This document shows positions 1-64,000 of a DNA stretch of 64,000 bases, piece by piece. The notes under the pieces were generated by a model that searched no databases, had not been told where the DNA came from, and was given only the letters and a program-made list of their open reading frames with translations. Numbering within the stretch: position 1 is the first letter of the stretch; the number at the start of each line of letters is the position of its first letter. The position numbers and the translations under genes are program-made. The DNA is from Trueperaceae bacterium (lineage in GTDB: Bacteria; Deinococcota; Deinococci; Deinococcales; Trueperaceae), in assembly GCA_965215565.1 (NCBI GenBank), contig CBDCDZ010000004.1, positions 736,001-800,000 on the forward strand, written 5' to 3'.

Positions 1-472
1 ACGTCATCTTTGATTCGACGTAGATAGCGACGCGCCCGCGCCCTTCGGTTTTAGCGCGGTAAAGGGCTTCGTCGGCAGCGCGCAAGAGGTCAGGGATACT
101 CTTAGCGTGCGGCGGGCGGCTAGCGATGCCGACGGAGAGGTGGACCTTGCGCGGGATTTGCGGGTTCGGGGTGCGGCTCGAGAAGTGCGTGCGGACCTCC
201 TCGAGCAAAATCAGCGTGTTCTCAGCGGGCAACCCCGGCAGCGCCACCGCGTACTCGTCACCGCCTAAGCGTGCGAGGAGCGCGTCAGCGGGCAAGCTGC
301 CCTGCAACACCCCCTCCAAATGACGTAGCACCGCGTCGCCCGTCTCGCGTCCGTAATCGTCGTTAATTTCAGCAAAGTGGTCAAGGTCCGTCATTGCGAG
401 ACTTATCAGCATGTCTTCCGGAAGTTCGTTAATCGCAGCTTCAAAGTCGGGACGGGTACGTAGCTCGAGCAT
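1..472 (-). CDS. GGDEF-domain protein (diguanylate cyclase-like); 3' end runs off the window
   Basis: Manual translation MLELRTRPDFEAAINELPEDMLISLAMTDLDHFAEINDDYGRETGDAVL...ARLGGDEYAV...AADEALYRAKTEGRGRV; AGGAG RBS at 481-485. Absent from the ORF track because it has no stop in the window. Confidence 0.85.
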   Translation of the reverse strand, partial: MLELRTRPDFEAAINELPEDMLISLAMTDLDHFAEINDDYGRETGDAVLRHLEGVLQGSLPADALLARLGGDEYAVALPGLPAENTLILLEEVRTHFSSRTPNPQIPRKVHLSVGIASRPPHAKSIPDLLRAADEALYRAKTEGRGRVAIYVESKMT

Positions 473-685
473 CGTCACACCTCCTATAGTTTTATATTGA
501 TATATATATGTTGCGAGCAATACGTAAAGACATGAAAAAGGTCACACTCGAGGTGGATAAATTCATAGCTTGCGGATAGATGTTGCGTCATCTCGAGTGG
601 GGTTTCTCAACGGAGGCTACTAGCTTTCAACCAAAAAGCGCCCTAGCGCGTTGTTTGAATAGGTATTTGAGTACATAGTAGAAGC

Positions 686-2173
686 ATGGATGGAAAAATT
701 CTAGTTACGGGGGCAACAGGTTATATCGGCGGGCGGCTCGTCCCGCGACTTTTAGAAGACGGACGCGACGTGCGCTGCTTGGTGCGCGACGCGGAGCGTT
801 TCAAGGTGCGCTCGTACCATACAGAGGTCGAAGTCGTCGAGGGCGACGTGTTGGAACCCGAGAGCTTAGAGGGCACCTTCGACGGCGTCCACACCGCCTA
901 CTACCTCATCCACTCGATGGGCGCGTCCGAGCGCGGCTTCGAAAACCGCGACCGCACGGCGGCGGAGAACTTCGCGCAGGCGGCGAAGAAGGCGGGCGTA
1001 AAGCACATCATCTACCTGGGCGGTCTCGGCTCGGACGACAAGGGAATGTCGAAACACCTTCACTCGCGCCAGGAGACCGGACGCGCGTTAGCCACGGCGG
1101 GCGTTCCCGTCACCGAGTTTCGCGCCGCCATCATCGTCGGCTCGGGCAGCATCTCCTTCGAGATGATTCGCTACCTGACGGAACGGTTGCCCATCATGGT
1201 GACGCCTAAGTGGGTGGACACGAAGGTGCAGCCCATCGCCATCCGCGATGTGCTCTCCTACCTGCAGAGCGCGCCCGAGCACACGGCTGAAGGTCATCAG
1301 ATTGTCGAAATCGGCGGACCGGAAGTTTTGACCTACAAGGACATGCTCTTTACCTACGCCGAGGTGCGCGGGCTCAAGCGCACGATGTTTTCGACGCCGG
1401 TGCTGAGCCCCAAGCTCTCGTCATACTGGATCAACGTCGTCACGCCGATTCCCGCCTCGATTGCGCGCCCGCTCGTCGAAGGTCTGACGAGCGAGGTCAT
1501 CGTTGACAATCCCGAGCCCGCCAAGGCGTACAAACTCCGCCCTATCTCGTACGAAACCGCCGTCAAACTCGCGCTCAACCGCGCCAGCCAAGGTGCCGTC
1601 GAAACGCTCTGGAGCGGCTCGCTCTCCTCGGTGCCGCGCGGCACGCCGAGTCAAGAGAAGCTCAAGGACGCCGAGGGGATGCTCTCGGACAGGCGCTCGA
1701 GGCACTTCGACGTGAGCAAAGAGAACGCCTTCGAAGCCATCGTCAACATCGGCGGCGAAGAGGGCTGGTACACCTTCGACTGGCTCTGGCAGATTCGCGG
1801 TGTGTTGGATAGGCTCTGGGGCGGCGTCGGGATGCGGCGCGGCAGACGCGACCCGCACAACCTCTTGCCCGGCGACGCTCTGGACTTTTGGCGCGTCGAG
1901 AGCGTCGAGGACAACGACCACTTACAGCTCCGCGCCGAGATGAAGGTGCCGGGGCGGGCGTGGCTACGCTTCGACGTGCGCGAGGACGACGACGGCAAAA
2001 CCGAGATTCAGCAAACCGCCTACTTCGAGCCGAAGGGACTCTTCGGATTCCTCTACTGGTACGCGATGTACCCCGCGCACCTCTTCATCTTCCCCTCGAT
2101 GATCAACGCGATCGGCGAACGCGCGAAGGAGTTCGAGAAGGGAACCTCGAGCGCCTCGCCCGAACCTGCTTGA
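686..2173 (+). CDS. NAD(P)-binding SDR/epimerase with C-terminal DUF2867-like domain (YbjT-like)
   Basis: GATGYIGG Rossmann motif; C-terminal LDFWRVE/LRAEMKVPGRAWL/FEPKGLFGFLYWY signature. Confidence 0.85.
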   Translation: MDGKILVTGATGYIGGRLVPRLLEDGRDVRCLVRDAERFKVRSYHTEVEVVEGDVLEPESLEGTFDGVHTAYYLIHSMGASERGFENRDRTAAENFAQAAKKAGVKHIIYLGGLGSDDKGMSKHLHSRQETGRALATAGVPVTEFRAAIIVGSGSISFEMIRYLTERLPIMVTPKWVDTKVQPIAIRDVLSYLQSAPEHTAEGHQIVEIGGPEVLTYKDMLFTYAEVRGLKRTMFSTPVLSPKLSSYWINVVTPIPASIARPLVEGLTSEVIVDNPEPAKAYKLRPISYETAVKLALNRASQGAVETLWSGSLSSVPRGTPSQEKLKDAEGMLSDRRSRHFDVSKENAFEAIVNIGGEEGWYTFDWLWQIRGVLDRLWGGVGMRRGRRDPHNLLPGDALDFWRVESVEDNDHLQLRAEMKVPGRAWLRFDVREDDDGKTEIQQTAYFEPKGLFGFLYWYAMYPAHLFIFPSMINAIGERAKEFEKGTSSASPEPA

Positions 2174-2208
2174 GTTTTTTGAATTCGTAAGAACGGCCTT
2201 GAGCGGGC

Positions 2209-3156
2209 TCAAACCACCCGCTCTAATTCGCGTTTAGCCAGCGTTCGGAGTGCCTCTTTCGCTGACGAGGTTGGGAACATGCTCAGCGCCTCTACAGCTT
2301 TGTTGGTCTCGAGCACGATCCGCTCTTTAGCCTGCTTATCCGCGCCATGCTCCCTTATCAGCGTTTGTACCCGCGCTACATCACCCTCATGACTTGCGTG
2401 GCGGCGTAAAATCGTGCGGACCTCATCGACACTAGCTTGTAAAAGAGTCAATACCGCGTAGGTCGCCTTGCCCTCTCGCAAATCACCACCCACAGGCTTA
2501 CCTAGCGTTGCCGCGTCGCCCAAGAGGTCCAAGTAATCGTCGCGCATCTGGAAGGCGTAGCCGTAAGCAATTCCAAAGTCTCTAAGCGCCCGCTGCTCCT
2601 CCTCGCTTACGTCGCTCAGCATCGCCACGCCTTCTAGCGCCGCCGCGAAGAGCACCGCCGTCTTCCCTTCAATGATGGCAAAATAGTTCTCCAAGGAATA
2701 CGTCTCCAACGTCGCCATCTGGAACTGCAACACCTCCGCCTCGCAGATGCGCGCGGCGGTCTCCGACATGAGCGCGGTGAATTCGGAGCTTTGTGAACGC
2801 GCTAAGAGCCCTAAGACCCTGGCCAACATGAAGTCGCCCGACATCACGCTCACCACGTTGCCGTAGCGCCGAAACGCCGCCTCGTGGCCGCGCCGCGTGT
2901 CGGCGTCGTCGATGAGGTCATCGTGGAGGAGCGAGGCGGAGTGCAGCAACTCAGTGGCGAGCGCGACGCGCATGGTGGCGTCCGCGTCGGTGTGGAGCAG
3001 CTTGCCCGCCAAAAACGCGAGGCTCGGTCTGAGCCGTTTGCCGCCCGCGCTCACTAAGTCTTCGCCGATGGCTTCGATGAACGCCACCGAGGAGCGCAGT
3101 TCGGCGGCGAGCTGCGTTTCGAATTGGTTGAGGTTGTCTTGGATGAGGTCGAACAC
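2209..3156 (-). CDS. Polyprenyl diphosphate synthase
   Basis: GGKRLRP, LHDDLIDDADTRRG (first Asp-rich motif), KTA, FQMRDDYLD (second Asp-rich motif), GKPVGGDLREGK. Confidence 0.92.
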   Translation of the reverse strand: MFDLIQDNLNQFETQLAAELRSSVAFIEAIGEDLVSAGGKRLRPSLAFLAGKLLHTDADATMRVALATELLHSASLLHDDLIDDADTRRGHEAAFRRYGNVVSVMSGDFMLARVLGLLARSQSSEFTALMSETAARICEAEVLQFQMATLETYSLENYFAIIEGKTAVLFAAALEGVAMLSDVSEEEQRALRDFGIAYGYAFQMRDDYLDLLGDAATLGKPVGGDLREGKATYAVLTLLQASVDEVRTILRRHASHEGDVARVQTLIREHGADKQAKERIVLETNKAVEALSMFPTSSAKEALRTLAKRELERVV

Positions 3157-3254
3157 AATAAGGTCTAGTATACGTGCTAAGCAAGTAGTATCTGGTCATC
3201 GACCTCGCCCGCGAAGATGTTGACTTAAAAGAGGCAAAGGCTAGAGGTATGGGA

Positions 3255-3281
3255 AACCCCCTCGAGTGGCTCGAGGGGGTT
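3255..3281. terminator. Hairpin, probable terminator of the Ig-domain lipoprotein gene
   Basis: Perfect 12-bp stem AACCCCCTCGAG-TGG-CTCGAGGGGGTT about 25 nt past the stop at 3306. Confidence 0.6.
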
Positions 3282-3305
3282 CACAATCAGACTGTTTTTA
3301 TAAGT

Positions 3306-5096
3306 TTAGAAGTCGTTCTTCGTCACACCAACTGCGGGACCAATATTGGAGTGATGTACACCTGTTTCCAAGTCTTGGAAAACTGCTTCAACTTCCCAAA
3401 CGCCGATATCTGTGTCACCAAACGACCTGCTAAGGGTCAGCGACTGCCGCGCAGGATCGAGCGTTCCCTTAACAAAGCGTACAACATTATTGTTGAATCT
3501 AACGATGAGCAGGTACTTCACAGGGTTAGTAATACCGCTTGTGTCGATGACCCAGGTTGCACTCTCTGGTGTGACTTCGCGCTCTACATTTTCGTCCGTA
3601 ATCACTCCGAAGCCAGGAGGACTACTCAGTGGGTCAAGAGCTTCCTCTAACTGGCTATAATCGGCGCTTCTATCAACGATGACGTTGAACTCTCTGATGT
3701 TACGCTTGCTTTCATCGCTTTTGTCAATACCGACGACGCGCAGCTTCCACTCGTCGCTATCGAAGACGTAGGGGGAGCCATCGAGGGCAATTGTACCTGT
3801 TGAGAAGAGGTCGTACTCACCTTCTCTGTTGTAGAAAAGCAGCTTATTTTCAGGCTTGCCGTTCTCACCGCAGCTATCACAAACCATGCGCACTTCAACC
3901 GCTTCGATATTTTCCGTCTGGTCTGTGACGCGCCCGGAGACGTTGATGACGTCGCCGACGCGGGCGGTTGCGCCAGCTTCTGGTGGAGAAGGTGTGAAGA
4001 CGAGCAGGGCGGGCGGCAGGGCGCTATTGATTGCGCCGTTTACAGCGTTGCTGCGGCTCACACTCACTTCGACGCCGTTGACGACAACCGTACCTTCAAC
4101 TTTGATGATATAGCTATCCGTGGGGATGTCGCCGAGGTCGAATGAGGCTCTGCCGATGAAGTCGACGTTGTCTTGAGGCTCGTCCGCCGCGCTGCCTGTG
4201 CCATTCGCTGTGAGATAGTCTCTCGCAACGAGTTCGCCTCGGTAATCATAGATGTAGACCCACAGCTTGCGGCCGTTCTCGAGCTGCCAAGTGTAGTCTT
4301 CACCGCCCGAAATCACTTCAGCCACGACGTCAAAGGTTGCGCCGATTTCGTTGCCTTCGCTGGGCGAGACAATCGTCAGTGTAGGCGGAATGCCACTATT
4401 AAGCACGTTAATCGAGAGGCCTTCTTCGCCGATTCTGCCTACCGCGTCGTACGCTCTCGCGCTGAGCGTGACCGGACCGTCGTCACGTCCCACGTCTAAA
4501 TCTTCGGTGTTCCAAGCGTAGCTGTAAGGCGCTTCGGTGTCGGTAGCGAGGAGTTGGTTGCCTGCATAGAATTCGACGCGGGTCACGCCTTTGTCATCGT
4601 TCGCAGCAACCGCTAAGTCAACGACGCCGCTGTAGTTGTCGTCGTTCGTGGGCGAAATCCACTCGACGGTGGGGTTCTCCTCGTCGGGGCTGTCGGGGTC
4701 AGAGGGTTTCGTGACCGTGACCGTCATCGGCTCAGTGCGCGCCGTTTGACCGAAGCCGTTCTTAGCTTCAGCCACAAAGGTGTTCGCGCCTAGCGTCGTC
4801 GAGGCGTCCCAGTCATAGGTGAGCGTGACTGCGCCGAGCGAGAGGCTTCCGTCTTCGTCTCTTTCGCCGTTCGCCGTCGAGATGACTCTGTCGTTCAGCG
4901 ACAGCGTGATGCTGGCGATACCGCTCTCCTCATCGGACGCAACCACGACAACTTGCGTGCTCTGCGGACTCACCGTGTTGCTGCTCGGGCTCATAAACGC
5001 CACTTTCGGGGCGGAGCCGTCGAAGAGCAAGTTACACCCCGCGAGTAGAGCGCTCAGCCCCAGCGCGAGCAGTAACCCAACCTTAAACCTCTTCAT
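3306..5096 (-). CDS. Lipoprotein with bacterial Ig-like domains
   Basis: MKRFKVGLLLALGLSALLAGC lipobox after a GGAGGA RBS (start 5096, not 5174); Ig-like motifs VEFYAGNQLLATDTEAPYSYAWNT and ARAYDAVG. Confidence 0.8.
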   Translation of the reverse strand: MKRFKVGLLLALGLSALLAGCNLLFDGSAPKVAFMSPSSNTVSPQSTQVVVVASDEESGIASITLSLNDRVISTANGERDEDGSLSLGAVTLTYDWDASTTLGANTFVAEAKNGFGQTARTEPMTVTVTKPSDPDSPDEENPTVEWISPTNDDNYSGVVDLAVAANDDKGVTRVEFYAGNQLLATDTEAPYSYAWNTEDLDVGRDDGPVTLSARAYDAVGRIGEEGLSINVLNSGIPPTLTIVSPSEGNEIGATFDVVAEVISGGEDYTWQLENGRKLWVYIYDYRGELVARDYLTANGTGSAADEPQDNVDFIGRASFDLGDIPTDSYIIKVEGTVVVNGVEVSVSRSNAVNGAINSALPPALLVFTPSPPEAGATARVGDVINVSGRVTDQTENIEAVEVRMVCDSCGENGKPENKLLFYNREGEYDLFSTGTIALDGSPYVFDSDEWKLRVVGIDKSDESKRNIREFNVIVDRSADYSQLEEALDPLSSPPGFGVITDENVEREVTPESATWVIDTSGITNPVKYLLIVRFNNNVVRFVKGTLDPARQSLTLSRSFGDTDIGVWEVEAVFQDLETGVHHSNIGPAVGVTKNDF

Positions 5097-5202
5097 GTAT
5101 TCCTCCTTAGAATCATGCTCAAAACAGGTCTCAGGATAGGCAAAAAACCGCGCCCAACCTGCTAAAAAGCCCACAGGCAGGGTGAGGGATTTTTGACGTT
5201 TA

Positions 5203-5281
5203 CAGCAGGTAACATCTGGTCACGAACGCCCTCAGTAGGCAAATCGGCACTGGGAACTCACATTTATAGATGTTACCTGCG
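5203..5281. repeat. Stand-alone core of MITE family A (inverted-repeat element)
   Basis: GCAGGTAACATCT...AGATGTTACCTGC 13-bp inverted repeat, matching the internal IR of family A copies. Confidence 0.65.
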
Positions 5282-5438
5282 ACCCTTCATCTCAGTGCAA
5301 GGACCTCCGCAAACACATTATGAGATTTATAGCAGCTCGGCGCACCCGAAATGAATTTTAGACGCCGATTGCGAACATACACACCACCTTGTGACGCATC
5401 AAGACGCCATTTTCACGCTTTTGCGCTAAGGTAATCGT

Positions 5439-6632
5439 ATGCGCACCATCGACCAAACCGTGAACGTTACCTTTCGCTATCCCGTCCTTTTCACCGAAGG
5501 TCTCTTGACCCCCAACAACCCACTTTTGGCTGACACACTCGCTCCTCGAGAGGTCAAGCGCGTGCTCTTCGTGGTGGACGAAGGCGTCGCCGAGTACCAT
5601 CCGGGGCTCATAGGCGATATCGGGCGCTACTGTGAAGCGTGGGAGAGGCTCGAGCTAGTCGCCTCTCCCCTGCTCGTCCAGGGCGGCGAAAGGACCAAAA
5701 ACAACCCCGCCAACGTCGAAGCGGTGCAGCGCGCCGTTCACGAACACGGCATCGACCGCCACGCTTACGTCGTCGTCATCGGCGGCGGCGCGGTCATCGA
5801 CATGGTGGGCTACGCCGCCGCCACCTCTCATAGAGGCGTGCGCCTCGTGCGCGTGCCGACTACCGTGCTCTCACAAAACGACTCGGCGGTGGGTGTTAAG
5901 AACAGCGTGAACGCTTTTGGTAAAAAGAACTTCTTAGGCACGTTCGCGCCACCTTTCGCTGTATTCAACGACCCGCACTTCCTGACGACACTGGAGAGGC
6001 GCGACTGGCTGGGCGGCGTCTCTGAAGCGGTCAAGGTGGCGCTCCTTAAAGACCAGAGGTTCTTCAAATTTTTAGAGCAGAACGCTGAGGCGTTAGTCAG
6101 CCGCGATATGAAGGCGATGAACTACGCCGTCTACCGCTGCGCCGAGCTGCATCTTCACCACATCGCCACCTCCGGCGACCCCTTCGAGTTCGGCTCGTCG
6201 CGCCCGCTGGACTTCGGGCACTGGGCGGCGCACAAGTTGGAGGCGATGACGGACTATAGGCTCAGGCACGGCGAAGCCGTCGCCATAGGTATCGCTTTGG
6301 ATTCGACGTACGCTTATCTTAAAGGAATGCTCTCAAAGACGAGCTGGCAGCGCGTCATGACCCTCTTCAGTTGCCTCGACCTCGCCACCTACACGCCTGA
6401 GCTTAGCGATACAGCGACTATCGTCGGCGGCTTGAACGAGTTTCGGGAGCACCTGGGCGGACGCCTCACCATCATGTTGTTAGAAGGTATCGGTCAGGGT
6501 GTAGAAGTTCACAAGATGAACACAGAAACTATCACACAAAGTATCAACCTCTTGCGTGAACACGCACCGAAAGAGACGCGAACGGGAGCGGAGAAAGGAA
6601 CGACGTGGAAACAGCCGACACTTGCCCACTGA
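5439..6632 (+). CDS. eboD: 3-dehydroquinate synthase-like sugar-phosphate cyclase (EboD)
   Basis: [47 protein letters not shown]; ebo gene context. Confidence 0.85.
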
Positions 6633-6955
6633 GCCAACAGAAACTCATCGACGAGTTCTTCATCGAGCACCGCACCAAAGTTTTAGACATCGCCGGCTTT
6701 TTAGACCGCATGGACCGCAGCGTAGACAAAAATGGCGAGGACGACTTTAGACTCCTCGCCTTTCGCGACGCGCTCACCATCCTCTCTGAAAACGAAGTCG
6801 GACGCGCCGAGCGGGTGCAGATGGCGCTCAGCGACCTCAATACGGAACTCCTAGAAGAGCGCGACCAGCAAGCGGCGTTCGGAGCCTCTAAAAGGGAACC
6901 CAGAAGAGAACAAGGAGACCAGGGAGAACGAGGAGTGCACCGTGAAATATATTGA
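6605..6955 (+). CDS. Small helical hypothetical protein within the ebo cluster
   Basis: GTG start after AAAGGA; overlaps both neighbours; 116 aa with [18 protein letters not shown] motif. Confidence 0.7.
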
Positions 6956-7799
6956 CCTGCACGCCCATATGGTGTCGCGCACCACCGACGACTATCAGAA
7001 GATGGCGATGACGGGCTGCGTCGCCTTGACCGAGCCTGCGTTCTGGGCGGGTTACGACCGCCGCAGCGCGGACGTCTTCGCGGACTACTTCGAGCATCTG
7101 ACCGTGTTCGAGCCGAGTCGCGCCGCACAGTACGGCATTCAGCACTACACCTGGCTCTGCTTGAACCCGAAAGAGGGCGAAGATAGAGACCTCACCAAAG
7201 AGGTCCTAAACATCATCCCCGAGTTCTTAGACCGCCCAAACGTCTTAGGCATCGGCGAAATCGGGCTCAACCGCGTGACGCGCAACGAGCTTGCGTCGTT
7301 CAAAGACCACGTCGAACTCGCCTTGGAGCACGACCAGCTCATCCACATCCACACGCCGCACTTAGAGGACAAATACAAAGGCACAAAGGTCATCGTGGAG
7401 ACGCTCGCGGCAGACTCGCGCATTGAGCCGGGGCGCGTGATGGTGGACCACGCCGAGGAGCACACGCTCGGGATGATTTTGGACAACGGCTTCTGGACGG
7501 GCATGACGCTCTATCCAAAGACGAAAGCGTCGCCGGGGCGAGCCATTGACATGCTCGAGATGCACGGCTCCGAGCGCCTTTGCGTCGCGTCCGCCTGCGA
7601 CTGGGGCGAGAGCGACCCCCTCGCGGTGCCGCAGTTCGTCTTGGAAATGCGCCGCCGGGGGCACAGCGAAGCCTTGATTGACAAAATCGTCATGGAGAAC
7701 CCCGCGTCGTTCTTGGGGCAGTCACCTAAGTTCAAGCTGACTAGTCCAGCAACCGTTATGAAAGAGGAAACGCCGCTCGTCACCCATGCGCCTGAATAA
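6942..7799 (+). CDS. eboB: TatD-family metallohydrolase (EboB)
   Basis: DLHAH, GIGEIGL, HIHTPH, DH, SACDWG motifs; ebo context. Confidence 0.85.
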
Positions 7800-8979
7800 G
7801 CAACATTTTACCTACTGCACGAACATTCACCCGAGCCGAGGTTTACGGGAGGTCAGGGCGAGTTTAGAGCGCTACGCTGCCCCGCTCAGGGCAGAATTCG
7901 CGCCGAATCAACCTTTTGGCATCGGGCTGAGGTTGTCGGGGCAAGAGAGCTGTGAAGTTTTAGAGGATGACAACTTAGCGCACTTCAAGACCTTTTTGGA
8001 CGAGCGCGGGCTCTACGTCTTTACCATCAACGGCTTTCCTTACGGACCCTTTCACGGGCAAGCCGTAAAAGAAAACGTTCACGCCCCCGACTGGCATGAT
8101 GAGGAGCGCGTGCGCTACACCTTGCGGCTCGTGCAGATTTTGGAACACCTCTTGCCTAGCGGCGTGACGGGCGGCATTTCGACGAGTCCGCTCTCTTACA
8201 AAGCGTGGGTGGACGGCAGTACCGAGACGTGGAAGACGCTGACGGACAACGTCGTGCGCGTGGCGGAAGCGCTTTACCGCGTCAAAGAGCGTGACAGGGT
8301 GATTCATTTAGACCTCGAGCCTGAGCCCGACGGACTCTTAGAAAACAGCGAAGAGGTCGTGCGCTTCTACCAGGACTGGCTTTTGGACTACGGCGCGAAG
8401 CGGTTGGCAGCGCGGTTGAATATCACCGAGGACGAGGCTCGAGAGGTTCTCCTGGCGCACATTCAAATCTGCTTCGACACTTGCCACGTCGCGCTAGCCT
8501 ACGAGGAACCTGGAGACGTTTTGCAGCGTTTTGAAGAGGTTGGCATCAAAGTAGGCAAGATTCAGATCAGTTCGGCGCTCAAGGTAGATTTACCTCGAGA
8601 TAAAGGTGAGCGCGAAGAGGTGGCGAACAACCTGCGCGCCTTTGTTGAATCCACCTACCTACACCAAGTTTTACAAAAGAACGAAGACGGCACGCTGACG
8701 CAGTACCCGGACCTGCCCGATGCACTCCCGCACATCCAAGATACTCGAGCAACCGAGTGGCGCGTCCACTTTCACGTGCCTATCTTTACGGCGCACTTCG
8801 GCGCGCTGAGTTCGACGCAGGAGGGGATTGTGAAGACGCTCGAGCTGCTCAAAGAAGAGCCGTTCACAGAGCATCTGGAAATTGAGACTTACACATGGGA
8901 TGTGCTGCCCGAAACCCTGAAAGTCAACCTCTTAGAATCCATCGAACGTGAATACAGGTGGGCGCTCAGTGTCCTCTAA
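7786..8979 (+). CDS. eboE: Metabolite traffic protein EboE (xylose isomerase-like TIM barrel)
   Basis: [51 protein letters not shown]. Confidence 0.92.
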
Positions 8980-9850
8980 GCCAGGGTCTTCTAACGCCAC
9001 ACCGAATACTTGGGGAACGTTCGAAGATCACTTGGCTCTCGCGCGTGTCTCGAACAGCCCCACGGTTGTCAGCAACGTTCTGGCGGGCGCGGCATTAGCA
9101 GGTGGCTTGAATCAACCGGGTACGGTGCTCTTACTCGCGGTGGCGCTCGTCCTCTTTTACACGGCGGGCATGGTCCTCAACGACCTCTTCGACTACGAGC
9201 ACGATGTAAAGATGCAACCCGGCAGACCTCTTGCGGCGGGGCGCGTGTCTAAAGACGTTGCGCTCACCGTCACGGTGGCGCTTTTCGGTATAGGAAGTTT
9301 TCTGCTCGCTTTTGCAGGTCCAGCAACGTTGTTGAGCGGCATCATTCTTATCGGTTTAATCGTCCTCTACGACGCCTGGCACAAGACAAACCCGTTCAGC
9401 CCGCTGCTGATGGCGAGCACGCGGGTGATGGTCTACGTCACGGCGTTTCTAGCCTTTTCTTTACAGGTTTCAGCGTCGCTCATCCTCTGGTCTCTTTTAC
9501 TGGCGCTCTACATCATCGGCTTAACCTACCTCGCCAAGATGGAGTCGCGTCCCGGCTTCGCGCGCTACTGGCCCGCGCTGGCGCTCGTTTTACCCGCCGT
9601 TTACGCCGCGCTATACGTCAACATATGGGGGCTACTCCTCTTGCTGCTCTTTATCAGTTGGGTGAGCTTTTGCCTCTATCTCGTGTACGTCAAACGCAGC
9701 TTCGGCGCGGCGATCGGTTCGCTCATCGCGGGCGTGTCGCTGCTAGATGCGCTCGTGCTAGCCGTAACGGGTTCTACGGTAGGCGTTATCCTCGCGCTGC
9801 TCGCGTTCGGTTTGACGCTATTTTTTCAGCGGTATATCAAAGGAACATAG
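8948..9850 (+). CDS. eboC: UbiA-family prenyltransferase (EboC); start may be 8969
   Basis: [28 protein letters not shown]...RPL, YDAWHK; multiple TM helices. Confidence 0.85.
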
Positions 9851-10480
9851 ATGAGCCACGTCGTTCTACTTGGCGATTCGATTTTCGATAACGCCGGATA
9901 CGTGCCCGATGAGCGCTCCGTTATCGAGCAGATGCGGAGTCATCTACCCCCGGATTGGCAAGCCACGCTTCTCGCCGTGGATGGCGATGTGACTGAAGAT
10001 GTCCTGAGGCAAACCCGGCGTTTACCGGGTAGTGCAACACATCTCGCCCTGAGTTGCGGCGGCAACGACGCAATTCGCAGAAGCGGCATTTTGAAAGAGA
10101 AAATCGACTCCGTCGCGGAGGGGTTTGAAGTTGCGGCTTACTTAAGGCGTGAGTTTAGGACGAACTACCGCAAAACGCTCGAGCACCTTCTGAGCTTCGA
10201 AAAATCCCTCGCCGTCTGCACGGTTTACGACGCAGTACCTGGGCTTAGCGAGGCTGAGAAGAGTGCGTTAGCACTGTTCAACGAAGTCATTCTCAAAGAA
10301 GCGTTTGCCGAAAAACTGCCCGTAGTTGATCTGCGCCTTATCTGTGACGACGCAGAAGACTATTCAGCGCTTTCACCCATCGAACCTTCAGCGATTGGCG
10401 GCGACAAGATAACTCAGGTTATTGCAGACCTTTTGTATACTCACAACTTTAGCGCCCGGCGCAGCGTAATTTATTCGTAA
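9851..10480 (+). CDS. SGNH/GDSL hydrolase
   Basis: LLGDSIFDN, GGNDA, C-terminal PIEPS. Confidence 0.85.
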   Translation: MSHVVLLGDSIFDNAGYVPDERSVIEQMRSHLPPDWQATLLAVDGDVTEDVLRQTRRLPGSATHLALSCGGNDAIRRSGILKEKIDSVAEGFEVAAYLRREFRTNYRKTLEHLLSFEKSLAVCTVYDAVPGLSEAEKSALALFNEVILKEAFAEKLPVVDLRLICDDAEDYSALSPIEPSAIGGDKITQVIADLLYTHNFSARRSVIYS

Positions 10481-10513
10481 AAGCAGCGAAGACACCCTCG
10501 AGATTGGAGCCTC

Positions 10514-11908
10514 ATGAACCGAACCGCCGTCATCAACGTCGTCGGGCTCACCCCCGAACTCATCGGTGAGCACACGCCTAAACTCAAAGCCTTTGTGGAG
10601 CGCGGCTCGCTCGCGCACGTCAAAGAGGCGCTGCCCGCTGTAACGTGCACGGCTCTAGCAACGTATACAACGGGGAAAACGCCCTGCGAACACGGTATCG
10701 TCGGCAACGGCTGGTACGCCCGCGACGCCTGCGAGGTCAAGTTCTGGCACCGCTCGGACGGGATGGTGCAAGCGCCGAAGCTGTGGGAAATCGCAAAAGC
10801 GCAAGACCCAAACTTCACCTGCGCGAACCTCTTCTGGCGCTACGCGACCTACTCATCGGCGGACTATACAGTCATCGAGCGCCCGATGTACCCCGCCGAC
10901 GGGCGCAAGATTCCTGATATTTACACTTGGCCGCACGAGCTTCGCCCCGCCTTGCAGAGCGACTTGGGGCAGTTTCCCCTGTTCAATTTCTGGGGACCGA
11001 ACTCGGCGGTGGTCTCGAGCCAGTGGATTGCGGACGCCGCCAAGTGGATTGAAGAGAAGTACAGCCCGACTCTCTCGTTCGTCTATCTGCCGCACCTCGA
11101 TTACGGCTTGCAGCGGTACGGTCCTGACTTAACGAAGGTCTCGCAAGACCTACGCGAGATTGACGACGTGGCGGGCGACCTTACCGAGTTTTTCGAAGCT
11201 AGGGGTGTTCAGGTCATCCTCGTCTCCGAGTACGGCATCGACCACGCCGACAGATCCGTTCACCTCAACCGCGTGTTCCGCGAGAAAGGCTTGATTCAGG
11301 TGCGCGAGGAGTTGGGGCTAGAGCACCTTAACTACGGCATGAGTGCGGCGTTCGCTGTTGCCGACCATCAGATTGCGCACGTGTACGTGCAAGATAGAAG
11401 TCGTTTGAATGAGGTGCGAGGGATTTTAGAGTCCACGGATGGAATAGCAGAAGTTTTAGACGAGGCGGGCAAAAGGCGCTATAACCTGGACCATCCGCGC
11501 TCCGGTGACTTCGTCGTACTGGCTGAGCGGGACGCTTGGTTCACCTACTACTACTGGCTAGACGACCACAAAGCGCCCGACTTCGCCCGCACCGTTGCGA
11601 TTCACGATAAGCCCGGTTATGACCCGGCAGAACTCTTCGTCAATCCAGTGTTCAAGAACCCTAAACTCAAAGTGGGTAGCGTACTGCTCAAGAAGAAGCT
11701 GGGCTTTCGCTACATGATGGACGTGATCGGACTAGACGCGACGCTCGTGAAAGGGTCACATGGGTTGCGGAGCACAACGCCCGCGAAGCAGCCTCTCTTC
11801 GTGACGCAGCAGCCTTTAGAGCGAACCTCGGTCGAGGCTACGGATGTGTTTGGGCTTGTCCTGCGGCATCTCGGGGTTGAGACGGAAGAAAGCGCGCCAA
11901 TTTTATAG
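10514..11908 (+). CDS. eboF: Alkaline phosphatase-superfamily nucleotide pyrophosphatase/phosphodiesterase (EboF)
   Basis: PAVTC, HGIVGNGWY, YLPHLDY, SEYGI, DHQIAH, KPGYDPAE, KGSHG. Confidence 0.88.
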   Translation: MNRTAVINVVGLTPELIGEHTPKLKAFVERGSLAHVKEALPAVTCTALATYTTGKTPCEHGIVGNGWYARDACEVKFWHRSDGMVQAPKLWEIAKAQDPNFTCANLFWRYATYSSADYTVIERPMYPADGRKIPDIYTWPHELRPALQSDLGQFPLFNFWGPNSAVVSSQWIADAAKWIEEKYSPTLSFVYLPHLDYGLQRYGPDLTKVSQDLREIDDVAGDLTEFFEARGVQVILVSEYGIDHADRSVHLNRVFREKGLIQVREELGLEHLNYGMSAAFAVADHQIAHVYVQDRSRLNEVRGILESTDGIAEVLDEAGKRRYNLDHPRSGDFVVLAERDAWFTYYYWLDDHKAPDFARTVAIHDKPGYDPAELFVNPVFKNPKLKVGSVLLKKKLGFRYMMDVIGLDATLVKGSHGLRSTTPAKQPLFVTQQPLERTSVEATDVFGLVLRHLGVETEESAPIL

Positions 11909-11952
11909 GCGGCTACGAACTTGGTCCTCTCGGTGTGCCACACTAAGAGGTC

Positions 11953-12669
11953 TTGAAACCCTCTGCCATCTTCTCTGAACCGCTAGAACTCGAGCACGGC
12001 ATCTACCGCGCTTTAGACAAGCGCCCCCGCGTTCCCTTAGCGCAAGCGAGCAACTTTTTACCCCTGACGGCGGCACTCTACGAACCCTTGTGGCGCAAGC
12101 GCTCCTTGTCCATCATCACAGGTGGCGACTTCGACGTGACGCGCGAGCTTGCACTGATGATCAAGTGGCTGAGACCGCAACCGGGTCAAGTCGTCCTCGA
12201 CGCGGCGTGTTCGGCGGGACTTTACGCCCGCACGCTGCTCCATCACGAAGAAGACTTAGAGGTCCACGCGCTGGACTTTAGCTTGCCCTTTCTCAACAAG
12301 GCGAAGGAGTACGCCGCGAAGGAAGCCGTCGAGATGACGCTCGTCTACGCGGACGTGATGAAATTGCCGTACGAGGACTCGAGCTTCGACGCCCTCGTCT
12401 GCGGCGCGTCGCTTAACGAGTTTACCGACCTCTCCAGGTCCATCACCGAATTCAGCCGTGTACTTAAACCGGGCGGCTTGATGTGGCAGATGTACGTCTC
12501 TAAAGCGGAAGCCTGGTACGGGCGGCTTTTTCAAAGCCTTTTTAGGCTCTCTGGAGTTCGCTTCATCGACCCTACTGTTCTGGAGAACGAAGCTAAAGCG
12601 GTAGGGATGAGGCTTCTTAAAGCGCAGCACCGCAAACGCATCACGCTGGCACTTTTTGAGAAGCTCTGA
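11953..12669 (+). CDS. Class I SAM-dependent methyltransferase
   Basis: VLDAACSAG motif I, LDFS, LPYEDSSFD, RVLKPGG. Confidence 0.8.
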   Translation: MKPSAIFSEPLELEHGIYRALDKRPRVPLAQASNFLPLTAALYEPLWRKRSLSIITGGDFDVTRELALMIKWLRPQPGQVVLDAACSAGLYARTLLHHEEDLEVHALDFSLPFLNKAKEYAAKEAVEMTLVYADVMKLPYEDSSFDALVCGASLNEFTDLSRSITEFSRVLKPGGLMWQMYVSKAEAWYGRLFQSLFRLSGVRFIDPTVLENEAKAVGMRLLKAQHRKRITLALFEKL

Positions 12670-12708
12670 GAACTGCCCGACACCTTCGCTTCGGAAGGTG
12701 TCGTTCAC

Positions 12709-13878
12709 TTACGCCGCTTTCTGCGGGAGCAACACCTCAAAATACGCCTTCGTCGCCGCCTCGTGCGAAAAGGTGTCGGCTCGGTTGACGAGCGCCGCTT
12801 CGTCCATAGGATTGCGCAACGCCTGCAACATGCCCTGGGCTAGAGCGTCCGCGTCGCTTACGGGCACGAGCGGACCCCAGCGCCCGTCCTCTAAAATCTC
12901 TTTGGACCCGCTCGGACAGTCCGTCGCCACGACCGGACAGCCGCACGCCATCGCCTCGATGAGCACGGTGGGTAGCCCTTCCCAGCGCGAGGAGAGGACG
13001 AGCGCGCTAGCGCGGCGCATGTAAGCGTAAGGGTTCGAGACGAAGCCGGGCATGAGCACGTGCTCCGAAAGGTTCAAGGTATCGCGGAGCTGCTCGAGTT
13101 CGCCCCGCTTTCCCCCCTCACCCAAGATGACCAGCCGGGCGTCTGCCTGCTGACGCACCTTTGAAAACGCCTGAAGGAGCGTCCCGAAGTCCTTCTGCTC
13201 CGAAAGCCGCCCGACGGCTAAGAACACCGGCGGCGCACCCTCGGCAAACCAGGGGTGGTCCAACGGCTCACGCGACTTCGCCTTGAGCGTTTCGCCAACG
13301 ACCGGGTTGTATATGGTGTGGACGCTGCCGCTCGGGAGCTTGAGCGAGCGCTCTAAGTCGCGTGACACACCGCTCGAGACGCCGACGATGGTATCCGCTC
13401 GCCCGTAAGAGGCTTTGACGAAGACCGGCACGAGCCGCTGCCTCAAGTTCCCGGTTCCGTCGCCGCGCCCGAAGACGGACGAAAACGTGTTGTGTTCGAC
13501 GAGCACGAGGTTCGCGCGAATTCGTGACAACTCTTTTGCCAGAATGAGCGCGACGTTCGTATGCGAGAGGTGCGACAAGAGGGCGTCGGGTTTGTACTCC
13601 CTCAGGTAACGGCGTAGTGGCAAGATCGCTTTAGAGACGTTGCCCACACCTAAGTCGATCACGCGCACTTGCGGGGGCACCTGGGACAGATAAGGACCGC
13701 TAGCGTTCGCTAAAACCAGGTCTAAATTGACCTCTTTGGAGACGAGCCCTTCCAGGAGGTTGACGGCGACTTTCTCCGCGCCGCCGCCCTCTAAGTTGCT
13801 CATGAAGCAGGCGATGCGAGGTTTTTTAGGGCTAACATCTTCCGCGCGCACAGCGCCCAGGTCTTCTATATGTGGCAT
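12709..13878 (-). CDS. Glycosyltransferase family 4 (GT-B)
   Basis: GGGAEK, VGRLSEQKDF, SRWEGLPTVLIEAMACG. Confidence 0.9.
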   Translation of the reverse strand: MPHIEDLGAVRAEDVSPKKPRIACFMSNLEGGGAEKVAVNLLEGLVSKEVNLDLVLANASGPYLSQVPPQVRVIDLGVGNVSKAILPLRRYLREYKPDALLSHLSHTNVALILAKELSRIRANLVLVEHNTFSSVFGRGDGTGNLRQRLVPVFVKASYGRADTIVGVSSGVSRDLERSLKLPSGSVHTIYNPVVGETLKAKSREPLDHPWFAEGAPPVFLAVGRLSEQKDFGTLLQAFSKVRQQADARLVILGEGGKRGELEQLRDTLNLSEHVLMPGFVSNPYAYMRRASALVLSSRWEGLPTVLIEAMACGCPVVATDCPSGSKEILEDGRWGPLVPVSDADALAQGMLQALRNPMDEAALVNRADTFSHEAATKAYFEVLLPQKAA

Positions 13879-13945
13879 CTACGATCCTTCCTCTTACAGG
13901 TCTGCTTACCGGGTCTCTGCTTATCAAATCCCTGCGCTCCCAATT

Positions 13946-14863
13946 CTAATGAAGCGTCAAATGACTTCTGGTGTCTTTATCAACGTTGCGCCGCTTGACC
14001 CGGTACATTGCGCTGTCGGCTACCTGCAACAGTTCGTCCGCGCTGCGCCCGTCCTGCGGATAGAGCGCCAAGCCTAGACTCGCGCTCATCGCCACCTCTT
14101 GATTTTGGACGTTGAAAGGGAGATGAAAAGCGTCCAGCAAGGCCCCGGCGACGCGCTTAACGCTCTGCACGTCCTTGAGTCCCGTCGCGATAACCGTGAA
14201 CTCGTCACCGCCCATGCGCGCTAGCGTATCACTTTCGCGGCGGCGCTTTCCTAAACGCTCGGCGATTTGCCGGAGCAAGTCGTCGCCAGCAGCGTGTCCC
14301 AGCGAATCGTTGACCTCTTTGAAGCCGTTCAGATCGAGAAAGCAGACCGCGACAACCTCACCGCTGCGCTTAGCTTGCGCCACAGCTCTCTCCAAACGGT
14401 CCATGAAGAGCGAGCGGTTGGGTAGTCCGGTGAGCGGGTCGTGTTGCGCGAGGTGCAGGAGTTGTTTGTGCTTCTCGAGCAACGCCTTCTTCTGCTTATG
14501 AAGTTGCACGCGCACGTCACGTAAATAGCCAACCACGCCGCCAAGGAGAAGAACCGCGACGTGACCTGCACCGCCCTGGTGACTAAAAACAGCGTCCCAC
14601 CCACCTAAAGTGGGGGCCACGATGTTGAACAACAGGGTGTTGACGGCGAAGCTGAGCGTGCCTACAAGGAGACCCGCATAGAACCCCCAAAGCCAAGCGC
14701 TGAGCGCGACGGGCAGAAGCGCCAACGCACCTAACTGCGCTCCGAACGTGGCAAAGCCGAGCACAAATAGGGCGGCGTAGAAGCCCCAACCCGCAAGCGC
14801 GACGAAAAGCTTGAGGGTGCGCGGCTTAAAGGTACGGCGTAGTAGAAGAAGAGCCTCACGCAT
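13946..14863 (-). CDS. Membrane-bound diguanylate cyclase (GGDEF)
   Basis: About 4 N-terminal TM helices; HDPLTGLPNR, DLNGFKEVND, RESD I-site, GGDEF. Confidence 0.9.
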   Translation of the reverse strand: MREALLLLRRTFKPRTLKLFVALAGWGFYAALFVLGFATFGAQLGALALLPVALSAWLWGFYAGLLVGTLSFAVNTLLFNIVAPTLGGWDAVFSHQGGAGHVAVLLLGGVVGYLRDVRVQLHKQKKALLEKHKQLLHLAQHDPLTGLPNRSLFMDRLERAVAQAKRSGEVVAVCFLDLNGFKEVNDSLGHAAGDDLLRQIAERLGKRRRESDTLARMGGDEFTVIATGLKDVQSVKRVAGALLDAFHLPFNVQNQEVAMSASLGLALYPQDGRSADELLQVADSAMYRVKRRNVDKDTRSHLTLH

Positions 14864-15145
14864 TAGATTGTCACTCTACAAGTTTAACTCTGACAAGCCT
14901 CTGACTAAAGCGCACCTGCACATCAAGGCGAGGTTCATGAAAAGGATAAACTGGAGGTATGTCGGACTTTCGTAGGGTTACTCGAGCAAGCTCAGCAAAG
15001 AGGGCAGCGTCTCAGCATCTCAGCGCGTCAGCAGGTCAGGAAAACCCGCCGGGTAAAGAGGGGGCGCGGAAAGTTTTACTGTACACGTCTCTACAAAGCC
15101 GGGCGCTTCTAGCCGATGTTCCTATCTCATCTGAGCGGCTGTCTC

Positions 15146-17710
15146 GTGTCTGAATCAACGAGCCAGACTCCGCTTATCCAAGGACCCGCGCCCAAAAAAG
15201 CCAACGGTCACAAAATCGTCATTATCGACGGTCACGCCTTGGCCTTTCGCTCCTATTACGCGATTCGCGATCTTTCCAACAGCAAGGGCGAGGCAACGAA
15301 CGCGGTTTTCGGCTTTTTGCGCTCGCTTTTGCGCATCTTGCAAGAGGAGGGCGAATTCGACGCGACGGTGGTCACCTTCGACGCGCCCGCCAAGACCTTT
15401 CGCCACGAGCAGTACGAGGACTACAAGGCGGGGCGCAAAGAGACGCCCGAGGATTTGCCAGGGCAGATCAGGACGATCAAGAAGCTGGTGGAGCTTTTAG
15501 GGCTCCATCAGATCGAGCAGGCGGGCTTAGAGGCGGACGACCTCATCGGCACGATCGCCAAGCGCTGCGAGGCGAGAGGGTACAGCGTCGAGATCGTCAC
15601 GAGCGACCGCGACGCCTATCAGCTCGTCACCGATAGGGTATGCGTGCGTGGGCTCACCAAAGCGGAGCGCTTCGGACCCGAAGAGGTCTATGAAAAGTTC
15701 GGCGTGCGCGTGGACCAGTGGATCGACTACCGGGCGCTCACGGGCGACTCATCGGATAATATTCCCGGCGCGAAGGGCATCGGACCCAAAACGGCGTCGA
15801 AGCTGTTGCAGAGTTACGACACGCTCGACTATATGCTGGCGCATGTCGATGAACTGAAACCGGACGCCGCTGCTAAAAAGGTCAAGGCGAGCCTAGAGGA
15901 CGTCAAGTTCTCTAAGATGCTCTCTAAAATTGTCATAGACGCCGACATCGACATCGATCCGGAAGGCTGGGCGAAGCGCGAGATGGCGCGTGAAGAACTC
16001 CGTGAGATGTTGGAGGGGCTCGAGTTCGGCTCCATCATTAACGAGCTTGGCTTGGGCGGCGCGGCGCAGTCGGCTACGAGCAGCGCGTACCAGAAAATCT
16101 CTTCGGCGGACATCTTTTTCGGCGGGAGTTTCGGTTACGTATTGTCCGACGTGAATCCGATGAACGCGGAGCTTACCGAACTCTCCGTGGCGTCAGCGGG
16201 AACGGTGGCGAACATCGCTGAGAAGTGGCGGGGCGATATCTTGCGTACCGAGGGCGAGTTAAACGCTTGCGACGCCAAAGCCCTAACGGTCTACGCAAAG
16301 CGCGAAGGCTTGGACTGCAAGCCCGGCGATGACCCCTTGCTGATGGCGTACGTCTTGGACCCCAACGTGACCGAGCCCGAGACGGTAGCGCGGCGCTACG
16401 GCGCGGGCGAGTGGGGCGCGGACAGCACCTCCAGAGCGACGGTTACTGCCGAACTTTTGAGCGTCTTGCCGGAGAAGCTGACGGGCAAACTGAGGGACCT
16501 CTACGAAAAGATCGAAAAACCGCTCGCCGACGTTTTAGCCGAGATGGAATACACGGGCGTACGGCTCGACGTGCCCTTCTTAAGGGCGCAATCCGAAGCG
16601 ATGAACGAGACCTTGGCGCGGCTCGAGGGTGAGGTCCGCGACGTCGCTCAAAATTCTGAACTAAACCTCAACTCACGTGACCAGTTAGCGGAACTTCTGT
16701 ACGAGAAGCTCGAGTTGCAGCCCGGCAAAAAGACCTCCACGGGCAAACGCTCGACGGCGGTGAGCGCCCTAGAACCGCTTCGCGACGCGCACCCCGTCGT
16801 GGGTCTCATCCTAGAATACCGCGAGCTGTCGAAGCTCAAGAGTACGTACTTGGACCCGCTGCCGCGCCTCGTCAACGAACGTACCGGGCGAGTTCACACG
16901 ACGTTTAACCAGACCGTCACGGCGACGGGGCGCTTATCCAGCGCCAACCCAAACCTGCAAAACATCCCCGTGCGCACGGAAATCGGGCGGCAGATTCGGC
17001 GTGGCTTCGTGGCGGGCGAGGGCATGAAACTTCTCGTTGCCGATTACTCGCAAATAGAGCTGCGTATCTTGGCGCACATCACGGGCGAGGAGGCGCTCAT
17101 TGAGACCTTTAGGCAGGGCGAGGACATCCACCGCCGCACCGCCGCGCAAATTCACGACGTTGCACTCGGAGAGGTCCAACCCGACATGCGCCGCGTGGCG
17201 AAGATCATCAACTTCGGCGTCCTGTACGGCATGTCGGCGCACCGGCTTACAAACGAGTTGAGTATCAGCTACAAAGAGGCGGACGCTTTTATCACCACCT
17301 ATTTCGAGCGCTACCCCAAGGTGCAAGGGTATATCGACGATACGCTCGCCTTCGCCCGCAAAGAGGGCTACGTCGAGACGCTTCTGGGGCGGCGGCGCAT
17401 GATTCCTGACATCAACACGAAAAACCGCAACCTGCGCGAGTACGCCGAGCGCACCGCCTACAACATGCCGATCCAGGGAACGCAAGCCGACATCGTGAAG
17501 CTAGCGATGCTGGAGCTTGCGCCCAAACTGAGAGAGAGGGGCGCAAAGCTCCTTTTACAAGTCCACGACGAGTTAGTCATCGAAGCGCCCGAAGATAAGG
17601 TACAAGAGGTCTCGCAGGAGGTTCAAAGAACGATGGAGGGCGCTTATGAGATGAGCGTGCCGCTCGTCGCGGAGGTCGGGGTGGGTGAGAACTGGCTCGA
17701 GGCTAAATAG
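15146..17710 (+). CDS. polA: DNA polymerase I (Taq-like)
   Basis: 5'-3' exonuclease IDGHALAFR/EADD; polymerase motifs TGRLSS, DYSQIELR, RRVAKIINFGVLYG, QVHDE; start uncertain (15116 or GTG 15146). Confidence 0.97.
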   Translation: MSESTSQTPLIQGPAPKKANGHKIVIIDGHALAFRSYYAIRDLSNSKGEATNAVFGFLRSLLRILQEEGEFDATVVTFDAPAKTFRHEQYEDYKAGRKETPEDLPGQIRTIKKLVELLGLHQIEQAGLEADDLIGTIAKRCEARGYSVEIVTSDRDAYQLVTDRVCVRGLTKAERFGPEEVYEKFGVRVDQWIDYRALTGDSSDNIPGAKGIGPKTASKLLQSYDTLDYMLAHVDELKPDAAAKKVKASLEDVKFSKMLSKIVIDADIDIDPEGWAKREMAREELREMLEGLEFGSIINELGLGGAAQSATSSAYQKISSADIFFGGSFGYVLSDVNPMNAELTELSVASAGTVANIAEKWRGDILRTEGELNACDAKALTVYAKREGLDCKPGDDPLLMAYVLDPNVTEPETVARRYGAGEWGADSTSRATVTAELLSVLPEKLTGKLRDLYEKIEKPLADVLAEMEYTGVRLDVPFLRAQSEAMNETLARLEGEVRDVAQNSELNLNSRDQLAELLYEKLELQPGKKTSTGKRSTAVSALEPLRDAHPVVGLILEYRELSKLKSTYLDPLPRLVNERTGRVHTTFNQTVTATGRLSSANPNLQNIPVRTEIGRQIRRGFVAGEGMKLLVADYSQIELRILAHITGEEALIETFRQGEDIHRRTAAQIHDVALGEVQPDMRRVAKIINFGVLYGMSAHRLTNELSISYKEADAFITTYFERYPKVQGYIDDTLAFARKEGYVETLLGRRRMIPDINTKNRNLREYAERTAYNMPIQGTQADIVKLAMLELAPKLRERGAKLLLQVHDELVIEAPEDKVQEVSQEVQRTMEGAYEMSVPLVAEVGVGENWLEAK

Positions 17711-17741
17711 CCTCGAGCCTTGTATGACGCTTTTACACTAA

Positions 17742-20700
17742 TCAGTCTACGCGGACTAGCTCAAACTTGTCTAGCCGCGTCCCGTCTTCGCGCAGATAAA
17801 CCGTAAGCGTGTGCTCGCCCGCCTCTAAGTCGAAGGTGAAGGGCGACTTGTTGCGCCGCGAGGCGTCTTGCGGCTCGAAGCGGCTGTTGCGCGGCGTGTC
17901 CCAGCGGTCACTTCTGATGTCATCATCTATACCGAGATAGAACGAGTCGCTGCTCCTTGCGCCCTGCACCCAACCTCTCACCTTGTAGCGACCTGGCTCG
18001 TCCACGTTCACGCAGTAGTCGGCGCGGTTAGCAGAGTTCAGGCTCTTTTGATGTCCGACACCGTCCGGGGTGTCGATGTAACGTCCACCGCTCGCCGAAG
18101 TACTGTTTACAGTGCGGAACGCGCCGAAAAGCTCGCCGTCTTCCGCCTCTTGCGCCAATGCACCGCACGTGTCGGATGGCGTGCCTAATGTGTCCACGCG
18201 GACTAGCTCGAGCTTGTCCAAGCGCGTCCCGTCCTCGCGCATGTAGATCGACACGGTGTGCTCACCCGCATCTAAGTCAAAGGTGAAGGGCGGCTTGTTA
18301 CGGCGTCCGACGTCCTGCGGCTCGAAGTGGGTGTTGCGCGGCGTGTCCCAACGTTCGTTCTCGACATCGCCGTCTACTGCCAGATAGAACGAGTCGCTCT
18401 TTCTCGCGCCCTGAACCCAGCCCGTCAGCTTGTAGCGCCCCGCTTCGGCGACGGTCATACAGTAGTCCGCGCGGTGCGCGTCGTTCGCGCCACTCTGCTC
18501 GCCAAAGCCGTCCGGCGTGTCGATATAGCGCCCGCCGCTCGCTGAGGTGCTGTCTACAGTGCGAAACGCGCCGAAAAGTTCACCGCCTTCCGCCTCTTGC
18601 GCGAGTCCGCCGCACACAGGTTGAGGCGACTCATACGTCGCGGTGAGCGTCTGCGGCGTCTCTTGAACGGTGATGTCATGGATGCGCTCACCGCCGTCGG
18701 ACCAGCGCACGAAGTCCAGTCCCTCTTGCTCCGCCAAGGCGCTCAGTTGCTGGCGCGCGTTCACATTCGTCGTGACCGTAAAAGGCGTGGTGCGCTCCAC
18801 CCCTTCCCAATTTAGGGATAAACCGCTCGGCTCGGTCTCGAGCGTGTACGCCACTGTATTCAAGGTGAGCGTGACGCAGCTAGGGTCACTCTTATTGCCA
18901 TTTTGCATAACTTCTAAGCAAAGCTCCAGAGAGGTGTTGTCGCCGTGGTCGGGTACGCTGAACGCGCCGTCTACACCCATCGTCGGGGGCAGTTGGTTGA
19001 AGTGCTGGTGCTCGTCATGGTTGAGCTTTAGAGACCAAGAGAAGTCCTCGGCGTCCGTGAGCGTTTCGCCCTGGTCCGAAGCGAGGAAAGGCACCTGGTC
19101 GCCGACGGTGAACATAGCGCCGTCCTCGGGCGAGAGGATGACTGCGACGGGCTGCGTCGTGCCCGCTTCAATGAGAACGGTATCTGTGTTGCTCGCCCCC
19201 GCCGTGTCGGTCACGGTCAAGCGTGCGCGGTAGAGGCTCACCTCTTCGTAGGTGTGCACCGGGTTCGCCTTGGACGAGGTGGTGCCGTCACCGAAGTCCC
19301 AGGCGTAGCTGAGGATATCGCCGTCGTCATCCGCACTGCTATCCCCCGTGAAGCTCACCGTCAAGGGGACGGAGCCCGACGCATTTGTCGCCTCCGCTTG
19401 CGCCCTGGGCGGCGTGTTGCCCGCCGCCGTGTAGCGTAGCCGCTTGAGCTTGCCCTCTCGGATGTTCATGAGGTAGAGGTTGCCCCCCGGCTCAGCGACC
19501 ATCTGCACCACGCCGTGTTCGCTGCCGAAGTCGTTCACGTCCGCCACGCTGCCGTCGGCGTTAAAGGTGAGCGTGCGAATCCACCGCTGGTTGTAGTCGG
19601 TGATGAATAGAGCACCCTGATACTCGTCCGGGTAGCGCGTCCCCGTGTAGAAGTCACCGACTTGAACCGAGGCGCTCGTTCCGCTGCGCGTGTAGCTGTA
19701 GAGTGGCGGCGTAGCCTCTTCGTTCTCGTAGAAGTCCTGACAGAAGCTCAGCGATCTGAAGCCGCCCTGCTGCAAATTCTCGCCGCCGCCGCCCTCATAG
19801 CAGGGCCAGCCGAAGTTCGCGCCCCTGCCCGTGTTGACCTCTTCCCAGGTGCCCCGCCCCACGTCACCGATGAAGGGCTCGCCCGTCGTGGGATGGACCG
19901 CGAAGCGGAAGGGGTTGCGCAAGCCTAAACTGTAGACCTTCGAGCGGTTGCTGTTCGGGTCGCCGTCGTAGAAGGGATTGTCCGCGTAGCCCTCGCCCGT
20001 CAGCGGGTGAACGCGCATGATCTTACCCGCGAGGCTGTCCAGATTGAGTGCCCGCGTCGTGTAGGGCTCGGACTTCGTATAGTTCGCGCCGTCGCCGCTG
20101 CCAACCATCAGCGAGCCGTCAGGCGCGAAGCGCACCGTGCCGATGGTGTGCGACTGCTCGTCGGCGGGCAGACAGTCGCGGACGTATACGCCACCCTCTT
20201 CACACGAGGGCGGGCCGTTGCGCTGCTCGGGGTCGCCGATATTAGCGAAGGTGCTGTTCGTCCCTAAGAGGACTTTTTCGCTACCCGGCACTGCGACGTT
20301 GTAGCCTTTCGCCTCGTCCGCCGTGACGCGAATCAGGCGCGACACCCGCGCGCCGTTGCCGTCGGGTCCGCCTACATCGCTGTCTGAAAGTTCGGGCGGG
20401 TCGTAGGTAAAGAGCAGGTAGACGTAAGGCTGCGCTGGAAAGTCGGGGTGCACCGCGAGCCCCAACATCCCTCTGTCGTGGCGGCTGTTGACTCTGTCCG
20501 AGAGGTCGATAAAGGGAGCGCCCATGAGCTTCCCGTCCTCGAACACGCGCACCACGCCGCCCTTCTCACCGATGAAGATGCGCCCGTCGGAAGCGAAATC
20601 AAAGACGACGCCCTGGTTGAGCCCTGTGACGACATCCTCCAGAACGAAGCCGCTCGGTACGGTTTGCGTGGTGAGGCGGGCGTTTTGGTCTGCGCTAATC

Positions 20701-21302
20701 GCCCGCACCCGTACTGTGACGTTGCCACCAACCGCATCACTTCTAAGCTGGAGGTTGTCGAGCGTCACTCTATAGACGTCGTCGCGGGGACCTTCCAAGC
20801 TCTCGTCTGGGCGCTCTGTGTCCGAGTCACTGTCCAGGTAGAAATGCTCCGCGCCGTCAGCGAGGGTGATGAGGACCTCGAGCATCTCCGACTCGCCCTC
20901 CGCTTGCTTGGGCACGTCGATATGAAACTGTTTGCGCTCCGCGAAGGTGCCGCTCGGGTCCACCGCACCGTAAACCGCACCGTACGGTAGCGTGAGCGTC
21001 ACGCTCGGTCCGGCGGCGCTCACCGAGCGAGTATAGGCAGCGTCGGCATCGGCGGGTGCGGGTTGCGGCGTGGTGCTCGAGGCGAGGGTGACTTGCGCCT
21101 CTCGGGAGAAGAAGCCAGCGTCAAACGTAGCGCGAGCGCCGCCCTCCAAGCGAACACTGCCAGCGTCCACGCCAACCGTAGCGGAAGCCGTTTCGTTCGG
21201 GTCGACTCCCTGCTGACAAGCGAAGAGCAAAAAGACGAGTCCTACGCTGCTGATGAGCACGCTTAAATGTCGTATGCCTAGGTTGCGCCGTTTCTCCATC
21301 AT
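17742..21302 (-). CDS. Secreted lipoprotein: PQQ-dependent glucose/sorbosone dehydrogenase-like propeller + PKD + two carbohydrate-binding-like repeats
   Basis: LFAC lipobox; RGMLGLAVHPDF, GLRNPFRF, ANFGWPCYEG; PKD YAWDFGDG; two ~135-aa CGxLAQEAE...REDGTRLDK repeats. Confidence 0.82.
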   Translation of the reverse strand: MMEKRRNLGIRHLSVLISSVGLVFLLFACQQGVDPNETASATVGVDAGSVRLEGGARATFDAGFFSREAQVTLASSTTPQPAPADADAAYTRSVSAAGPSVTLTLPYGAVYGAVDPSGTFAERKQFHIDVPKQAEGESEMLEVLITLADGAEHFYLDSDSDTERPDESLEGPRDDVYRVTLDNLQLRSDAVGGNVTVRVRAISADQNARLTTQTVPSGFVLEDVVTGLNQGVVFDFASDGRIFIGEKGGVVRVFEDGKLMGAPFIDLSDRVNSRHDRGMLGLAVHPDFPAQPYVYLLFTYDPPELSDSDVGGPDGNGARVSRLIRVTADEAKGYNVAVPGSEKVLLGTNSTFANIGDPEQRNGPPSCEEGGVYVRDCLPADEQSHTIGTVRFAPDGSLMVGSGDGANYTKSEPYTTRALNLDSLAGKIMRVHPLTGEGYADNPFYDGDPNSNRSKVYSLGLRNPFRFAVHPTTGEPFIGDVGRGTWEEVNTGRGANFGWPCYEGGGGENLQQGGFRSLSFCQDFYENEEATPPLYSYTRSGTSASVQVGDFYTGTRYPDEYQGALFITDYNQRWIRTLTFNADGSVADVNDFGSEHGVVQMVAEPGGNLYLMNIREGKLKRLRYTAAGNTPPRAQAEATNASGSVPLTVSFTGDSSADDDGDILSYAWDFGDGTTSSKANPVHTYEEVSLYRARLTVTDTAGASNTDTVLIEAGTTQPVAVILSPEDGAMFTVGDQVPFLASDQGETLTDAEDFSWSLKLNHDEHQHFNQLPPTMGVDGAFSVPDHGDNTSLELCLEVMQNGNKSDPSCVTLTLNTVAYTLETEPSGLSLNWEGVERTTPFTVTTNVNARQQLSALAEQEGLDFVRWSDGGERIHDITVQETPQTLTATYESPQPVCGGLAQEAEGGELFGAFRTVDSTSASGGRYIDTPDGFGEQSGANDAHRADYCMTVAEAGRYKLTGWVQGARKSDSFYLAVDGDVENERWDTPRNTHFEPQDVGRRNKPPFTFDLDAGEHTVSIYMREDGTRLDKLELVRVDTLGTPSDTCGALAQEAEDGELFGAFRTVNSTSASGGRYIDTPDGVGHQKSLNSANRADYCVNVDEPGRYKVRGWVQGARSSDSFYLGIDDDIRSDRWDTPRNSRFEPQDASRRNKSPFTFDLEAGEHTLTVYLREDGTRLDKFELVRVD

Positions 21303-21929
21303 AGTGTTTCCCCCAAAAAGCATTTGACTCGTCGTGACGGCGTATATACGCAAATGAAGAGCCTCTAAGGTGTTAACTTCTTCACACCACGTTAAGTTTT
21401 TCACACTATGGGAGCACATACAACACACGAGATATTCATCAATTCTTAATTAAGCATTTTTGTAGTAGACCTCTGCGAAGGTGAGAATCGGGCTTTCTCC
21501 CCGGTTCTCGCTTTCGCCGAGTAGTTCATGCAGTCTGACGGGTCCGAACAAAGTGAGAACACTATCGGCTTACGAGTATGAGCAGTGCACGAAGTGAAGT
21601 CGCGTAGTCCCGCTAGGCAAAGCAACGCCATCACTGGATGAAGGGATACTTTTGCAAGCCTAGTGCTTACTTAAAGCGCATCTCTCGAAGCCGGTACATA
21701 CTGTGCGGCGCAACGATACTTTATGGATAAGTAGCAGGCGAGAATGCCTGCAAGAGGTTCGGTGGCTCTAACCCGCCTTACATCTCTATAGGTCATAATT
21801 TTCATCATTCTATGAGTATCTACCGCGGCTTGCTTGACGTCATTCACCACCCTATAAAGGGTGTGATACACACGTATCTCTTCCCTTTGCGTACTATCGC
21901 ACGTCCTCTGTGGGCTTTCTCACGCTAGA

Positions 21930-23267
21930 ATGATGCCGATGACGACACGACACTACTTTGGAACCGACGGCATTCGTGGGGTTGCGGGCGACACGCCCTT
22001 GACCGCCGAATTCGCCTTTAAGGTGGGCGTAGCTGCGGCTGAAGCCCTCCGAGATGCGGGCAAGCACGCACCCACCGTCCTTATCGGCTCGGACACCAGG
22101 CGCTCCGGTCCGATGCTCGCGAACGCGCTGAGCGCGGGGCTCGCTTCACGCGGCGCGGAGGCGGTGGGCTTAGGCGTGATGCCGACGCCGGGCGTCTCCT
22201 ACCTCGCCCGCCGCTTAGAGGCGGACGCGGGCATCGTGGTGAGCGCCTCACACAATCCCTTCGCCGACAACGGCATCAAGTTTTTCGACGCCAAAGGTGA
22301 AAAGCTCTCGGACGCGCTCGAGGCGGAGATCGAGCGCTACTTGGAGGTGGATGACTTAGCGCCGGTTACAGGCGAACAGGTGGGCACGATCCGGCGGCAC
22401 AACCGCCTGGAGTCGAGCGACTACTTCGACTTTTTGGTTGCGAACGGTCCTGACCTTAGCGGGCTCAAGATCGGTTTGGATTGCGCCAACGGCGCGAGCT
22501 ACGCCCTCGCGCCCGAGGTCTTCCGGGCATTGGGGGCCGACGTAAAAACGATCTGCGCCGAGCCCGACGGCGTCAACATCAACACGAACTGCGGCTCGAC
22601 GCACCCGGACGTTATCAAGCAGCACGTGCGTGACAATAAGCTCGACTTAGGGGCAACGTTCGACGGAGACGCCGACAGGGTGTTGCTCGTGGACCGGCGC
22701 GGGCGGCTAGTCTCAGGCGATCACATGCTCGCTATCTGCGCACTTTACCGAGGCGAGCGGGCAGTCGTCTCAACCATCATGGGCAACTTAGGCTTAGAAC
22801 ACTTCTTAGGTGAGCACGGCGTCACCTTGCTTCGCAGCGCCGTCGGCGACCGCTACGTCCACGAGCTGCTTAACCGAGAAAACCTCACCCTGGGCGGCGA
22901 ACAGTCAGGGCACCTTCTCTTCTTAGACAAAGCGCCTACGGGTGATGGGATTTTCAGCGCGCTGCGCACGCTCGCGGCGGTGCAGACGCTCGGTAAGCCG
23001 TTGGACGCTTGGGTAGACGAGATTCCTATGTACCCGCAGACGCTCCTCAACGTGCGCGTCGCACCCGCGCTGAAAGCGAGCGTCGCCGAGCACGAGAGGG
23101 TCAAGCGCGCGGTCGAGGCGGCGGCTCTAAAGCTCGAGGGTCAAGGGCGCATCAACCTGCGTCCGAGCGGCACGGAGCCTTTGGTGCGCGTCATGGTGGA
23201 GGGGCAGGACCAGGCGCTTATAGAAGCTGTAGCGCAAGACGTCGCTTCGGTGGTCGAGACGATCTAG
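21930..23267 (+). CDS. glmM: Phosphoglucosamine mutase
   Basis: FGTDGIRG, SASHNP, DGDADR, GGEQSGH, RPSGTEP. Confidence 0.95.
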   Translation: MMPMTTRHYFGTDGIRGVAGDTPLTAEFAFKVGVAAAEALRDAGKHAPTVLIGSDTRRSGPMLANALSAGLASRGAEAVGLGVMPTPGVSYLARRLEADAGIVVSASHNPFADNGIKFFDAKGEKLSDALEAEIERYLEVDDLAPVTGEQVGTIRRHNRLESSDYFDFLVANGPDLSGLKIGLDCANGASYALAPEVFRALGADVKTICAEPDGVNINTNCGSTHPDVIKQHVRDNKLDLGATFDGDADRVLLVDRRGRLVSGDHMLAICALYRGERAVVSTIMGNLGLEHFLGEHGVTLLRSAVGDRYVHELLNRENLTLGGEQSGHLLFLDKAPTGDGIFSALRTLAAVQTLGKPLDAWVDEIPMYPQTLLNVRVAPALKASVAEHERVKRAVEAAALKLEGQGRINLRPSGTEPLVRVMVEGQDQALIEAVAQDVASVVETI

Positions 23268-23311
23268 TCATCCCTTTTGGATGTACTTTCGACTGCGTAG
23301 AGGAGAACAAG

Positions 23312-23348
23312 GAAAGAGGTCGCGTGCTACTAGCACGCGACCTCTTTC
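23312..23348. terminator. Bidirectional intrinsic terminator between convergent glmM and glgP
   Basis: GAAAGAGGTCGCGTGCTA-C-TAGCACGCGACCTCTTTC inverted repeat with A/T-rich flanks. Confidence 0.8.
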
Positions 23349-23450
23349 TCTTATTTTTGCTGCCGCGTTGTCCAAAAGCGAAAGGGCGTGCGGTTCACTC
23401 TAAATGTCCATACGCTCCTCGCGCCTCGAGCTAGCGCGGACGGGCTCCAA

Positions 23451-25997
23451 TCACGCCCAGCGGATGCTGTGCGAGTCGAAGGCGTTGACGAGGTGCTCGT
23501 GGACTGGGTAGACCCGCACGCCGTACGACAAGCGTCCGCTGATTTCAGGCTTGAAGCTCGTGCGGTACAAGCTGCCGCCGTCGGCGTAGGACTCGACGCA
23601 TTCCAGAGGCACCTTGCGCAGGTTCTGTTTGAGTTCGTCCTCTTCGGGGCTGTAGACGAGTTCAACGCGCAAGTCGGACGCCTCAAGCTCTTTGGTATTG
23701 AGAACCGCCTCGACGGTGATAGCGTCGCCGATATTCGCGGTGCGCTCGCTCGCGGCTTTAGCGGTGAAGTAGAGCGTATGCCAGCTCCTCTGAACGTGCT
23801 GCCGCCACTTCGCGAGGTCAGCGGCAGCGGCGAAGTCGCCCGCCTCCATGACCTCGGTGCGCTCTGAGCCAGGCGCGTAGAACTTATTCACGTAGTCTTT
23901 GACCATGCGCTGTGCGTTGAAGTTAGGGCTGACGGTTGCGATTGCGTCCTTCGAGCGCCTCAACCACTCTTGGGGCAGCCCACTCTCGTCACGCTCGTAG
24001 TAGAGCGGTACGACTTCTCGCTCCAAGAGGTCGTAGAGCGCGTCCGCGTCGGCGGCGTCGGCGAGTTCGGGATCGGTGATATCTCTGCCTGCACCAATAG
24101 CCCAGCCGTTTTCGCCGTCGTAGCCTTCGGGCCACCAGCCGTCTAAGATGCTCAGGTTCAAGACGCCGTTCATCGCCGCTTTCTGTCCGCTCGTGCCCGA
24201 CGCTTCAAGCGGTCTGCGCGGGTTGTTGAGCCACACGTCCGTCCCTCTCGTAATGGCGCGCCCCACCGCCATGTCGTAATCTTCAACAAAGATGATCTTA
24301 CCCTTGAAGCGCGGATCGTTAGACAAGTTCTGAATCTTTTCGATCAACTCTTGCCCTGGCTTATCAGCGGGGTGCGCCTTGCCCGAAAAGACGAGTTGGA
24401 CGGGCATGTCAGGCTTGTTGAGGATGCGCGCGAGCCGGTCTAGGTCTCTAAAGATCAGCGTGGCGCGTTTGTATGTCGCGAAGCGGCGGGCGAAGCCGAT
24501 GGTCAGCGCATTTTGGTCGAAGAGCGTGTCCACGTAGCGGAAGTCCGAGGGACCTGCGCCGTGCCGCTCTAACTGCGTGTGAATCCGCCGCCTAAAAAAG
24601 TCGATGGTCTGCGCGTTGAGGGCGCGGCGCGCCTCCCAGAGCTTGGCAGAATCCACCTCTTTCACCTGCTGCCACATTTCAGCGTCGTCCGGGCGGCTGC
24701 GCCAATCGTCGGGCAAGACCTCGTCGGTCAGGCTCTGAATTTCGGGCGAGACCCACGTCGCGGCGTGAACGCCGTTGGTGATGTGGTCGATGGGCACCTC
24801 TTCGGTGGGCACTTCGGGCCAGAGGTCGTTCCAGATGCGCCTCGAGGTCTCGCCGTGCAGCTCGGCAACGCCGTTACGCCCGCTCGAGAAGCGGAGCGCC
24901 AGCGCGGGCATACTAAAGACCGGACCCCAACCGTGGTCGTGGCGAGCGAGATCGAAAAACTGCTGTTGAGACAATCCGAGTGAGCCCCAGTAGCCGCTGA
25001 AAAAGTGTGTGATGAGTTCGAAAGGGAACGCATCGTTGCCCGCCGCGACGGGCGTATGCACCGTGAAGTTCGTCCCGGCGACGACTGCTTCGCGCGCCTG
25101 ATCGAAGCTCACGCCGCCCTCGACGAGTTCGCGGCAGCGCTCTAAAGGCATAAAAGCGCTGTGCCCCTCGTTCATGTGCCACGCCGTCGGCTCGATATTT
25201 AGTGCGCGCAAGAGCCGCACGCCGCCGATGCCCAAGATAATCTCCTGCGCGATGCGCGTGCGTTGATCGCCGCCGTAAAGCCGCGCCAAGAGCGCCCGGT
25301 CTTCGGGGCTGTTTTCAGGCACGTCGGTGTCGAGCAGATAGACCTTGACCGCGCCCACCGAAAGGAGCCACGCCCGCAGTTCCACCTCACGGCTGTGGAG
25401 CGTCACGCGGACGCGGACCTCGTCACCGTTCTCGTCCTTGACCGGCTTAAAGGGCATCTCGCTCGGGCTGAGGCGCTCGTAGACCGCTTCTTGCTTGCCG
25501 TTCGCGCCGACTTGCTGGTGAAAGTACCCTTCGGGGTACCAAAGACCTACCGCGACGAGCGGCACGCCCAAGTCCGAGGCAGCCTTTGTGTGGTCACCCG
25601 CCAAGATGCCCAAACCGCCCGAATAGAGCGCGACGGCTTCGTGCCAGCCATATTCGGCGCAGAAGTAGGCGTAGACGTGATCCGAAGACGCGCCGTACGT
25701 TCTCTTAAACCAGCTCTGAGGCGAATCCAGGTAGGCGTCAAAAGCTTCGATGACGTCGTCGTAGAGCGCGAGGTATTCGTCGTTTTGCACGGCGGCCTCG
25801 AGCTTGCGCTGCTCGATGTCGCGCAGCATCGCTACGGGGCTGTGCCCAACGCGCTCCCACAGCTCGCGGTCCAAACGGCGAAAGATGCGCCGCGCGTCGG
25901 GACGCCAGGTCCAGTAGAGGTTGTGCGCTAACTCGTCTAGGCGCGCGATACGCTCGGGCAGGTCAGGCAGGACAGTCACACGTCCGAGGACATTCAT
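23451..25997 (-). CDS. glgP: Alpha-glucan (glycogen/maltodextrin) phosphorylase
   Basis: YSGGLGILAGD, HMNEGH, ARRFATYKR, EASGTSGQK (PLP lysine). Confidence 0.95.
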   Translation of the reverse strand: MNVLGRVTVLPDLPERIARLDELAHNLYWTWRPDARRIFRRLDRELWERVGHSPVAMLRDIEQRKLEAAVQNDEYLALYDDVIEAFDAYLDSPQSWFKRTYGASSDHVYAYFCAEYGWHEAVALYSGGLGILAGDHTKAASDLGVPLVAVGLWYPEGYFHQQVGANGKQEAVYERLSPSEMPFKPVKDENGDEVRVRVTLHSREVELRAWLLSVGAVKVYLLDTDVPENSPEDRALLARLYGGDQRTRIAQEIILGIGGVRLLRALNIEPTAWHMNEGHSAFMPLERCRELVEGGVSFDQAREAVVAGTNFTVHTPVAAGNDAFPFELITHFFSGYWGSLGLSQQQFFDLARHDHGWGPVFSMPALALRFSSGRNGVAELHGETSRRIWNDLWPEVPTEEVPIDHITNGVHAATWVSPEIQSLTDEVLPDDWRSRPDDAEMWQQVKEVDSAKLWEARRALNAQTIDFFRRRIHTQLERHGAGPSDFRYVDTLFDQNALTIGFARRFATYKRATLIFRDLDRLARILNKPDMPVQLVFSGKAHPADKPGQELIEKIQNLSNDPRFKGKIIFVEDYDMAVGRAITRGTDVWLNNPRRPLEASGTSGQKAAMNGVLNLSILDGWWPEGYDGENGWAIGAGRDITDPELADAADADALYDLLEREVVPLYYERDESGLPQEWLRRSKDAIATVSPNFNAQRMVKDYVNKFYAPGSERTEVMEAGDFAAAADLAKWRQHVQRSWHTLYFTAKAASERTANIGDAITVEAVLNTKELEASDLRVELVYSPEEDELKQNLRKVPLECVESYADGGSLYRTSFKPEISGRLSYGVRVYPVHEHLVNAFDSHSIRWA

Positions 25998-26340
25998 AGG
26001 GGCTCCTTCTCAGCGGTTGTGGGGATTGGGAAAGGGATAATGGACATTCAACATTGAAATTTACCACTTCTGCGCAGGGTCTGCCTAGAGAAAATAGCCT
26101 CATCTAAACAGGTCACCTCGGCATGGCTGAGGCCAGAACGTATAAGAAATCTGCTCGAGGTTCCCTGATTCCCCACGCATCTTATAACGGAGACGCGGCA
26201 AAATAGCAAGAGAAGACACACTTTTTGCCACTTTTCCAGCGTTGTCCTATATGCTGAGATACAACAGTAAGGAAGAAAGCAGATTATAGCCATCCGAACT
26301 GTTGCCACGTTCTACTCGTCGCCTCTCCTAAAGAATCTGA

Positions 26341-26455
26341 GTAGCGGCTCTATTTGGAACGACAGTGATGTCAAAACAAGGGGTTGCAACCCCTTGTTTA
26401 TCGCATGGAGACGGTAAAAGAAGCACACAGTGGCATTCAACTTAGAACCACTACC
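26341..26455 (+). repeat. MITE/REP-like family B, copy 1
   Basis: Ends GTAGCGGCTCTA / TAGAACCACTAC; central perfect palindrome AAACAAGGGGTTGCAACCCCTTGTTT (26374-26399); homologous to 51967-52081. Confidence 0.75.
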
Positions 26456-26582
26456 AGAATTTGCACCCTTTCGCCTCTCCCGCCCCAGCAAACCTATCAG
26501 TAGATTTACTTGACAGCGCATTCAGTTGGCAGCGCATCTGGTTGACAGTACGAGCGCCCGAAGTGAGACAGAATAGAGCTTA

Positions 26583-28184
26583 GTGATTCCTTCAACGCGC
26601 CCTCAACCCCACGAACCGCAAAACCGCGCCCTCCGAACCCGCCGCTGGCCGCCCCTCATCGTCCTCGTGCCAAGCGTCATCGTTGCGGCGTCGGTGCTCT
26701 TGCCGCTCGTCTACCTCGCGCTGCGCTCGTTGGGAGCGGGCACGGACGTCTGGTCTTTTATCTTGCGTCCGCGCACACTCGGGGTGGTGTGGCGCAGCCT
26801 GGCGTTAGCCTTTTGCGTGACGACGGCGAGCCTGGCGCTCGCTCTGCCCACCGCGTGGCTCACGCTCCGCACCGATTTGGCGTTGCGACGCCTCTGGTTC
26901 GTGCTCAGCGTGTTGCCGCTCGTCATCCCTAGCTTCGTGGGCGCATTTGCGCTCGTCTCGGCTTTCGCGCCCGGCGGTCTCGTCACGGCTTGGCTACCTT
27001 TCGGGGTGCCGAGTCCCTACGGTTTCTGGGGTGCGTTCGTCGTGCTCACGCTCTTTAACTACCCCTACATGCTCCTCGCTATTCGGAGCGGTTTGCGCGG
27101 GCTTGACCCGAGTTTGGAGGAGGCGGCGCGGAGCCTCGGGAGAACGCCCTGGCAAACTTTCATGGAGGTGACGCTGCCGCACCTGCGCCCCGCCATCGCC
27201 GCCGGTGCGCTCCTCGTCTCGCTCTACGTGTTATCGGATTTCGGCGCGGTCTCGATGTTGCGCGTGGAGACCTTTACTCAAGCGATTTATGTCCAGTACA
27301 AAGGCTCTTTTAACCGCGCCAACGCCGCCGTCTTGGGGCTCATGCTCGTCGCGCTTATCGGAACCGTGATGCTCGTAGACGCGGTCGTGCGCGGACGTTC
27401 ACGTTTAGACAGGCTCGGCTCAGGGGCGGCGCGCAAGCCTGCGCTCATCAAGCTCGGCGCGTGGGGGTGGGCGGCGCAGCTCTTTTTAAGCAGCGTGACC
27501 CTTTTCGCGCTCGTCGCGCCCGTATCCGTGATGCTGGTGTGGTTCTGGCGAGGCGTCCAAAGCGGCCAGGCACTCTCCACCGAACTCTCCCCCATCTGGA
27601 ACGCGGTCAGCGTCTCGCTCTTAGCAGCGCTCATCACGAGTCTCGCGGCGGTGCCTATCGCGGTATTAGCAGTGCGCTTTCCCTCCAGGATTAGCGCCTC
27701 CTTAGAACGCCTGACCTACGTCGGCTACGCACTACCAGGTATCGTCGTCGCACTCTCCCTAGTCTTCTTCGGCGCACGCTACGCGCCCTGGCTCTACCAG
27801 ACTAGGGCGATGCTCGTCTTCGCCTACGCGGTGCTCTTTTTGCCGCAGGCGGTGGGCAACGTGCGGGCGACACTCCTACAGGTCAACCCGCACTTGGAGG
27901 AGGCGGCGCGGAGCTTGGGGAGGGGCCGGACGCGGACCCTCTTAGAGGTCACGCTGCCGCTTGTGCGGAGCGGACTCATCACGGGCGCAGCCATCGTCTT
28001 TTTAACGAGCATGAAGGAGTTGCCCGCGACGCTCCTCTTGAGCCCCATCGAATTCAACACGCTCGCCACGCGCATCTGGTCGTGGACCACCGAGGCGTTT
28101 TTCGCGCAAGCCGCCCCCTACGCGCTGCTCTTGGTGCTCGTATCGTCGCTTTCGGTTGGCATTTTGTTGTCGCAAGAGGAGTAG
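26583..28184 (+). CDS. Fe(III)-type ABC transporter permease (FbpB/SfuB-like, two EAA modules)
   Basis: Two LEEAARSLG motifs, SDFG, MKELPATLLL; about 12 TM helices. Confidence 0.88.
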   Translation: MIPSTRPQPHEPQNRALRTRRWPPLIVLVPSVIVAASVLLPLVYLALRSLGAGTDVWSFILRPRTLGVVWRSLALAFCVTTASLALALPTAWLTLRTDLALRRLWFVLSVLPLVIPSFVGAFALVSAFAPGGLVTAWLPFGVPSPYGFWGAFVVLTLFNYPYMLLAIRSGLRGLDPSLEEAARSLGRTPWQTFMEVTLPHLRPAIAAGALLVSLYVLSDFGAVSMLRVETFTQAIYVQYKGSFNRANAAVLGLMLVALIGTVMLVDAVVRGRSRLDRLGSGAARKPALIKLGAWGWAAQLFLSSVTLFALVAPVSVMLVWFWRGVQSGQALSTELSPIWNAVSVSLLAALITSLAAVPIAVLAVRFPSRISASLERLTYVGYALPGIVVALSLVFFGARYAPWLYQTRAMLVFAYAVLFLPQAVGNVRATLLQVNPHLEEAARSLGRGRTRTLLEVTLPLVRSGLITGAAIVFLTSMKELPATLLLSPIEFNTLATRIWSWTTEAFFAQAAPYALLLVLVSSLSVGILLSQEE

Positions 28185-28997
28185 TTAGTCGGACTCGAAA
28201 TACGCCTCGAACAGCTCGGGATTAAAAGAGCTTACCGAGACGATTTCTTGCGCCACAAGGACTACTTCGAAGTCGTGGGCTAAGGCGCTCATCTCCGGGT
28301 GGCGTGCGGCGCGGCGGTAGACCTCTGCTACGATCTCCTCTTCGGTGAAGCCGGGAAGCCCTAACGTCACCTCTTCGATGAGTTGAACGTAAATCTCTTC
28401 GATGCGCGTCTGCACACCCGCGTGCGTCGCTTCGTAATTGACATTCAAGGTAAGACTGTGCGTCTTTTCGTCGCGGTAGCCGCTACGCACGAGCCTTAGC
28501 CGCACGCTTTCGACGCGCCTCGCCGGGTTGATAGAAGACACCACGCGCCCGACGTATACTTTGCCAGAGCGAAGCGTCACCGAGAGCAGCGCTTGCGTCT
28601 CCAGGTGCTCAATGAGCAACACCTCTAAAGGGTCGCCCGCCTGAAGGATAAGCCGCCGCACGAGGTTCTCTACACGCAGCGCGGGCACAAAAAAGCGCAA
28701 GAGGTTGAGGGGCCACCAGAGCGCCGCGCCCAAGAGAAAACCGAGCACGGCCTGGGCTGAATCGTCTATGGTGACGACGCTATACCACCACGCGAGTATC
28801 TGCCGTAACGGAAACGTCGCCCCGAGACCTACGACCAAAAAGTGTGCGAGGAGAAGAAACAGCCCACCCGCCACCGACGCGGCGAAGACGAGCTTATATC
28901 CCCCTGCGCGCTGCGACCAGTAGCGCAGCGGAAGCCAGAGGCTCACAAAGATAAAGCCGCCTAAAAGGGGCGGCAAAAAGAGGTTGACTGTAGGCAC
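28185..28997 (-). CDS. Hypothetical membrane protein (3 N-terminal TM helices + soluble domain)
   Basis: 270-aa ORF; VTLRSGKVYVGRV and SGYRDEKT motifs; start overlaps the stop of the upstream ORF. Confidence 0.7.
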   Translation of the reverse strand: MPTVNLFLPPLLGGFIFVSLWLPLRYWSQRAGGYKLVFAASVAGGLFLLLAHFLVVGLGATFPLRQILAWWYSVVTIDDSAQAVLGFLLGAALWWPLNLLRFFVPALRVENLVRRLILQAGDPLEVLLIEHLETQALLSVTLRSGKVYVGRVVSSINPARRVESVRLRLVRSGYRDEKTHSLTLNVNYEATHAGVQTRIEEIYVQLIEEVTLGLPGFTEEEIVAEVYRRAARHPEMSALAHDFEVVLVAQEIVSVSSFNPELFEAYFESD

Positions 28998-29212
28998 TAT
29001 TCTTCGGGTGTGGCTTCGCCTTTTTGCCTGGTACCTCTTTGCCTAGCGTCCAAGCGTTGCCGAACTAAACTGCGCAAGGTCTGGGGGGATATCGCTGCGA
29101 CCGCGCTCTCCACATAGGGCGTGCCCGAGCGGGTAAATTTAACAGGTACGACGGTTTTCCGCTCTGACCCAGTCTCACGTTCTGCGCCAGCGGGCAAGGT
29201 AATACTCGCCAT
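28997..29212 (-). CDS. Small hypothetical protein
   Basis: ATG with AAGGAG RBS and TATACT -10 upstream; stop overlaps the next GTG. Confidence 0.6.
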   Translation of the reverse strand: MASITLPAGAERETGSERKTVVPVKFTRSGTPYVESAVAAISPQTLRSLVRQRLDARQRGTRQKGEATPEE

Positions 29213-29542
29213 GATTCACGCTCCTTGCGCTCAGTATAGCAGACGTGCAAATTTCAGAGGGTGATGTTTCAACGACGCGCCGCCGCTGGGCGGCGCGTCG
29301 TCAAGAGGTCGCATGGTCTCTCCCAAATCGTCCCGGTCCTGGTAGACGGTTCCGTGCAAGGAGCAAATTGCGCGAAGAGGTCGTGAGAACGCGCATTATC
29401 CTTCCGCCGAACGCTCCGTCAAACGGGGATACACTAAGCAGTCGGTTGAGCAAGGTCTTGTATAGAGGAACCAAGAATACAGAATGGGAGCCTATATTCT
29501 TCATTCTGTATTCCTCCTTCATGCGGTGTGACCTGGTCCTCT

Positions 29543-30484
29543 TTACCCCTCCAGCCGTTCCGGGTGCTTCTTCTGCCAATACCGCTTGAGCCCCATCACC
29601 GTCATCGCGTCGTTCGAGGTGACGCGGTGGCGCTCCACAACCGCTTCGGAGGCGTTCTCAGCGTCTAGCTCTTTGCGGGACAACCGCTCGAGCCTCGCCC
29701 CGAGTTCATCGTCCTCTTCGCCCCGCTGAAGCCCCGCTAAGACCTCCTCTGCCCACGCCGTATTCTTCTCCGCCACCTCAACCAAGTGCGCGTCCACCTC
29801 TTTCACCTCGCCAAAGTGGGTCAAGAGAAGCCGCTCCGCCCCCGCTTGGCGGATGACCTGGAGCGTATCTTCCCACGCCTCTAAGTCCACTTCGGGGGGC
29901 GGCAAGGCGGGGCGCACCACGCCTGAGCCGGGCAGCCGAATCGCCGCCGCGTCACCCGTAAACAGCGCGCTCTTTTCCATAAGATACGCCACGTGATGTG
30001 AGGCGTGACCAGGCGTGTAGAGCACGTCAAAACGCCTGCCTGCCGCCTGAAAGGTCTCACCGTCACGCACGACGCGCAGGAGGTTTCGCGGTAGAGGCTC
30101 CATCTCGCCCCAGAGCGTCTCCATTTGACTGCCGTAGATGCGCGCCGCGCTCTTCATGAGGCGGCTCGGGTCCAAGAGGTGAGGCGCGCCGTTTTCGTGG
30201 ACGTAGACCTCGGCGCTGTAGCGCCGCGCGAGCGTGCCTGCCGCGCCCGCGTGGTCGAGGTGGATGTGGGTGACCATGACGCTTTCAAGACCTTCGGGCT
30301 CGAAGCCCGCCTCGCGAACCGCGGCTTCTAAGGTGTCCAACGTCGAGCCCGGTCCGCTCTCGACTAGGGCGAAGCTGCCGCCCGGTCCGGGCACGAGGTA
30401 CGCACCCACCGTTCCTTGGTAGCCCATGTGCCGCGTGTCGAGCAAAAAGACGTCGCCTAACTTCTGCGCTAAAGGAAGGTTCAT
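29543..30484 (-). CDS. Metallo-beta-lactamase-fold hydrolase
   Basis: THIHLDHAG, TPGHASHH, FTGD, THFG. Confidence 0.9.
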   Translation of the reverse strand: MNLPLAQKLGDVFLLDTRHMGYQGTVGAYLVPGPGGSFALVESGPGSTLDTLEAAVREAGFEPEGLESVMVTHIHLDHAGAAGTLARRYSAEVYVHENGAPHLLDPSRLMKSAARIYGSQMETLWGEMEPLPRNLLRVVRDGETFQAAGRRFDVLYTPGHASHHVAYLMEKSALFTGDAAAIRLPGSGVVRPALPPPEVDLEAWEDTLQVIRQAGAERLLLTHFGEVKEVDAHLVEVAEKNTAWAEEVLAGLQRGEEDDELGARLERLSRKELDAENASEAVVERHRVTSNDAMTVMGLKRYWQKKHPERLEG

Positions 30485-31257
30485 CCTGCCTCCACCCGGT
30501 TTTTCAGCGTGCCGACGCCTTCGACGCTGACCTCGACTTCGTCGCCCACGTGCAGGGGTCCGACACCGTCGGGCGTACCCGTCAGCACCACGTCACCCGG
30601 CTCTAAGGTCATAAAAGTGCTGATATAAGCGAGGACCGCGGGGACGGAAAAGATGAGGTCCGACGTGTTGCCGCTTTGTCTAAGCTCGCCGTTGACGCGC
30701 GTTTGTACGCTCAGGCTGCTCGTGTCTAAATCGGTCTCGAGCCACGGTCCGAGCGGGCAAAACCCGTCGGCGGACTTCCCCCTTGTCCACTGCAAGTCGC
30801 TCTGCTGCTTGTCGCGCGCGGTCACGTCTAGCGCGCAGGTGTAGCCGAGCACATGGGACAGGGCGTCCGCTTCCGCAACCTCTTTCATGCGCCGCCCGAT
30901 GACGACGGCGAGTTCGCCCTCGTAATGCAAATTTTTCGTCCACGAGGGGTAAGGGACCGGGTCCCCTGGGTTGGAAAGCGTGTTGAGCGCTTTGAGGAAG
31001 AGCCCCGGCTCGCTCGGCAGATGCCCTTCGTCGCCGCCCATCTCCCTGATATGTTTCGCGTAGTTTCTGCCGACGCAGACGATGGCGCGCGGTTCACAAG
31101 GCGCGAGGAGGGTCACGTCGGACAGCGCCATCTCCGTCAACGCCAAATCCTCATCTTTATGCTCACTCGTCATGTCCATTAGGGGATGAATCCGTTCGCC
31201 TTCTAGTTCGCCCCAGTGTACGCCGTCAGCGTCCCTATACTTCACACGTTTCAACAC
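30481..31257 (-). CDS. Fumarylacetoacetate hydrolase family protein
   Basis: CVGRNYAKH, HYEGEL, DVTARD, GKSADGFCPLGP, TGTPDGVG. Confidence 0.92.
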   Translation of the reverse strand: MLKRVKYRDADGVHWGELEGERIHPLMDMTSEHKDEDLALTEMALSDVTLLAPCEPRAIVCVGRNYAKHIREMGGDEGHLPSEPGLFLKALNTLSNPGDPVPYPSWTKNLHYEGELAVVIGRRMKEVAEADALSHVLGYTCALDVTARDKQQSDLQWTRGKSADGFCPLGPWLETDLDTSSLSVQTRVNGELRQSGNTSDLIFSVPAVLAYISTFMTLEPGDVVLTGTPDGVGPLHVGDEVEVSVEGVGTLKNRVEAG

Positions 31258-31660
31258 GTCACCTCTTCCAAGCCGTTCTATACTGAGTTCATTCGAGCAG
31301 GTATCATTCGGTCAAAGAGCCTAAAGTACACCTTTGAACGCGACGTACACCTCTAGGCAGCAAACTTGTATACCACTTTCAGTGAAACTCGTCCGCGGAG
31401 CAGCTTTCGCACTTCGCATTTAAGACAAAATCCTGCTAGCTTCGCTGAGACCCTTCGCCAGTTACACAGTTTCCCGACTCTACCGAAGCGCGAAGCGTCA
31501 GGAAGGCAAGACTTCACAAGCGACATTCTGCCTCAATATAGTTGGGTACTGCTGTTAACCAAAAGCATCTTACCCGAGCCGGCGGTATTGTACCCCGGAC
31601 GCGCGCCCGCCTGCCCCGCCACCTGAACCGTCGCCCATCTGGGCGTGTCATGCTTAGCGG

Positions 31661-32851
31661 GTGGCGCAACCTCTTATCTTCTTCCCTACAGTTGCCGCCG
31701 GCGGTGGACACGTGGCGACAGCACGGGCGATGGCGCAGGCAGTAGAGGCGCATTATCCGGGCGCGTTTCGCACTGAAGTGTCGGACTATATGCTCGAGCT
31801 GGGCGAACGGCATCCTGACATCCACACCCTCGACGCGCAGCATAAAGCCTCGTGGCGGGTTGCGCTCAAGTATCCCCTGCTCGCCCGCTACGGACAGCAC
31901 GCGCTCGACGCCTTCCCCGCGCTCACGCGCGCCGTTCAGCGGAGGCAACTACGCCCCTTCGCGGCGCACGCGGCTAAGGATTTGCGCGCGCGCGCGCCCG
32001 CGCTCGTCGTCGCGAACCATCCCTTTTTGGCGGTAGGACTCGCGCAAGCGCAACGACTGGAAGGCTCCGCTGCGCTCGGCGTTCCTATTATCACCTTCGC
32101 CACCGAGCCTCTGGACGCGAGCGCGCTCTGGGCTGAGCCCCGTGCGGCACGCTTCGCCGTGCCTTCAGAAGCCGCGCGACGTGACCTCACGCGCATGGGC
32201 GTTCCGGGTCACAAGGTGGACCTCGTCGGCTATCCGGTGCAGCAACCCTTTCTGAACGCGCCTAACCGAAGGGAAGTGAGGCGGGCGCTAGGGCTCGCGG
32301 ACGCCTTCACCTGCCTCGTATCGCTGGGCGGCGAGGGTGTGGGCGGACAGGTCGTGCAGGTGGTGCGCGCGCTCCTAAGCTTGAACGTACACGCCGTGGT
32401 TATCACCGGGCATAATAAGAAGTTGAGGCGGAGGCTCGAGTCCTTGGAGCACCCTCACCTCACCGTCAAGGGCTTCGTCGCAAACATGGCGGACTATTTA
32501 GCCGCATGTGACCTCGTGGTGGGCAAAGCCGGACCCGCCTCGGTGATGGAGGCGCTCGCGGTGGGCAGACCCGTCCTCGCCACAAGTTACGCCGGTCTCA
32601 ACGAGCGTAAGCTCATCCGTTTTTTAGAGGAGCGGCGCTTAGGGGGCTACGTGCCCGATCTAGAACGCTTAGTACGGGAGGTTGCGCGCTACCGGGCGTC
32701 ACCCGAACTGTTGCAGGGCGTGGCGGAGCACTGCGCCGCGCTCGGCTTGCCAGAGATGACCGAGCGGCTCGCGCACTACCTATCGCGCGCGGCGACGCGG
32801 GGGCTGAGCGGAAAGGGGCTCGAAGGGCGGGGGTTGGATAGCCTCGACTGA
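31661..32851 (+). CDS. MGDG synthase-like glycosyltransferase (GT28)
   Basis: [25 protein letters not shown]. Confidence 0.82.
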
Positions 32852-32980
32852 GGTCACGCGCACCGCGCCCTGCTCGGACCAGCCCACGGCAATAGGCTTG
32901 CCCTTTAGCTCAGGAGTATCTCTCTGCTCGACGTCGGCGTAGAAGGCGTGGCAGTCAACGTGGAGGATGCGGTGGGGCAT
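32849..32980 (-). pseudogene. dinB: DNA polymerase IV (DinB) N-terminal fragment
   Basis: [33 protein letters not shown]; similarity ends after about 44 codons, at the 3' end of the convergent gene. Confidence 0.8.
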
Positions 32981-32985
32981 TGGTT

Positions 32986-33096
32986 TAGCAGTACCACAAC
33001 ACACTGAGACAGAGTGTTGCAGGTATCATCTCTGAATGTGCGTACTGGCGCACGTCGTCAACAGTGGGAGTGTCTCAGACCAGATGATACTTGCTA
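32986..33096 (+). mobile_element. MITE family A, copy 1 (111 bp, apparently uninterrupted)
   Basis: TAGCAGTACC...CTGAGAC...GCAGGTATCATCT...GAATGTGCGT...GACCAGATGATACTTGCTA. Confidence 0.75.
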
Positions 33097-33152
33097 GTTT
33101 ATAGCGGATGCGCTCGTAGGCTGAGGAGTGCGGCTGAGTGTCAGGCGAACTA

Positions 33153-33537
33153 ATACGGCTCCCGATTAGTTACTACATAAACTCCAACGAAGCGCGTAGC
33201 GTCGGAGTTGGAATTTATTCCGTCTCCTTCGGAGGTACTTCGTGAAACTCATCGGAATCCGTATTCTTTTCAGCTTACAGAGAGTCCTCAACCGCTAGCG
33301 GGAGCGAACTAGCCCCAACGGCTAGCGGAAGCGGTTTCCTTCGGTTACGAAGTTTTCGCTCTAGCGAAAAGTGCTACGCGAACCACGCGACGCGGGCACA
33401 GGTTACGGTCACTTCGTGGAACTGCGCGATCACAGACCGGACGCGACTGGCCCAGGTCAAGGCTGAGAGCCTCGGAGCCCTTGGCTCTAACCTGTGCCCG
33501 TTCTAGGGTCCACGCGACTGCGTATCATGCCGTTATA
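33153..33537. repeat. Composite repeat: family C (Deinococcus SNR-like) with nested inserts, including family D IR 33393-33500
   Basis: ATACGG...ATCGGAATCCGTAT; blocks GAGAGTCCTCAACCG and GCGTATCATGCCGTTAT are shared with 56886-57072; 13-bp IR CGGGCACAGGTTA/TAACCTGTGCCCG. Confidence 0.7.
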
Positions 33538-34065
33538 GATTGCTCAGATTGGCTATTTGTTGATGTTACCCAGGTTAGAACAAAGCTCTATAGACACAGG
33601 TCAGAGCGAAGCTCAAAGGCCTTCAGCCTTCAACTGCTTAGCCTTCACCTCACCAGTTGAAGACTCTTTGCTCGGGTTAATTCCTTTAGGAGTTAACTGG
33701 AAACGGTATAAGTTCTTATGCGGCGAACGCGCGCATCACACGCCTAATGACTCGTTCACCAAATCCCGCACTCTTCGTGTGATTGAACTCTTTTATCTCT
33801 GACGCTAGACGGTAAAGAAGAACTTGACAACGAATCTAATAAATGCACCAAGAAGGGCTCTGTAGACCACACCACGTTACGTAGGTCATTTGGTAAAACA
33901 AAGGTGCTGAGGCGCACTCCGACACACCCGCGCCTTACAGTTGGACTTGAGTAAGGTACAGCGTCAGGTGCAGCCTGGTTGAAGCTCCCTGCAGAGAGCT
34001 TGCTTCTAACCCAGCAGCCCGTTACACTCTCCATAACTCTATGTTCCATTGGAAAGGCGGCGCGC

Positions 34066-34923
34066 ATGATTCCAACTCAAGTTTTTGGTCGTAGCGAGCA
34101 TAGGAGCACGCGTACGATCTTCGGTGCCGCCGCGCTCAGCGAGGTCACACAAGCCGAAGCGGACAAGACGATGGAGCTTGTGATGCACTACGGCGTCAAC
34201 CACATCGACGTAGCAGCTAGCTACGGCGAGGCGGAGGTGCGCTTGGCTCCTTGGCTCGAGCAGCACCGCAAAGACATCTTTCTCGCCACCAAGACCGGCG
34301 CGCGGGACTACGCGGCGGCGCGAGACGAGATCAGGCGCTCGCTCGAGCGCCTACGGGTAGACCACGTCGATCTCATCCAGCTTCACAACCTTGTTGACCC
34401 TAAGGAGTGGGAGGTTGCGCTCGGACCAGGCGGAGCCTTAGAAGCCTCTATAGAGGCGCGTGACGAGGGACTGGTGCGCTTTATCGGCGTGACGGGGCAC
34501 GGCGTTGAGGTCGCGGCGAGGCATAGGGCGAGCCTAGAACGCTTTGACTTCGACTCGGTCTTACTGCCTTACAGCTATATCATGATGCAAAATCCTCGCT
34601 ACGCCGCCGACTTTGAAGCGCTCGTGTCCCTGTGCGAGGCGCGGAACGTGGCGGTGCAAACTATCAAGGCGGTGACGCGGGCACCGTGGGGCGACAAGAC
34701 GCAAACGCGCGCCACCTGGTACGAACCGCTCGAAGAACAAGTTGATATCGATACGACCGTGCACTGGGTACTCGGGCGCGCCGGGTTTTTTCTCAACACC
34801 GTAGGCGATATTCAGGTTTTACCTAAGGTGCTGGACGCGGCAAGCCGTTTTGAGACGGGGCCGACCAATGCAGAGATGCAGGCAGTGGTGGAGAAGCAGA
34901 AGATGGAGCCACTGTTCACCTAA
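34066..34923 (+). CDS. Aldo/keto reductase
   Basis: [44 protein letters not shown] at 34066 after GGAAAGG. Confidence 0.9.
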
Positions 34924-35120
34924 ATTTATCTAGCCACCGTTCTCCCTTTCGAGCAGGGGCTCAAAAGGGGATGGTCTGCATCCTGACTTGCGGCAATTTT
35001 CTGCAGAACAGTGTGTAACTGGCTGGCGAGCGACGTGGCGAAAAGTTTGGTAGATAAAGAGGATGTGGTGGAAACGGCGTATGGGTTAGCAAAAAGGACG
35101 TATAAATCAGGAGAGGGTTG

Positions 35121-35567
35121 ATGTTGAAACTTATAGATGTACCTGCTGCTCAAAACGAGCCTGATAAAGTTCGCCTGACGCTTCCCGACATCTCGCAACG
35201 GCTCAAAGCCGCGCTTTCGCAGCTACCTGAATGTGAACTCGTGGTGGGCATCGCGACGGGCGGTACGGTTTTGGCGAGTCTGGCGGCGCATGAACTCGCG
35301 CTACCCCTTAAACTTATCCGCATCAACTACCGCGCCGAGGACAACACGCCGCAACGCGCAAAGCCGACGCTACTCCAACCTTTTGAGCTAACGGGACAGC
35401 CGCGCATTCTACTTGTAGACGATGTCAGTGTGACGGGCGCGACATTTCGGGTGGCGATCACTTTGCTCGAGGTTTACGAGGTTACAACGTTAGTCCTTAA
35501 AGGTCGGGCGGATAGCGTGCTCTACCCCGAGGTGACGCGCTGCGTGTTGCTGCCGTGGCGCGACTAA
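35121..35567 (+). CDS. Type I phosphoribosyltransferase family protein
   Basis: ILLVDDVSVTGAT PRPP-binding loop; GIATGG. Confidence 0.8.
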   Translation: MLKLIDVPAAQNEPDKVRLTLPDISQRLKAALSQLPECELVVGIATGGTVLASLAAHELALPLKLIRINYRAEDNTPQRAKPTLLQPFELTGQPRILLVDDVSVTGATFRVAITLLEVYEVTTLVLKGRADSVLYPEVTRCVLLPWRD

Positions 35568-35722
35568 AGTAGATGTGGTCATTTTTTGGTAACTCTACGG
35601 GCCCTTTGTGTCGTAAACCCTTCTGCGAGAGATGCGCGCGTTCGTCGCACAACAGTTCATCTTGAAAATTCGCTGCATATCAATTCAGCTCTCTACCCTC
35701 TTAGAGGGTGTCTGGGAAGGGT

Positions 35723-36701
35723 CTATCTCTTGGATTTTGCGAGCCTTGTCAACATCGAACGTACCATAGCAGCGTAGATCAAGGCTTCACTACTTTGGGG
35801 CAGGCGCTCGTAGTCTTTGCTGTGGCGTCTATGACGGCTAATCCCAGGTTAGGTACATCGTGCCAGCACTCGAACGGGCAAAGCCCGCCCCTTCGGGGCT
35901 AGTTCTCTGTGATGCTCACCTGTACAAAGGTTCTTTCTACCACCTAGCGTCTAGGCAAGACCTTAAAGGTGCGGTTGCCCTTGAGCATAGCAAGTTGTTC
36001 AGGCGTGAGTTCTTGTCCTTCGGGAAGCCAAAAGCCTCGGATGCCTGCGTAAGCATGTTGCACAATCTCGATGGTCCAGCCTAAGGAGTCCGTGACCCAC
36101 TCTTGGAAGGTGCGCTCCCCCGTCAATAAAGAGGTGGCGAAGTCTACCGAAGCGCCCCTGTAGTGCTTCAAGCAGTTGCTCGCCTCCGGCTGGGTCACTG
36201 ATGTTGGCGGCAAGCACAAGTACGCCCAGAAGTAGCCCTTGCGTATCAACCAGGATGTGTCGCCGTCGCCCTTTAACTTTCTTGCCCCCATCGCACCCTT
36301 TGACGCCGCCTGCTTCAGTGGTCTTAACTGACTGGCTATCAATGACAGACGCGCTTGGCTCAGCCTCTCGCCCTACTCTGACGCGGAGTTGTTCTCGTAA
36401 TTGTCGGTTCATCTCTGCCCATCGTTCATCCAGCTCGACTGGACGTCCCCTCAATGCGCCAAGTGCGGAAGTAGTCATAGACAGTTTTCCACTTCGGCAA
36501 GTCGTGAGGCAACGTCAGGCGTGGTCGCACCCGCTACATACGCCACGCGCAACCGCTGCGCAGCACGTAGAAAATATCGTTCAAGACCTCCCTCACATCA
36601 ACTGAACGCGGTCGTCCACCCGGTCTAGCACTCGGGATAAGCGGCTCGAGGAGTTGCCACTCCCTATCCGTTAGGTCGCTGGGGTATGCTGGTCTGGTCA
36701 T
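35723..36701 (-). pseudogene. IS5-family DDE transposase pseudogene
   Basis: MTRPAYPSDLTDREW...GCAWRM / [14 protein letters not shown] / IDSQSVKT / KKVKGRRRHILVDTQG / RR*VVERTF / KDYER; broken by 24-, 22- and 78-bp insertions, a frameshift near 36118 and a TGG>TAG stop. Confidence 0.9.
35845..35922. mobile_element. 78-bp MITE (family D) inserted into the IS5 transposase
   Basis: CAGGTTAG...CTCACCTG inverted ends; interrupts the conserved ERTF-x-W-ISR segment. Confidence 0.7.
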
Positions 36702-37017
36702 AAGCTGAGTCTAAAAGACTCACGCTGACGCCGCTTTCTTCCTCAATTTGGGCTTCCCAGACACCCTCTAAGTCCAAATAGACTCGAGTAAGTCTCGTCC
36801 CTCACGTAAGGTGGGCTTGCGAAAAGTGTCCGAACCCATCGATCATATAGGGTTGATGCTCCTTGCTCATTCGGCTTTTTGCTCATTCGCTGGTAGAGGG
36901 CTCGAGCCTGGTTTCGCGCCACAACCAGGATGCCTCCATGAGTATGAGTTGCAAGACTCTTGTGATACGTGTTTTCGGCGTTCAGTTAACTGAACACTCG
37001 AGAGAGAACACTCGCAG

Positions 37018-37533
37018 CTACCTCGCGGGCTCCCACACGACGCCGATATTTTTCAACCGCTCCGAGAGGTCTGACGCCGAGAGAGGACCCGATTTGATCT
37101 CTCGCACTACACCTTCAGCGTCTATAAAAATAGTAGTCGGGACGCCGAACACCTCGTAGCGACGCAGCACATCCGCCGTGGTGTCGAGGTCCAGTTCGGC
37201 GCGTTCGCGGCGAGTGGGCTCGAGTCCCGCCCTTACTGTAATCCCGTGTTCTTCTAAATATGCCGCTGCCGCCTCCGCACTCTCGCTATTGTTGACCAGC
37301 AAAAACGCAACTTCCCCTAAATCGCTGCTCACCCTCTGGAAAGTAGGGAGTTCCTCCAGGCAGGGCAAGCACCACGTCGCCCAGAAGTTGAGCACGGTGG
37401 GCGTACCCGTGAAGTCAGCCAGCGAGACCCTCCTCCCCGCCCGGTCAAGGAGCGCGAAGTCGGGTGCGGGCTCACCTACCTCTTGCGCGGATACGGACGC
37501 GAAAACGAAAAGGATAAGTAGGGAGCGGCGCAT
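37018..37533 (-). CDS. TlpA/ResA-like exported thiol-disulfide oxidoreductase
   Basis: Signal peptide; NFWATWCLPC; GVPTT. Confidence 0.9.
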   Translation of the reverse strand: MRRSLLILFVFASVSAQEVGEPAPDFALLDRAGRRVSLADFTGTPTVLNFWATWCLPCLEELPTFQRVSSDLGEVAFLLVNNSESAEAAAAYLEEHGITVRAGLEPTRRERAELDLDTTADVLRRYEVFGVPTTIFIDAEGVVREIKSGPLSASDLSERLKNIGVVWEPAR

Positions 37534-37536
37534 ACC

Positions 37537-39240
37537 TTACAGGTGCTCTAGCGGGCTCCGCCGCGCCGCCCTCAGCGCAGGTAAAAGCGCGAAGAGCACA
37601 GCTACGGGCAAGAGGACGAGGCCACGCAACCAGTCCGCACGGCTCAGCTCGGGTGTCGGTAAGGTCAAACTCGCTTGAGTTTGAACCGCTTGCCCGACTA
37701 AGGTGACGCCTAAGTACGCCGCGAACACACCTAGCACAATGCCGATGACACTCAACAGCGCAGCCTCTAAGAGCACGCTCCCCGCGACGACGCGCCGCGA
37801 CACGCCCACCGCACGCAGCACCGCCAAGCTCTTCTGCGCCTGCACCGCGCCTGCGTACGTATTGAGCGCCACCGTAATGACTGCTAGTGCCAAGATGATG
37901 TTCGCCAAGAGCCCGTAGGTTTGCCGCCCTTGGCCGAGCAAGCTCAAAAGCCCGTTGATAACGCCGCCCGGAAAGACCGCCTGCACGCCGGGAAGTTCAT
38001 CTAACACGCCGGCAATTTGGTAGAGCGCGCCGAGGTTTTCGGTGGCGTAGAGCACGGCGGTGACCTCTCTGGAGTCGTCGTCACTAAGCGGCGCGTCCGC
38101 GAGGTCGGTGAGCGCCGCGACCTCTTCGGTGCGCGTTTCACTTTCACGCCCAACCTCTTCGAGGGTCAGGGCTAGCGTCTCGCGTTCAGCCGCGTTGATC
38201 TGTAAGAGGTAATCGCCGGGTTCGGTGCGAAACACGTGCGCCGAGAAAATATCTAAGCAGCCCTCGATCTCGTCCTCGCCGAGAGCGAGTTCGGGGCTGA
38301 GCGTTTCGCCGTTCTCATCTGTGAGCGTGAGAATCGCGCTCTGGTCAGCGAAAAAGGCGTAGTCCGCTGCCTCGTCCGCCGTAAAGCGCAGCGCGCCGCC
38401 CCTGTCCGCGCCCACTAGCGCCGACAAAGTCACTTCGTAACGGGTGTGGACCTCACCAATTACATCCAAACTTTCAGGCTCGAGCTTCGCCGTACGCGCT
38501 TCGCCCGCCCCACCCGTCATGTGTGCGCACGCATGGTCCGCGTCTACCGTGCCCGCTTCGGGTAAAAACTGCCCGTGCGAACTCCAGATGGACTCGGTGG
38601 AGGTGTAGACCGCCCGGTCCGAGGGTCCACCCGTCGGCTCCAAAATCCCGACGACGCGGTACTCGTCGGCGTGCATGGTGGGCTCGAAGGTCTGGGTTAC
38701 GCCGTGCGCACTCCTAAAGGTGTCACCTAAACTAAAGCCCGTCTCTCTAGCAACTTGTGCGCCCAAAACAGCTCCAAAGGGGGCTGAGAAGATGGCACCT
38801 CGCTCGAGTTGATAGTAAAGCGGCGCTTGCGGCGCGGTGCGCAGTGCGAAGTACGCGGGCGTCGTGCCGACGAGCGGATAGCCCTGAACGCTGTCGCCAA
38901 AGCCCACAGGCACTGCCCGCTCGGTACGCGGATCGTCTCTTAGCGCGGCGTAGACGCGGTACGGGATGTTACCGACAGGCGCATTCTGGTAGTAGATCGT
39001 ACTCAAGACCGCCTGCGTCTGCGAGCCCTCCGCCGTCACGAGCAAGTCGAAAATCTGCGCTGCCTCGGTTGCGCCGCGTTGAAAGGCGCGGAGGCTCAAG
39101 GGGACGACGAGCGCCAAGCCGACGCCTAAGAGCACGGCGACGACGGTCAAGACGTTGGCGAAGAGGCGCATTCGCAAGGAGCGCAGGAGCACCCAGAGGG
39201 TGAGGCGCAAGTGCTTCAGTCCGGTGGAGAGGCTGGACAT
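37537..39240 (-). CDS. FtsX/MacB-type ABC permease (ZrgC-like) with an extra periplasmic insertion
   Basis: N-terminal TM, VGFGDSVQGYPLVGTT, VVGILEPTGGPSDRAVY, LAVLRAVG, C-terminal TM helices. Confidence 0.82.
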   Translation of the reverse strand: MSSLSTGLKHLRLTLWVLLRSLRMRLFANVLTVVAVLLGVGLALVVPLSLRAFQRGATEAAQIFDLLVTAEGSQTQAVLSTIYYQNAPVGNIPYRVYAALRDDPRTERAVPVGFGDSVQGYPLVGTTPAYFALRTAPQAPLYYQLERGAIFSAPFGAVLGAQVARETGFSLGDTFRSAHGVTQTFEPTMHADEYRVVGILEPTGGPSDRAVYTSTESIWSSHGQFLPEAGTVDADHACAHMTGGAGEARTAKLEPESLDVIGEVHTRYEVTLSALVGADRGGALRFTADEAADYAFFADQSAILTLTDENGETLSPELALGEDEIEGCLDIFSAHVFRTEPGDYLLQINAAERETLALTLEEVGRESETRTEEVAALTDLADAPLSDDDSREVTAVLYATENLGALYQIAGVLDELPGVQAVFPGGVINGLLSLLGQGRQTYGLLANIILALAVITVALNTYAGAVQAQKSLAVLRAVGVSRRVVAGSVLLEAALLSVIGIVLGVFAAYLGVTLVGQAVQTQASLTLPTPELSRADWLRGLVLLPVAVLFALLPALRAARRSPLEHL

Positions 39241-39334
39241 AGACTCCAAAATAGCGTTTTTGTGTCAGTGGGGCGTCAGTCTTGAAGTGAAAACGAACCC
39301 GCACCCCCCCGCGGCACCGCGTGCGTTAGGATGG

Positions 39335-39595
39335 CTATCTCGAGTAATGGTAACGAAGCGATGCAGGCTGCAGTTCGTCACCCTTGATTCGGTAAACCAT
39401 CCGGTGCTCATCGGTGATGCGCCGAGACCACCAGCCAGATAGGTTGTGTTTGAGGGCTTCGGGCTTGCCGATACCCTCGAAAGGAGAACGTTCGACATCT
39501 TTAATCAAGAGGTTGATACGTTTAAGTATCTTCTTGTCTTGCGCGAGCCAGTACAGGTAATCTTCCCAAGCGCTCTCGTGAAAAACGTACTTCAC
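39335..39595 (-). CDS. yoeB: Txe/YoeB-family toxin
   Basis: AWEDYLYW, GIGKPEALKHNLSGWWSRRITDEHRMVY, RYHY. Confidence 0.95.
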   Translation of the reverse strand: MKYVFHESAWEDYLYWLAQDKKILKRINLLIKDVERSPFEGIGKPEALKHNLSGWWSRRITDEHRMVYRIKGDELQPASLRYHYSR

Positions 39596-39849
39596 TCAAG
39601 GAGTGACGTTTTAGTGGTGAGCTTTCGATCTTCGTCGAAATCTTCAGTTGCTCGCAGCAACCGCTCGGCATTTGCAGGACTACGTAAGAGGTACATCGTC
39701 TCCTGCCAAGCGTTCCAATCGTCCAAACTCATCATAACGACGGCTTTGTCGCTCCCTTTCGTGATGATAAGGGGGGTATGGTCATCAACGACATCGTCTA
39801 TCGCGCTAGCTAGGTTTTGCCGTGCGGTTGTGTAGTTTAGCGTTCTCAC
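39592..39849 (-). CDS. yefM: YefM/Axe (Phd-family) antitoxin
   Basis: NYTTARQNL, AVVMMSLDDW, ETMYLLRSPANAERL; 4-nt overlap with the toxin. Confidence 0.95.
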   Translation of the reverse strand: MRTLNYTTARQNLASAIDDVVDDHTPLIITKGSDKAVVMMSLDDWNAWQETMYLLRSPANAERLLRATEDFDEDRKLTTKTSLLE

Positions 39850-39850
39850 A

Positions 39851-39868
39851 TGTACATTCTACTGTACG
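39851..39868 (-). promoter_or_regulatory. yefM-yoeB operator/promoter
   Basis: TGTACA (39851-56) and TGTACG (39863-68), 12 bp apart, straddle a TAGAAT -10; same arrangement as known YefM operators. Confidence 0.7.
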
Positions 39869-39910
39869 TTCGCGAATTGCACAAGCCTTAAACCACTCAC
39901 GCCTCGAGCC

Positions 39911-40570
39911 TCACCCAAGCTCAACCACCTCTTCGAACGCCTCCCTCACCGCCGGGTCATGCGTCGAGACAATTAGAGCAGCGCCGGAGCGCCGCGCCGC
40001 CTGGCGCAAGAGGTCTAAAGCCGCCGCGCCCCGCTCACGGTCGAGGTTCGCCGTAGGCTCATCCGCCAAGAGAACGACGGGGTTTGCAGCCGTCGCCCGC
40101 GCAATCGCCACGCGCTGCCGCTCGCCTGTGGAGAGGCGTCTGGGGAGATGGTTCAACCTGTGCGCTAAGTCGAGGTCGCTCAAGAGGTCTCGCGCCCGCT
40201 CCTTCGCCTCGCCGAGCGGCACGCCAGCGGCAGCGAGCGCGACGATGATGTTTTCTAAGGCGGTGTATCCGTCAATGAGATGTAAGTCTTGAAAGACCAA
40301 GCCGATGTGCTGAGCACGAAAGCGCTCGAGGCGGCGTTGCGGCATCGTCGTTAGACTTTCGCCTGCAATCTCGACTTCGCCCCGCGTCGGCTCTAGAAGC
40401 CCGGCAAGCACATGTAAGAGCGTCGTCTTACCCGAACCACTTGGACCGACTAAAGCGAGTTCTCGGTTCGCGTTCAAGGTTAAGTCGGGCAGTTCGATGT
40501 GGGCATCTTGGGCGTAGTAGACTTCCAAACCTCTTGCCCGCACCCTTACGGAAGCCGAGTCTGTGCTCAC
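39911..40570 (-). CDS. ABC transporter ATP-binding protein (LolD/ZrgB-like); start uncertain (up to 40621)
   Basis: GPSGSGKT, LSTGERQRVAIAR, LADEPT, STHD. Confidence 0.9.
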   Translation of the reverse strand: MSTDSASVRVRARGLEVYYAQDAHIELPDLTLNANRELALVGPSGSGKTTLLHVLAGLLEPTRGEVEIAGESLTTMPQRRLERFRAQHIGLVFQDLHLIDGYTALENIIVALAAAGVPLGEAKERARDLLSDLDLAHRLNHLPRRLSTGERQRVAIARATAANPVVLLADEPTANLDRERGAAALDLLRQAARRSGAALIVSTHDPAVREAFEEVVELG

Positions 40571-40681
40571 CTCTTTACTTGGCCCGCGTGTTTTCACCGT
40601 AGGAAACATCATTATGACCACCTCGAGCTGAAGGGAGCGCTTACAAGACTCGTTGCGTTGATAACCAGATAATACCTGCTG

Positions 40682-41101
40682 CTAACCAGCACGCTCCACC
40701 TTGTCCGCCTGAATGCGGATTTTTGAGACGAAGCCGGTGTCGGGGTCTTTGGCGGTGCCAACTTCCAGGGTGCCTGTGACCTCGAGCGCCCCGAAGATAA
40801 TCGTATCTGTACCGCCCTCGGGTAGTTTCACGTAAACGATATCGGGCGGCCAGTCCGCCTCGGTCTCGCAGAAGGGGCACACGTCCATCGGGTATTTGGT
40901 CAGGACGAAAAAGTCGGCGTCAGGCTTTAAGGGTGGGGCAGCGAAGCCGAGCATCGTGACCGTCTCGCCTGAAGCCGCCTGGAGTTCGGGGGTGAATTCT
41001 TGCGTGTCCATGTCCGCGTAGAGGTCGCCGAAGGTAAAGGTGGGCTGAGCGAAGGACAAACTGAGCGCTAAGAGCGCGAAAGGGAGGGCTAACCGGAACA
41101 T
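40682..41101 (-). CDS. Exported DUF3299/ZrgD-like protein
   Basis: Signal peptide; GETVTMLGFAAP, FFVLTKYPMDVCPFC, LEVTGTLEVG; GAGGTG RBS. Confidence 0.65.
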   Translation of the reverse strand: MFRLALPFALLALSLSFAQPTFTFGDLYADMDTQEFTPELQAASGETVTMLGFAAPPLKPDADFFVLTKYPMDVCPFCETEADWPPDIVYVKLPEGGTDTIIFGALEVTGTLEVGTAKDPDTGFVSKIRIQADKVERAG

Positions 41102-41167
41102 CTCATCACCTCTTCTTCATTGTAAGAAAATTCGCGGACGCTTTGGTCATGTGGGGCTCATGTAGGC

Positions 41168-41206
41168 AAAAGGAGAACCTGAGAGCGCGAAACTCCCAGG
41201 TTTCTT
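41168..41206 (-). terminator. Terminator downstream of the alkaline phosphatase gene
   Basis: Minus strand AACCTGGGAG-TTTCGCG-CTCTCAGGTT followed by CTCCTTTT. Confidence 0.55.
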
Positions 41207-41232
41207 GAGTCAGGTTTCTCGAGTAACAAGGC

Positions 41233-43311
41233 TTAGTTGCCCGACGCCGCCCCCGAGAGGAGTTCACCTAAGCGGCGCACCGACTCGGCTTGCTGACCCT
41301 CCAAGCCCTCCGCGTACTGCGTGGTCTCTTCGCCCAAGCGGGAGAGGATGTCGGCGGCTTGCGCGCTGCCCGTGCCGAGCGCTGTCCCAAGCTGCTCTAA
41401 AGAGGTCACGATGGGCTGCAAGTCGGGATCGTCTAAGCTGCTGAGGCGCTGCTGCCAGCCCCGGATAACCTCGATAGCGGTGTCCTCGTCTAAGTTCTCC
41501 ACGCCGCCTTCTAAAGCGGAGATCGTCTCGTCTAAGTTCGGCGTGCTCACGGTGGAGTCGCCAGCGGGTGCGTCGATGGCTTCGCCGCCCGTCATGTCGC
41601 CGCCCGTCATGCCACCGCCGGTTACGTTGTCTTGGACGCTGCTCGAGAAGCTGGTGCTGCTCGCCAACATCGAGAGGTCGGTCATGCCCGTCTCGACTTG
41701 CGGCGCGTCGGCTTGCGCCTCACCGCTCACTCCGGCTTGCTCCGCCAAGTTGCCTAGAGCGTAGTTCATCACATGGAAGAGGTAGTTCTGCTCGACGGTG
41801 CCGCGTACTAAGTGCGAACGCGGACCGATGGCGTAAGCGGCGATGTCCGTGCCGTCGTGCGTCTCGCTGCTCAGGGGCACGAGCGCCTGCTGGAAGAAGT
41901 CTTTCGCCTGCGTGTCCGTATCAGACAGGTCGGGGCGTTCGCCGATGACCGCGCCGGGACCATTGAGGTAGCCCAGGGTGGTGTAAGGCTTGCCGTCCGC
42001 GGCGAGGGCGAGTTCGTCCACCGGCTCGCCTTGGTCGTCGAGCCCTCTGACGAGACCTAAAATCGGGTTGCCGCGCTGCGGGTAGCCCGCGATGTCCATC
42101 GTGTGCGCGTGGTCGGCGGTGACGATGATCAGCGTGTTCTCGGTGTCCACCTTGTCCAGTGCCGCCTGCACCGCGTTCGCGAACGCGATGTTGTCGGTCA
42201 GCGTGCGAAAGGCGTTCGTGCCGTGGCTCGCGTGGTCCACGCGCCCCGACTCAACCTGGAGGATGTAGCCCTCTTCGTTCTGCGACAACACGTCGATGGC
42301 TTTAGAGACCATCTCGGAGAGCGCGGGCTCGCCGCCCGTGTCCTCAGCGCGGTCGGCTTCGTACTCCATGTGCGACTGATTGAAAAGCCCTAAAACTGGA
42401 CCGGTGGAAGCTGGGTCGATGGCGTCAAAGTCCTCTTGGTTCCAAACGTAGGTCGCGCCTTCGCGCCCCTGAACCCACTCTTCGGTCAAGTTGCGCCCGT
42501 CGGTACGGCGGCCCGTTTCATCCTCGTCTTCGGGGTCTTGCACGTCTTCGGGGAGGAAGTGGCGGCGTCCGCCACCCATCGCAACCTCTAAGCCGTCGCC
42601 GTAGGGGAAGTCGATGAGCTGCGAGGCGATGTCCGTGCAGCCTCCCTGGACCGCCTCTTCGGGCAGCGCGGAGTTATCTTCCCAGTTGCGGTCGGCGGAG
42701 TGTGCGTAGTTCGCAGCGGGCGTTGCGTGGGTAATGCGGGCGGTGCTGACCGTGCCCGTCGCCATGCCAACTGTCTCCGCGAGTTCGAAGAGCGTAGTAA
42801 GGCGGTTTTCCTGGGCTGAGGCGCAGTCGCCGCGCAGCACGTCCGGGCCGACACCTAAGACGCCCTGCTTCGTCTTGATGCCCGTGCTCCACGCCGTGCC
42901 CGTACCCGCTGAGTCAGGCACTTGCGCGTTGGAGTTGTAGGTCTTGATCAGCGCGACGTTCGGGAAGGTGTCATAAGGGAGGATGTTCTCTTCGCCCTGC
43001 AAGCCCTTCATCTGCCCCGCCAAGATGCGCGTCGCCGTGACCGTCGTAGGCCCGGCACCGTCCGCGACGAAGATGATGACGTTTTGCGCCTCGTTATTAT
43101 TGGGCTGCACCTCCAACATCTGCTCCAGAGTCTGCTGACCTAGCGCGTAGTACGGGTCGCTCGTCTGTGACATGGAGAGGTCGGCTGAGCCCCCCGTTTC
43201 CATGCCTCCTGTTATTGCGCCGCCTGTCGCGCCACCCGTCTGCGCGAAGCCTACGCCTGTGAGCGCCGCGCCGCTGAGCGCCACGTAACCAAGAAGTCGT
43301 CCTAGTCGCAT
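41233..43311 (-). CDS. phoA: Secreted alkaline phosphatase (PhoA family) with C-terminal extension
   Basis: IIFVADG, PDSAGT (catalytic Ser), HATPA, ESGRVDHASH, TADHAH, ETH; signal peptide; GGAGGA RBS. Confidence 0.9.
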   Translation of the reverse strand: MRLGRLLGYVALSGAALTGVGFAQTGGATGGAITGGMETGGSADLSMSQTSDPYYALGQQTLEQMLEVQPNNNEAQNVIIFVADGAGPTTVTATRILAGQMKGLQGEENILPYDTFPNVALIKTYNSNAQVPDSAGTGTAWSTGIKTKQGVLGVGPDVLRGDCASAQENRLTTLFELAETVGMATGTVSTARITHATPAANYAHSADRNWEDNSALPEEAVQGGCTDIASQLIDFPYGDGLEVAMGGGRRHFLPEDVQDPEDEDETGRRTDGRNLTEEWVQGREGATYVWNQEDFDAIDPASTGPVLGLFNQSHMEYEADRAEDTGGEPALSEMVSKAIDVLSQNEEGYILQVESGRVDHASHGTNAFRTLTDNIAFANAVQAALDKVDTENTLIIVTADHAHTMDIAGYPQRGNPILGLVRGLDDQGEPVDELALAADGKPYTTLGYLNGPGAVIGERPDLSDTDTQAKDFFQQALVPLSSETHDGTDIAAYAIGPRSHLVRGTVEQNYLFHVMNYALGNLAEQAGVSGEAQADAPQVETGMTDLSMLASSTSFSSSVQDNVTGGGMTGGDMTGGEAIDAPAGDSTVSTPNLDETISALEGGVENLDEDTAIEVIRGWQQRLSSLDDPDLQPIVTSLEQLGTALGTGSAQAADILSRLGEETTQYAEGLEGQQAESVRRLGELLSGAASGN

Positions 43312-43471
43312 ATTTCCTCCTCTGAGGTCACAGTCACGAATCCGTCCGCGAGTCACGCCGCCGATACCGTTATGAAAAACCTCACGAGCAACTTAGCGTA
43401 GCAATGTCATGGCTTTGTAAAACAGTAAGATATTTGGTGAGATGCTGTGAAGTGCTTAGTGGGGAAGATAG

Positions 43472-43540
43472 CGATGAGCAATGAGCGACGAGCAATGAGT
43501 AGAAAGGCTCTAGTCTTCTCTTATTGCTTATCGCTTGCTT
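43472..43540. repeat. Heptamer (ATGAGCA-type) tandem repeat folded into a hairpin
   Basis: GATGAGCAATGAGCGACGAGCAATGAG...CTTATTGCTTATCGC; a similar unit lies at 56091-56189. Confidence 0.6.
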
Positions 43541-43589
43541 TTGATACCGTTTCTGTCCCAATAAGAACTACCCCGAGTGTAAGGAGTAG

Positions 43590-43628
43590 AAAAGAGTACG
43601 GATTTCGCTGATAGCGAAATCCGTACTC
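43590..43628 (-). terminator. valS terminator built from family C repeat sequence
   Basis: Perfect 16-bp stem GAGTACGGATTTCGCT-GAT-AGCGAAATCCGTACTC, followed by TTTT on the minus strand. Confidence 0.75.
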
Positions 43629-43656
43629 GAGATTGTCAGCGGCGCGGAAGGATGCC

Positions 43657-46293
43657 CTATTCGAGTTGCGCCAGACTTCCTTTCACGCCTTCGATGAGCG
43701 ACTTCGCCTCCTCTAAACGCCTGCGCTCCTCCGCCACCACCTCATCAGGTGCGTTCTCGACGAACTTCGCGTTGCTGAGTTTCTTCTCGCTCTTCTGGGC
43801 GTTCTTCTCCAACTCAGCTAGGCGCTTCTCCTGGCGCTGCCGCCACTCGTCCACGTCCACGAGCCCTTCGAAGGGAAGTTTTAGCTCAATTCCCGGTACG
43901 ACCTGCGACAAGGATGCGCCCTCCGGCTGGGTCTCTAGGAGCGTCGCCCGCGCCAAACTCTCCACCACCTCTTTATTCGCGTAGAGTACACCTGCCGCGT
44001 CCCCTTCGGCAAAGAGGTTGATCCTCTGCGTCGGGTTGAGGTTCGCCTCGGCGCGGAGGTTGCGCGCCGCCGTGACCGCGTTTTGCAGGTGCGTGAAGTC
44101 GCGCTCGGCGTCTCTATCTAAGCGCGTTTCATCGAAGGTGGGATACTCGGCGTAACCGAGTTGCTCTTCATAGCCTAACGCCTCGTAAAGCTCAGAGGTG
44201 ATGAAGGGGACGATGGGGTGTAAAAGCTCGAGGATGGCGGTGAAGACGTGGCGCAAGACCTCTTTGGTTTGCGCGTCTCCCGCGTAGAGCTGCGGCTTCG
44301 CCGCCTCCAAATACCAGTCGCAGAACTCGGACCAGACGAAGTCGTAAAGCGCGCGGTTCGCGCCGCCCAGGTCATAGGCCTCCAACCTCTCCGTCGCCTC
44401 TCTCGTAGCGCGTTGCAGGCGGCTTAAAATCCAAGCGTCGGCGAGGGTATTCGGTTTCACCTCAACATCGTTCGTCGATGACGAGATGCCACCTCCAAGA
44501 TTCATAAACGTAAACCGCGCCGCGTTCCACAGCTTGTTGTTGAAGTTGCGCCCCATCTCCACGCGGCGCGCGTCCCAGCGGATGTCTTGCCCGCCCGTCG
44601 AAGCGTAGCTCGTCGCGAAACGCAGCGCGTCCGCGCCGAACTGCTCGATGACCTCTAAGGGGTCGATGCCGTTGCCCTTCGACTTGGACATCTTCTGACC
44701 CTGCTCGTCCAAAACGAGCCCGTGCAAAAAGACGTGCTTGAAGGGCGCTCGGTCCGTAAACTGATAGCCCGCCATCTCCATGCGCGCCACCCATAAGAAG
44801 AGGATGTCGTAGCCCGTGACTAAGACCGAAGTCGGGTAGAACTTCTCGTAAAAAGGCGCGTCTGTGTCGGGCCAGCCGAGCGTCGAGAAGGGCCAAAGGT
44901 TACTGGAGAACCAGGTGTCGAACACGTCGGGGTCTTGGATCAAAGCGGCGTCTGTTTTTTCTGTCGGGTCGGTGTAGGGATCGTCCGCGCTAGGCACGTA
45001 GACGTTACCCTCGTCGTCGTACCAGGCTGGAATTTGATGACCCCACCAGAGCTGGCGCGAGATATTCCAGTCGCGCAGGTTCTCCAACCAATCCCTATTC
45101 ACCTTCGCGTAGCGCTCGGGAAAAATGCGGATGTCGCCTTCGTCAAGTCCGCGGAGCACCCGCTTGGCAACCTCTTCCGTTCTATAGAACCACTGTTTGG
45201 ACAAGAGAGGTTCGACGGGCTCGCCCGTGCGCTGAGAGAGCCCCAACGCCACCGTGTAGTCGCGCTGCTCGAGTAAGTCACCATTCTCTTCTAGTGCCCG
45301 CACCACCTCTTTCCTCGCCTCGAAACGGTCTAGCCCGCGAAAGGTCTTGGGCACGAGGTCGCCGAAGAGCTTGGCGTCTAGGTCGATGACGCTGGGACGC
45401 TCTAAGTTGTGCCTCTCCCCTATCTCAAAATCGGTGGGGTCGTGCGCCGGGGTGATTTTGAGCGCCCCTGTCCCAAAGTCCATCTCGACGGCTTCGTCGG
45501 TGATGATGGGCACCCAGCGCTCGGTGAGGGGGATGCGCGCCTTCGTACCAATTGAAGAGGTAAAGCGCTCGTCGTCGGGGTGCACGGCAATCGCTTGGTC
45601 CGCAAAGATGGTTTCGGGGCGCACGGTGGCGATGTGGATAGCGCCGCCACCCTCCAGTTCATACGCCAGCGTGTAGAGCTTCCCCTGGCGCTCCTCGCGG
45701 TCCACCTCTAGTTCCGAGAGCGTCGTCTGGCTCGCCGGGTCCCAGTTGACGATGCGTTCGCCCCGGTAGACGAGCCTCTGATGGTAGAGGTCCACGAACT
45801 GCTTGCGCACCGCGCGCGACAGCCCCTCGTCCATCGTGAAGCGCGTGCGCGTCCAGTCCGCCGAAACCCCTAAGCGCTGAAGCTGTCCTAAGATAATGCC
45901 GCCGTAGCGCTCTTTCCATTCCCACACGCGCTCTAAAAACTGGTCCCGTCCGAGATCATATTTAGTCTTGCCCTCTTCACGGAGCGCGCGCTCGACTTGC
46001 ACCTGCGTCGAAATACCTGCGTGGTCGGTGCCGGGCTGAAATAGCGCTTCAAAACCCTGCATCCGCTTAAAGCGAATCAGCGTGTCGATAATTGTGTTGT
46101 CGAAGGCGTGACCTAAGTGCAGGTTGCCCGTGACGTTGGGCGGCGGGATGACGATGCAAAAGGGTTCTTTATCTGAGGTTGCGTCGGCGGTGAAGGGCTC
46201 TTCAGCCCAGCGCTCGACCCACTTCTGTTCGACGTCAAAGGGGTTGTACTGTTTGGCAAGCTCCGGCTGCGGTGTGCTCAAGGTATCACTCAT
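43657..46293 (-). CDS. valS: Valine--tRNA ligase
   Basis: PPPNVTGNLHLGH, DWNISRQLWWGH, KMSKS, C-terminal coiled coil. Confidence 0.98.
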   Translation of the reverse strand: MSDTLSTPQPELAKQYNPFDVEQKWVERWAEEPFTADATSDKEPFCIVIPPPNVTGNLHLGHAFDNTIIDTLIRFKRMQGFEALFQPGTDHAGISTQVQVERALREEGKTKYDLGRDQFLERVWEWKERYGGIILGQLQRLGVSADWTRTRFTMDEGLSRAVRKQFVDLYHQRLVYRGERIVNWDPASQTTLSELEVDREERQGKLYTLAYELEGGGAIHIATVRPETIFADQAIAVHPDDERFTSSIGTKARIPLTERWVPIITDEAVEMDFGTGALKITPAHDPTDFEIGERHNLERPSVIDLDAKLFGDLVPKTFRGLDRFEARKEVVRALEENGDLLEQRDYTVALGLSQRTGEPVEPLLSKQWFYRTEEVAKRVLRGLDEGDIRIFPERYAKVNRDWLENLRDWNISRQLWWGHQIPAWYDDEGNVYVPSADDPYTDPTEKTDAALIQDPDVFDTWFSSNLWPFSTLGWPDTDAPFYEKFYPTSVLVTGYDILFLWVARMEMAGYQFTDRAPFKHVFLHGLVLDEQGQKMSKSKGNGIDPLEVIEQFGADALRFATSYASTGGQDIRWDARRVEMGRNFNNKLWNAARFTFMNLGGGISSSTNDVEVKPNTLADAWILSRLQRATREATERLEAYDLGGANRALYDFVWSEFCDWYLEAAKPQLYAGDAQTKEVLRHVFTAILELLHPIVPFITSELYEALGYEEQLGYAEYPTFDETRLDRDAERDFTHLQNAVTAARNLRAEANLNPTQRINLFAEGDAAGVLYANKEVVESLARATLLETQPEGASLSQVVPGIELKLPFEGLVDVDEWRQRQEKRLAELEKNAQKSEKKLSNAKFVENAPDEVVAEERRRLEEAKSLIEGVKGSLAQLE

Positions 46294-46310
46294 GTAGGGT
46301 CTCCTTTTTC

Positions 46311-46453
46311 TAGCAGGTCTCAGGCAAAGCCTAGCGGGATTTCATCTGGTTTGAAACACTCTCACCTCATTAGAACATCGCGCAGCACGCACATTCTGAA
46401 ATGAGGTTCCGTTAAGCTGCGCTCATCTGTCTCAGTATGTTTTGGAACTGCTA
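46311..46453 (-). mobile_element. MITE family A, copy 2
   Basis: Minus strand TAGCAGTTCCAAAACATACTGAGAC...CAGAATGTGCGTGCTG...ACCAGATGA...ACCTGCTA. Confidence 0.8.
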
Positions 46454-47184
46454 TCAGTGTCGAGTTCAGCGACGAGAATGGCTCGAGGGCTGTCCAGCGT
46501 ATAGGGGCTGCGCTCGAGCGAACCGAAACACCCCGTAATGCGCAGCCCCGCTCGTTCGAAAAGATTGACGAGTTCTCGCATGGTGTAGTGACGGCGCTTA
46601 AAGGTGTGCGTCTGGACCTGCCCGTCAGGGAAAATATAGTGTTCGGTGTGGTGCTGATCACCCGTGTGAACGTCGAAGCGTGATTCGCGTAGGAGCCAAG
46701 GCAAGTCGTCCGAAGGGCGCTGCCAGCTCTGAGAGACGCCACCTTTAGCCACCCGTTCACGGTTCGTCGTGTCGAACAGAAAGCGCCCGCCCGGTTGGAG
46801 CGAAGTTGCAACGCCGCGCAAAATGCTCAGATGCGTTTCGTCGTCCCAGGCGAAGAGCGTGTTGTAGAGGCAGTAAGCTGCGTCGAATGCTGAGTCGAAA
46901 GATAAGGTCCTAGCATCTTTTTCTACTAAGGTGGCGTCAAAAGACGCCAAACGCTCCGCCGCCCGTTCCAAAAACTCCACTTGCGCGTCCACCCCGACGA
47001 GCGGTCCGAAGCCGCGCCGCGCCAGTTCTGCAAGGTGCACGCCCCAACCACATCCGAGGTCTAAAACGCGCTGACCCGTCGAGAGGTCTAGGGCAGAAAC
47101 GAGCCCGTCCACCTCTTTTTGGGTGCGCGCGTCGGACTGGCGCACCTCATGAAACTTTCTGTAAAGCTCACCGAATTCATCCAT
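46432..47184 (-). CDS. Class I SAM-dependent methyltransferase
   Basis: VLDLGCGWG, FDAAYC, LQPGGRFLFD; GGAGGAGG RBS. Confidence 0.88.
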   Translation of the reverse strand: MDEFGELYRKFHEVRQSDARTQKEVDGLVSALDLSTGQRVLDLGCGWGVHLAELARRGFGPLVGVDAQVEFLERAAERLASFDATLVEKDARTLSFDSAFDAAYCLYNTLFAWDDETHLSILRGVATSLQPGGRFLFDTTNRERVAKGGVSQSWQRPSDDLPWLLRESRFDVHTGDQHHTEHYIFPDGQVQTHTFKRRHYTMRELVNLFERAGLRITGCFGSLERSPYTLDSPRAILVAELDTDSSSKTY

Positions 47185-47185
47185 A

Positions 47186-47527
47186 AAAACACCTCCTCCA
47201 CATGACGTTTATTCAACGTCTGCGGACGAGGCTCTTCCCCGCGTTACCACCGCAGTTCCCTACCTTGGTAGATAGAGCACTTCATTGCGTCGCGGCTGAC
47301 GGGGCGACTCGAACACAGCGACAAGGTCTGTATTCGCCGGAGGGTCTAGTCGGTTGGGGCTATTGGCCTTCAAAAGCTGGCAAACCTCTCAACCTTTCTT
47401 CCTCAACAGGTGGCATCTTTTGATGGATGATACCCTTCTAGGCGACCTTCACTCGCGGCACTCCGCTCGGACTTTCAGCGCACCGTCCGGGCTCTCTTAT
47501 GAAGCGAGAAGCGAGCTACTCCTCCTA
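47186..47527 (-). ncRNA. T-box riboswitch, Val specifier (GUC)
   Basis: Minus strand: AGGAGGAGTAG...AGAGAG...GGTGCGCTGAAAG stem I; GAAG-GTC-GCCT specifier (47446-47444); CCCGTCA; antiterminator TGCGG-TGGTAAC-GCGGGG...CTCGT-CCGCA (47254-47221); TACACT -10 at 47538-47533. Confidence 0.85.
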
Positions 47528-47652
47528 CTTAGAGTGTAGCAAAGCGCGAGGTAAGACGCAAAGAGGTCAAAGAACAGTGGCGAGGTTTTCAGTGGAAGAA
47601 GACCGAGGAATGAAAGTATCAAAGTCGTTTCTCAAAACCTCTTCTTCTAACT

Positions 47653-48663
47653 TCAAGGACCTTCGCCGCCCGTCTCTCCTACACTTACAGACGGGTCCAG
47701 ATACTCGTTGCTGAAAAATGTGTCCGCCGGGAGGTCCGTTTGGGCGCGCCCGACCTCTTGTAAAAAGGTGAGTGCGTCGTCCCAGCGCGCCGGGTCAGTG
47801 GAGCCTACGCCGTTGGCCTCGCTGTAGGGCGAGGTCAAGAGGGGCAGCGTCGCCTCTAAAACCGCCAAGCGGTCCTCGTCCAAGTTCTCGACGTATTCCC
47901 TCGACGCCTCGAACGCCCGCCTCGGCTCCTCCAAAGTCAGCGCAAGACCTCTTTGCGACGCGCTTAAAAAACGCCGCACCAGGTCTTCGTCCTCCAAAAC
48001 CGCTTCCGTCGTGACGACGCCCGCACCGGGTGCGGGGTTGTAGTCACCGGCGGGGATGACGTTCACCTCGACGCCGCGCTGCGCCAAGACTAGGGGTTCG
48101 TTGTTGATAAAACCCATCGCCACGTCTACGCGCCCGCCGAGTAAAGCTTCCAACTGCGTGAAGCCGATCTGCTCTACGGTGAGGTCGTCTTCCGTCAAAT
48201 CTGCTGCTTGCAACACCCCTTGAAACGAGGTGTACGACGAGCCGAAGAGCCCCGGCAGTCCTACCGTCTTACCTGCTAAGTCCTCAATTTCAGTAATGTT
48301 CGCTTCCGGCAGCGAAAAGAGCGCGCTCGGCACGCGCTGGAAGAGCGCCATGAGGTAGACGAAGCGCGTGCCCTCCGGGTCTTGAGCACGTAAGCTGATC
48401 ACGTCCTCGGCGTCGCCTACGACGAAGTCGAGCCTGCCTTGGGCTAAGAGCGGGTAGAGTTCGCTGACGAAACCGTGCTGGAACTCCACCTCTAAACCTT
48501 GTTCTTCATAAAAGCCCGCTACCGCAGCCGCATAGAAGGGCGCGAACTGCACGTCGGGCAAGTAGCCGAGCCCTACGCGGACGCTCTGGGCGTTCGCGGA
48601 GAGAGTCAACAGAAATAGCGTCAAAACTGTGTAGCGTAAAAGCGTAGTCATCGGAACGGACAC
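47653..48663 (-). CDS. NMT1/THI5-like ABC substrate-binding protein (RibY-like)
   Basis: Signal peptide; GYLPDVQFAPFY, DLAGKTVGLPGLFGSSY, GFINNEP. Confidence 0.8.
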   Translation of the reverse strand: MSVPMTTLLRYTVLTLFLLTLSANAQSVRVGLGYLPDVQFAPFYAAAVAGFYEEQGLEVEFQHGFVSELYPLLAQGRLDFVVGDAEDVISLRAQDPEGTRFVYLMALFQRVPSALFSLPEANITEIEDLAGKTVGLPGLFGSSYTSFQGVLQAADLTEDDLTVEQIGFTQLEALLGGRVDVAMGFINNEPLVLAQRGVEVNVIPAGDYNPAPGAGVVTTEAVLEDEDLVRRFLSASQRGLALTLEEPRRAFEASREYVENLDEDRLAVLEATLPLLTSPYSEANGVGSTDPARWDDALTFLQEVGRAQTDLPADTFFSNEYLDPSVSVGETGGEGP

Positions 48664-48786
48664 ACCTCCAGAATGAAAGCTTAGAAGAAAGCCAAGCTGT
48701 ACGATACCGAATGCGTTAGAAGAAACCGTGAGCAGCGCGACAAGACATGTTCATCGGCGCTTCAGGTTTCTTAGCTCCTCAGACTT

Positions 48787-50304
48787 TTACCTGCGGCGGT
48801 AGCTCAGCGCCCACTTCTCAAGAAGTCCAACTGCGCCGTAAAGCAGCAAGCCTAATGCGACGTTCACGCCGACGGCGGCAACCGCGTTCGCCACGCGAAA
48901 ATTGAGCCGCTCACTGTTGGCGAACGCGCCTAAACCGGGTCCGCCGAAGACGAACTCGCCCACCACCGTGCCGATGAGTGCCAGTGTCACGGTGAGGCGC
49001 AAACCGCCCAACACGACGGGGAGCGCGCCGGGCAGCTCGAGCCGTGAAAAGTTCCCCCACGCCGTTGCGCCGATTGTCCTAAAGACCTCCCTATAAACCC
49101 GCCCGACTTCGCGCACGCCCACCACCGTCGAGACGAGCACCGGGAAAACCGAGATGAGCGAGGTCACGGTGAGCTTCGCACTCAAGCCGTAGCCGAGCCA
49201 GAGGACTAAAAGCGGCGCGATGATCACGGTGGGTACGGCTTGAAGCGCGACGATGAAGGGAGACAAAAGGCGCTCTAAAGGTTTCGAGCGTCCCATAAGG
49301 TAGCCTAGCGGCACACCCAGCCCAAGCGCCACGAATACGCCGAGTAAAGTGACGCGCAAGGTGGCGAGCGTGTGACCTGTGAGCACAGCGGCGTTGTCTA
49401 GGAGCGCGCGCCCTACGGTGAGCGGCGAGGGCAAGAAAAGCGGCGACACGCGGCTTGCGAGCGCACTCCAGCCCGCTAAGAAGAGGACCAAGAGCGCCGC
49501 CGCGCCGAGGAGTTCCCAGGGGGCACGCGCCGGCGTGCGCGCCCGACGAAGCTCCGTCGAATCGGCGACGCCCAAGCGGGCGCGCAGGTCCGCCTCGAGC
49601 CCTGCCTCATACGCCGTGATGCGCCCCTCGCTACGGGCGTCCAGCACTGTTTCGATGCGCCCGTCTTTTAAGACCACTACGCGGTCCGCCATGTAGACCG
49701 CCTCGCGGATACTGTGCGTGACGAAGAGAACGGTCTTCTGCGTCTTCTGGTGGAGGCGTTTGAGTTCTAAGTTGAAGCGTTCGCGCACGAGCGCGTCCAG
49801 AGCGGCGAAGGGCTCGTCCATGAGCAGCACTTCGGCGTCCTGGGCGAGCGCCCTGGCGATGGCGACGCGCGCCTGCATCCCGCCTGAAAGCTGATGCGGG
49901 TAGCGCGCGGCGTGCTCTTGCATCCCCACCTGCTTTAAGACCTCGTCCGCGTCCTCGCCGCGCCCGGTGAGGTCACGGGGCAACGAGACGTTGCGCCGCA
50001 CCGTGCGCCAGGGCAAAAGGCGATAATCTTGGAACACGACAGCGGGACCGCCCCGGACCTCTACCTCGCCCCTGTCCGCTTTGAGAAGCCCTGCAATCAC
50101 GCGCAAAAGTGTACTCTTGCCGCCGCCTGACGGACCGATGAGCGCCACGAACTCGCCGCGCTTAACCTCCAAGTCCACGCTCTGCAACACCGGATTGTCC
50201 TGAAAGGTGACGCACACACCCTCTAAACGGATAACGGGCGGCGCGGATTCAGCAGTAGGCTCGGACGGACGAGATGGCAGAGAGAGACTCACGACCTCCA
50301 GCAT
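48787..50304 (-). CDS. Fused ABC ATPase-permease (SsuB/TauB-like + SsuC/RibX-like)
   Basis: GPSGGGKS, LSGGMQARV, MDEPFAALD, VTHS, followed by a TM domain with LPSP and GEFV...GLG. Confidence 0.85.
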   Translation of the reverse strand: MLEVVSLSLPSRPSEPTAESAPPVIRLEGVCVTFQDNPVLQSVDLEVKRGEFVALIGPSGGGKSTLLRVIAGLLKADRGEVEVRGGPAVVFQDYRLLPWRTVRRNVSLPRDLTGRGEDADEVLKQVGMQEHAARYPHQLSGGMQARVAIARALAQDAEVLLMDEPFAALDALVRERFNLELKRLHQKTQKTVLFVTHSIREAVYMADRVVVLKDGRIETVLDARSEGRITAYEAGLEADLRARLGVADSTELRRARTPARAPWELLGAAALLVLFLAGWSALASRVSPLFLPSPLTVGRALLDNAAVLTGHTLATLRVTLLGVFVALGLGVPLGYLMGRSKPLERLLSPFIVALQAVPTVIIAPLLVLWLGYGLSAKLTVTSLISVFPVLVSTVVGVREVGRVYREVFRTIGATAWGNFSRLELPGALPVVLGGLRLTVTLALIGTVVGEFVFGGPGLGAFANSERLNFRVANAVAAVGVNVALGLLLYGAVGLLEKWALSYRRR

Positions 50305-50396
50305 AACGTTACCGCACTTAGGAACGGGTTATCTCGAGGCGTATGGGTGCCACCGGTCTCCTTTCGCCACCTTCTCCCTAAATCTCTTTTCTTCTC

Positions 50397-50879
50397 TTAG
50401 TTCTCTCTAGGAGCGTGCGTCACCTCAGTTAGCGTCTGCGTGAGCGTCCGTAAAAACAAGAGCACCGCTCCACGTTCAGCGTCGCTCATGGCGTCGGTCT
50501 CGCGCTTGACCGTCTCCAAGATGGTATAGAACTCCCCCACTGCCTGCTCCGACTGTGGCACGTAGTGAATCATGATGCTGCGCCGGTCCGTGGGGTGCGG
50601 CTCACGCCGGACGAACCCGTGCGCCTCCAAGCGGTCTACGAGCGTCGTCATCGCGCCCGAGGTCAAGCTAACACGCTTTCTAAGCTCGCCTAAAACGAGC
50701 GGACCGTCAAGCCGCAAGTGTTGCATCGCCACCATCTCCGACGGGTTGAGCTTGGTGTCACTCGCGATTTTGGTGCTCATAGAGAGTATTGCCGCACTAA
50801 GACGCATGAAGGCTTCTTGAACTGGCTCGAGCCTAAAGTTTGATTCTCTAGTATCTTGATTTTCGTTCTTCTTTACCAT
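50397..50879 (-). CDS. MarR-family transcriptional regulator
   Basis: LTSGAMTTLVDRLEAHGFVRREPHPTDRRS; likely start at ATG 50879. Confidence 0.88.
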   Translation of the reverse strand: MVKKNENQDTRESNFRLEPVQEAFMRLSAAILSMSTKIASDTKLNPSEMVAMQHLRLDGPLVLGELRKRVSLTSGAMTTLVDRLEAHGFVRREPHPTDRRSIMIHYVPQSEQAVGEFYTILETVKRETDAMSDAERGAVLLFLRTLTQTLTEVTHAPREN

Positions 50880-50995
50880 ATAGTTAGTATAGCTCAGAGA
50901 GGAGTGGCCTATGGTGTGTTCTTCGGTGGTTAGGTGAGTCAAATTTATTTGCGACGCGAAACTCTCAACATAGAGGAGAACTACGCTCACCTTCG

Positions 50996-51130
50996 TAGCA
51001 GTTCCAGAACATACTGAGACGGATGAGCGCAGATCTCAGTTCGAAGGACTAGCGGGATTTCATCCCAGAATGTGCGTGCTGGACGATGTTCTAAAAAGTG
51101 AGAGCGTCTCTGACCAGATGATACCTGCTA
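50996..51130 (+). mobile_element. MITE family A, copy 3
   Basis: TAGCAGTTCCAGAACATACTGAGAC...GACCAGATGATACCTGCTA. Confidence 0.8.
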
Positions 51131-51170
51131 TCGGTTGTTTCTCAATCTCTCGGCGTAAGGAGCATAGAAC

Positions 51171-51956
51171 ATGAACGAAAAAGCTAAGCAAATTCTGACC
51201 CTCGTCGCCACCTTCTTCGGCGTGCTCGCCCCCTCCCTCACTTCGCTCACACCAAGTAGCTCGAGTACCGGCGAAATTTCAGGGCGATACTTTAGAGACG
51301 TATTCATCGTCCCCGCAGATTACGCCTTCGTCATCTGGGCACCTATCTATTTAGGTTTACTCGCTTTCGCGGTGTATCAAGCCCTACCTGCGCAGCGGCA
51401 CAACCCGCGCATTGCTAAAACGCGCCTCTGGCTAATCGTAAGTGCGCTCCTCAACACCGCTTGGATCACCGCCTTTGACAACCTCTTCTTCGCCCTCTCA
51501 CTCGTCATCATCGTAGGAATGCTCATCACCGCGCTCGTCATGCACCGCACGCTAGAGATTGGTCGAACGCAGGTATATGGGCTCGAGCGCTGGCTCCGTA
51601 TCCCTTTTAGCCTCTATGCGGGCTGGCTCACCGTCGCCACTATCGTCAACGCGGCAGGCGTGCTCGTGGTGAGGGACTGGGGCGGTCTCCCCTACTTCTA
51701 TCCGGTGTGGGGTGTCGCGACGCTGCTAGTCGCCGCTTTCATCGGTCTCTACACCCGCTTCTACTGGCGTGACCCCGTGTACGGCGGCGTTTTTGTGTGG
51801 GCACTTCTTGCTGTCGCTCTTAAAACGGATCAACCTCTTGTCATTGTCGTGACCTCGAGCGTTTTGGCGCTCCTCTTTTTGCTCTCGCTCTTTCCCGGTG
51901 CGTTTAACGTGCTCAAGGTGGGAGGTGGAGGCTCGAGGCAGACAGCCTCGCAGTAA
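51171..51956 (+). CDS. TspO/MBR-like tryptophan-rich membrane protein
   Basis: PADYAFVIWAPIY, LNTAW, FSLYAGWLTVATIVN; multiple TM helices; AAGGAG RBS. Confidence 0.75.
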   Translation: MNEKAKQILTLVATFFGVLAPSLTSLTPSSSSTGEISGRYFRDVFIVPADYAFVIWAPIYLGLLAFAVYQALPAQRHNPRIAKTRLWLIVSALLNTAWITAFDNLFFALSLVIIVGMLITALVMHRTLEIGRTQVYGLERWLRIPFSLYAGWLTVATIVNAAGVLVVRDWGGLPYFYPVWGVATLLVAAFIGLYTRFYWRDPVYGGVFVWALLAVALKTDQPLVIVVTSSVLALLFLLSLFPGAFNVLKVGGGGSRQTASQ

Positions 51957-51966
51957 CCCCTGACTT

Positions 51967-52081
51967 GGTAGTGGTTTTAAGTCGAATGTCGCTACAAGCT
52001 TCTTCCGCCATTTGCCCATGATGAACAAGGGGTTGCAACCCCTTGTTCATCCTCTGCGTCATTCTGAGTAAAGCCACTACC
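51967..52081 (-). repeat. MITE/REP-like family B, copy 2
   Basis: GGTAGTGG...CCACTACC ends; 32-bp perfect palindrome at 52020-52051; reverse-complement homologue of 26341-26455. Confidence 0.75.
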
Positions 52082-52088
52082 CTTGCCT

Positions 52089-52661
52089 TCATTTGGCACG
52101 CTCTCCCCGCGCCGCTAGCTCTGCCGTTCTCTCTATCCGCGCTCGCCTCGTCTCGTCGCGCTTGGCGGTTTTAACCCAGAGGAGAATCTGCTTTTTGGAA
52201 CCGTCCGAAAACGCGCTGAAATTCTCCAAAGCCAGGTCACGCTCCCGCAGCGCGTCCATGAGGTCATCGGGAATTTCCAAGTTTTCCACCGAATCTAAAA
52301 AGGTCCACGAGCCGTCCGCTTTTGCCCTATCGATCTTCGCCTGCCCCGCCGGGGTCATCTTGCCGTCCGCGATGAGGTGAACAAGGCGCGCCTTGTTCAC
52401 CTTCGACCAGACGCTGCCCGCTTTACGTGGGGTAAAAATCTGCTTGTAGCGCGCTTCGTCTACGCGGTTCACCTTGGAGTCTATCCAGCCGTAGCAAAGC
52501 GCCTCTTCCACCGCCTCGTCCCAGGTGACGCTCGGCGCGCCGCTGCCCTTCTTATAGTAGACGAGCCAGACGCCGAGGCTTACCGCGTGGTTTTCACGTA
52601 GCCATTCACGCCAGGCGGTCTGGTTGGCGGCGTAGACCTCTTCGAAGTCGTTAAGGCTCAT
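52089..52661 (-). CDS. YdeI/OmpD-associated family protein
   Basis: WREWLRENH, EEALCYGWIDS, TPRKAGSVWSKVNK, AKRDETRRARI. Confidence 0.88.
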   Translation of the reverse strand: MSLNDFEEVYAANQTAWREWLRENHAVSLGVWLVYYKKGSGAPSVTWDEAVEEALCYGWIDSKVNRVDEARYKQIFTPRKAGSVWSKVNKARLVHLIADGKMTPAGQAKIDRAKADGSWTFLDSVENLEIPDDLMDALRERDLALENFSAFSDGSKKQILLWVKTAKRDETRRARIERTAELAARGERAK

Positions 52662-52762
52662 CCTTTCATCCTTGGATACGCACTTTAGCACGTGCGCCAC
52701 GTCTCGGAATGAGCGCGACACGCCCCTAACACCGCCCTTAGATTTGCGGTAGCATAGACCTC

Positions 52763-53932
52763 TTGCGCGTTCTCATCTTCCTCCTCCTCTCGAGCCTCGC
52801 TAGCGCCCAACCCGCTGAGCCCGTGGCTGATGCCGCCTTCCAGCCCGGTCTCTCGTTTGGTCCTGTGCTCCGCTTCGGGGCATTTGACGACTTTTCGGTG
52901 GGGCTCGAGCTGCGCGGTGTGACGGTCTATGGTGAGCGTATTACGACGACGCTCGCGGCGGGTCCCAACCCGGAGGGACAGCTCGCGAGCGCGGGCCTAC
53001 TCTACGAGCAGCCTTTTCTTGATCTCTCCTTCGGTGAGGACGCTACGCTGAGCTTTTTTGCCCGCTCGAGCTTCGCGCAGAGCTATCCTCTAGTGCTGGA
53101 CGCCGAACCGGACGCACCCGGCTCAGAGCCGGAAACGCGGCCCTTTACCGAACGCCTCAACGAGTTAGGGCTAGGGCTAGCGCAACCCTTTGGCGAGATT
53201 GAGGTGGGCGTGGAGGGGCGCGTCGTGGGTTCGGAGGCGTTTTTAGAGAGGCGCGGTGCGCCTGGAGACACCAGAGATGACGCGGGACGCGAACTGCTCC
53301 CCTCGAATTCGCTGAGCGCGGTTGTCGAGGTCAGCGCGCGCTACGAAGGTGTTGCAGAAAACACGCCCGTGCCACCTTCAGGCGGCGCGGCGTCGCTCAG
53401 CTTTGGCTACGGACTCGGACGCTCTAGCGCGCCGCTCTCGTGGGCGCAGGTCCAGTTAGGGGGGCGCGGCTATCTCACGCTAGATGACCTCTTGGGTATT
53501 CAGAGCGCAGACGGAGGGACGCCGAGCGTTACACTCGCGAGCCGAGCGAACGCGGGCGCGAACTTAGGGCGAGCCCCCGCGTGGCGACGCCTCGCTCCGA
53601 CGCTGCGCGGCTACGACGCCTTCGACCTCGTCGGTCAGCGCTACGTTGACCTCTCGCTCGACTTGCGCCTCTACACAGGCTTAGACGCGGCGCTAGGCGG
53701 ACCCTCGTATCTGCGCGGCGTGACCCCGTATGGCTTCGTGGACGTGGGCAACGCTTGGGGCGACGAAAGTGCGAGCTACCGCGCGCCCGGCATAGGCGAG
53801 GGGGTACGGATTGGCTTCGGGGCAGGTTTGCAACTCGATTTAGAGACCCAGTACTTCAGGCTGCCGCTCAACCTCTGGTACGCGCGCGGAGCGAGGGGCA
53901 AGGTGGGGTTCGCGCTCGAGTACCCTTATTAG
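52763..53932 (+). CDS. BamA/TamA (Omp85)-like outer-membrane beta-barrel without evident POTRA domains
   Basis: Signal peptide; LRGYD, FVDVGNAW, GFGAGL; aromatic C-terminus. Confidence 0.6.
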   Translation: MRVLIFLLLSSLASAQPAEPVADAAFQPGLSFGPVLRFGAFDDFSVGLELRGVTVYGERITTTLAAGPNPEGQLASAGLLYEQPFLDLSFGEDATLSFFARSSFAQSYPLVLDAEPDAPGSEPETRPFTERLNELGLGLAQPFGEIEVGVEGRVVGSEAFLERRGAPGDTRDDAGRELLPSNSLSAVVEVSARYEGVAENTPVPPSGGAASLSFGYGLGRSSAPLSWAQVQLGGRGYLTLDDLLGIQSADGGTPSVTLASRANAGANLGRAPAWRRLAPTLRGYDAFDLVGQRYVDLSLDLRLYTGLDAALGGPSYLRGVTPYGFVDVGNAWGDESASYRAPGIGEGVRIGFGAGLQLDLETQYFRLPLNLWYARGARGKVGFALEYPY

Positions 53933-53992
53933 CGCCCTAGTTTAAGCACGCCGCCACACCTTTTAGGCGAGCGTATAGGGGTACACTTTAGC

Positions 53993-55531
53993 GTGCCAGA
54001 CTACGACGTGATCACCATTGGCGCGGGACATAACGCGCTCATCTCGAGCGCCTACCTCGCGCAAGCGGGCTACAAAGTGGGCGTGTTCGAGCGGCGCGAT
54101 ATCGTCGGCGGCGCGGTCTCGACTAAGGAGATGGTCCCCGGCTACAAGTTCGACTTGGGCGGCAGCGCGCACATCCTCATCCGCCTGACGCCTATCGTCG
54201 AGGAGTTGGGGCTTGAAAAGTACGGGCTCGAGTACATCGACATCGACCCGCTCTTCTTCGCGCCCTACCCGGACGGCGACAGCGTCTTTTTCTACCGCAG
54301 CGAAGAGAAAACGATTGAGCATCTCGAGCAGAAGTTTCCCGGCGAGGGCGAAGCGTATAAGCGCTTCATGGACGAGTGGCGTCCCTTCTCGCAGGTGGTT
54401 AAAGACCTCTTCCTGAGCACGCCGAGTCCCTTCAACCTGGGCAAAAAGATGATGTTCGGCAAAGCCATCCAGGGCGACTGGAAAGACGCTTTGCCAAAAA
54501 TTTTGAAGCCGTATGGCGACATCGTGGACGACTACTTTTCTGAAGAGAAGGTCAAGACGCCCCTGGTGTGGATGGCAGCGCAGTCGGGTCCGCCACCCTC
54601 CGAGCCGATGACCTCGCCCTTTTTACTGTGGCATCCCTTGTACCACGAAGGGGGCATGGCGCGTCCCAAGGGCGGCTCGGGGATGCTCACACAGGCGCTC
54701 AAGAACCACATCGAGGCGCACGGCGGCGAAGTCTTTACGAATGCGCCCGTCGAGGAGATTTTAGTCGAAGGGAAGCGGGCAGTGGGCGTCAAGGTAGACG
54801 GACAGACCTACACCGCCCGCACCGTGATGGCGGGCGCACACGCGCTAGAGACGTTCGGCAAGCTCCTGCCCGAAGAACACCGCCCTAAAGGTGCTAAGAA
54901 TATGCGCGTCGGCAACGGCTTCGGGGCGATCTTACGCCTCGCGCTCGATAAGCCCATCCGCTATCCCGCCCACCCCGGCAACGAGGCGCGACGGGCGCTG
55001 CAACTCGTCTGCCGCGACCGCAAACAGCTCTCCGCCGCCTACGGCGACTACCTGGCAGGGCGTCCCGCCACGGACCCGCCCATCGTCGCCATGAGTTTCA
55101 GCGCGGTGGACGACACGCTCGCGCCGCCCGGCGGCGAGGTCTTGTGGCTGTGGGCGCAGTACTTCCCCTACGAACTCGCGAACGGCGCAACTTGGGACGA
55201 GGTGCAAGAAGAGGTGGCGGAGCGCATTTTAGATACCTTCGAGTGTTACGCGCCAGGCACCAAAGAGAGCGTCGTCGGCGGGCTCTTTCAGCACCCGGAG
55301 TGGCTGGAGCGCAACTTAGGGCTCTACCGGGGCAACGTCATGCACTTAGAGATGAGCCTAGACCAGATGTTCGCGTTGCGCCCCTTTTTAGGCATGGCGG
55401 AATACAAGACGCACCTCAAGGGGCTCTATTTGACGGGCGCGAGCACGCATCCGGGCGGCGGCATCATGGGCGCGTCGGGGCGCAACGCGGCGCGGGTGCT
55501 CCTCAAAGATTTGGACAGGCGCAGAGTTTAA
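53993..55531 (+). CDS. crtO: Carotenoid ketolase CrtO (phytoene desaturase family)
   Basis: [65 protein letters not shown], as in Deinococcus CrtO. Confidence 0.85.
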
Positions 55532-55582
55532 TTTTATGGTTTTTAGCATACAAGGGGCGCGCGCTTTTTGTATGCTAACTTC

Positions 55583-56089
55583 ATGATTCGAACCGCTATC
55601 TTGACCTCGAGCGACAAGGGCGCGAAGGGCGAACGCGCCGACACCTCCGCCCTGGAAATTCGCAAGCTCTTAGCCACCGGCCCCTTCACCGAGGTAGACT
55701 ACCAGGTCGTCCCCGATGAGCAAGCCGTGATCCGCTCTAAACTGCGCGTCTGGTCAGAGTCGGACGCGGTCGACCTCATTTTGACCACGGGCGGCACGGG
55801 CTTAGCGCTCCGCGACCGAACACCGGACGCGACGTTGGAGGTCATCGAGCGCAGCGTGCCGGGCTTACCCGAGCTGATGCGCCTCACCGGGATGCAGCAA
55901 AACCGCAAGGCGGCGCTCTCGAGGGGCGTCGCAGGTGTACGCCGCCAGACCTTGATCGTCAACCTGCCGGGCAGCCCGAAAGGGGCGCAAGAATCATTAG
56001 AAGCGATCATCGACATCTTGCCGCACGCCGTCGACCTCATTAAAGGCAATAAGCGCAGCGAGCTGAGCGCGCCGCAGGATTGGCATTAA
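55583..56089 (+). CDS. MogA/MoaB molybdenum cofactor biosynthesis protein
   Basis: SSDK, TTGGTGLALRDRTPDAT, SRGVAG, NLPGSPKG. Confidence 0.92.
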   Translation: MIRTAILTSSDKGAKGERADTSALEIRKLLATGPFTEVDYQVVPDEQAVIRSKLRVWSESDAVDLILTTGGTGLALRDRTPDATLEVIERSVPGLPELMRLTGMQQNRKAALSRGVAGVRRQTLIVNLPGSPKGAQESLEAIIDILPHAVDLIKGNKRSELSAPQDWH

Positions 56090-56090
56090 G

Positions 56091-56189
56091 GAGCAATGAG
56101 TTAAAAGCAACCCAGTCGAGCTGGGCGAACGGTGAGCAACGAGTCTGAAGGTTGTCAACTTTCAACTCATTGCTCGTTGCTCATTGCTC
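56091..56189. repeat. Heptamer-repeat hairpin carrying a 22-bp insert (56111-56132)
   Basis: GAGCAATGAG...TGAGCAACGAG...CTCATTGCTCGTTGCTCATTGCTC. Confidence 0.65.
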
Positions 56190-56257
56190 TCTAAAAAGAT
56201 TCTCCGCTCTACCTCTCCTAGTAGACACCCGGCCGCTGCATCTGCCATGCTGGGCGC

Positions 56258-56740
56258 ATGGACATCCTCGCAGCGGTCATCTTTATCCTCTTCTATCTTG
56301 TGAGCATCGTAGGTATCATTCTGCCGGTTGTACCGGGGATTCCGCTCGCGGCGCTCGGCGCGCTCCTGGCGGGCTGGATGACGGGGTTCGAGCAAATTAC
56401 GGTCTCCGCTGTCGTCATCGTCACTGCGTTCGCTGTGCTCGCGCAAATCATCGAGTACGTCGCGGGCGTGGTTGGGGCGCGGCGCTACGGGGCGAGTCAA
56501 GCGGGGGTGTGGGGCAGCGTCATCGGCTCGGTGGTGGGCATCTTCTTCTTTCCGCCTTTCGGCTTCTTGATCGGCGCGGTGGTGGGCGCGGTCGGCGCGG
56601 AACTTCTCTATAAGCGGACCTTCAAGGAGGCGCTTCGCTCGGGCTTGGGCGCATTTGTAGGTACGCTCGGCGGCGTGTTCGCCAAAATATTCATCGTCAT
56701 CGCGATTGGCATCACGGTATTTCCCAGATTTTTCTCGTGA
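56258..56740 (+). CDS. DUF456-family membrane protein
   Basis: GIILPVVPG, GARRYGASQAGVWGSVIG, GAVGAEL. Confidence 0.85.
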   Translation: MDILAAVIFILFYLVSIVGIILPVVPGIPLAALGALLAGWMTGFEQITVSAVVIVTAFAVLAQIIEYVAGVVGARRYGASQAGVWGSVIGSVVGIFFFPPFGFLIGAVVGAVGAELLYKRTFKEALRSGLGAFVGTLGGVFAKIFIVIAIGITVFPRFFS

Positions 56741-56885
56741 ACGGCGCTGTTTGTGCGTTTGTCAGAATTTTGTCAGACCCCTTGTCCTAAAGTACGTTCA
56801 GGCAGGGCGACACCGTGAACCATCGTCCATCACACCGTACATCACCTAAGCCCTGCCTCTCCTCTCTCCCCCCTACTCCCCTGTC

Positions 56886-57072
56886 ATACGGAATCCGTAT
56901 CTTTATTCCTACTCGCAGGAGAGTCCTCAACCGGGCGTATCATGCCGTTATCAACACGCTGCGTTTATGACCAGATGCGTCGCGCGTGGACCGCTCCCAC
57001 TAGACCTGCTGCTAAAGGCTCTTTTCCGCTCGGATTGATTCGCTAACATAGCGAATCAATCGGAATCCGTAT
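56886..57072. repeat. Family C repeat (Deinococcus SNR-like)
   Basis: ATACGGAATCCG...CCGCTCGGATTGATTCGCTA-ACA-TAGCGAATCAATCGGAATCCGTAT; shares blocks with 33153-33537 and 43584-43628. Confidence 0.7.
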
Positions 57073-57168
57073 GAGTAGGGCTTTTCTTTTGCCTCCTCTG
57101 CTCTTTAGCTTCCACTACAGAAGCCTCCACTACAGAGGGAAGTAGGCGGCGTCTCCTATTCTTTTAGG

Positions 57169-57411
57169 ATGACCAAGTCCCCTACGTCAGACATGTCTGA
57201 GCAAATAGAATCCGAAAGAGCTTCGCAAGAGGAGTTCGAGCGTGAGGTCAAGCGGATGCAGAGCCTCATCGCGCAGGTTCAGCTTCGCGCGTCACAACTC
57301 AAGGAAGTCGAAGGTGTGCCCGGCGAAGCCGCCAAGAAGGTAGAAGAGGTCGAGGAGCTTTTAGAGCAAGCGGAGGAACTGTTGGAGGAGGCAGAAGAAC
57401 TTCAGAAGTAA
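57169..57411 (+). CDS. Small acidic coiled-coil hypothetical protein
   Basis: 80-aa Glu-rich helical ORF with genome-typical codons. Confidence 0.6.
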   Translation: MTKSPTSDMSEQIESERASQEEFEREVKRMQSLIAQVQLRASQLKEVEGVPGEAAKKVEEVEELLEQAEELLEEAEELQK

Positions 57412-57857
57412 TCACCGGAATCTATATGGCGATGTGGCTCACAAGTTGCTCTCTCCCTCCACAACAGACTGATCGAGAGGTGTTTCTCGAGCCTTTGCAC
57501 CCATCTTTTTGACCTTTTGTCCTAACACAACGCTTCGCGGTGCAACGTGAGCTATTCCTCTTTGGTATGGTTCTCGCAAGGCTTTGCTGGGTGGCATCGC
57601 CTTCAGAACCCCGGCTTGACCGGGGTCTTTTGGTGTAAGAATCGCGTAATAATACGAGGTTGCACGGCATAGTTTGCAAAACTATGCCGTACCCATCTGT
57701 GATGGTAAGCTCTAACGCCCTTGGCAAGAGTAAGTAAACCGTGCAATTCCGTATAAGTACTTCGGCCTCAATAATCTAAACTATCTCGAGGAAGTTTTTG
57801 CGCTTAAAATGAACTTCGTTGACATTCTCTAATTTAGATTATTTCAATGCACCTACT

Positions 57858-58117
57858 TAGCAGTTCCAAAATATACTGAGACAGAGTGCCGCTTTCTAAA
57901 AGCCCGCAGGGACGAAGTTTTGCCTTTCGCCTTGTCGCTTCGCTGTCGCACACGCTCCCACTAGCCACTAGGCGAAAATTTCATAACCGGCAAGGGTATC
58001 ATCTCCGAAAGTGGGTGCTCATCAATGTTCTCTACAATGAAAGTGTTTCAGACCAGATGAAGTCGCGTGGTCCCGCCCTCACGCATGGCGCGTTCCCGCT
58101 AGCCGCTAGACCTGCTA
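57858..58117 (+). mobile_element. MITE family A, copy 4 (expanded by nested inserts)
   Basis: Same ends and core as the other copies, plus about 100-bp and about 50-bp extra segments. Confidence 0.75.
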
Positions 58118-58151
58118 TAGGAATAAGGTGAGCGCTTCTCGGCTCAACAGA

Positions 58152-58880
58152 TTAGGTGCTGAGTGACGCCACTCGCGCCTCGAGTTGTTCCTCATCCGTA
58201 AGGTCTAGGCGCAAGGGCGTCAGCGATACGAAGCCCTGCTCGAACGCCCAGCGGTCTGTGCCCTCTTCGGCTCCGGTGAGCGGCTTGGCGGCGAACCAAA
58301 AGTGCTCGCGCCCCATCGGATCTTTTCCCGGCACGACGTCGCCTTCGTAGTGCCGCACCGATTGGCGCGTCCAGCGTAGACCACGCGGCGAGGTGGGCAA
58401 GTTGACATTCACGAGGCTGAGTGAATCGTCAGCGAGAAACAGCTTCAACACCTCCGCGACATAGGGTTTGAGTGCGTCATAGTCGGGTGCTGCGCCGTCA
58501 AATGGGGCGCTGAACGCGATCGACGGGATGTTCAGAAAAGCCGCTTGCTTAGCCGCCGCCACCGTTCCCGAATGCCAAACGCTGTTGCCCAGATTCGTCC
58601 CCAAGTTAATACCCGAGAGCACCAAATCCACAGTGTCCCACCCGTACACGCCCAAGGCGACACAATCCGCCGGCGTGCCGTCGACACGGTAGCCCTCGAA
58701 AGGACCGATAGGTGTCGTTTGATAGTGCAGTGGACGCAAGATGGTGATGGCGTGACCCACTCCTGACTGCTCGGCGGCGGGCGCGACGATGCGCACGTCG
58801 CCGAAGTCGGCGGCGACGTCAGCGAGCGCGCGGATGCCGGGGCTATAGATGCCGTCGTCGTTAGAAACGAGAATGCGCAT
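58152..58880 (-). CDS. surE: 5'/3'-nucleotidase SurE
   Basis: MRILVSNDDG, GTPADCV, SGINLGTN, SGTVAAA, SLTPL. Confidence 0.95.
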   Translation of the reverse strand: MRILVSNDDGIYSPGIRALADVAADFGDVRIVAPAAEQSGVGHAITILRPLHYQTTPIGPFEGYRVDGTPADCVALGVYGWDTVDLVLSGINLGTNLGNSVWHSGTVAAAKQAAFLNIPSIAFSAPFDGAAPDYDALKPYVAEVLKLFLADDSLSLVNVNLPTSPRGLRWTRQSVRHYEGDVVPGKDPMGREHFWFAAKPLTGAEEGTDRWAFEQGFVSLTPLRLDLTDEEQLEARVASLST

Positions 58881-59060
58881 GGGGCAGTATAACGTAGACG
58901 TTTCGGTAGGGCTAAGGGCGTTTCTGCGCGGTACAGTTTTCTGTGCAGTGCAGTTTGGGAACGCGGCGGTGAAGAGGATGAGGTGGGGTTAGGCACCTCA
59001 TCCCTGAGCTATCCAACCGCACCTACAACAAAACCTCCCGCTATCGACACTAGTACTATC

Positions 59061-59603
59061 TTACTGCGACGTTTCGGGGTCTCGGTTCTCCGTTGTGCGC
59101 TTGTCTAGCCTGCGCCGCAAGATGCTGATCGACCACGCACAGACCGCGATGGTAAAGGTGAGAATACCTAACTCGCCTAGAAACACGATAGGAAGCTCTT
59201 CGCCTGAGCTTATGTATTCAGCGCTCTCCGCGCTGATGACCAGAAGCCTGCGCACGCTCGCGATGATGCCAACCACTAAAAACGGGACCGGGTTAAAGAC
59301 GCCGTCGCTCAAAAACGAGCTGACTGTCCCGATGATCTCGGCGATCATCAAAGCCAAGAGGATGTCCGACAACACGGTGGTGAGCGAATACTCGGCGCTG
59401 CCCGTGACGCCGTGCCAGAGTTCCACGCCGCTCTTCCACAAGATGAGCGCCGACGCGACGATGAGCATCGCGACGACCGCCATGACGATAACGCGCTCAG
59501 CGAACTCGTTCGCCTGAATGAGCCGCCGCGTGCCGCCGCTGCGCTCTTTCTCTTTGCGCAGCGACTTTCCTACGTTTGTGCGGTTGTCGGAAGTGTCAGC
59601 CAT
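59061..59603 (-). CDS. PsiE-family membrane protein
   Basis: 4 TM helices; LMIAEII, PFLVVGIIASVRRLL. Confidence 0.8.
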   Translation of the reverse strand: MADTSDNRTNVGKSLRKEKERSGGTRRLIQANEFAERVIVMAVVAMLIVASALILWKSGVELWHGVTGSAEYSLTTVLSDILLALMIAEIIGTVSSFLSDGVFNPVPFLVVGIIASVRRLLVISAESAEYISSGEELPIVFLGELGILTFTIAVCAWSISILRRRLDKRTTENRDPETSQ

Positions 59604-59726
59604 GAGCTAAGCGTAGCGGAAACGGCGCGACCAAACTGCAAGAGAAGGTGACATTGAACACATCAGCCTAAACGCGCCTTTCGAAACCTCTCTCAAGAAC
59701 CATCACGTCTCGTCCCGCCGCGAAGC

Positions 59727-60470
59727 TCAACCTCCCAGCAGAACCTGAAACACGGTCATCGCGGCGACGGCTACCGTGACGACGATGCCCACGTGGTTCC
59801 CCGGCGCGTTCTCTAAAGATTCGGGCAGAAGTTCAGAAAACGCCATCCAGATCATCGCACCTGCGGCTAAGCCTAAACCAACCGGCAAGAAGGGCTCGAA
59901 CACCTCGACGAAGAGGTACGCTGGGACCGCCAAGAGGGGTTGGGGAAGGCTCGAGACGACACTCCAGAACGCCGCGCGCCGCGCCGAGACCCCTTCGGGC
60001 ACGAGCACGAGCGAGATTGCCAGACCTTCGGGCACGTTGTGCAAGGCTATTGCCGCCGTGATAAAGACGCCGAACGCCTGCCCGCCGCCAAACGACACGC
60101 CGACGCCGATGCCCTCGGCGAAGGAGTGCAGCGTCATTACCCCTACGATGAGGAGCGAGCGCAACGCGCCCGCGCCGTGTAACTCGCCGATATTCGGCTC
60201 GCCGCCGCGCCTTTCTAGTAGCCAGCGCGTCACGACGATAAAGGCGAGCCCCAAGAGGATGCCAAGCACCACGCGGGGCATCCCGTAGGCGAGACCCTCG
60301 TAGATGAGGTTAAAGCTCGCCGCGAGCATGAGCCCGGCTGCGCCCGCGTTGGCGAGCCCTAGCGTCCTTTTGGATACCTCTTTGACAAAGAAGAAGGGGA
60401 GCGCACCTAGCCCCGTCGCAACTGCTGTAAGTGAGGCGTAGAAAAAGACCGTCCAGACCGAAATGTCCAT
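59727..60470 (-). CDS. ZIP-family (ZupT/GufA) metal transporter
   Basis: ATGLGALP, LHSFAEG, LHNVPEGLA, ELLPE; GAGGAG RBS before ATG 60470. Confidence 0.9.
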   Translation of the reverse strand: MDISVWTVFFYASLTAVATGLGALPFFFVKEVSKRTLGLANAGAAGLMLAASFNLIYEGLAYGMPRVVLGILLGLAFIVVTRWLLERRGGEPNIGELHGAGALRSLLIVGVMTLHSFAEGIGVGVSFGGGQAFGVFITAAIALHNVPEGLAISLVLVPEGVSARRAAFWSVVSSLPQPLLAVPAYLFVEVFEPFLPVGLGLAAGAMIWMAFSELLPESLENAPGNHVGIVVTVAVAAMTVFQVLLGG

Positions 60471-60819
60471 ACAACTCCTCGCGTCCGACCTCTTCAGCTC
60501 GAGCCCCAAGCCACACCGAGTCAACGCTTCAAGCCCGACGAACCCGACGAAGAGGTCAACGTCACAACTATAAGTCGGAACCATTATGATTTCAATTTGC
60601 ATTAAAGCGATGGGAATACTCAGGATTGAGAGGAGCAGAAGCAAGGAGCAAGAAGTGAGACTTAGGAAAGGCTAAGTCCTGCTCTCTACTTTAGGGTAAG
60701 CACACCGCCACATTGTCGACGAGGTCTTGACGCCTAGTTTTCTATGTCGCTCCGTTTACGAAGTCGGACACTCCTCGCTTCCCACTTCCAGTAGCACCTG
60801 TGCTACACTGCTCTCACAC

Positions 60820-61329
60820 ATGTTGCATCTGGAGGAAAAGCAAGTTTACGTCGTGATGGGCGTCTCCGGCTCCGGCAAATCAGCCGTCGGCGCGCGCTTA
60901 GCTGAGCGCTTGGGCTGGCGCTTCCTCGACGCTGACGACTTTCATCCCGAGGCGAACGTCGACAAGATGTCGCGCGGCGAACCCTTGGATGACGCCGACC
61001 GCGCGCCCTGGCTGACGCGGCTGCGCGAGCTTATCGAAACGCATCTGGAGGAGGACGCGCCGCTCATTCTCGCCTGCTCCGCGCTTAAAGAGCGCTACCG
61101 GGAGCGGCTGCGCTTCGACAGGCGCGTGGGGTTCATCTATCTGGAGGGAGACTTTGATCTCATTCAGGAGCGGATGAACTCGAGAGGCGATCACTTCATG
61201 AAAACGGAGATGTTGGAGAGTCAGTTCGAAGCCCTAGAGGAACCCGACCCCGGCGACGCGGTGCGCGTGGATGTTTCGCCCTCTTTAGAAGAGGTCGTGG
61301 AGAACGTGGCCTCGAGGTTGAGAGGTTAA
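60820..61329 (+). CDS. gntK: Gluconokinase
   Basis: MGVSGSGKS, DADDFHP, LDDADRAPWL, ACSALKERYR, SQFEALEEP. Confidence 0.92.
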   Translation: MLHLEEKQVYVVMGVSGSGKSAVGARLAERLGWRFLDADDFHPEANVDKMSRGEPLDDADRAPWLTRLRELIETHLEEDAPLILACSALKERYRERLRFDRRVGFIYLEGDFDLIQERMNSRGDHFMKTEMLESQFEALEEPDPGDAVRVDVSPSLEEVVENVASRLRG

Positions 61330-61380
61330 GGGGGCCTTTAAGTTAAGCTCACGCACAGCTTCAACTATCAGAAACTTCAC

Positions 61381-62835
61381 ATGTATCACATCGTCAGCGG
61401 GCGCTACGGCGCTACAATGGTGAGGATGCTTTTGTCAAGGTGCCACCTAAACAGGCTACTCCTCATTCTGCTGACGCTCCTTAGCGTAAACGGGGCGGCG
61501 GCGCAACTCAGCGGCGAGGCGCTCGTAACGCTGCAAGAGGGGCAAGCGGCTGCTGAGAAGGCCAGGGCGACGTACGTGGGCGTGAGCAGCCCTGACCAAC
61601 CGCTGTGGCGCGAGGCGATCCGCTTCGGCGAGCAGGCGCTGAGGCTCCAACCGGGCGCGCCCGAGGTGCTCCGCTTCCTCGCGGAGACGTACAGCGACCT
61701 CTCCTGGGACGTGCGCGCCTGGGACTACGGGCAGCGTTTTTTGGAGGCGGGTGGCGAACTCGACGGGGCGCTTGTAGAGGACTTGCTCGGGGCGGGCACT
61801 CAACTCGGCTACGCCCGCTACAACGCCGGTGATTTGGCAGGCGCGGCAAACTATTTCGAAGAGGTCTTAGCGCTCGACGCACAAAGCGCCGTGCCGAACG
61901 TCTGGCTCGGGCGCATCTATCTGGAGCAGGGCGAGCCTACGAGGGCGCTTCCCTACTGGCAGGCTGCCGCCGAACTCTCACCGGATGACGAAGGCGTGCA
62001 GTTCTACCTCTCGCAGACCGAGGCGCAGCTCGAGTTCGGCGCAGCCGCAGGTGGCGCGTTTCAAAGAGGTCTGCAGGCCTATGACGAAGGGCGCTTAGAG
62101 GACGCGCTCACCCTCTTTGAAGAGGCGACTAGGGCGAATCCCGACTATAAGCAAGCCTTCGTATGGGCGGGGCGCACGAGTTTAGAGCTTGGCTATTCCG
62201 AAGCGGCGAAAGAGTACTGGCAGCGCGTTTTAGACCTCGATCCCGAGGAGAGCCGTGCGCGCTACTTCATTGCGCGGGCAGACGACCAGCTCAGGTGGGG
62301 CGCGGAAGCCGTGCTGACCTTTCAAGAGGGGACGCGCCTCTACAGCGAGGGCAGCTTAGAGGCGGCGGGCGACGCCTTCGCCGAGGCGAGCCGCGCGAAC
62401 CCGCAGTACCAAGAGGCGGCGGCTCGGGCGGCGCAGAGCTACCAGGAGGCGGGCAAGCCGCAGCAAGCCGTCCCCTTCTGGGAGCGCGTCGTCACCCTCG
62501 ACCCGGACAACACGAGAGCCGCGTACTTCTTAGACCTCGCCCGCAACCAGAGTGGCTACGGAGCGGAAGCGGTAAGCGCCTTTAACCGGGGCGTCAGCGC
62601 CTACCAAAACGTGAACTTAGAGGCGGCGCAAACGGCGTTTGAGGCGGCGGTGGCGGCGCGCTCTACCTACGCCGACGCCTGGGCGTGGCTCGGGCGCATC
62701 CACTTCGACAGAGGTGAATACAGCGCCGCCGCGAGCGACTACCGCCGCGCTTTAGCGCTCGTTCCCGACGACAACTCATACCGCTTTTTTGCAGAAGAGG
62801 CGGCGCGACTCGCCGACGACGAGGCGAGTAATTAA
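61381..62835 (+). CDS. Exported tetratricopeptide-repeat protein (true start probably 61417 or 61426)
   Basis: Signal-like N-terminus; repeated WLGR...YWQ...LDP TPR units. Confidence 0.85.
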   Translation: MYHIVSGRYGATMVRMLLSRCHLNRLLLILLTLLSVNGAAAQLSGEALVTLQEGQAAAEKARATYVGVSSPDQPLWREAIRFGEQALRLQPGAPEVLRFLAETYSDLSWDVRAWDYGQRFLEAGGELDGALVEDLLGAGTQLGYARYNAGDLAGAANYFEEVLALDAQSAVPNVWLGRIYLEQGEPTRALPYWQAAAELSPDDEGVQFYLSQTEAQLEFGAAAGGAFQRGLQAYDEGRLEDALTLFEEATRANPDYKQAFVWAGRTSLELGYSEAAKEYWQRVLDLDPEESRARYFIARADDQLRWGAEAVLTFQEGTRLYSEGSLEAAGDAFAEASRANPQYQEAAARAAQSYQEAGKPQQAVPFWERVVTLDPDNTRAAYFLDLARNQSGYGAEAVSAFNRGVSAYQNVNLEAAQTAFEAAVAARSTYADAWAWLGRIHFDRGEYSAAASDYRRALALVPDDNSYRFFAEEAARLADDEASN

Positions 62836-62897
62836 GGCTGACCTCTTAAACTCGGCACAACATTTGTCTGGTGCTCTAGTAGAATTACGAATATTAG

Positions 62898-63107
62898 TAG
62901 CAGGTATCAAAGTCTGTCTCGCAAAGCTCGGTTCACGTTAGTACTCGCGCAGCGATGGTGGTTTGAAACACTCGTACTTTTGAGAATGTTGTGTAGCACG
63001 CACATTCTGAGATGAAATCCCGCAACGGCAGGGCGGCCTGCCCGTAACGCTAGTCCTTACGGACAGAGATCTGCGCTCATCCGTCTCAGTATGTTCTGGA
63101 ATTGCTG
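62898..63107 (-). mobile_element. MITE family A, copy 5 (with nested inserts)
   Basis: Reverse-complement homologue of 50996-51130, with a 27-bp and an about 47-bp addition. Confidence 0.75.
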
Positions 63108-63167
63108 TAGGATGAAGCATCGGAAATCCGTGGGGCACTGTAGAGAATTCGCGCACGTCCCCTCTGT

Positions 63168-63299
63168 TAGCAGGTTACTTCGTATAGCTTCGCTCAATCA
63201 TCTGGTTTGAAACACAACCACTTGAGAGAACATAGTGGAGCACGCACGTTCAGGGATGATATCCGCGGCACTTTGTCTCAGTATGTCGTGGAACTGCTG
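63168..63299 (-). mobile_element. MITE family A, copy 6 (with an about 21-bp insert)
   Basis: TAGCAGGT[insert]ATCATCTGGTTTGAAACAC...GTCTCAGTATG...GGAACTGCTG. Confidence 0.75.
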
Positions 63300-63387
63300 C
63301 GTAATTTAGCTTTTGTTCCCCTGAGTAACCCGAGACGTTATAAAAATTCCATCTCGTTATCGCCGCACGTAGTGATAGCGTGCCTCT

Positions 63388-63900
63388 ATGCGTACGATTG
63401 CCCTGCGCGTGGCTGCCCTCGCACTTCTCCTCCTCCTTACCCTCGTTTCTGTAATTACGGTTCGGATGCTCAACAGGCTGCCTAACAGCATCGTCTACTA
63501 CGTCAAATCGCAAGAGACTGCCTTCACCTTGGAGGGCGTGCGCCGCCGTTTCGACGCGGACACGCCCGAAAAGAGGTTAGAAGCGGCGCTACAGGCGTTA
63601 ATCGAGGGGACAGATGAGGCGGGGCTCTGGGGCGCTTTTCCAGCCGACACAGAGGTGAGGAGGCTCGAGTTGGACGGTAAAACCGTCACCGTTGACCTCT
63701 CGGAAGCGTTCACTGAAGGCGGCGGCGCGTCAATGCTCGGGCGGCTCAACCAGCTTTTTTACACGCTGACGCAGCCGACAAACGTTGAGCGCGTCTCTTT
63801 ACGCATCGAAGGCGAAAGCGTAGAGGCGCTAGGCGGCGAAGGCATCCCCGTGCCGCAACCTTGGATAGAGCCAGAGGAGAGGACGCTGCCGACGTGGTAG
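63388..63900 (+). CDS. GerMN-domain membrane-anchored protein
   Basis: N-terminal TM; ALQALIEG, VDLSEAFTEGGG, QLFYTLTQ, LGGEG. Confidence 0.85.
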   Translation: MRTIALRVAALALLLLLTLVSVITVRMLNRLPNSIVYYVKSQETAFTLEGVRRRFDADTPEKRLEAALQALIEGTDEAGLWGAFPADTEVRRLELDGKTVTVDLSEAFTEGGGASMLGRLNQLFYTLTQPTNVERVSLRIEGESVEALGGEGIPVPQPWIEPEERTLPTW

Positions 63901-64000
63901 GCGTGCCTCTCCTCTGAGTTTGCTCATTCACCTGTCACGCGCTTAAAGCTGGCTCATCCCCCCGTCCGCCGTGATTTCTGTGCCCACAATAAAAGGGGCG

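Follow-up and report, generated by a model that had tools for sequence, protein, structure and literature searches.

Short hairpin inserts resembling cyanobacterial small dispersed repeats in a Trueperaceae genome

What kind of DNA can insert only 22 to 27 bases, with precise ends, into transposase genes and repeats of a bacterium, and what moves it? The question is raised by four inserts in the window, i.e. the whole 64,000-nucleotide stretch of a Trueperaceae genome analyzed here (this genome is referred to as G000; G001, G002 and other G numbers denote comparison genomes). Our analysis identified all four as real inserts from three dispersed families, E1, E3 and E4 (Table 1), whose insertion is precise and in many cases hits transposase genes. 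Altogether, hundreds of hairpin inserts of 17–27 bases are present in this genome and its close relatives, within transposase genes, within larger repeats and within each other.

Table 1. Micro-elements and their hosts in the window
Feature	Position	Strand	Structure	Context or remark
E1 (class B)	36422-36443	-	22 nt: 5-bp hairpin and 7-nt tail	inside IS5 transposase
E3 (class C)	36513-36536 (or 36514-36537; one-base G ambiguity)	-	24 nt, bulged hairpin and tail	inside IS5 transposase
E2, C-G variant of E1	56111-56132	+		within heptamer array
E4 (class C)	63023-63049 (or 63022-63048)	+	27 nt, bulged hairpin and AACG tail	within MITE A
Class A micro-element	33345-33368	+	T, GNA mini-hairpin and second hairpin, followed by A	classified by its build; no empty counterpart found for this copy
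Class A micro-element, 3-nt leader type	33224-33246	-		assigned by build
Class A 17-nt variant	57895-57911	+	mutated loop and no linker	located in a further class A copy within a MITE; read directly from the sequence, with the family established through empty alleles
Further small family	58077-58093		17-nt insert	empty allele elsewhere in the genome
Host: broken IS5-family transposase	35944-36701	-		
Host: AGCAATG-type heptamer array	56092-56190		inverted arrangement	
Host: MITE A copy	62898-63107	+		

The inserts of the window and their families

The initial annotation claimed that taking out positions 36422-36443 and 36512-36535 restores the broken transposase, and this operation indeed yields a single continuous frame; both halves of the protein match the IS5 model NF033580 of NCBIfam, at adjoining positions 1-50 and 73-182, and one more frameshift persists downstream after removal of E1 and E3. 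The objection that intact IS5 copies might carry the same bases is met by the IS5 homolog from G002 (75% identity), which is empty at both sites of the window, with an exact 22-nt gap at the E1 site, and which carries an E1 of its own eight bases away. Nor are these the only copies: many more exist in G000 and its relatives, with 29 copies of E1 in G000, 36 copies of E4, and E3 in 6 of 72 Trueperaceae genomes. As a chance control, the patterns of E1, E3 and E4 were read backwards, and they had no match in G000.

The E1 homolog in the heptamer array splits AAGCAA/TGAGCAA (the slash marks the point of insertion), as proposed. The T-A/C-G exchange at the base of its stem is coupled as well: all 70 exact pattern matches in G000, G001 and G002 carry either T..A (58) or C..G (12), even though the search pattern permitted mixed pairs, and this may be a single inherited change. 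For E4 the splitting of CCCGC/TAG in the MITE was confirmed by 27 filled versus 25 empty copies of the site, but the suggested CGC duplication is not general, with only GC or only G shared at the other sites in G000 and a 5-nt overlap at a site in G005. The 24-bp and 27-bp inserts E3 and E4 are real, but their ends had to be shifted to those in Table 1; flanks from other genomes reveal that the single doubtful base is G. The MITE A family that hosts E4 comprises about 170 near-full copies of about 110 bp with TAGCAG...CTGCTA ends.

GNA loops are absent from E1, E3 and E4, whose predicted folds are only modestly better than those of shuffled sequences (z -0.2 to -2.7). The stem of E3 is bulged, and when the shared G is included the element begins with GTAG; a fixed fold of the E3 targets was rejected, as their folding is variable. 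Larger elements delimited by the ends of E1 or of E4 were not found, and a single E3 pair came up. Searches with the E3 pattern in metagenome contigs gave no match, the E4-type pattern gave one viral and seven metagenome singletons indistinguishable from chance, no full E3 or E4 copy was found in plasmids, and the E1 core is absent from pNPUN01.

A recurrent two-hairpin build and its counterpart in Nostocaceae

A structure-blind scan for filled and empty alleles yielded 143 distinct inserts of 17–27 nt, most of them 21–27 nt and some 17–20 nt long, with tandem-like events removed before counting. Most insertion events left zero or one ambiguous base and no fixed target duplication. More than half of the inserts (74/143) share a build that we term class A, composed of a 5'-T, a GNA mini-hairpin, a second hairpin and a target A, compared to a mean of 0.16 and a maximum of 2 in 200 shuffles. 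When the requirement for A was dropped, 74 of 76 inserts still preceded A; with the first loop unconstrained it was GNA or GNNA in 74 of 83 cases, and with the first stem unconstrained it was paired, by four pair types, in 67 of 69. Genome-wide, the descriptor matches 333 times on two strands, versus 19 for its reversed and 17 for its complemented form, each counted on one strand. Leaders are 1, 2 or 3 nt long, and the 20 distinct sites with an empty allele give the target consensus /ACR, none of them being HIP1. The elements thus characterized form several families with many independent sites, precise ends, mutual nesting and compensatory changes in the stems.

Two rules of target choice were considered and rejected: pairing between leader and target (position-2 G with target +2 C in Trueperaceae, A with T in some Nostoc) is broken by TTG and TTC leaders before AT, and triloop targets show the -3/+2 pairing at 8 of 20 sites only. 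No replication-strand bias of class A was detected (121 of 259 copies; 30 of 67 outside MITEs) against a poorly defined origin and a weak GC skew, and with many passengers among the copies. A search for larger elements found 14 class A pairs, the left halves of which are whole or nested elements. Among 185,579 genomes, 21 of 32 matches to the class A pattern are located in three Trueperaceae records, and the 11 singletons are close to a rough chance estimate; in viruses, 28 of 53 distinct matches are paired, which is the chance level.

Small dispersed repeats (SDRs) of 21–27 nt are a feature of cyanobacteria of the Nostoc group, and the mechanism of their movement has been open since 2008. Those of Nostocaceae reportedly nest in themselves and reside in heptamer arrays and mini-transposons (Elhai et al. 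2008). The window families are likewise dispersed units of 21–27 nt with filled and empty alleles and precise ends, and they too nest in themselves, in a heptamer array and in mini-transposons. The suggestion that an analogous system acts in this Deinococcota lineage is supported by the precision of the micro-elements, their many independent sites and the lack of a general target duplication.

For class A the link goes beyond analogy, because the 21-mers that split HIP1 in Nostocaceae parse exactly as class A elements of the 3-nt leader type, in the order T, GNA hairpin, linker of 2 nt, GNA hairpin and A. Judging from their length and position, we infer that these 21-mers are SDR5, described in the available text of the sources as 21 nt long and splitting HIP1 between the third and fourth base (PMC4390886, PMC13756078), and with a function still called unknown in that of a 2026 paper (PMC13756078). 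The two differ in that SDR5 targets HIP1 (GCG/ATCGC), whereas class A elements have other sequences, the target /ACR and leaders of 1, 2 or 3 nt; E1, E3 and E4 differ from SDR5 as single-hairpin types. A scan of the whole plasmid pNPUN01 with the class A grammar gave 9 matches on two strands versus 4 and 5 on one strand each, i.e. no enrichment by count. The common build implies an SDR-type system outside cyanobacteria, and we are confident that the elements are of the SDR type; they represent a variant of SDRs rather than the undescribed kind of system that had been suspected. It is conceivable, albeit rather unlikely, that SDR5 and class A constitute one cross-phylum family of single-stranded DNA (ssDNA) elements of 17–27 nt that would rank among the smallest mobile DNAs, made of extra-stable GNA mini-hairpins and with an undescribed single-strand route, in which an enzyme would read the rabbit-ear fold, cut 5' of A and paste the 21-mer without a scar. 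Mitochondrial double-hairpin elements and GC clusters are similar by description, in the source text available, as tiny gene-less hairpin units of patchy presence and unknown mover, although they are organellar.

A possible single-strand route and its candidate enzymes

That the elements are mobile we regard as nearly certain, and an ssDNA intermediate as probable. Of the structured ssDNA or RNA intermediate envisaged in the initial annotation, the ssDNA version is favored and the RNA version less so, because the loops (GNA and GNYA) are of the DNA type and a reverse transcriptase is lacking: the RVT_1 model (PF00078), the one model used, has no match in G000, the elements' own genome, which is 99.99% complete. 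Some class A loops, namely GTTA, GCTA and GTCA, do not conform to the GNRA type of RNA, and GCGNAGC and GCGNNAGC are extra-stable in DNA and far weaker in RNA, according to the accessible part of PMC13037366. HUH enzymes are described, in the passages available, as excising and joining hairpin-bearing ssDNA in a strand-specific manner (PMC8266576, PMC6006769), and G000 has two Y1 proteins. We tentatively propose gene-less micro-elements of the SDR kind that enter at exact phosphodiester bonds, leave the target unduplicated and move as folded ssDNA by means of a trans-acting strand-transfer enzyme, for which the HUH/Y1 (TnpA/RAYT) type is the leading, if uncertain, candidate.

According to this proposal, the strand with the GNA loops would fold while the DNA is single-stranded, and the enzyme would nick both element junctions to release a small single-stranded piece, probably a circle; neither a circle nor an excision product was observed, and contigs from sequencing runs yielded no sign of excision. 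The donor strand would then be resealed, and the freed piece joined into a nick 5' of a target A. Copy numbers could rise because the untouched donor strand would retain its own copy, and since the 3' junction of the element recreates the target, head-to-tail and nested stacks could follow. For E1, E3 and E4 the ssDNA route would be carried over from class A by analogy; having other ends, they may need other enzymes.

The enzyme was predicted to be encoded outside the window, and indeed no candidate mover among those located lies in it. Three candidates were tested, namely a RAYT, an Ssn nuclease and a mobile tyrosine recombinase, but none is a good fit. REP/REPIN-RAYT systems and IS200/IS605 ends resemble the elements in their short hairpins, ssDNA chemistry and absence of target duplication, but the elements are single units rather than doublets and do not co-distribute with RAYT. 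The stand-alone RAYT of G000 carries its own GTAG REP, and its gene is not flanked by elements. GTAG-guided cleavage occurs at CT, in the available text of PMC8266576; the element ends have no CT junctions, and GTAG is found only in E3. The RAYT clade is present in only one of the six E3-holding genomes; in addition, it occurs in G027 and G284, two genomes without a match to the E1, E3 and class A patterns. PF01797 had no match in G001 or G002, with limited sensitivity, since the same model missed the known RAYT; a HUH motif scan of the called ORFs was too strict and missed it too. PF04986 (Y2/IS91) matched in none of 20 genomes, and its control was likewise without a match. Plasmid ORFs read by eye revealed no apparent relaxase.

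Three derivations from known elements were rejected. A non-autonomous IS200/IS605 derivative would require a parent IS in the genome that has matching ends and a TnpA, and none was found; the seven identical IS110 copies that could give rise to a mini-derivative have other ends and target MITE A; and the micro-elements show neither the terminal inverted repeats nor the fixed target duplication of DDE-type MITEs.

Alternatively, no dedicated transposase would be needed if a hairpin-specific ssDNA nuclease (Ssn-type GIY-YIG) or a type IA topoisomerase of the host cuts, and repair ligates or copies nuclease-resistant mini-hairpins into nicks. We consider this improbable, although the involvement of a host enzyme would account for the lack of a candidate gene that follows the distribution of the elements. 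Mini-hairpins are nuclease-resistant and poorly bound by SSB (PMC13037366, as far as its available text goes), the bottom strand of E1, E3 and E4 has CGTC or CGTT beside the hairpin, and class A elements land with CGT abutting their own hairpin. In the excerpts available, no transposase is known for CGTC-tagged repeats (PMC3733652), which serve as substrate for Ssn (PMC11893778). The CGTC-REP/SRM-Ssn systems thus share with the elements CGTY beside the hairpin foot on one strand and strand-specific ssDNA hairpins, but the elements are devoid of the ATTC/GAAT-type stem and of a linked ssn gene. Among 19 genomes an Ssn-like gene occurs only in G002 and G283, and G000 has only a distant small GIY-YIG protein (35%). 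Moreover, Ssn cuts upstream in the variable flank, with no strand transfer shown in the available part of PMC11893778, and repair alone would hardly yield base-precise, repeated ends.

Similarly doubtful is a tyrosine recombinase that acts on the folded single strand in the manner of an integron integrase on attC cassettes. Its candidate, a XerC/D-like protein of 305 aa (G000 C4:389648-390562) that is mobile and stand-alone, has close homologs (62–90% identity) in 6 of 9 genomes with a micro-element pattern and in 0 of 11 without one; it is present in several copies at differing places and is followed by cassette-like genes. This co-occurrence may reflect a shared gene pool, as the genomes are kin, and the protein was not found in G282, G034 and G364, which all hold elements, while class A in G362 and G282 (two of five read) consists of passengers in relatives of MITE A. 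Furthermore, 83.5 kb around ten recombinase copies are free of motifs resembling E1, E3 or E4 and are not enriched in class A, and the plasmid relatives (E<=1e-40, n=22) are 21 Bacillota and one labelled Arthrobacter, none being cyanobacterial.

Movement through RNA, by reverse splicing or reverse transcription, appears quite unlikely. The covarying stems would be compatible with RNA hairpins, many copies are within transcribed DNA or close to it, and many class A loops (GTAA, GCAA, GGAA) fit GNRA too, but besides the missing RVT_1 match, triloops on 2-bp stems point to DNA, and the elements entered MITE A at different sites and in either orientation, 65 of 167 being codirectional. Finally, that the inserts are immobile products of a single origin or local slippage, spread only as MITE or IS passengers, is largely refuted and most improbable: most copies are passengers (30 of 36 E4 copies at one MITE site, 192 of 259 class A copies within MITE A or in its vicinity), but the 15 E3 copies occupy 14 distinct sites with unrelated flanks in three genera, the E1 loci read comprise 12 distinct sites, two of which are different IS5 positions, and tandem-like events had been excluded from the counts.

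The build common to SDR5 and class A defines the substrate (21 nt) and its strand, together with the two positions of cutting and the rule for the target, and therefore reduces the question of how SDRs move to an oligonucleotide assay. An enzyme that inserts 21–27 nt without a scar would make a useful tool. By disrupting or extending transposases from several IS families, the elements shape the mobilome of their host.

Inserts flagged in the window and their families

The initial annotation took E1 (22 nt, class B) and E3 (24 nt, class C) for inserts in an IS5 transposase gene, and excision of both indeed joins the frame across the two sites, leaving one further frameshift; both pieces of the gene match model NF033580 at adjoining model positions. 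The window spans C4:736001-800000 of the studied genome (G000; 4.49 Mb, 99.99% complete), which has no second full IS5 copy, the other match covering the 3' part only. The homologue in the comparison genome G002 is empty at both sites, and it bears an E1 of its own 8 bases downstream of the E3 site. The E1 variant E2 was seen to lie in a heptamer array, as proposed, and E4 (27 nt, class C) does split its host repeat MITE A, at a site for which 27 occupied and 25 empty copies were counted. The CGC duplication suspected at E4 is present at the window site but does not hold in general, as other sites in G000 share GC or only G.

E1, E3 and E4 are all multi-copy and occupy several sites; passengers in repeated hosts make up most copies in all families. 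E1 has 15 intact copies in G000 (at most two mismatches), or 29 once class A inserts (see below) are peeled out. A narrower pattern finds 13 copies in G000, 30 in G001, 40 in G002 and 5 in G035; of the 72 genomes of the family it matches five, including one with just a single chance-like match, and G035 (unpublished) is the one genome that places E1 in a second genus. The T-A/C-G change in the E1 stem is coupled, as claimed: the pair is kept in all 70 exact matches from G000–G002 (58 T-A, 12 C-G). Flanks read at 36 loci, a part of those found, gave 12 distinct sites (count without G035), and the next base is always T or C. E3 is represented by 15 copies at 14 sites in six of 72 genomes and three genera, preceded by G in every case (15/15), and by a sixteenth copy, in G000, interrupted by E4. 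Its hosts according to NCBIfam include IS5, IS3, IS701 and an IS1182/IS4-like DDE transposase, to which reading by eye adds an IS1-like frame. In G283 and G034, E3 copies (L150, L153) adjoin a primase-like gene (TIGR01391 match), in a region that may stem from the integration of a plasmid or a phage satellite. E4 has 36 copies at four sites in G000 and a fifth site in G005, is present in 2 of 60 relatives, and has a 24-nt variant (3 copies).

A common build in the larger class A

Our scan for filled and empty sites was blind to structure; it required 13+13 exact flanking bases, accepted inserts of 17–27 nt, and excluded tandem-like events as well as any whose ends were ambiguous by more than three bases. 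It yielded 257 events, corresponding to 143 distinct inserts, 74 of which share one build: 5'-T, 0–2 spacer bases, a first hairpin (2-bp stem, GNA or GNNA loop), a linker of the same length as the spacer, a second hairpin and a target A. Among 200 shuffles the mean number of fits was 0.16 and the maximum 2, versus 74 for the real inserts. When the A requirement was dropped, A came next in 74 of 76, and with the loop unconstrained GNA or GNNA occurred in 74 of 83; in one subfamily the first stem, with pairing unconstrained, was paired in 67 of 69, using four pair types. The 69 inserts that do not fit include many class A elements that are shifted or carry one mutation, or copies of E1 and E4. 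Twenty distinct targets have the consensus /ACR (slash, insertion point), with C in 15 and a purine in 18. Genome-wide, the class A descriptor gave 333 matches over two strands (A next in 259), versus 19 and 17 in controls of one strand each.

The elements nest: class A occurs in E1, E1 in class A, E4 in E3, and class A in its own loops and at its own 3' junction. We found no clear case of class A in frame within an ordinary gene. Of 364 Deinococcota genomes, one class A pattern matched three, which all belong to the genus of the window; another matched 6 of 20 chosen genomes, where the outliers read were passengers in MITE A relatives. Some loops of class A second hairpins across the genome read as the reverse complement of GNA (TCC, TTC), as if flipped.

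Candidate movers and other repeats

Features with their locations (bare positions are window coordinates; C-numbers are contigs)
Feature	Location	Description
E1	36422-36443	insert in IS5 transposase
E3	36512-36535	insert in IS5 transposase
MITE A	62898-63107 and genome-wide	~110 bp, ~170 near-full copies
37-nt two-hairpin insert family	35869-35905; G000 C4 near 100771, 3035100, 4264200	empty alleles exist
Single-hairpin insert family TACCCG...GGGCACAGG	G000 C4, e.g. 1034591, 2030569	17-23 nt
RAYT candidate L050	G000 C4:3590035-3590556	between mutS and mutL; L051 is the G001 counterpart
Y1 (HUH) domain L001/L207	G000 C4:3786207-3786563	reads in frame within a 1322-aa type IIG restriction-methylase
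Ssn-like GIY-YIG gene L128	G002 C10:214214	behind a GTCATTC-type repeat array
282-aa ORF	G000 C2:45088-45936	presumably resembles a Thg1-like 3'-5' polymerase

A mobile XerC/D-like recombinase is present in 6 of 9 genomes holding the element patterns and in 0 of 11 non-holders, where a non-holder is a genome in which the patterns found nothing and related genomes are not independent. Its flanks contain no element-like ends, and no close relative was found on cyanobacterial plasmids. It is a stand-alone, mobile gene of Bacillota affinity (L205/L225-L230, L358-L366), with a conserved hairpin covering the ribosome-binding site; the genes downstream vary and are toxin-antitoxin-like, and the unit may be a cassette-gathering element. 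The Y1 domain retains HVH and Tyr and is followed by a CAAGGGG...CCCCTTG palindrome with ~55 genome copies; no PF01797 counterpart of this type IIG domain was found in G001 or G002. The RAYT gene contains a GTAG REP of its own that is translated in frame, an arrangement described for subclass 2.4 in passages of PMC6006769; its clade occurs in 12 of 72 genomes, yet in just one of six E3 holders. In the array preceding the Ssn-like gene (for Ssn, see PMC11893778) the repeat loops contain GNA mini-hairpin modules; a homologue is found in G283, and no close one in G000. The resident IS110 (L002-L008), seven near-identical copies all at one position in the MITE A left end, differs from the elements in its ends.

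MITE A has relatives in G001, G002, G282, G362 and G364, and no parent element was found. The 37-nt family has 39- and 50-nt relatives, and the TACCCG family has five copies at several sites. Contig C3 of G000 (23.7 kb) consists of an 11-kb plasmid twice in tandem, which probably reflects an error of assembly.

Likeness to SDR5 and a possible mechanism

SDR5 is described in passages of PMC4390886, PMC5861425 and PMC13756078 as a 21-nt family of the small dispersed repeats (SDR) of Nostocaceae that enters HIP1 directly after its third base, has not been found outside Nostocaceae and has no known function. In Nostoc punctiforme pNPUN01 a structure-free search for split HIP1 returned 34 matches, and one 21-mer parses exactly as class A; a grammar scan gave nine matches, a total not above control, three of them in exact GCG/ATCGC and two in near sites. 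A pattern derived from the pNPUN01 elements matched 13 times in three further Nostocaceae plasmids (reversed control 0), 5 in exact HIP1, 4 near and 4 elsewhere, with G preceding all. These HIP1-splitting 21-nt elements share the class A parse; we infer that they represent SDR5 and that class A belongs to the same structural kind. Our literature search, thin in subscription journals, found no publication on SDR-like elements in Deinococcota and none reading SDR5 as mini-hairpins, a fold that the 2008 SDR paper may already draw.

GCGNAGC and GCGNNAGC are described in excerpts of PMC13037366 as extra-stable, nuclease-resistant DNA mini-hairpins whose RNA versions are much weaker. Because class A loops follow this GNA/GNNA rule (including GTTA, GCTA and GTCA), all on one strand, and G000 has no match to reverse transcriptase (RVT_1), the form under selection is probably single-stranded DNA. 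Of the "ssDNA or RNA intermediate" first suggested, the DNA part is therefore favoured by the loops of class A, and the absence of RVT_1 matches in G000 speaks against the RNA part. An enzyme of HUH/Y1 type would make two nicks and then cross-join the ends, as outlined in passages of PMC8266576; the fixed ends, the lack of duplication and the constant base next to the cut agree with this chemistry, which we tentatively put forward, at somewhat less than even chances, as what moves the elements. No replication-strand bias of the elements was seen. For E1, E3 and E4, which lack GNA loops and for which predicted folding is only modest, the same route would be carried over by analogy with class A.

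We conclude that the micro-elements are real, mobile and of SDR type, and that they add a new phylum and new families to this type, as judged against SDR through citing passages rather than family consensus sequences. Their general build makes the mechanism testable.
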